Source of the DNA: Gemmatimonas sp.
GTDB lineage: Bacteria; Gemmatimonadota; Gemmatimonadetes; Gemmatimonadales; Gemmatimonadaceae
Length of the DNA: 18,271 nucleotides
NCBI GenBank assembly: GCA_031414535.1
Contig: JANNVQ010000016.1
Location: 1-18,271, forward strand
Reading direction: 5' to 3'
The notes beneath the pieces are model-generated. The model saw nothing but the letters and a program-made list of their open reading frames with translations. It did not search any database and was not told where the DNA came from. A program made the position numbers and the translations under genes. Numbering within the stretch: the stretch's first letter is position 1; the number at the start of each line of letters is the position of its first letter. Positions 1 through 18,271 of the stretch are shown here, one piece after another.

Positions 1-2
1 CG

Positions 3-53
3 GAGCGGAAGCTGGCGCTCACCTGGCGTCCCGCGCGCGAGGCCGCCGTATAA
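3..53 (+). CDS. 3' end of an upstream cassette gene (partial; ...ERKLALTWRPAREAAV*)
   Basis: Open frame from the window edge ending at TAA 51-53 inside the R'' box of attC1, the typical cassette layout. Confidence 0.5.
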   Translation, partial: ERKLALTWRPAREAAV

Positions 54-185
54 CGACGCTTGCTGACTGACAGCCGCGGGTGCGGATGCAGTGGTGGGGC
101 GCTGGCGTTATCGTAGTGGGACGCCCTGCGGTCGCCCCACCCCAGCTTCTTATGGGAGCGCTTGCAGCAGAAGCAAACGTTATAT
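48..185 (+). repeat. attC site 1 (138 bp)
   Basis: R'' GTATAAC (48-54), L'' GCTTGCTG, L' CAGCAGAAGC, R' GTTATAT (179-185); internal GTGGGGCG/CGCCCCAC stem. Confidence 0.9.
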
Positions 186-220
186 GGACGCGCGTATTCC
201 CACGCAGCTTCGGAGGCCTC

Positions 221-787
221 GTGCGATTTCCGATTCTCTCGCTCGTGCTCGTGGTTGGAGTGCTCGCAAGTCCACGATTCCTCGCCGGCCAAGGGCCGCG
301 CGCACCGGCCGGATGCTACTGGTTCTCCAACACAAGCGGGCTCTTCTTCTGGTCGACATACGACCAGTGGACGCGCACCTCTTCCGAGCACACGAGCGAG
401 ATCATCGAGTTCACGCAGACGCCCGTCAACCGCAACGGCGCGTTCCGGCTCCGGGCACCCGGCATGCGTGACACAACCGCGCAGCGCCAGTTCGCAGAGA
501 GTGTCTGGGGCCGGACCACCCCGGATTCGGTAGCGCTCACATGGGGTGATGGCCACGCGGGCCTGACGCTGCGGCTCCAGATCCGCGGCGACTCGCTGGT
601 CGGGACTGCTTCCCCCTTCAGCGACATGATGCGGGGTGTGGTGCAGGCCGAGATCCGAGGGGACTCGATCGTGTTCCTCGGCGTCATTGATGAAGAGAGC
701 GAGGTACACCCGGCTGATCTGCCGAGGCCCGTCGCGGCACACAAAGTGCCGTGTCCGACCGCGTCGCCACGCGGAGGCGCCACATAA
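221..787 (+). CDS. Cassette-encoded hypothetical secreted protein (~188 aa)
   Basis: The ORF-track start at 80 lies inside attC1. In-frame GTG at 221 follows GGAGG (212-216) and gives a signal-peptide-like N-terminus (MRFPILSLVLVVGVLAS). The stop TAA is within R'' of attC2. Confidence 0.7.
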   Translation: MRFPILSLVLVVGVLASPRFLAGQGPRAPAGCYWFSNTSGLFFWSTYDQWTRTSSEHTSEIIEFTQTPVNRNGAFRLRAPGMRDTTAQRQFAESVWGRTTPDSVALTWGDGHAGLTLRLQIRGDSLVGTASPFSDMMRGVVQAEIRGDSIVFLGVIDEESEVHPADLPRPVAAHKVPCPTASPRGGAT

Positions 788-918
788 CGACGCTTGCTGC
801 CGCCAGCCGCGGGTAAGGATGCAGTTGTGGGGCGCCCGCACTATTGTAATGGGAAGTCCTGCGGCCGCCCCACAACTGCTTTTTATGGAAGCGGCTGCAG
901 CAGAAGCACACGTTATAG
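782..918 (+). repeat. attC site 2 (137 bp)
   Basis: R'' ACATAAC, R' GTTATAG, L boxes with extra unpaired bases; 14-bp internal stem GCAGTTGTGGGGCG/CGCCCCACAACTGC; nearly identical to attC5. Confidence 0.93.
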
Positions 919-930
919 CGACCGAGCGGG

Positions 931-1326
931 CTAGAGCTTTAGCCGAACCAAGCGCTCTCGGATCCATTTCGCCATTGCCGCTTCCGTGAGCGAGCCAGCC
1001 GCCAGCGCCGTCATCACCTGGACGACTTCTGTCTCCGTCGCATCGAGGTCCTTTCCATTCAGTCCGAGAAAGATGACGGACGTCAGGAACGCCGTGCGCT
1101 TGTTCCCGTCGTTGAACGCATGCGCCTTTGCGAGCCCGAATGCGTACGCCGCGGCAAGGGTCGCGTGGTCCGAGTCGGGCTCGTAGTGCGCCTTCTGTTG
1201 CGGACGCGCGAGCGCGGCTTCTAACGCGTTCTCATCGCGGATGCCCGGCAATCCGCCGTGCTCACGCAACTGGTCGAGGTGCGCGGCGTCCACGACGAGC
1301 CGTGGCACCCATCGCAGGGCGGCCAC
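931..1326 (-). CDS. doc: Death-on-curing (Doc/Fic family) type II toxin
   Basis: Doc-type Fic motif HAFNDGNKRTA; N-terminal HGGLPGIRD..LEAALARP; 131 aa; directly downstream of an AbrB-like gene. Confidence 0.92.
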   Translation of the reverse strand: MAALRWVPRLVVDAAHLDQLREHGGLPGIRDENALEAALARPQQKAHYEPDSDHATLAAAYAFGLAKAHAFNDGNKRTAFLTSVIFLGLNGKDLDATETEVVQVMTALAAGSLTEAAMAKWIRERLVRLKL

Positions 1327-1329
1327 GCG

Positions 1330-1557
1330 CTACTTCGCCAGTTCGCGGAGCGCGTTCCGGAACTTCTTCGCTGCGTGCGCGGCGACCGCGAGGCCCGCTT
1401 CCACATCGGGGTCGTACGGGGTCAGCAGAATGCCGCGGTCCGTCTCCACCGCGAGCACGCGATCGCCCGCCTCAAGATGCAGGCGGTCGGCCATATCCTT
1501 CGGAATTGTCGCGCCGATCGAGCCGCCAACTTGGCGCAGGGTAAGCTCGCGCACCAT
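1330..1557 (-). CDS. AbrB/MazE/SpoVT-family antitoxin
   Basis: LRQVGGSIGATIPKDMADRLHLEAGD swapped-hairpin signature; C-terminal FRNALRELAK as in Doc-associated antidotes; GGAG RBS upstream. Confidence 0.88.
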   Translation of the reverse strand: MVRELTLRQVGGSIGATIPKDMADRLHLEAGDRVLAVETDRGILLTPYDPDVEAGLAVAAHAAKKFRNALRELAK

Positions 1558-1560
1558 ATG

Positions 1561-1613
1561 TGCTCCGTAGTACAGGTATGCTACAAAGGTAGCATCTACG
1601 TGCTACGGCGCAA
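1561..1613 (-). promoter_or_regulatory. Putative TA promoter (TTGCGC-N16-TACCTT) with nested palindromic operator
   Basis: ATGCTAC-AAAG-GTAGCAT (1578-1595) nested in TGCTCCGTAGTAC...GTGCTACGGCGCA; -35 at 1613-1608 and -10 at 1591-1586 on the minus strand. Confidence 0.6.
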
Positions 1614-1624
1614 GGGTGCGCGCG

Positions 1625-1759
1625 CTATAACGACGCTTGCTGCCGATGGCCGCGGGTGCGGATGGGTTGGGCGGGCTGGCCGCGATGTGACTTGATGGTT
1701 GCGGCCACCCCGCCCAACCCTTTTTATATGAGCGTCCACAGCAGAAGCACACGTTATGC
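1625..1759 (+). repeat. attC site 3 (135 bp)
   Basis: R'' CTATAAC, R' GTTATGC; L boxes GCTTGCTG/CAGCAGAAGC; internal stem GGGTTGGGCGGG/CCCGCCCAACCC. Confidence 0.92.
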
Positions 1760-1865
1760 CGACAGCCGAAGCCGCTGCCTTAACCACACACACCGACTTG
1801 GACAGCGCCGCGCGCGGTATAGTTTCCAGAGTAGCATTCGCCATCTCGCCGCCCACTTCCAAGCT

Positions 1866-2444
1866 ATGCGTCCAATACTCGTTTGCCTCGCCGCGCTCCT
1901 TGCGATCGCCCCGAGGCACATCAACGCCCAAGTCTCGCTGCGTCCCCATCCGAGCGGACGCGCATCGAGTGAGGTCGTCCTCGCGTATCCCCAAGGCCAA
2001 GCCCCGGCTGGCGCCGTCAATGTGTCCATCAAGGTGGACTACGGCGTTCCGCACCTGCGCGGGCGCACGGTGCACGTCGGCGACGTCGTGCCCTACGACG
2101 CGGCCTGGCGCACCGGCGCCAACGCCTCCACCACGCTTACGACCGGCGCGAACCTGCAGATGGGCGGCGTTGCCGTGCCGGCCGGCACCTACGTCGTATA
2201 CACGTTGCCTACTCGGCAAGGCTGGACACTGATTCTGCAGAAGCCCGTCGGACAGTCGGCCACGGCGTACGATGCCACGCATGACGTGGCGCGCATCCCG
2301 TTGCGGCCGTCGACGCTCGCGCAGGCAATCGAAAGCCTCACCATCTGGCTCATCCCCTCGACGGCCACGGATGCCGCGCGCGGCGAGTTTCGCCTGGCGT
2401 GGGGTACCGTCCAGGTCTCGACCGACTGGGTGGTCACTCCATAA
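1866..2444 (+). CDS. DUF2911 domain-containing secreted protein
   Basis: Motifs VDYG.P.LRGR, VPYD..WRTGAN.ST, VPAGTY.VYTLP, WTLIL; signal peptide from ATG 1866 (the longer ORF start at 1656 lies inside attC3). Confidence 0.8.
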   Translation: MRPILVCLAALLAIAPRHINAQVSLRPHPSGRASSEVVLAYPQGQAPAGAVNVSIKVDYGVPHLRGRTVHVGDVVPYDAAWRTGANASTTLTTGANLQMGGVAVPAGTYVVYTLPTRQGWTLILQKPVGQSATAYDATHDVARIPLRPSTLAQAIESLTIWLIPSTATDAARGEFRLAWGTVQVSTDWVVTP

Positions 2445-2531
2445 GTGGTACAGCCGACTTCTGGCAGTGCCAACGCCGAAGGCGCGAAGCATTGGCGATC
2501 ATCGACCGTGCATCCTGCGGAGAGATAGGCG

Positions 2532-2870
2532 ATGAACGGCGCGGTGCTCGGCAAGTCGGTGCTCTTCTTTACGCTTGCAGGCCTCTGCGAACTCGGAGGC
2601 GCGTACCTAATTTGGCTTTGGCTCAAAGGCGGACGATCCGCTTGGCTGGGCGTCTTGGGAGCCGCCGTCTTGGTGACCTACGGCTATCTGCACACGCAGC
2701 AGCCGTCGAACTATGGCCGCATCCAGGCCGCTTATAGCGGATATTTCATCGCACTTGCCTTGCTGTGGGGATGGCTGGTCGACAAGGTTGCTCCGGACAG
2801 ATATGATCTCGTTGGCGCGGCGATTGCCTTGGTCGGCGTGTCGGTCATTATGTACTGGCCAAGACCCTGA
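2532..2870 (+). CDS. ynfA: YnfA/UPF0060 family small membrane protein (SMR-like)
   Basis: LAGLCELGGAYLIWLWLK, GRIQAAYSGYFI, W.W.VD...PDRYD; 112 aa with four hydrophobic segments. Confidence 0.88.
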   Translation: MNGAVLGKSVLFFTLAGLCELGGAYLIWLWLKGGRSAWLGVLGAAVLVTYGYLHTQQPSNYGRIQAAYSGYFIALALLWGWLVDKVAPDRYDLVGAAIALVGVSVIMYWPRP

Positions 2871-2975
2871 TTCTTCAGCCGACCGCCGGGGTCGAACTCG
2901 CACCCAGCCGGAGCGGTTTCCCTCGGCTTCCTCAAATCGCTTTCGCGCGCGGTGATTTCTGATTACACTGCTTGT

Positions 2976-3404
2976 GTGAAGACTCGTGACCCAATCCTGC
3001 GCCGCCTCACCGCGTGCGTGCTCGCTCTGAGCTTCGGCCTCTACACCGCCGAGTCTCTGTTTGCGGACACTCACGATGGCGATGCGACTCACGAAGAGTT
3101 GGCCCGAGTCGACGGAGCCAGTGAGCACGCTGCGTTTCACCTCGCTCACGGCGACGAGGTTAAGGAATCGCAGCTCGGTGCACGCGAAGACTCTCCCGAG
3201 AATCACCCCGGTGAGCGCGCTCCCGGAGAACCTGGGCACGATCAACACGCCTGTCACTGTGCACACGTGCACAGCGGCTGGATGCAGTCCCCGCCGCAGT
3301 GCGAAGCAGAGCTCGCCGTCAACAGCGGCCAGCCGATGCAGTTCTGCGAGCAGACACCCGCGAGCCGTCAGGGCGAGCCCCAACTCCGGCCGCCGATCGG
3401 CTGA
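2976..3404 (+). CDS. His/Cys-rich exported leader protein upstream of czcC (CzcI/DUF2946-like)
   Basis: Signal-like N-terminus, many His, HACHCAHVH motif, C-terminal LRPPIG. GTG 2976 lies 6 nt after a TACACT -10-like hexamer (2964-2969); start uncertain. Confidence 0.6.
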   Translation: MKTRDPILRRLTACVLALSFGLYTAESLFADTHDGDATHEELARVDGASEHAAFHLAHGDEVKESQLGAREDSPENHPGERAPGEPGHDQHACHCAHVHSGWMQSPPQCEAELAVNSGQPMQFCEQTPASRQGEPQLRPPIG

Positions 3405-3411
3405 TTCTCTC

Positions 3412-3538
3412 GCGCGGCGCTGACGCTCGGCCATAGTGGCCGACGCGTAATCAGTGCGCCGCGCTCCTGCCGCCTACGCGGACAGGCCCCAAACAACTCG
3501 CCGCTTGATCTGAGATCGTCGCAATTCGTTGCGACGAT
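3412..3538 (+). promoter_or_regulatory. Two strong stem-loops between leader ORF and czcC
   Basis: GCGCGGCGC..TCGGCCA-TAG-TGGCCGA..GCGCCGCGC (3412-3464) and perfect ATCGTCGCAA-TTCG-TTGCGACGAT (3515-3538). Confidence 0.55.
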
Positions 3539-3580
3539 TCAACGGCCGCATTGGAACGCACGCGAGAGCGCCCAGTCACG

Positions 3581-5026
3581 ATGCGACCCATCAATCGAGC
3601 GAGGCCAAGCAAAGGGAGACAATCACTCGTGGCATCTGCTCAGGAACAAACCGCACGTCCCAATCGACTCCGTCGATGCGTACAGCGCGCCGCACTCGTC
3701 TTCGCCGCGAGTGCGGCATGGGCGATCCCGCTCTCAGCGCAGAGCGTGACCCGCAACACCGCTACCGATACGCTCCACCTGGATATCAACGACGTGCAGC
3801 GGCTCGCGATCCGGCAGAATCTGAACCTCTTGGCCACACGACAGGAGTTGTCGATTGCCGCTGGCGCACTTCGTCAGGCGCGCGTCTATCAGTTCAATCC
3901 CGACTTCACGCTGCAAGCCGTAGGAGATGGCGGATCAGATGGACCGTTTGAGCTGTTGCTCACGCAGGAAATTGAGTGGGCAGGCCAGCGCGGACTTCGC
4001 ATCGGCGCGGCACGTGAGGGACAAGTCCGCGCGACCGCATTCGTTCAGAATGCGGCGCGAGTGTCGCTCGCCTCGGCAAGTGTCGGCTTCTACCGGGCAT
4101 TCGCTTCGGAGCGCCGGCTCGAAGTGGCGCGGGATGCTCTCGCGCTCACTGAGCGCCTAATCGCAGCCGTGCGCACGCAGCTCGCTGAAGGCGAAATCAG
4201 CACGATGGAGGCGAACCTGGCCGAAATTGAAGCGGGACGAGCGCGTGGTCGGGTCTTGAGCGCGCAACGCGCTGAACTCGGAGCGGCGTTCGAACTCAAG
4301 CAACTCCTCGGACTGAGACCTGAGACAGCGATTCGACTCGTCTCCGACTCGTTGAACACTTCAAGTCCGCTAGGCAAGCAACCCTCCCCGACCGAGGATT
4401 CGTTAGTCGCACTCGCGTTGGCGCGACGGCCGGACCTCGCAGCGAGCGAAGCGGCGGTACGCGAGATCGAGAAGCTAACGAGCCTCTCGCGCCGCTCGGC
4501 GTTCCCCAACGTGCGCATCGGCGCTGTTGTGGAGCGGGCGGAGAGTGGTGGCTCAGCTGACATCGGGCCCGCAATCGGCTTGAGCATCCCGCTCTTCAAC
4601 CGCAACCAAGGGCTTGTGGACCAACGCCGAGCGCTCACCGAACAGGCTCGACTTGATCAACGCGCCACCGAACTTGGAATCCGAAGCGACGTGCTGGAGT
4701 CCGCTCGAGCGTATCGCACGGCCTCCGAAGAGGTTGCTGTGTTCGAGACGACCGTGGTGCGACCAGCGCGCGCAAACATCGAACTGCTCGAGACGGCCTA
4801 CCGAGCCGGGAAAATTGCATTGCCAACGCTACTGCTGCTTCGCAACCAACTGCTCGACGCGGAGTTCGGCTATTGGGATGCTTGGCTTGCTCAGCGCGAA
4901 GCGTTGGTACGCCTCGAGGCAGCAACTGGTGCGCTTACTCCCACCGCCGCTGCTCTTCAACCACTCAATGCCGCCTCGGTCGACGGACCGACCAAGTCTG
5001 ATTCCTCATCCAGGACTTCCCCGTGA
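3581..5026 (+). CDS. czcC: TolC-family outer-membrane efflux protein (CzcC-like)
   Basis: OEP repeats (ALARRPDL, GLSIPLFNRNQG, AYRAGKI.L..LL); first gene of a C-B-A cluster; start uncertain (TTG 3551 or ATG 3581). Confidence 0.85.
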   Translation: MRPINRARPSKGRQSLVASAQEQTARPNRLRRCVQRAALVFAASAAWAIPLSAQSVTRNTATDTLHLDINDVQRLAIRQNLNLLATRQELSIAAGALRQARVYQFNPDFTLQAVGDGGSDGPFELLLTQEIEWAGQRGLRIGAAREGQVRATAFVQNAARVSLASASVGFYRAFASERRLEVARDALALTERLIAAVRTQLAEGEISTMEANLAEIEAGRARGRVLSAQRAELGAAFELKQLLGLRPETAIRLVSDSLNTSSPLGKQPSPTEDSLVALALARRPDLAASEAAVREIEKLTSLSRRSAFPNVRIGAVVERAESGGSADIGPAIGLSIPLFNRNQGLVDQRRALTEQARLDQRATELGIRSDVLESARAYRTASEEVAVFETTVVRPARANIELLETAYRAGKIALPTLLLLRNQLLDAEFGYWDAWLAQREALVRLEAATGALTPTAAALQPLNAASVDGPTKSDSSSRTSP

Positions 5027-6216
5027 TCACGCTGACGACATTTAGGCGGGTGCACAGCGCCTCGCCCAGCTTCTCCATACTCGTACTTGTAGGAGCACTC
5101 GCGATTGGCGCCTGCGGCGGTGGCGATGCCGCACCCGCTGAAACAGCCGCAGCAGAGGAACACGCGGGTGAAGAAGGAGTGGTCGTGCTCGACACGGCGG
5201 CGATTCGGCTCGGCGGCATTCAGGTAGGCGAAGTCCAATCAGTCACCACAACCGCCTTGGCTGTGACCGGCTCCATCACCTTCGACGCTGACCGAGTCAG
5301 CCACGTCGGTTCGCGCTCCAACGGACGCATCGTCGCGGTGCGAAGCGACCTCGGTGCGCAGGTTGCGCGCGGTCAAGCACTTGCTACGCTCGAAAGCGTC
5401 GAAGTGGGACAGATTCGTGCCGAAGAGCGCGAAGCTGAGGCGCTCCTGAAGATTGCGCAAGAGAACTACGCGCGTGAACAACGGCTCGCCGAGCAAGGCA
5501 TCTCGAGCCGCAAGGAACTGCTCGAGGCGGAGGCAATGCTGCGCCGAGGAGAAGCGGCGCTGCACAGCGCCGAGGACCGGCTGCAAGTCCTCGGTGCGTC
5601 GCACGACCACGGTGCGGGTGGTGAGTTCACACTCGTAGCGCCCTTCGCGGGCGTTGTCGTCGCGCGCGATGCCAGTCTCGGTGAGATGGCTACGCCGGCT
5701 GACACGCTCTTCACCGTGGCGGACCTCTCCGAAGTATGGATTGAACTCGACATCTTTGAGCGTGACCTCGCTCGCGTCAAGCGTGGCCAGTCAGTCGCAG
5801 TGCTCGTCTCGGCGTACCCGAGTCGCAGCTTTCCCGGCCGCATTGTTTACGTTGGCGACGTACTCGATCCCGCAAAGCGCACGGTCCGCGCGCGCGTTGA
5901 GATTCCGAATCGTGATGCCGCACTCAAGCCGGGGATGTTCGCCACGGCCAACATCCAAGTCGGCGGCGGCGGACCTCCGATGGCCGTCGTGCCACAGGAC
6001 GCCGTGCAAACGGTCGAGGGCAAGCTCGTCGTATTCGTGCCCGGCGACGCACCCGGAGAGTTTCGTACCGTCGCGGTCGAGGTGGGTCCCACCACCGACG
6101 GCAACCGCATCGTCATCCTGTCGGGCATTGCGCCAGGCAGTCGCGTCGTCACCGTAGGGGCCTTCGCGCTTCGATCCGAGCTCAGTAAGGGCGAGATCGG
6201 GGAGCACGGACACTGA
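5023..6216 (+). CDS. czcB: RND periplasmic adaptor (CzcB-like membrane fusion protein), lipoprotein
   Basis: Lipobox LAIGAC; APFAGVV, LFTVADLSEVW, LDPAKRTVRAR, LKPGMFA motifs; GTGA overlap with czcC. Confidence 0.9.
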   Translation: MITLTTFRRVHSASPSFSILVLVGALAIGACGGGDAAPAETAAAEEHAGEEGVVVLDTAAIRLGGIQVGEVQSVTTTALAVTGSITFDADRVSHVGSRSNGRIVAVRSDLGAQVARGQALATLESVEVGQIRAEEREAEALLKIAQENYAREQRLAEQGISSRKELLEAEAMLRRGEAALHSAEDRLQVLGASHDHGAGGEFTLVAPFAGVVVARDASLGEMATPADTLFTVADLSEVWIELDIFERDLARVKRGQSVAVLVSAYPSRSFPGRIVYVGDVLDPAKRTVRARVEIPNRDAALKPGMFATANIQVGGGGPPMAVVPQDAVQTVEGKLVVFVPGDAPGEFRTVAVEVGPTTDGNRIVILSGIAPGSRVVTVGAFALRSELSKGEIGEHGH

Positions 6217-6217
6217 T

Positions 6218-9200
6218 ATGCGCTCAGTCATCAGCTTCGTATTAAAGCAGCGGCTGCTCGTCCTCGGCTTGACGGCGATGCTCGTCGGCGTGGGAATCTG
6301 GAGCGCCCTCCGGCTGCCAATCGACGCAGTACCCGACGTCACGAACGTGCAGGTGCAAATCAACACAAACGCTGCAGCGCTACCTCCCACGGAGGTGGAG
6401 CGGCAGGTCACGCTACCCGTAGAGCTTGCGATGTTCGGCCTTCCGAACCTCGAAGAGATTCGTTCCATCTCAAAGTTTGGCCTGTCGCAAGTGACCGTGG
6501 TCTTCGAGGAAGGCACGGACATCTATTTCGCACGACAACAAGTGCAGGAGCGCTTGCAGCAGGCTCGCGAGGAGATTCCCGCAGGCTACGGAACGCCCGA
6601 GATGGGTCCCATCTCAAGCGGACTCGGCGAGGTATTCCAGTACTCTATTGAAGCGGACTCAGGTGCAGGCGTTGATGCCACGGAACTCAGGACCTTGCAA
6701 GACTGGCTCGTGGCACCACAGCTCCGCGCGGTCAAGGGAGTAGCTGAGGTCAATGCATTCGGTGGTTTCGAGAAGCAGTACCAGGTGCTCGTGCGCCCGG
6801 ATGCGCTCGTGCAGTACGACCTGACGCTCCAGCGCGTCCTCGACGCCATTGCATCAAACAACCAGAACGCGGGCGGCGGATATATCACGAAAGGCGCTGA
6901 GCAACTCGTGATTCGCGGAGTCGGTCAAGTTCAGGACCTCGACCAGATTCGTAGCATCGTCGTATCGAGTCGCGGCGGCACGCCAGTGCTTGTCAGTGAT
7001 ATCGCGGACGTCGTGATTGGTTCGACAATCCGTCAGGGCGCGGTGACCAAGGACGGAACTGGCGAAGTCGTGACCGGCATCGTGATGATGCGAATGGGTG
7101 AGAACTCGCGCACCGTCGTGCAGTCCGTCAAGGAGCGCTTCGCCGTGGCTGCGAGCAGCCTTCCACCGGGTGTGCGCCTCGTACCGTTTTACGATCGCGC
7201 GGAGCTCGTCAACCGCACGATCAAGACGGTGGAGAAGAATCTTATTGAGGGCGCTGTGCTGGTTGTTGTGGTGCTCTTCCTATTGCTGGGAAACATTCGT
7301 GGCGCGCTCATTGTGGCCGCGGCGATTCCGCTTTCGATGTTCTTCGCGCTCAGCGGAATGTTGAAGGCAGGCATCGCGGGCAGTCTAATGAGCCTCGGCG
7401 CAATTGATTTCGGCCTCGTGGTTGATGGGTCTGTCGTGATGGTCGAGAACTCGATGCGCCGTCTGGGCCACCGCAAGCCAGATGAAAGCTTCTTGCAGAC
7501 GGTGCTTGATTCCTGCGCTGAGGTTGCGCGTCCGATTCTCTTCGGTGTTGGCATCATCATCATCGTGTACTTGCCCATCCTCACGCTTGAGGGCGTTGAG
7601 GGCAAGATGTTCAGACCAATGGCGCTCACCGTAGTCTTTGCGCTCGTGGGCTCGTTGTTACTGACCTTCCTTCTCACACCCGTGCTCATTTCGCTCTTCT
7701 TGAAGGGCAAGGTTGAGGAGAAGGACGTTTGGCTGATGCAGAAGGCCAAGGCTATCTATGAGCCGGCGTTGGCGTGGACGCTCGCGCATAGCCGTCGTGT
7801 GATTACTGGTGCCGCCGCGGCGTTCGCGCTTGCAGTGGTCGCCGTGCCCTTCCTTGGGTCCGAGTTCATCCCGCGGCTGGATGAAGGCTCGTTCGCATTG
7901 CAGGTGCTTCGGCTCCCAAGCGTATCCCTCGAAGAATCGGTGCGTCAGACGACGCAACTGGAACAAGTGCTGATCGAGACGTTTCCCGATGAGGTGATTG
8001 ACGTCGTGGCCAAGACGGGACGCCCGGAGATTGCGACGGACCCGATGGGCGTGAACATCTCGGACATCTTCGTGATCCTCGCGCCGCCGGACAAATGGAC
8101 AAAGGCTGAGTCGAAAGCCGACCTCGAGCTGCAGATGTCAGAGGCATTGGGCAGGATTCCCGGTCTCGTGTTCAGCTTCAGCCAGCCGATTGAGTTGCGA
8201 GTAAACGAACTCATCGCCGGTGTGCGCAGCGACCTCGCCATCAAGATCTACGGCGAAGATCTAGGCCAGCTGAGCCAGACCGCCGCACAGGTGGTAGCCG
8301 CAGTCTCTCAGCTGGAGGGGGCAACGGGCTTCAAGGCACAGCAGCTGGAGGGAATGCCGCAGCTCCAAATCACTGTGTTGCCGGCCCAGCTGGCGCGTTA
8401 TGGCATCAATTCTGCTGATGTAATGCAGGTGGTGGAGGCGTTAGGAGGGGCGGAAGTTTCGCAGGTGCTTGAAGGCCAGCGTCGCTTCGCCCTAACCGTG
8501 CGCTTGCCGGCCGAGGTGCGCCAGAACGCCGCTACCATCAGCAACATCCTCGTTAGTGCGCCCACGGGCGAGCGTGTACCGCTGGGTACCCTTGCGCGGG
8601 TTGAAGAAGTGAATGGTCCGGCGGAGATCAGCCACGAGAATGGCTCTCGACTGGTCATCGTCGAAGGCAATGTGCGCGGGCGCGACATCGGAGGCTTTGT
8701 CGCTGACGTGCGGGCGCTCTTCGATGATGGCGTGATTGAGTTGCCGACTGGCTATCGTCCGGAATACGGTGGGCAGTTTGAGAATCTCGAACGGGCGAGT
8801 AAGCGGCTTACCCTGGTGGTGCCGCTGTCGCTGTTGCTGATCTTCCTGATGTTGTTTGCTACGTTCAACTCGCTGCGGCAGGCGGCGCTGGTGTTCACGG
8901 GCATTCCACTCGCCGCAGTGGGCGGTGTCTTTGCGCTCTTGCTGCGCGGGATGCCCTTCTCGATTTCCGCAGGCGTCGGTTTTATCGCGCTCTTCGGCGT
9001 CGCGGTGCTCAACGGCCTCGTGATGGTTTCATACATCAATGAATTGCGGCAGCACGGGCGCCCGCTGGTGGATGCAGTGCGCGAAGGTGCGATGACGCGT
9101 TTGCGTCCCGTGCTGATGACCGCGTTGGTGGCGAGTCTCGGATTCATTCCGATGGCGCTCTCAAGCGGTGCGGGCGCCGAGGTGCAGCGGCCGTTAGCGA

Positions 9201-9370
9201 CGGTGGTCATCGGTGGCCTTTTCACGGCGACCCTGCTCACGCTGCTCGTGTTGCCGCTGCTGTATATGCTCTTCGAGCGCGCCCAGGACGAGCCTGATGG
9301 GACGCCCTCGGGGACGGACGCGCAGGATCACTTCGCACCCGACGCCGTCGGGGGAGGAAGGCCGCAATGA
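6218..9370 (+). CDS. czcA: Heavy-metal efflux RND transporter, CusA/CzcA family (divalent, CzcA-like)
   Basis: 1050 aa; [39 protein letters not shown] (TM4 D/D/E), [35 protein letters not shown]. Confidence 0.95.
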   Translation: [1050 protein letters not shown]

Positions 9371-9702
9371 AACTCGTCATCGCGTTTATTCAGCCATTTA
9401 TGGCGCCTGACGTTGTACAGGCACTCCATCGAGTGCCCGGGCTCACGGGCGCTACCTTCAGCGAAGTGAAGGGATTCGGTCGCGGTCGAGCCACTCTCGG
9501 CGCGAACGCCGAAGCTCTCTACGGCACCGTGGACAAGTTGAGAATCGAAGTGGTGGTCAGCGACGATCTTGAAGACCAAGTCGTACGAGCGATTCGCACG
9601 GCGGCGCACACAGGCAATCGAGGAGATGGGAAGATTTACGCCGTCGCGGTCACTCGGGCCCTGCGTATTGCCACTGGGGAGGAGGGAGACAATGCGGTAT
9701 GA
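9367..9702 (+). CDS. P-II family signal transduction protein
   Basis: MKLVIAFIQPF, EVKGFGR, KLRIEVVV, AHTGNRGDGKIY P-II signatures; ATGA overlap with czcA. Confidence 0.9.
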   Translation: MKLVIAFIQPFMAPDVVQALHRVPGLTGATFSEVKGFGRGRATLGANAEALYGTVDKLRIEVVVSDDLEDQVVRAIRTAAHTGNRGDGKIYAVAVTRALRIATGEEGDNAV

Positions 9703-12163
9703 TGACGCAGCAGCACGCACCATTCGCCTCGACCTCCCCTTGCTGTTGCCCGAGGTGCAGGACCTCCGGGACGCTTGCGTGGAGCGTCTGGTCGCACTGA
9801 TAGAACAACGGGCCGGCGTGCAGAGTGTACACGTTGTTGCGCTAGGCGCGGAGGAATGCGACGTCGCAGACAAGAATGGCGATATGCGATCGGCGGAGCC
9901 CACGCAGTCGCAACTCTGCCTGCACTACAACCCCGATCAGCTCTCGCTCGAGCACATCACAGCGCTGGCGCGATCCGCCGGCGCTGAGGTGACAGAACGT
10001 TATGGACACTTGATCCTACCATTCCGTGCGATCAGCAGTCAGGATGGCGGAACGCGCTTGGAAACGGAGTTGCGCTCGCTAGAAGGAGTGACCGCGGCCG
10101 TTGTCAACTTGGCGGGACAGGTGGCGCGCGTTGAGTTCGACCGCAAGCGAGTAGATAAAGCGACGATTGAAGCACGTATGAAAACAGTCAGTGCTCCAGC
10201 TGACGCGGCCGCTCTAGAAGAAAGCGGTTGGTACACGCGCAACCGCGAACTCGCGTGGAGCTTGGCATCCGGAGTGCTGCTCACGGGCGCGTGGCTTCTC
10301 GAGAAGTTCACGGTTGCGCCACGCGCACTTTCCATCGGCATTTTTGTCGCTGCGTACGTATTTGGCGCTCGCGACAACGTCGGCCACTTCATCGGTGACC
10401 TGCGGCGAGGAAAGTGCCACTTCAATATCGACCTCTTGATGGTCGTCGCGGCGCTCGGTGCCGCGATACTTGGCGAGTGGGTGGAGGGCGCGCTTCTCCT
10501 CTTCTTGTTCAGTCTCGGACACGCCCTTGAGCACTATGCATTGGGACGTGCACGCAATGCCATCGCGGCTCTTACTGAACTCGCTCCGCAAACAGCGATT
10601 GTTCAGCGCGATGGGCGCGAGACAGCGATACCCATTGCTGAGGTCCGCTCGGGTGATCGCGTGGTCGTGAAGCCAGCCGAGCGAATCCCAGTTGACGGCA
10701 TCGTGCGTGAAGGACGCTCGGCCGTGAATCAGGCACCCATCACCGGCGAGAGCGTGCCAGTAGATAAGGCACCGGACGAGACGGTGTTCGCTGGCTCAGT
10801 AAATGGTGATGGCGCGCTCGTCGTAGAAGTGACGGCGGCCATCGGCGACCGCACACTCGATCGCGTCATCAAGCTCGTCGCGGAGGCGCAGACGCAGAAG
10901 GCGCCCACTCAGCTGTTCACTGACCGCTTTGAGCGCATCTTCGTTCCGATCGTGCTCGTGGCCGACTTGTTGCTCATCGTCCTGCCGCCTTTGCTCGGAT
11001 TCTGGACGTGGAGCGAGTCGTTTTATCGAGGGATGGCACTTCTTGTGGCAGCATCCCCCTGCGCACTCGCACTCGGGACTCCAGCCGCTGTTCTCTCTGG
11101 CATCGCGCAAGCGGCTCGAAGGGGCGTGCTCATCAAGGGCGGCGCGTATCTCGAGGTACTTGGTTCCATCGATACGCTGGCTTTGGATAAGACGGGGACG
11201 ATTACGCGTGGCGAGCCTGAGGTGACAGATCTTCGTCCGTTTGACGGCGTGGATGAAAACCGCCTGCTCGCGATGACGGCCGCCGTGGAGAAGCGTTCGC
11301 AACATCCTTTGGCGCGTGCGATCATCAAAGCGGCCGAGCAACGTGGGCTCGAAGTACCCGCGGCCGGCGATTTGGAGTCGGTAACGGGACGCGGAATCCG
11401 CTCGACGGTTGACGGTGCTCGCGTTGAAGTGGGACGACTGCTGATGTTCGAGGAGACTGGTGCACAAGTGCCGGTAAGCGTTCGTGCGAATGTTGCAACA
11501 TTGGAGACGGCAGGACGGACCACCGTTGTTGTGCGCCATCGAGTGGTGTCAGCTGGTGCAACTTCGATAGACGATGGCAATGGCTGGCTCGGGGTCATCG
11601 GTGTCGCTGACGAACCGCGTCCTGGCGTGAGAGAAACACTTGATCGCCTGCGCGCTGTGGGCGTCAAGCGCATCGTGATGCTCACGGGTGACAATGCCGG
11701 CGTTGCCAAGGCCGTGGGCGATGCTGTCGGCGTCACGAACGTGCGCGCTGGACTGTTGCCGGAGGACAAGGTGAAGGCCATCCAAGAGTTGGCTCAGCTC
11801 GGGCGCGTGGCGATGGTGGGCGATGGCGTGAATGACGCGCCGGCGCTTGCGCACGCGACCGTTGGAATTGCGATGGGCGGTGCGGGCACTGCCGCTGCGC
11901 TCGAGACGGCGGACGTGGCGCTGATGGGTGACGATTTGGGACGTCTGCCCTTCGCAATCGGCTTGAGTCGCACAGCCCGCGGCATCATCAAGCAGAATCT
12001 CTTTGTCTCACTCGGAGTCATCCTGCTCTTGGTGGTGGCCACAACGACCGGCCTTGTCGGCATCGGAGGAGCGGTCGTGATGCACGAGGGAAGCACCTTG
12101 GTCGTGATTGCGAACGCATTGAGATTGTTGCGCTACGGGCCATCCGAGGATGCAGCCACGTGA
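9692..12163 (+). CDS. czcP: Heavy-metal P1B-4 type ATPase (CzcP-like)
   Basis: TGES, SPC (ASPCAL), DKTGT, HP, GDGVNDAPAL and HEGST motifs; N-terminus LDLPLLLP...CVERL resembles CzcP as I recall it; ATG 9692 follows GGAGGAGG. Confidence 0.85.
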   Translation: MRYDDAAARTIRLDLPLLLPEVQDLRDACVERLVALIEQRAGVQSVHVVALGAEECDVADKNGDMRSAEPTQSQLCLHYNPDQLSLEHITALARSAGAEVTERYGHLILPFRAISSQDGGTRLETELRSLEGVTAAVVNLAGQVARVEFDRKRVDKATIEARMKTVSAPADAAALEESGWYTRNRELAWSLASGVLLTGAWLLEKFTVAPRALSIGIFVAAYVFGARDNVGHFIGDLRRGKCHFNIDLLMVVAALGAAILGEWVEGALLLFLFSLGHALEHYALGRARNAIAALTELAPQTAIVQRDGRETAIPIAEVRSGDRVVVKPAERIPVDGIVREGRSAVNQAPITGESVPVDKAPDETVFAGSVNGDGALVVEVTAAIGDRTLDRVIKLVAEAQTQKAPTQLFTDRFERIFVPIVLVADLLLIVLPPLLGFWTWSESFYRGMALLVAASPCALALGTPAAVLSGIAQAARRGVLIKGGAYLEVLGSIDTLALDKTGTITRGEPEVTDLRPFDGVDENRLLAMTAAVEKRSQHPLARAIIKAAEQRGLEVPAAGDLESVTGRGIRSTVDGARVEVGRLLMFEETGAQVPVSVRANVATLETAGRTTVVVRHRVVSAGATSIDDGNGWLGVIGVADEPRPGVRETLDRLRAVGVKRIVMLTGDNAGVAKAVGDAVGVTNVRAGLLPEDKVKAIQELAQLGRVAMVGDGVNDAPALAHATVGIAMGGAGTAAALETADVALMGDDLGRLPFAIGLSRTARGIIKQNLFVSLGVILLLVVATTTGLVGIGGAVVMHEGSTLVVIANALRLLRYGPSEDAAT

Positions 12164-12248
12164 GGGAGCCAACGAACAGCGCGGGCTATTTGCGACTTGC
12201 CCTCGACGCAGAGGCGACTCTCGCGGGACCAGCTCCGAACCAGGAACC

Positions 12249-12290
12249 TTGACAGAATCCATAAGTTAGTACATCCTAACTTATGGATTC
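12249..12290 (+). promoter_or_regulatory. Sigma70 promoter (TTGACA-N17-CATCCT) overlapped by a perfect 15-bp inverted-repeat operator
   Basis: TTGACA 12249-12254; GAATCCATAAGTTAG (12255-12269)-TACATC-CTAACTTATGGATTC (12276-12290) covers the -10 and ATG 12283. Confidence 0.8.
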
Positions 12291-13578
12291 CACCGCAAGA
12301 ACACCTCAAGCGAGCCTTTCACTTCGTCCTTTGATTGTGAGCACGCTCGCCGTCGCCGTAATCGTCTCCGCCTGCGGCGAGCCGTTCTTCCCCGACGCGC
12401 CCCGCGACGATTCCATTCTCGAAGGTCCCATCGCTGGGCTCACCGCGCCTCAGCACGCGCTCTTCTTGCGAGGCGACGCCGAATTCGGACGCGCCTTCGC
12501 AGCGACCGACGGTCTCGGGCCACTCTTTATCGCACAGTCCTGCGACGCTTGTCACGCGGGCGACGGCAAAGGCCATCCAGTCTTCGACATCACGCGCTTT
12601 GGACGCTACGAGGGCGCGACCTTCGATCCGATGATTGCTGACGGCGGTCCGCAGCTACAGAATCGCGCCATCCTCGGATACCTCGCCGAAACTCGGCCAT
12701 CCGAGTCCACCGTGATGGCGCGCTTCACACCGCCGGCCGTCACAGGGTTGGGCCTCTTGGAAGCCGTTGATGATTCGAGCATTCTCGCGCTTGCCGATTC
12801 GGCCGACCTCAATGCAGATGGGATCTCCGGGCGCGCGAGTTGGGTGACAGCGTCGCCGTTCATTGATGCGCTCGCGGCCGAAGGAGTGCGCGGAACTGCG
12901 GGAACTCCCGCGCGTCATCTCTCGTGGTCGGGACGATATCTGGGACGCTTCGGCAAGAAGGCGACCACCATCACGCTCCGCCATCAGACGGTGAATGCCT
13001 ATTCCGAGGATATGGGCCTGACCACCGATGATCATCCGGACGATCTGGTACTTCCTGGATTGCCAGGCTCAAGCGGAGACGGCGTCACCGATCCCGAAGT
13101 TGGCTCCGGTATCGTCAGTAGCGTGGTCTTTTACCTCCGAACACTGCGCCCGCCGCCGCGACGCGATGCAGCCAATTCAGAAGTAATCGCTGGGCGCCAG
13201 CGATTCATCGAGATTGGCTGCGCGAACTGCCACGTGATGACGATGCGCACTGGGAGGTCCTCAATCGCAGCGCTCGATCGGATCGAGTTTGAGCCGCTCA
13301 CCGATTTGTTGTTGCACGATATGGGTCCCGATCTCGACGATGGCTACACGGAGGGGAACTCCACGTCGTCCGAGTGGCGCACTGCGCCGCTCTGGGGCAT
13401 TGGCTTGGCCGAGCGCGCGACCGGTGGCACGCAGTTCCTGCTGCACGACGGCCGCGCTCGCTCATTGCGCGCCGCGATTGGATTTCACGGCGGCGAAGCG
13501 TCCGCAAGTCGCGCGGCATTCAATGCCCTCTCAACTGCCGAGCAAGAGCGGCTCCTGCGCTACTTGAGGTCGCTATGA
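12283..13578 (+). CDS. Di-haem oxidoreductase family (DHOR/DUF1111-like) c-type cytochrome lipoprotein
   Basis: Two CxxCH motifs (CDACH, CANCH); DGLGPLF, D.NADGISGR, GRFGKKA, TDLLLHDMG, EWRTAPLWGIG, LHDGRAR; lipobox VSAC. Confidence 0.88.
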   Translation: MDSTARTPQASLSLRPLIVSTLAVAVIVSACGEPFFPDAPRDDSILEGPIAGLTAPQHALFLRGDAEFGRAFAATDGLGPLFIAQSCDACHAGDGKGHPVFDITRFGRYEGATFDPMIADGGPQLQNRAILGYLAETRPSESTVMARFTPPAVTGLGLLEAVDDSSILALADSADLNADGISGRASWVTASPFIDALAAEGVRGTAGTPARHLSWSGRYLGRFGKKATTITLRHQTVNAYSEDMGLTTDDHPDDLVLPGLPGSSGDGVTDPEVGSGIVSSVVFYLRTLRPPPRRDAANSEVIAGRQRFIEIGCANCHVMTMRTGRSSIAALDRIEFEPLTDLLLHDMGPDLDDGYTEGNSTSSEWRTAPLWGIGLAERATGGTQFLLHDGRARSLRAAIGFHGGEASASRAAFNALSTAEQERLLRYLRSL

Positions 13579-14030
13579 CGATTCCGCGACGCGCATTCTT
13601 AGTTCGCGCACAACAGGTCGCACTGGGAGCCTGCGCGCTCGGTGCCCGCGCAGCCTTGCCGATGATTGGCATTGGATGCGCTTCCGTCCCGTATGTGATT
13701 GGGGAACGCCGCGACAACGAAGTGCACCTGCCATTCACGGCGCTCGACAAGAACGGCCGAGCATTAGTGGAAGTACCCGAGTTCGACCTCCCCATCTTTG
13801 TACGACGCAGTGCGGGCGGGACGACTACTGCGCTCTCAACAGAGTGCACACATCGTGGCTGCGAGGTGGAGCCCTCTACCGATCGGCTGGTCTGTCCCTG
13901 CCACGGCAGCGAGTACAATCTGGAAGGTGCCGTGCTTCAAGGACCGGCGGAGCGACCGCTGCTTCGCTTCGCGGTCCGTGAGCTGCCAGACCGCCTCGTC
14001 ATTGAGCTAACCGCGCGAGGCAACCTCTAA
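13575..14030 (+). CDS. Rieske [2Fe-2S] protein with Tat-like signal
   Basis: CTHRGC and CPCHGS boxes, GPAERPL; N-terminal PRRAFL; ATGA overlap with the di-haem gene gives the start at 13575. Confidence 0.9.
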   Translation: MTIPRRAFLVRAQQVALGACALGARAALPMIGIGCASVPYVIGERRDNEVHLPFTALDKNGRALVEVPEFDLPIFVRRSAGGTTTALSTECTHRGCEVEPSTDRLVCPCHGSEYNLEGAVLQGPAERPLLRFAVRELPDRLVIELTARGNL

Positions 14031-15238
14031 TGCGCTTTGACATTGTCACGCGACTTGCTGTGCACGGCGCATTGGCGCTCGTGGCTTTTGCAGCAGGCAC
14101 GCCTCTACGCGCGCAGGATGACTCGTCGTCCGTGCAGGGGAGCATCTACCAGCGCCCATTCATCTCGTCATCAGGCCGCACGGCGATTGGAGGATACGTC
14201 GAAGCAAACGCACTCTACACACGAGAGGAAGGCATCGGGCCTGGCCTCTCGATGGAGTTGCGCCGCTTCAATATTTTCCTTTTCTCATCCATCGGTTCGA
14301 GAGTTCGATTTCTCTCAGAGCTCGAGTTCGAGCACGGCACGCAAGAGATTGCTCTCGAGACTGCGATCGTCGATTTTCGAGTGTCGTCCGCGCTGGTGCT
14401 TCGCGCGGGCATCCTGCTGCCGCCCGTAGGCGCGTTCAACCAGAATCACGACGGCCCGAGATGGGAATTCGTCGACCGGCCGCTCGTCTCAACGGAGATC
14501 ATCCCGTCCACGCTCTCGGAAGTCGGCTTTGGCGTGAACGGTCGCGTCTCGCCAGCGTCGGGACTGACGATCACGTATGACGCATACCTCACGAACGGAC
14601 TCGGCGAAGGCGTCGTCCTCAATTCAACCGGGCGCACGCATCTCGCGAGCGGTAAACGTGCGGGGCAGTTCGCCGGCGACGACAATGGAGTGCCCGCGCT
14701 ATCCGGGCGGCTGGCGCTGCGCTCACGGAGACTTGGTGAGGCTGGAGTTTCGTGGTACGGAACCACCTACAACACCTTTCGGCTAGACGGTGCGGAGATT
14801 GACGAACGCAGAGGCCTTTCCTTACTCGCCGTCGATGTGTCCACGGTGTTGCCACGTGCGATTGAGGTCCGAGGCGAGGCCGCGCTTGCTCGGATTGAGC
14901 TTGCCCCGGGAATGGTCGATGTACTTGGCGACGATCAATGGGGCGCGCATGTGGATGTCATCGCGCCCGTATATCGTGTAGCGGGCGGCCCTTTCCGCGG
15001 AGGTACTGTAAACTTCATCACGCGTCTTGAGTACGTGGATTTCAACGTTGGGCACTTCGCTTCCACAGGGGGCGTCATCGGCGATGACCGCACGGCCGTC
15101 ACTCTCGGCGCCAGCGTCCGCCCCGTAGCGGGCGCGGTGCTCAAGTTGAATTATCGGCGAGAGTGGGCGCACGACATTCTGCGGAACGCGGCCACGAGGT
15201 CTGGCGCATTGCAGCTTGGCGTCGCTACGTACTTCTAG
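14030..15238 (+). CDS. Putative outer-membrane beta-barrel/porin-like protein
   Basis: Signal peptide ending LRA-Q; amphipathic strands (RFLSELEFEH, LRAGILLPPVG); C-terminal LGVATYF BAM-type signal; TAATG coupling to the Rieske gene. Confidence 0.72.
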   Translation: MRFDIVTRLAVHGALALVAFAAGTPLRAQDDSSSVQGSIYQRPFISSSGRTAIGGYVEANALYTREEGIGPGLSMELRRFNIFLFSSIGSRVRFLSELEFEHGTQEIALETAIVDFRVSSALVLRAGILLPPVGAFNQNHDGPRWEFVDRPLVSTEIIPSTLSEVGFGVNGRVSPASGLTITYDAYLTNGLGEGVVLNSTGRTHLASGKRAGQFAGDDNGVPALSGRLALRSRRLGEAGVSWYGTTYNTFRLDGAEIDERRGLSLLAVDVSTVLPRAIEVRGEAALARIELAPGMVDVLGDDQWGAHVDVIAPVYRVAGGPFRGGTVNFITRLEYVDFNVGHFASTGGVIGDDRTAVTLGASVRPVAGAVLKLNYRREWAHDILRNAATRSGALQLGVATYF

Positions 15239-15272
15239 TTTCGTCACGTACCGCAATCACAACACAGCGAAT

Positions 15273-15734
15273 ATGAAGGTCGACCTCTCAACGACGCTCC
15301 CCTGCACCTTCGAACAGGCGGTTGCGCAGGTTCAGACGACTCAACTCCTAGAGTATGTGGCCCGCCCTCTCGTTCGCTTCTCCCCCGCGGGCGGAGGCAC
15401 GTTTCCACCGGCGTGGACGGTCGGAACTCATTGGGTCAATCTTTGGCTCGTCGGCTTCTTGCCTCTGGGCAGACAGGCAATCGTCATCACATTCCCGATG
15501 GTCGAGTCTGGCTTCGCATTACGCGACGCTGGGCACAGTGCACTCATTCACACCTGGGACCATCTCATAACCATTGAGCGCCGTCGCGACGCTGTGATCT
15601 ATCGCGATCAAGTTGACGTCCGCGCTGGAGTTCTTACTCCATTCGCATGGCTGTTCGCGTCGATCTTCTACCGGCATCGGCAGCGTCGGTGGAGAAGGCT
15701 GGTTGATGGCAGCTTTGACTACGGCACGGCTTAA
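15273..15734 (+). CDS. Hypothetical protein, possibly SRPBCC/START-like fold
   Basis: ATG 15273; WDHLITI...YRDQVDVRAG...FYRHRQRRW pattern seen in small SRPBCC-like proteins; recognition by eye only. Confidence 0.55.
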   Translation: MKVDLSTTLPCTFEQAVAQVQTTQLLEYVARPLVRFSPAGGGTFPPAWTVGTHWVNLWLVGFLPLGRQAIVITFPMVESGFALRDAGHSALIHTWDHLITIERRRDAVIYRDQVDVRAGVLTPFAWLFASIFYRHRQRRWRRLVDGSFDYGTA

Positions 15735-15763
15735 TTCACTGTTTAACCGAGAGATTGTTTGTA

Positions 15764-16219
15764 ATGCGTATTCCCCCGGTGTTGATGCTTGTTGCGGCCG
15801 TCTCCCTGAGTTTCATTGCGGCTCGCATTGATCCTCTTGCAAGTTCTTCCGTTGAGCTTCAGGTGCTCGGCGCGCTAATTGCCATCGTCGGGTCGGCTAC
15901 GGCCTTGGCAGGCGTCTTGGCGTTCCGTCGCCAGCGAACCACTGTCGATCCCCGATATCCAGAACGCGCGCGCGCACTTGTTGCCGACGGCATATATCGC
16001 TGGACGCGCAATCCGATGTATGTGGGATTTGTGTGCGTGGGGATTGGCGCAGCAGTTGCGCTGGGATCACTTCTCGCACTTGCGGGCCCCGCTGCTCTGG
16101 CCCTGTACTTAGATCGCGTACAAATTCCTGCTGAAGAACGCGCGCTGCAGGAGCGCTTCGGCCAGAGCTTTCATTCGTACGTCCTTTCCGTCCGACGGTG
16201 GCTCGGACGGCGGAACTAG
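15764..16219 (+). CDS. Isoprenylcysteine carboxyl methyltransferase (ICMT/PEMT) family membrane protein
   Basis: TTVDP, LVADGIYRWTRNPMYVG, EERAL..RFG..F..Y...VRRW motifs. Confidence 0.88.
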   Translation: MRIPPVLMLVAAVSLSFIAARIDPLASSSVELQVLGALIAIVGSATALAGVLAFRRQRTTVDPRYPERARALVADGIYRWTRNPMYVGFVCVGIGAAVALGSLLALAGPAALALYLDRVQIPAEERALQERFGQSFHSYVLSVRRWLGRRN

Positions 16220-16453
16220 AGCTACGGACCGGCAATCGGCGTCCCGTGCGGATCATTGGTAGCATTGCCGACCGGTACAGCCATTCGTTTGATGACTAGG
16301 TCCGACGCCGCGAACTGGAGGAGCTGAGCGCCGGCACATGCCCGCCCTGTTCGAAGATTTCTCGTGCAGAGCTATGTGCGGACGAGGCCCGGCCGTTGTG
16401 GACGCTAGCTCATTGAGGGTTCGGAAGAAATCTTGGAGGCGCGATTGCGCGCG

Positions 16454-16549
16454 GCATAACGAAGCTTGCTGGCTGACAGCCACGCTATTGTAGCGTCCGC
16501 TTCGCGGCCGCATTTTATGGAGTGTCTGCAGCAGAAGCACACGTTACAC
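16454..16549 (+). repeat. attC site 4 (96 bp, short variant)
   Basis: R'' GCATAAC, GCTTGCTGGCTGACAG / CTGCAGCAGAAGC, R' GTTACAC; shortened central region with two mini-hairpins. Confidence 0.88.
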
Positions 16550-16615
16550 GGGCTCGCCACTGGCTCCGCGGTGGCCGCAGTTGCGCCCCGCAGCCTTCTG
16601 AGACAGGTTCCAATC

Positions 16616-16819
16616 ATGGCCGACGCCCCCGACATCCGCGACGACGCGAAGCGACTCGTCGACCAGCTCCCCAAAGGGGCGGGCTGGGATGATCTCGCGT
16701 ATGAGGTCTATGTGCGCCAGGCCATCGAACAGGGCCTCGCGGATGCGGCGGCCGGTCGCACCGTCGACCACGACACCGCTCTCGCTCGCGTCCGCGCGCG
16801 CATTCGTCGTCCGGCCTAG
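16616..16819 (+). CDS. Putative antitoxin (ParD-like, 67 aa)
   Basis: AKRLVDQLP...WDDLAYEVYVRQAIEQGLADAAAGRTVDH pattern of ParE-associated antitoxins; overlaps the toxin start by 1 nt; candidate promoter TTGCGC-N17-CAGGTT at 16581-16609. Confidence 0.78.
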   Translation: MADAPDIRDDAKRLVDQLPKGAGWDDLAYEVYVRQAIEQGLADAAAGRTVDHDTALARVRARIRRPA

Positions 16820-17109
16820 TGCTCCCGTTCCGCTGGACGGAGCGCGCGGTCACGGACCTCGCGGGCATTGCCGACTTCATCAGCCGTACCTCTGACATCT
16901 ACGCCGAAGGCGTGGTCGCCCACATCGACTATCGCCTGCAGTTGCTCCGTGCGCATCCGCTCATGGGCAAGCACGCCCCAGAAGCCGAGGATCTCGACGT
17001 GCGCGAGTTGGTCATCGAGAATCATCGCGTGTTCTACAAAGTGCACGTGGACGCCATCGAACTCCTGGCCATCGTGCACGGCCGTCAGCAAACACCGCGC
17101 GCGTTCTAG
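16819..17109 (+). CDS. RelE/ParE family type II toxin
   Basis: WTERAVTDL..IADFI, L..HPLMG, RELVIENHRVFY, IELLAIVHGRQ; 96 aa. Confidence 0.88.
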   Translation: MLPFRWTERAVTDLAGIADFISRTSDIYAEGVVAHIDYRLQLLRAHPLMGKHAPEAEDLDVRELVIENHRVFYKVHVDAIELLAIVHGRQQTPRAF

Positions 17110-17126
17110 TCGCGTCCGCGGCGGCC

Positions 17127-17262
17127 GTGTAACGACGCTTGCTGCCGACAGCCGCGGTTAAGGATGCAGTTGTGGGGCGTTCGCACTATTCTATGGGACG
17201 TCCTGCGGCCGCCCCACAACTGCTTTTTATGGAAGCGGCTGCAGCAGAAGCATACGTTATGG
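17127..17262 (+). repeat. attC site 5 (136 bp)
   Basis: R'' GTGTAAC, R' GTTATGG; differs from attC2 at only about 8 internal positions by manual alignment. Confidence 0.93.
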
Positions 17263-17275
17263 AGACCATGGCAAG

Positions 17276-18187
17276 TTGAGTGAGCCGGCCAATGAAAAGC
17301 GGTCAGTCCGCGGCGAATCGTGGCTATCCGACCTCGGTTGGCTCGCAGCCGTCTCGTGGCTCATTGGCCTCGTGTCGAGTCGAGCGTATCACGCCTTCCG
17401 CGGAATTCCCACCGATGGAGCGCCAGCCTACCTCGACGTAACCCTAGTGTTGCTCGGAGGTCTCGCGAGCCTCGGAATCGTCTCGACCATGGTCGGCACC
17501 GTGGTGGTCCTGAAGTTTGACCCTCCGTCAGTCGACCGGCGCGTCTGGGAGCGACGGGTGTCGGACGAGCCGCCCATCTTCAGTTTTCGCACCTTCAGAA
17601 TTCTTCGGACGCCCCTCTGGGCGGTCCTTCTCCTAGCACCCGCGATTCTTTACGGCTTCTTCCTAGTGCTGGTTACCGGTGGTGACGTTCGCGGCTCGCT
17701 GTTCATACTCACAACAATCACCATTCCCGGCACTCTACTTCTAGGTGGCCCGGCGATCTGGAAGGGCGGAGATGTCCTGAGTGAACCTACGTCTGACGAA
17801 GGCGGAGAGGCGCTTCGAGTGATTGCGCGGGTTCGACACAGCGCAGATTCCCACTTCATTGTGAGCAGGCTCCTGCTCTTCTTTGGCATTCTGTACGGTC
17901 CGTTCCTCATGCCGATAGTTCCGCAGTCGTTCGGCGGAGCACGACCAGTAGCAGTGATGCTTTCGCCGCAGGACCCTGGCTCCGCAACGCTTCTGAGTCG
18001 CGTTTCAGCGCCGGACAGTATTGTTTACATCCTGGCATCTACTGAACAGAGTGTCGTGCTGACCGCGAGCCCATCTTTCACCGCAAGAATCACAGTCATT
18101 CCCCGCTCTGACATGCCGTGGTACTCGCGTATGCCACTCGAAGCGCTCCGAGGAAGTGAACTCACGCCTAGGCTCGCGGCTCCATAA
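17276..18187 (+). CDS. Cassette-encoded hypothetical multi-pass membrane protein
   Basis: 303-aa ORF with about five hydrophobic segments filling the cassette; stop TAA inside R'' of attC6; start (TTG) uncertain. Confidence 0.65.
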   Translation: MSEPANEKRSVRGESWLSDLGWLAAVSWLIGLVSSRAYHAFRGIPTDGAPAYLDVTLVLLGGLASLGIVSTMVGTVVVLKFDPPSVDRRVWERRVSDEPPIFSFRTFRILRTPLWAVLLLAPAILYGFFLVLVTGGDVRGSLFILTTITIPGTLLLGGPAIWKGGDVLSEPTSDEGGEALRVIARVRHSADSHFIVSRLLLFFGILYGPFLMPIVPQSFGGARPVAVMLSPQDPGSATLLSRVSAPDSIVYILASTEQSVVLTASPSFTARITVIPRSDMPWYSRMPLEALRGSELTPRLAAP

Positions 18188-18271
18188 CGCCGCTTGCTGC
18201 CGACGAGCGCAGGTGCGGTAGCGGGTGTGGGGGGGCGGGGGGGTAAAAATTAGAGTTTTTGGGGGGCGCCC
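18182..18271 (+). repeat. attC site 6 (left half only; truncated)
   Basis: CCATAACGCCGCTTGCTGCCGACGAGCGCAGGTGCGG matches the left arm of the other sites; the remainder degrades into homopolymer runs at the window end. Confidence 0.75.

What the first reader, a model, noticed from the sequence alone, without database searches (positions are those of the whole stretch)
1754..16543. Giant 14.8-kb, 13-gene integron cassette carrying a complete heavy-metal efflux and redox module
Seen: between attC3 and attC4 lie 13 co-oriented ORFs (DUF2911, ynfA, leader, czcCBA, P-II, czcP, di-haem, Rieske, beta-barrel, SRPBCC-like, ICMT). I found no attC in any intergenic gap and no transposase or recombinase. 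The start GTTATGCCG is the exact reverse complement of CGGCATAAC at attC4, as in the 0.7-0.85 kb neighbours. Known: cassettes are typically single promoterless ORFs of about 0.5-1 kb. Inference: an operon-scale island with internal promoters is packaged as one IntI-mobilisable unit, which bears on how cassettes form and how metal resistance spreads. Caveat: only a few of the nine positions discriminate between cassettes, and the match is also expected if DNA was inserted into a pre-existing small cassette.
Basis: partly seen in the sequence, partly recalled or inferred. Interest (0 to 1): 0.92.

Follow-up and report, generated by a model that had tools for sequence, protein, structure and literature searches.

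The report
Giant metal-efflux integron cassette family
A 14.8-kb, 13-gene heavy-metal efflux block sits in a chromosomal integron array as one recombination-site-bounded cassette, and close relatives carry 10-12 kb versions that have changed array position, so integron cassettes can be far larger than the roughly 2-4 kb usually assumed.

Summary
Window 1754-16543 (14,790 bp) starts at the G|TT crossover point of attC3. It ends in its own 95-nt attC4, holds 13 co-oriented genes, and has no internal attC and no transposase.

Stronger evidence comes from relatives. Three of 36 congeners searched carry the same core (His-rich protein, czcCBA, P-II, czcP) as a single attC-bounded unit of 9.9-12.1 kb. 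In two of them the 12.1-kb unit is 97.0% identical, and the identity begins and ends exactly at the cassette boundaries. One copy is the first cassette at attI and the other lies behind another cassette's attC. The adjacent intI genes are only 76% identical and rpoB 88.8%.

Contigs from four studies contain the window's block with both ends in attC sequence. Three of them also show a variant with a 2.6-kb internal deletion.

My reading is a family of operon-scale czc cassettes in Gemmatimonadales-type integrons. They are recombined at their ends and remodelled internally. Excision of this copy as a circle and internal promoters are not shown.

The parts
48..185 (+). attC1, the end of a cassette that begins off the contig
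   Evidence: R1 model 136.3 bits
782..918 (+). attC2 of the cassette 183-915 (hypothetical ORF 80-787)
   Evidence: R1 157.6 bits; 8/9 start/R'' match
916..1753 (+). Toxin-antitoxin cassette whose genes lie on the opposite strand: Fic/Doc 931-1326 (-) and MazE/AbrB-type antitoxin 1330-1557 (-)
   Evidence: Pfam PF02661 E 2e-14 and PF04014 E 3.4e-10; 9/9 start/R'' match
1625..1759 (+). attC3. Its G1753|T1754 is the left boundary of the giant cassette
   Evidence: R1 111.8 bits; bottom strand folds at -44 kcal/mol, z -7.1
1754..16543 (+). Giant cassette, 14,790 bp, 13 co-oriented genes, no internal attC
1866..2444 (+). DUF2911 protein with a signal peptide
   Evidence: PF11138 E 1e-34. A DUF2911 gene also lies in the G028 cassette
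2532..2870 (+). YnfA/UPF0060 small membrane protein
   Evidence: PF02694 E 5e-39; NF002586 133 bits, over the cut-off
2952..3404 (+). His-rich 150-aa protein at the head of the czc core (no family)
   Evidence: No Pfam or NCBIfam match. It is 52-55% identical to the first gene of the czc core in G017, G028 and G015, with invariant His/Cys motifs
3551..5026 (+). Outer-membrane factor (CzcC-like); start uncertain
   Evidence: PF02321 E 4e-32
5023..6216 (+). Periplasmic adaptor (CzcB family)
   Evidence: PF16576 E 2e-48; TIGR01730 178.6 bits, over the cut-off
6218..9370 (+). CzcA/CusA-family heavy-metal RND pump
   Evidence: TIGR00914 1254.8 bits, cut-off 701
9367..9702 (+). P-II-like small protein
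   Evidence: PF00543 E 1.8e-18
9569..12163 (+). P1B-type heavy-metal ATPase (Zn/Cd/Pb type). The true start is probably later than 9569
   Evidence: TIGR01525 592 bits and TIGR01512 516 bits, both over their cut-offs. Relatives align from residue 13-63 on
12249..12290 (+). TTGACA followed by a perfect 15-bp inverted repeat (6-nt spacer) that overlaps the DHOR start codon; a possible promoter/operator
   Evidence: Read; self-match. Function is inferred only
12283..13578 (+). Di-haem oxidoreductase (DHOR family)
   Evidence: PF06537 E 8e-65
13374..14030 (+). Rieske [2Fe-2S] protein; start uncertain (overlaps DHOR)
   Evidence: PF00355 E 1.2e-11
14030..15238 (+). 402-aa protein of no family; porin-like as a lead only
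   Evidence: No Pfam match. The nearest Atlas clusters are hypothetical proteins, one of them with Porin_O_P in 17% of members
15216..15734 (+). 172-aa protein, DUF8410-like (linked to SRPBCC) as a lead
   Evidence: Atlas score 0.98 to DUF8410 clusters; no match in the Pfam copy searched
15755..16219 (+). PEMT/ICMT-family membrane methyltransferase
   Evidence: PF04191 E 3e-12, PF04140 E 4e-9
16454..16549 (+). attC4, the giant cassette's own attC. It is of the short 95-nt subtype. R'' is CGGCATAAC and G16543 is the right boundary
   Evidence: R1 78.9 bits, E 1.5e-21. It is 84-93% identical to the six other short attCs that blastn aligned along nearly the whole site. The bottom strand folds as an R-box/L-box hairpin with bulges, -21.2 kcal/mol, z -2.4
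16544..17256 (+). ParD-like (16617-16819) and ParE (16819-17109) toxin-antitoxin cassette with attC5 (17127-17262)
   Evidence: PF05016 E 1.5e-15; R1 153.1 bits; 9/9 start/R'' match
17257..18271 (+). Cassette with a 303-aa membrane-like ORF (17276-18187) and a cut attC6 (18182-18261)

Best explanation
Window 1754-16543 is a single, very large gene cassette of a sedentary chromosomal integron. The organism is Gemmatimonadales-like: the nearest named records are Gemmatimonadales and Gemmatimonas MAGs. The cassette belongs to a family of operon-scale czc cassettes found in this genus.

What defines the unit. Its left end is the G|TT crossover point of the preceding attC. Its right end is its own short attC, whose R'' box pairs with the cassette's first bases.

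What it carries. Between the ends lies a self-contained divalent-metal export set. A P1B ATPase moves Zn/Cd-type cations from cytoplasm to periplasm. CzcCBA moves them from periplasm to the outside. A conserved His-rich protein and a P-II-like protein are probable accessory or regulatory parts. YnfA, DUF2911, a di-haem/Rieske/porin-like periplasmic module and a membrane methyltransferase are added to this core.

How it behaves. I infer that the integron integrase recombines the unit at its two ends, as it does for any cassette. I infer that homologous or illegitimate recombination adds, removes and moves genes inside it.

Shown:
- the anatomy of the unit;
- the absence of internal attC sites;
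- the existence of the family;
- exact-boundary relocation of a sister cassette, including one copy at attI;
- internal indel variants.

Inferred:
- that this copy can still be excised and inserted as a 14.8-kb circle;
- the metal specificity;
- expression from promoters of its own.
For: (1) Anatomy. attC3 and attC4 are detected at E 2.9e-31 and 1.5e-21. Nothing better than E 1.1 lies inside the block with filters off. blastn finds no attC piece inside. No transposase or recombinase is found in 13 genes plus 78 other frames. There are no terminal inverted repeats.

(2) Integron setting. The 16-nt attC 3' motif occurs 76 times in the genome, against 0 for the reversed control. A full integron integrase is present (TIGR02249, 413.7 bits), followed by attI and an attC on contig C31.

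(3) The start/R'' rule holds 9/9 here, as in 50 of 66 cassettes. This is weak on its own.

(4) Family. In one search, 3 of 36 congeners (G015, G017, G028) carry the same core (His-rich protein, czcCBA, P-II, czcP). In all three it lies in one attC-bounded unit with no internal attC with filters off. In G028 an attC lies at both ends. In G017 the end attC is split by an insertion sequence. In G015 attI lies upstream and an attC at the end. All three start G|TTATGCCGAC and end in an attC with R'' CGGCATAAC. In G017 the unit sits inside a 57-kb array 1.77 Mb from intI.

(5) Relocation. The G015 and G028 units are 96.98% identical over 12,121 nt. The identity starts 2 nt before the TTATGCC start and stops at the G|TTA of the attC.
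- In G015 the left flank is the intI 3' end plus attI, all within the same contig. No attC is found there.
- In G028 the left flank is another cassette's attC. At least five attCs lie between the unit and intI.
- The downstream cassettes differ.
- The adjacent intI genes are 76% identical and the rpoB regions 88.8%.

(6) Independent data. Contigs of 4 runs from 4 studies hold the window's block. Their ends fall at 1733/1739 (inside the attC3 3' end), and in three runs at 16481-16537 (inside attC4); the last piece listed for the fourth run (X4) ends at 16315. One run covers the block in a single 12,783-nt contig at about 99% identity.

(7) Function. Curated family scores are over their cut-offs for CzcA, the adaptor, the P1B ATPase and YnfA. 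The DHOR-Rieske-402-aa module follows another czcA paralogue in G028 and G026.
Against: - No excised circle, empty site or second array position was seen for this 14.8-kb copy. The public runs were contigs, which cannot show rare forms.
- The 9-mer and 11-mer end motifs are the commonest type in this genome: 11 of 82 starts, of which 7 continue with AC. Shared ends between species are therefore weak evidence of common descent.
- attC4 is no more similar to the G017 attC (92.5%) than to paralogous short attCs of G000 (84-93%).
- Published experiments show that excision falls with cassette length. A 4-kb cassette was not recovered at all in a capture assay (PMC5371416 and bioRxiv 10.64898/2026.03.17.712381, passages seen).
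- The G015 first-position copy could also arise by attI x attC deletion of intervening cassettes, without a 12-kb circle.
- The 5' part (1757-2900) and the 3' part (15240-16453) have no close relative in 54 other genomes of the genus. The full 13-gene form is therefore known from one species only.
- The czc core is closer to a czc operon without detected attC sites in another family (G047: CzcA 89.6% aa) than to the congeners' cassettes (85-86%).
Confidence: 0.75

Rival explanations
1. Accreted or fused cassette that is now immobile. An ordinary cassette, or several neighbouring ones, grew into a 14.8-kb unit by insertion of chromosomal DNA or by loss of internal attC sites. It is a cassette only in form and is too long to be excised.
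For: - The content is mosaic. The czc core is closest to an operon with no detected attC sites in G047.
- The DHOR module occurs elsewhere outside arrays, next to another czcA.
- YnfA and DUF2911 lie before the core here but after it in G028/G015, and are only 34-37% identical.
- A 2,555-bp deletion variant exists.
- The terminal 1.2 kb is unique to this species.
- Published data say long cassettes recombine poorly.
Against: - The czc core alone already forms a 9.9-kb single cassette in G017 and a 12.1-kb one in G028/G015. The large size therefore predates this copy.
- The 12.1-kb unit did change context with boundary-exact breakpoints.
- No attC remnant is seen in any intergenic gap.
Confidence: 0.15
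2. Chromosomal backbone lying between two separate attC arrays. The block was never a cassette, and the arrays merely abut it.
For: - IntegronFinder-type rules (attCs more than 4 kb apart) would split the locus into two elements (PMC4889954, passage seen).
- In G017 the block divides a 57-kb attC cluster that is far from intI.
Against: - The block starts at the exact G|TT of an attC and ends in a co-oriented attC, here and in three other species that have different neighbours.
- In G015 it abuts attI directly.
- G015/G028 identity stops at both boundaries, while intI is only 76% identical.
- All 13 genes run in the cassette direction.
Confidence: 0.04
3. Assembly artefact: unrelated contigs were joined through repeated attC sequence.
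For: The draft is broken at attC repeats. Many small contigs end in attCs.
Against: - Only the neighbours could be mis-joined. The block's own first bases follow an attC 3' end in contigs of four studies, and its last bases run into attC4 in three of them.
- The interior has no repeats.
- One run covers the block in a single contig at depth 83.
Confidence: 0.03

Closest known systems
Gene cassettes of sedentary chromosomal integrons (for example the Vibrio cholerae superintegron)
   Same: - The unit is bounded by G|TT crossover points.
- It has its own 3' attC with R''/L''...L'/R' boxes and a foldable bottom strand.
- Its start is complementary to its own R''.
- It sits in a long array of homogeneous attCs, with an IntI encoded in the genome and toxin-antitoxin cassettes next to it.
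   Different: - It is 14.8 kb with 13 genes, against a median of 756 bp in this genome. The published figure for 'largest known cassettes' is about 2 kb (PMC4889954, passage seen).
- Published assays tested cassettes only up to about 3 kb. A 4-kb cassette was judged immobile.
- intI is co-oriented with the array here.
Czc cobalt-zinc-cadmium resistance determinant (CzcCBA plus CzcP) of Cupriavidus metallidurans. The name and gene order are recalled and were not retrieved here
   Same: It has an outer-membrane factor, an adaptor and a CzcA-family RND pump, together with a Zn/Cd-type P1B ATPase. Curated family scores are over their cut-offs.
   Different: - No czcRS two-component regulator and no CzcD lie in the unit.
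- It has a P-II-like gene between czcA and czcP and a His-rich leader protein of no known family.
- It is carried in an integron cassette rather than on a plasmid or island.
Multi-gene and fused integron cassettes (toxin-antitoxin pairs, phage-defence cassettes)
   Same: More than one ORF lies between two attCs. This genome also has a 5.4-kb three-gene cassette.
   Different: The scale differs: 13 genes, against 2-3 genes and at most about 4 kb in the passages I saw. Those papers argue that defence systems in integrons are streamlined because of size constraints.
Metal-resistance genomic islands and transposons (for example the tRNA-linked czc 'cassettes' of Alteromonas, PMC4119200, passages seen)
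   Same: These are operon-scale czc modules that vary between strains.
   Different: Here there is no tRNA target, integrase, transposase or terminal repeats inside the unit. The boundaries are attC crossover points.

Membership tests
Integron gene cassette | Lies in an array of attC sites in a genome that encodes an integron integrase | tested here: met
   76 attC 3' motifs in the genome. IntI TIGR02249 scores 413.7 bits against a cut-off of 265. Five full attCs and one cut attC lie in the window.
Integron gene cassette | Left boundary at the G|TT of the preceding recombination site, right boundary in its own attC | tested here: met
   G1753|T1754 and G16543|T16544.
Integron gene cassette | Own attC has R''/L'' and L'/R' boxes and a bottom strand that folds into a bulged hairpin | tested here: met
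   R1 78.9 bits, E 1.5e-21. Fold -21.2 kcal/mol, z -2.4, with the R box paired and single-base bulges on the R''/L'' arm. The fold signal is weaker than for the long attCs (z -7 to -8.5).
Integron gene cassette | The cassette's first bases are complementary to its own R'' box | tested here: met
   9/9. The chance expectation is 0.14 because this is the commonest type.
Integron gene cassette | No further recombination site inside the unit | tested here: met
   Own-family model with filters off: best in-block match E 1.1. A crude generic AAC...GTT scan was uninformative. A curated generic attC model was not available.
Integron gene cassette | Typical form: one promoterless ORF, about 0.5-1 kb | tested here: not met
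   13 ORFs and 14,790 bp, against a median of 756 bp. This is a typical feature rather than a definitional one.
Integron gene cassette | Excised as a circle and inserted at attI by IntI | not testable with these tools
   Only contigs could be laid. Indirect support comes from the sister 12.1-kb cassette. It is found at attI in G015 and behind an attC in G028, with boundary-exact 97% identity.
HME-RND (CzcCBA-type) efflux system | CzcA/CusA-family RND permease with adaptor and outer-membrane factor in one operon | tested here: met
   TIGR00914 1254.8 bits (cut-off 701), TIGR01730 178.6 bits (cut-off 94.9), PF02321 E 4e-32. Metal specificity was not tested.
P1B-type heavy-metal ATPase | Scores over the curated cut-off of the heavy-metal P-type ATPase family | tested here: met
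   TIGR01525 592.4 bits (cut-off 346) and TIGR01512 (Cd family) 516 bits (cut-off 313.5). The ZntA exception model scores 483 bits, below its cut-off of 1240.
Transposon or genomic island | Own transposase or integrase, terminal repeats or a tRNA target | tested here: not met
   No Rfam family, and so no tRNA, reaches its gathering threshold anywhere in the window.

The most novel reading that the evidence does not exclude
Integron integrases in this Gemmatimonadales-type lineage mobilise whole 10-15 kb operons as single cassettes in nature. If so, the assumed size ceiling of about 2-4 kb on cassettes does not hold for every integron. Standard integron finders that cluster attCs within 4 kb would then miss a class of operon-scale cassettes through which complete metal-resistance systems spread. 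The family would also give a natural series in which to study how a cassette is formed and grows. The series runs from a czc operon without detected attC sites, to a 9.9-kb cassette, then 12.1 kb, then 14.8 kb.
Probability: 0.5. Interest if true: 0.88.

Novelty: new variant of a known kind. Interest (0 to 1): 0.8.

Why it matters
Integron cassettes are treated as small units, mostly of one gene.

- Experiments link length to poor excision (PMC5371416).
- Recent work explains the streamlining of cassette-borne defence systems by this size limit and infers that a 4-kb cassette is immobile.

A family of 10-15 kb cassettes, with one member that changed integron and array position as an exact unit, would show three things. 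Whole operons can enter the cassette pool. Arrays are being split and mis-classified as integron plus CALIN. Complete metal-resistance systems can move by this route in soil, sediment and sludge bacteria.

It also gives a concrete system for two open questions. One is what limits cassette size. The other is how an attC becomes attached to a gene or an operon.

Tried and rejected
- Generic attC scan. A home-made scan paired AAC...GTT with a fold test. It recovered only 1 of 5 true attCs as controls. It gave 20 in-block candidates against 8-15 in shuffles, 16 of them inside coding sequence; the other four are two sites, one in a doubtful ORF and one across a start codon, each counted on both strands. 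It was uninformative, and I rely on the covariance model.
- Exact 43-mer of the block's left end in metagenome contigs: 0 matches.
- P-II protein as a probe with 10-kb flanks. In metagenome contigs the relatives were at most 50% identical (54 loci). In genome contigs the best were 77%, 69% and 62% (37 loci). No further attC-flanked copy was found among the 8 loci scanned (6 of these 37 and 2).
- The block's 5' and 3' ends were searched in 54 other genomes of the genus. The 5' end gave only two weak DUF2911 matches and the 3' end gave none.
- Contig 'joints' such as 1762->16452 and 1756->17130. They have 24-30 nt sides and unknown intervening letters. They are what other cassettes with the same common ends would give, so I do not read them as empty sites or deletions. 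No circle junction was listed.
- The sigma-70 promoter scan was no better than shuffles.
- The R1 model finds no attC anywhere in G047. It may be blind to that family's sites, so 'czc is not a cassette in G047' also rests on the absence of flanking repeats. It remains provisional.
- Earlier findings of this scan: none for this genome.
- Literature searches listed no paper describing a czc operon or any unit over 5 kb as an integron cassette. I read only the listings and the passages cited, and supplements were not opened. This is 'not found in these searches', not proof of absence.
- Structure prediction, complex prediction and the large protein searches were not used. They would not have changed the verdict.

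Full report
**Setting.** The window is the whole 18,271-bp contig C16 of a 58-contig, 3.70-Mb draft with 63.8% G+C.
- The genome holds 76 copies (42 forward, 34 reverse) of the 16-nt attC 3' motif at up to one mismatch. The reversed control gives none.
- Many small contigs begin and end in attCs.
- A full integron integrase (TIGR02249, 413.7 bits, cut-off 265) lies on contig C31. It is followed on the same strand by attI and a first cassette.
- The nearest named records found with one of the block's proteins are Gemmatimonadales and Gemmatimonas MAGs. I treat the organism as a member of that order.

**The observation.** I aligned 70 attC sites of this genome and built a covariance model from them, R1.
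- With speed filters off, R1 finds attCs at 48-185, 782-918, 1625-1759, 16454-16549 and 17127-17262, plus a cut one at 18182-18261. The best match inside 1760-16450 is 7.9 bits, E 1.1, within czcP.
- blastn of the block against the genome finds attC similarity only at its two ends.
- The crossover points are G1753|T1754 and G16543|T16544.
- Thirteen co-oriented genes are confirmed: DUF2911, YnfA, a His-rich 150-aa protein, an outer-membrane factor, a CzcB-type adaptor, CzcA (1254.8 bits), P-II, a Zn/Cd-type P1B ATPase (592 bits), DHOR, Rieske, a 402-aa protein, a 172-aa protein and a PEMT/ICMT methyltransferase.
- The Atlas gives a porin lead for the 402-aa protein and a DUF8410/SRPBCC lead for the 172-aa protein.
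- No gene, and 0 of 78 other open frames of at least 80 codons, matches a transposase or recombinase. There are no terminal inverted repeats.
- attC4 belongs to a short (94-96 nt) attC subtype. The subtype makes up 9 of the 70 sites aligned. attC4 is 84-93% identical to the six other short sites that blastn aligned along nearly the whole site. Its bottom strand folds into the expected bulged hairpin.

**How much the 9-mer is worth.** The rule that a cassette's first nine bases complement its own R'' holds 9/9 in 50 of 66 cassettes here, 8/9 in 11, and less in 5. However, GTTATGCCG/CGGCATAAC is the commonest type: 11 of 82 starts and 10 of 70 R'' boxes. A random attC would therefore fit this start with probability 0.14. 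The match is compatible with one cassette but does not prove it.

**Size.** The median of 66 cassettes is 756 bp. The next largest are 5,395, 2,785, 2,405 and 2,377 bp.

**Relatives.** I searched the whole block in 60 related genomes, of which 36 are congeners. Long matches to the czc core appeared in three congeners (G015, G017, G028) and in one genome of another family (G047).

In all three congeners the core (His-rich protein, czcC, czcB, czcA, P-II, czcP) lies in a single unit that ends in an attC. No internal attC is found with filters off; the best score inside is E 0.32.
- G017: an attC, then G|TTATGCCGAC, 212 nt, the six-gene core, about 410 nt, and a short attC with R'' CGGCATAAC. That attC is split by an IS110-family element. 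The unit is about 9.9 kb without the IS and 11.3 kb with it. It lies inside a 57-kb attC cluster 1.77 Mb from that genome's intI.
- G028: an attC, then G|TTATGCCGAC, 0.8 kb that I read by eye as a reversed transporter-gene fragment (not checked against any family), the core, then YnfA, DUF2911 and a CDF transporter, then a long attC with R'' CGGCATAAC. The unit is 12.1 kb. At least five attCs lie between it and intI.
- G015: contig C29 opens with the last 110 nt of an integron-integrase gene. About 70 nt of attI follow, and then G|TTATGCCGAC and the same 12.1-kb unit. No attC is detected in that left flank. The head of C29 is identical to the tail of contig C105, which carries the full intI (443 bits).

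**The decisive comparison.** The G015 and G028 units are 96.98% identical over 12,121 nt.
- The alignment begins 2 nt before the TTATGCC start and ends at the G|TTA of the attC.
- Downstream, G015 continues TTAGGGCG... and G028 continues TTATGCCAGT....
- The adjacent intI genes are only 76% identical, and the rpoB regions of the two genomes 88.8%.

A 12.1-kb unit has therefore recently come to lie in two different integrons. It is at attI in one and several cassettes down the array in the other. The breakpoints are exactly where the integrase cuts. Two routes are possible:
- excision as a circle followed by attI x attC insertion, which is the simplest reading;
- transfer of a larger piece followed by integrase-mediated deletions on both sides.

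Either route needs recombination at the unit's own ends. It is met for a sister cassette, not for the window's own copy.

**The window's copy in other data.** Contigs from four runs of four studies hold the block.
- One run, probably the source, matches with no differences.
- One run covers 1733-16481 in a single 12,783-nt contig at about 99% identity but lacks 12622-15176. That gap takes out most of DHOR, the Rieske gene and the 402-aa gene.
- The same joint occurs in two further runs. One of those also has a contig with the module present.
- In all four runs the contigs start at 1733 or 1739, inside the attC3 3' end. In three of them the contigs stop at 16481-16537, inside attC4; the last piece listed for the fourth run (X4) ends at 16315.

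The block with its attC ends is thus real and widespread, and its interior varies. Contigs cannot show circles or empty sites.

**Mosaic content.**
- The czc core of the window is closer to G047 (CzcA 89.6%, CzcB 84.8%, CzcP 76.6% aa) than to the congeners' cassettes (85-86%, 66-73%, 67-70%). This holds although rpoB says the opposite: 75.4% to G047 against 83-87% to congeners.
- In G047 I found no flanking repeats around the operon. R1 sees no attC anywhere in that genome, so the model may be blind there.
- The DHOR-Rieske-402-aa module occurs outside arrays in G028, G026, G033 and G012. In G028 and G026 it lies directly after another czcA paralogue. That links it functionally to RND metal efflux.
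- YnfA and DUF2911 recur in the G028/G015 cassette, but after czcP and at only 34-37% identity.
- The first 1.1 kb and the last 1.2 kb of the window's cassette have no close relative in 54 other genomes of the genus.

The ends are kept while genes are gained, lost and moved inside.

**Mechanism.**
- Shown: the gene families.
- Inferred from what is established for these families: the P1B ATPase exports Zn/Cd-type cations to the periplasm, and CzcCBA expels them across the outer membrane.
- The His-rich protein has invariant HDGDATH, HxAHGD and GHDxHxCHxAHxHxGW motifs in the four copies aligned. It is a likely periplasmic metal binder or sensor.
- P-II may regulate.
- The di-haem/Rieske/porin-like module is a periplasmic redox unit of unknown substrate.
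- No regulator gene is present.
- The sigma-70 scan gives 1 site against 2.9 expected. The only promoter hint is a TTGACA next to a perfect 15-bp palindrome over the DHOR start codon.

**What is known.**
- Excision assays went up to about 3 kb and showed length dependence for poorly folding attCs (PMC5371416, passages).
- A 2026 preprint recovered every V. cholerae cassette except a 4-kb one and inferred that it is no longer mobile (10.64898/2026.03.17.712381, passages).
- A 2024 preprint attributes streamlined defence cassettes to size constraints (10.1101/2024.07.02.601686, passages).
- A single heavy-metal efflux gene in a cassette has been reported (PMC2426708, abstract passage).
- The Alteromonas czc 'cassettes' are tRNA-island modules, not integron cassettes (PMC4119200, passages).
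- Five searches listed nothing describing an operon-scale czc integron cassette. I saw listings and passages only.

**Verdict.** It is a new variant of a known kind.

Still open:
- whether this 14.8-kb copy is still excised;
- how it is transcribed;
- whether the family arose once or repeatedly.

Noticed in passing
L044 18100-19530 (G017:C1, about 2561100-2562530): An IS110-family element (DEDD_Tnp_IS110 plus Transposase_20, 347-aa ORF on the minus strand) is inserted inside the short attC of the G017 czc cassette. It splits the site into a 5' part and a 3' part.
   Followed up: partly
L016 12196-17732 (G000:C9, about 42095-47631, cassettes on the minus strand): This is the second-largest cassette of the genome, 5,395 bp with no internal attC (filters off). 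It has three co-oriented genes: a 288-aa reverse transcriptase (RVT_1), a sodium:solute symporter and a methyltransferase-like protein.
   Followed up: partly
window 931-1557 and 16617-17109: The giant cassette is flanked on both sides by toxin-antitoxin cassettes. To the left lies Fic/Doc with a MazE/AbrB-type antitoxin, on the opposite strand. To the right lies ParD-like/ParE. Such cassettes are said to stabilise arrays, but whether they protect this unit was not tested.
   Followed up: no
L027 (G000:C31), L043 1-180 (G015:C29), G028:C1 26717-27655, G017:C1 784030-784968: In all four genomes the integron integrase gene is on the same strand as the cassettes and is transcribed towards the array. 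This differs from the divergent arrangement of the classical mobile integrons. G015 and G028 each have two integron integrases.
   Followed up: partly
window 12622-15176: A 2,555-bp deletion variant occurs in contigs of three runs from three studies. It removes most of DHOR, the Rieske gene and the 402-aa gene, with 3 nt shared at the joint. The full form occurs in two runs.
   Followed up: partly
window 12249-12290 and 3508-3540: A perfect 15-bp inverted repeat with a 6-nt spacer lies next to a TTGACA and overlaps the DHOR start codon. A second, 10-bp inverted repeat lies between the His-rich gene and czcC. Both are possible operators or RNA hairpins.
   Followed up: no
window 18225-18271: The last 45 nt of the contig are runs of G followed by an A/T-rich stretch. 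They depart from the attC consensus, and the R1 score for this site is only 14.3 bits. This looks like a poor-quality contig end rather than biology.
   Followed up: no
L045 (G047:C2 476000-495999): The closest czc core to the window's lies in another family. It sits among two further RND pump genes, with no flanking repeats. It shows what the same operon may look like without attC sites, but the attC model may be blind in that genome.
   Followed up: partly

Follow-up and report, generated by a model that had tools for sequence, protein, structure and literature searches.

The window, namely the whole stretch of 18,271 nucleotides of Gemmatimonas sp. that was analysed, contains at 12283-15238 a trio of genes. 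The first encodes a di-haem lipoprotein of the DHOR family (PF06537), the second a Rieske lipoprotein with a Tat signal, and the third what is predicted to be a barrel of the outer membrane. The positions of the genes and of the elements preceding them are given in Table 1. The genes are joined by an ATGA overlap at 13575-13578 and a TAATG overlap at 14028-14032, as stated in a preliminary description of this DNA. That description also assigned to the trio a promoter and an operator of its own. The operator is confirmed as an inverted repeat with 11-base arms and a 6-base centre, but the promoter is weak: a -35-like hexamer is present, and a scan of 12000-16400 for the sigma-70 consensus gives no sites. 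One RNA run that was compared contains only short fragments of relatives and has no bearing on expression either way. The downstream genes at 15273-15734 and 15755-16219 were considered as parts of the cassette and dropped, because they recur in the nearest relative only.

Table 1. Genes and regulatory elements of the trio, with positions in the window
Feature	Position	Strand	Basis
-35-like hexamer TTGACA	12249..12254	+	exact motif; matching -10 weak
DtxR/MntR-family operator	12259..12286		inverted repeat, core TTAG-N6-CTAA, overlaps start codon
DHOR-family (PF06537) di-haem c lipoprotein, 431 aa	12283..13578	+	Pfam, alignment, predicted fold
Rieske [2Fe-2S] protein, 151 aa	13575..14030	+	PF00355, twin-arginine signal and lipobox Cys35 (predicted Tat lipoprotein)
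Predicted 16-stranded outer-membrane beta-barrel, 402 aa	14030..15238	+	OprO/OprP-like predicted fold, C-terminal Phe

Conservation of the three genes together was set as a test beforehand, and the trio is intact across genome and metagenome loci. With counts that include related genomes and hence are not independent samples, the complete trio is found in the same order in 77 of the 80 genome loci anchored on the barrel, the remaining three being cut by contig ends, and among the DHOR-anchored metagenome loci with room, the Rieske gene follows the DHOR gene in 67/67 and both partners lie beside it in 58/58. The trio is distributed in Gemmatimonadota, Bacteroidota and Ignavibacteria, and cultured carriers include strains of Niastella, Hymenobacter, Flavisolibacter and Haliscomenobacter. 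Of the 125 loci with room, 71 have a divergently oriented gene of the DtxR family directly upstream. Divalent-metal importers lie near the trio in some of 96 loci, one of which is counted twice (Nramp 5, FeoB 3, ZIP 3 and TroABC 1). A literature search, restricted to main texts and to few subscription journals, found no paper on the trio.

Gene 1 matches PF06537 with an E value of 8e-65 and a score of 219.6 bits, against a curated cut-off of 22; with an E value threshold of 0.001, 5,842 representative proteins fall into the DHOR family. The protein had been described as a lipoprotein with two CxxCH motifs, and this is correct, because both motifs (residues 87-91 and 313-317) and the predicted lipid-site Cys31 are invariant in 68/68 relatives. 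The predicted model of the protein has the bCcP/MauG fold. It matches six members of this family with Z 14.1-15.2, the next row being at Z 8, and with an rmsd of 3.3-6.3 over 225-261 residues at a sequence identity of 17-20%. The structural matches include MauG, bCcP, YhjA, BthA, hydrazine synthase chain C and a MauG-like copper protein. HHalign aligns the DHOR profile to bCcP/MauG with a probability of 98.9. When solved structures are searched by sequence, the DHOR protein alone gives no match and its profile gives single-haem-motif matches only.

By profile alignment, which is not a residue-level superposition, Lys225, Gln235, Asp243 and His402 are located at the positions of the Trp, Gln, Glu and Met residues of CcP, with Asp243 aligned to the catalytic Glu position by a two-residue shift and the invariant His402 aligned to the axial Met. 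In the first HHalign the C-terminal domain alone was correctly aligned, and a broader profile was used for the distal residues. The evidence for the mapping of Trp, Gln and Glu is moderate, because this broader profile is required and the cut-down profile pair gives a probability of just 5.8. Gln126 and Glu136 were considered as the distal pair and dropped after alignment of the broader profile. The alignment and the model suggest that haem 1 is an open, peroxidase-like site with distal Gln and Asp, and that haem 2 is ligated by His/His. The marks of canonical bacterial cytochrome c peroxidases (inter-haem Trp, distal Glu and His/Met haem) are thus absent, Lys225, Asp243 and His402 being present instead. 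The Tyr/His six-coordinate haem of the MauG/BthA type is also absent, because His402 occupies the axial position; Tyr-to-His variants are reported, in the accessible part of one study, to lose the bis-Fe(IV) feature (PMC6405878). The inter-haem position is Lys or Arg in 68/68 members of the DHOR clade of the trio and Trp in 89/106 other DHORs. In a quick tree this clade forms a separate branch with an SH-aLRT value of 99.

Gene 2 matches the Rieske family with an E value of 6e-12, and the NCBIfam models of bc/b6f Rieske proteins score far below their cut-off. A twin-arginine-type motif is present in 62/65 of its relatives, and the lipobox Cys is invariant. The preliminary description of an exported [2Fe-2S] protein without a cytochrome b partner is borne out, because a search of the genome, which is 98% complete, gives no PF00033 match while eight controls are positive. 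A role in a respiratory bc complex was rejected on this ground. The host Rieske protein retains both disulfide Cys residues and the Ser and Tyr residues of box II. The box II Ser is present in 65 of 66 Rieske sequences, which suggests that the cluster may be of fairly high potential. This potential varies across the relatives, because the disulfide is absent from 36/66 sequences. At a fairly high potential, a Rieske cluster would be able to reduce Mn(III/IV), whereas Fe(III) oxides would be out of its reach.

Gene 3 gives no match to Pfam or NCBIfam, and none when solved structures are searched by sequence. It had been described as a beta-barrel with a C-terminal Phe. AlphaFold2 predicts a 16-strand porin with a pLDDT of 91.5, and the terminal Phe is found in 88 of 89 aligned sequences, in agreement with that description. 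The best Foldseek matches are OprO and OprP of Pseudomonas aeruginosa (E 4e-12, TM 0.63-0.64, identity 10-11%), which have the same 16-strand fold. Unlike these porins, the trio barrel has no Pfam Porin_O_P match, although this label is carried by 17% of members in one Atlas cluster set. Its conserved charges also lean acidic, whereas OprP has an arginine ladder: the conserved positions are mildly acidic overall (27 acidic versus 18 basic) and, on the lumen side as assigned by strand parity rather than from coordinates, 12 are acidic and 9 basic.

That the operator is a DtxR/MntR-family box is a new observation. A perfect core is present upstream of the DHOR gene in 49 of 69 genome loci, compared with 1 of 687 AT-matched control windows, and in 52/69 metagenome loci. 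A genome-wide matrix scan of the host gives five boxes at 24-35 bits, the next site being at 16 bits, and the trio operator is the top-scoring site. The five boxes precede the trio, an Nramp gene (mntH), a ZIP importer gene and a TonB receptor/repressor pair; the host Nramp frame matches Pfam-confirmed Nramps at 59-83%. Four of the five boxes have the sequence TTGAC 8-14 bases ahead of them. The matrix made from these boxes transfers poorly to AT-rich Bacteroidota (19/69 at 10 bits), and the plain core count was used instead. All 4 canonical mntH genes of five Bacteroidota genomes are preceded by a perfect box, and none of their 5 feoB genes is. A strict box pattern was not used to count the regulon in these five genomes, because it gives 9 sites against 3 in the reversed control, one of them beside an unrelated gene. 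No site with up to 4 mismatches from the Fur consensus is found on the contig of the trio, and a separate Fur-family gene is present in the host genome. The preliminary expectation that expression depends on metal agrees with these results, because the box is of the type bound by metal-sensing repressors and is shared with importers and a repressor gene.

DtxR/MntR repressors shut importers off when metal is plentiful. Detoxification, which had been offered as an alternative to uptake, is therefore unlikely, because the trio is under a repressor of this type. The host repressor has Asp17 and Glu109 at the metal-ligand positions, which align with Asp8 and Glu99 of Bacillus subtilis MntR, unlike Met10 and Cys102 of DtxR (reference ligands as given in the available text of PMC4805248). 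Among 95 neighbouring repressors, the first site is Asp in 13 and Asn in 79, the second site is Glu in 92, and neither site is Met or Cys in any. These residues suggest that manganese is the regulatory signal. The regulation by iron that the preliminary description cited for DHOR loci probably does not extend to this locus, where the MntR-type ligands and the box point to manganese. These repressors may still sense iron, because the first site is Asn in 79/95 and PgMntR is reported to bind Mn(II) and Fe(II) alike (same source, PMC4805248). FeoB is not found in a search of the host genome, so that its Nramp and ZIP importers may also carry Fe(II).

On this evidence the cassette probably helps, in some way, to acquire manganese when this metal is scarce. 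Scarcity of manganese would lift MntR-like repression, the cassette would be made, and the predicted porin would admit manganese species to the periplasm. The Rieske and di-haem lipoproteins would then exchange electrons and reduce oxidised Mn(III/IV) to Mn(II), which MntH and ZIP would carry inward. The electrons would be drawn from the periplasmic cytochrome pool, because the operon has no quinol-oxidising subunit. This full account, from the MntR-like operator to reduction for MntH and ZIP, is the best explanation and is put forward as nearly an even chance. Its mechanistic core, in which porin, Rieske and DHOR proteins assist uptake reductively by supplying Mn(II), is itself tentative. The narrower proposal of a dedicated assimilatory manganese reductase, a Trp-less His/His enzyme of the CcP fold that is fed by the Rieske protein and receives Mn(III) complexes or oxide colloids through the porin, is rather unlikely. 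It may be inferred that the pore carries manganese species, that the lipoproteins transfer electrons to each other or change the redox state of a metal, and that the reaction runs in the reductive direction. Several points weigh against the best explanation: most loci have no importer inside the flank, the operon encodes no electron source, the pore is just mildly acidic, and the known members of the DHOR fold are mostly peroxide-using enzymes, whose distal Gln and acid this protein retains. Known manganese uptake routes handle manganese that is already available, and much environmental manganese is oxidised. These routes are MntH, ABC, ZIP, MnoP and MnoT, as listed in the accessible part of PMC9334652. 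If the reductase reading is true, aerobic soil and water bacteria gain a route to oxidised manganese, and the widespread DHOR (DUF1111) family, whose roles in the literature are proposed ones, obtains its first defined reaction. The clear operator and the cultured carriers make the function of DHOR and the acquisition of manganese by envelope redox chemistry directly testable.

The main rival to a redox role with manganese casts DHOR as a peroxidase of the periplasm that takes its electrons from the Rieske protein and replaces manganese-based antioxidant defence when manganese is low; the barrel would then be an independent channel for free Mn(II), similar to MnoP. This is improbable, although the match of the model at Z 14-15 to MauG, bCcP, YhjA, BthA and the MauG-like copper protein and the retention of a distal Gln and an acid argue for it. 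It is also favoured by the host superoxide dismutase, which has what we take to be the residue signature of the Mn type. Furthermore, BthA is without an inter-haem Trp, and Y463H, a variant of it with His/His ligation, is described as still reducing H2O2 with an external donor (available text of PMC6405878); Leptospira genes for two-haem 'thiol oxidoreductases', of which one lies between imelysins, are reported to be induced by H2O2 (PMC7567364, in part). A peroxidase, however, leaves unexplained why the barrel never parts from the redox pair; the host already has a separate CCP_MauG-family protein, and the shifted Asp at the catalytic Glu position speaks against this activity as well. Oxidation of Mn(II) or Fe(II) by the pair with peroxide, so that the metal is trapped periplasmically ahead of its import, is very improbable. 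It would use the peroxidase-like haem pocket, and multicopper oxidases, which are oxidative enzymes and count against a reductive reading, lie near the trio in 9/96 loci; but the importers of the regulon carry divalent ions. Also against it, imelysin (PF09375), which the preliminary description had noted as absent here, gives no match in the genome at 98% completeness, with four control genomes positive, and neither imelysin nor Ftr1 is matched among the neighbour genes, of which cluster representatives were scanned.

A service to iron, which would be reduced or oxidised for uptake by FeoB, Nramp or ZIP as proposed for the imelysin-DHOR and IrpAB systems, is distinctly improbable. Known DHOR loci are linked to iron (PMC3143127; bioRxiv 072470; both as far as accessible), and the FeoB genes near three of the loci, the lack of a FeoB match in the host and the binding of Fe(II) by PgMntR favour it. 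The absence of Met/Cys iron-type ligands from the repressors, the marking of mntH and not feoB by the box and the separate Fur-family gene speak against it, and one FeoB of Porphyromonas gingivalis is a known manganese importer, according to the available text of PMC4805248. That the trio belongs to the adjacent czcCBA/P1B-ATPase system of heavy-metal detoxification is extremely improbable. CzcA lies within the flank in 19/96 loci and a P1B ATPase in 12/96, a Haliscomenobacter plasmid repeats the order czcA, czcB, P1B ATPase and trio, and no terminator-like site was called in the interval separating the trio from the ATPase. However, the trio is preceded by a repressor box of its own, which importers share; CzcA or P1B is immediately upstream in only 6/125 loci, and the proximity of the two systems is what joint carriage on metal islands would produce.

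Comparison with known systems gives partial likenesses. The DHOR protein shares its predicted fold and its distal Gln and acid with the bCcP/MauG superfamily (MauG, BthA, YhjA and hydrazine synthase chain C), but has His for the axial Met/Tyr, Lys for the inter-haem Trp and Asp for the catalytic Glu. MtrB is a large barrel, and the conduit to which it belongs holds a multihaem wire. The trio lies outside this class of MtrAB-type porin-cytochrome conduits, because its barrel has just 16 strands and its partner is di-haem. The MnoP-MntH system of Bradyrhizobium japonicum likewise has an outer-membrane channel, whose described function resembles the one proposed for the trio barrel. MnoP is reported to be needed for manganese uptake under scarcity (PMC9334652; PMC6011978) and mntH to be controlled by a Fur-family protein (PMC6011978), both in the accessible parts of these sources; unlike the trio barrel, MnoP has no redox partners described. 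The imelysin-DUF1111/DHOR-imelysin-DUF1513 operons (the PA4370-PA4373 type of P. aeruginosa and the LruB locus of Leptospira) are likewise metal-regulated envelope operons with a PF06537 di-haem protein, for which a role in metal (iron) uptake is proposed (PMC3143127; bioRxiv 072470; available parts). The trio differs from them in having a Rieske lipoprotein and a porin as partners and an MntR-type operator instead of Fur. The SomB1-IrpAB-Ftr1 system of Synechococcus elongatus PCC 7942 likewise combines a porin and a c-type cytochrome, there co-regulated with a permease, and reductive uptake is proposed for it (accessible text of PMC9080828). Unlike the trio, it is regulated by iron starvation, works with IrpA and Ftr1, and lacks a Rieske protein. 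PF06537 is found in S. elongatus, used as a control genome, in a protein that is presumably IrpB.

The three genes of the trio form a fixed unit. The three open reading frames lie where the preliminary description had placed them, and the ATGA and TAATG overlaps that it reported are present. The first gene encodes, as claimed, a protein with two CxxCH motifs, which belongs to the DHOR family (PF06537, E 8e-65), and the second encodes a Rieske protein (E 6e-12). The third has no family match in Pfam or NCBIfam; the predicted model of its product (pLDDT 91.5) bears out the beta-barrel proposed for it, with 16 strands, and is nearest to OprO/OprP. The conserved charged positions of this barrel are 27 acidic versus 18 basic, and its closest named relatives are from Gemmatimonadaceae. 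The window makes up contig C16 of its genome, which is 3.7 Mb and 98.4% complete.

Locations of features in the window, on other contigs of the same genome (C5, C14 and C40) and at a relative's locus (L157)
Feature	Location	Remark
Fic/Doc gene	window 931-1326	flank of metal cluster
DUF2911 gene	window ~1851-2444	Pfam
czcC-, czcB- and czcA-like RND efflux genes, PII-like gene, P1B heavy-metal ATPase gene	window 3551-12163	upstream of trio
Trio promoter	window 12249-12285	
Predicted DtxR/MntR-family operator	window 12259-12286	inverted repeat, 11-base arms; spans start codon
DHOR di-haem lipoprotein gene	window 12283-13578	+ strand
Rieske lipoprotein gene	window 13575-14030	+ strand
Barrel gene	window 14030-15238	+ strand
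DUF8410/SRPBCC-like gene	window 15273-15734	3' of barrel; Atlas lead
Isoprenylcysteine methyltransferase-like gene	window 15755-16219	3' of barrel
ParE-type toxin gene and small upstream partner	window 16526-17109	flank of metal cluster
DtxR-family repressor gene	C5:96151-96585	144 aa
Two stand-alone Rieske genes (L297)	C5:122278-125463	back to back
mntH promoter	C14:14709-14746	
ZIP promoter	C40:49876-49912	
Distant barrel relative	L157 4986-6257	predicted N-terminal CxxCH

The trio is conserved together: in the barrel-anchored genome set (the best 80 of 550 loci), the DHOR, Rieske and barrel genes are present in this order in 77 loci, two of them with a split DHOR frame, and the remaining three loci begin at a contig end. 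These and the following locus counts include related genomes, which do not sample independently, and a minimum of one locus is counted twice. The loci are from Gemmatimonadota, many Bacteroidota and Ignavibacteria. In the reverse test, anchored at DHOR (the best 80 of 515 metagenome loci), the Rieske gene directly follows DHOR in 67/67 loci with room, and both partners are present in 58/58. The distribution of the cassette inside Gemmatimonadota is patchy. Any barrel match is detected in 64 of the 201 genomes sampled, and a match at E 1e-50 or better in 20. When 17 of the other 19 genomes in this latter class are examined at the locus level, the trio is found in 15; one has a split barrel gene without partners and one a contig that is too short. 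One more genome contains a deleted trio remnant adjoining troABC-like genes.

The predicted DHOR model (pLDDT 81.9) matches MauG, hydrazine synthase chain C, YhjA, BccP, a MauG-like copper protein and BthA with Z of 14.1-15.2, the next structural row being at Z 8.0, and Foldseek is concordant. In a profile alignment with 17 CcP-family proteins, Lys225, Gln235, Asp243 and His402 occupy the positions of the inter-haem Trp, distal Gln, catalytic Glu and axial Met, respectively. The last three residues are invariant in 68/68 aligned relatives, all of which have Lys or Arg at position 225, whereas 89/106 more distant DHORs have Trp there. Going by these mapped residues, the site at haem 1 is likely open, as in peroxidases, and the ligation of haem 2 is likely His/His. 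A quick 88-row tree unites every one of the 18 trio DHORs with seven close representatives, one of which retains Trp, in one branch (SH-aLRT 99). The protein is a member of both the DHOR family and the CcP/MauG fold, and is neither a canonical peroxidase nor MauG. The trio is likewise not an operon of the imelysin-DHOR type. A more distant DHOR (37% identity) on pTT27 of Thermus thermophilus HB8 (L292) lies downstream of haem/iron ABC transporter genes, with no Rieske or barrel partner annotated.

Relatives of the Rieske protein carry a twin-arginine-type motif in 62/65 cases and an invariant lipobox Cys; box II contains Ser in 65/66 and Tyr in 17, and the disulfide is present in 30. The closest solved structures are small soluble Rieske domains. 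One of these, 5cxm, is the envelope protein PetC3. A bc-type cytochrome b is not found in the genome, in agreement with the claim that the Rieske protein lacks this partner, and identity with a bc complex is rejected. Two further small stand-alone Rieske genes of this genome have twin-arginine-like signals.

The trio is under an operator common to divalent-metal importers. The operator claimed for it is present, and its perfect core, TTAG-N6-CTAA, lies 5' of DHOR in 49/69 genome loci with room versus 1/687 AT-matched windows, and in 52/69 metagenome loci; the Gemmatimonadota-sample loci contain it anywhere in only 8/16. The upstream neighbour is a divergent DtxR-family gene in 71/125 loci. A genome-wide scan with a matrix trained on four boxes gives scores of 24-35 bits for five sites and of at most 16 elsewhere. 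The fifth, outside the training set, precedes an Nramp gene; the remaining four lie ahead of the trio, a ZIP gene and a TonB receptor gene with a divergent DtxR-family repressor gene. This repressor is without the FeoA domain carried by relatives near trio loci. In three promoters, those of the trio, the ZIP gene and mntH, the operator is followed by the start codon at a distance of at most ~7 bases and no ribosome-binding site is evident, so that the transcripts may be leaderless.

It is fairly probable that the cassette aids manganese uptake in some way. We tentatively propose a reductive mechanism, a serious candidate that falls somewhat short of probable: the cassette would be turned on under manganese shortage, the pore would let manganese species in, and the two lipoproteins would pass electrons to these species, yielding Mn(II) for the MntH or ZIP importer. 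Reduction is favoured because all importers of the regulon carry divalent ions and because Mn(III/IV) could be reduced by a high-potential Rieske centre. The operon does not encode an electron source. The chief rival reading is a peroxidase that receives its electrons from the Rieske protein and shares its regulation with a simple Mn(II) channel; both likely haem features are compatible with such activity, going by BthA, in which, according to the available part of PMC6405878, peroxidase activity is compatible with a missing inter-haem Trp and with a His/His haem.

Two further rivals, that the cassette serves iron and that it traps metal oxidatively, come after the peroxidase. The regulation points to manganese. 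According to passages of PMC4805248, iron-sensing DtxR has Met10/Cys102 and manganese-sensing MntR has Asp8/Glu99; the corresponding ligands of this genome's repressor are Asp17 and Glu109. Of 95 repressors encoded near trio or barrel loci, 79 carry Asn and 13 Asp at the first of these sites, which is unread in the remaining 3, and 92 carry Glu at the second; Met or Cys occurs at neither site. In five trio-bearing Bacteroidota genomes, a perfect box precedes 4/4 canonical mntH genes, a count that leaves out three weak Nramp matches, and it precedes 0/5 feoB genes, one of which has a one-mismatch site, and 0/1 divergent Nramp genes. Importers in the vicinity of the trio among 96 loci are Nramp (5), FeoB (3), ZIP (3) and TroABC (1). 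A pure manganese reading is weakened by PgMntR, which binds both manganese and iron (same passages of PMC4805248), and by the failure to detect FeoB in this genome, although one Fur-family gene is present.

With the reductive mechanism, the trio would work like SomB1-IrpAB-Ftr1, going by the role proposed in the accessible text of PMC9080828, and its pore would take the part of MnoP (PMC9334652; PMC6011978, both in excerpt). Further literature for comparison, likewise in excerpt, is PMC3143127, bioRxiv 072470 and PMC7567364. A literature search excluding supplements, which may hold expression or fitness data, found no publication on the trio. The cassette is a real, widespread and undescribed variant among DHOR-based metal-acquisition loci, with a regulatory tie to manganese.

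The barrel family seems to be linked to two kinds of periplasmic redox module. In a second branch (L135-L152 and L154-L156; ~27-40% identity), DHOR and Rieske are replaced (20 loci in cluster 1), the neighbours being an FMN-binding protein, a small membrane protein and ApbE, and the perfect operator core is found at 0/21 loci. The available part of PMC8238504 does not mention this cluster type. The distant barrel relative at L157 has a DtxR gene on one side and a feoB gene on the other. At three trio loci (L128, L131 and L132), the genes upstream are a ZIP-like gene and one for a small multicopper oxidase of the Tat type; at two of these loci, both genes in turn follow a DtxR gene.

On a Haliscomenobacter plasmid, the trio again follows czcA, czcB and the ATPase gene, in that order, and a DUF2911 gene is close by. 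This recurrence suggests that these genes are carried together on metal islands across phyla. The Fic/Doc gene and the ParE-type toxin gene on either side of the metal cluster are in keeping with an island. The two genes 3' of the barrel recur in the nearest relative only.
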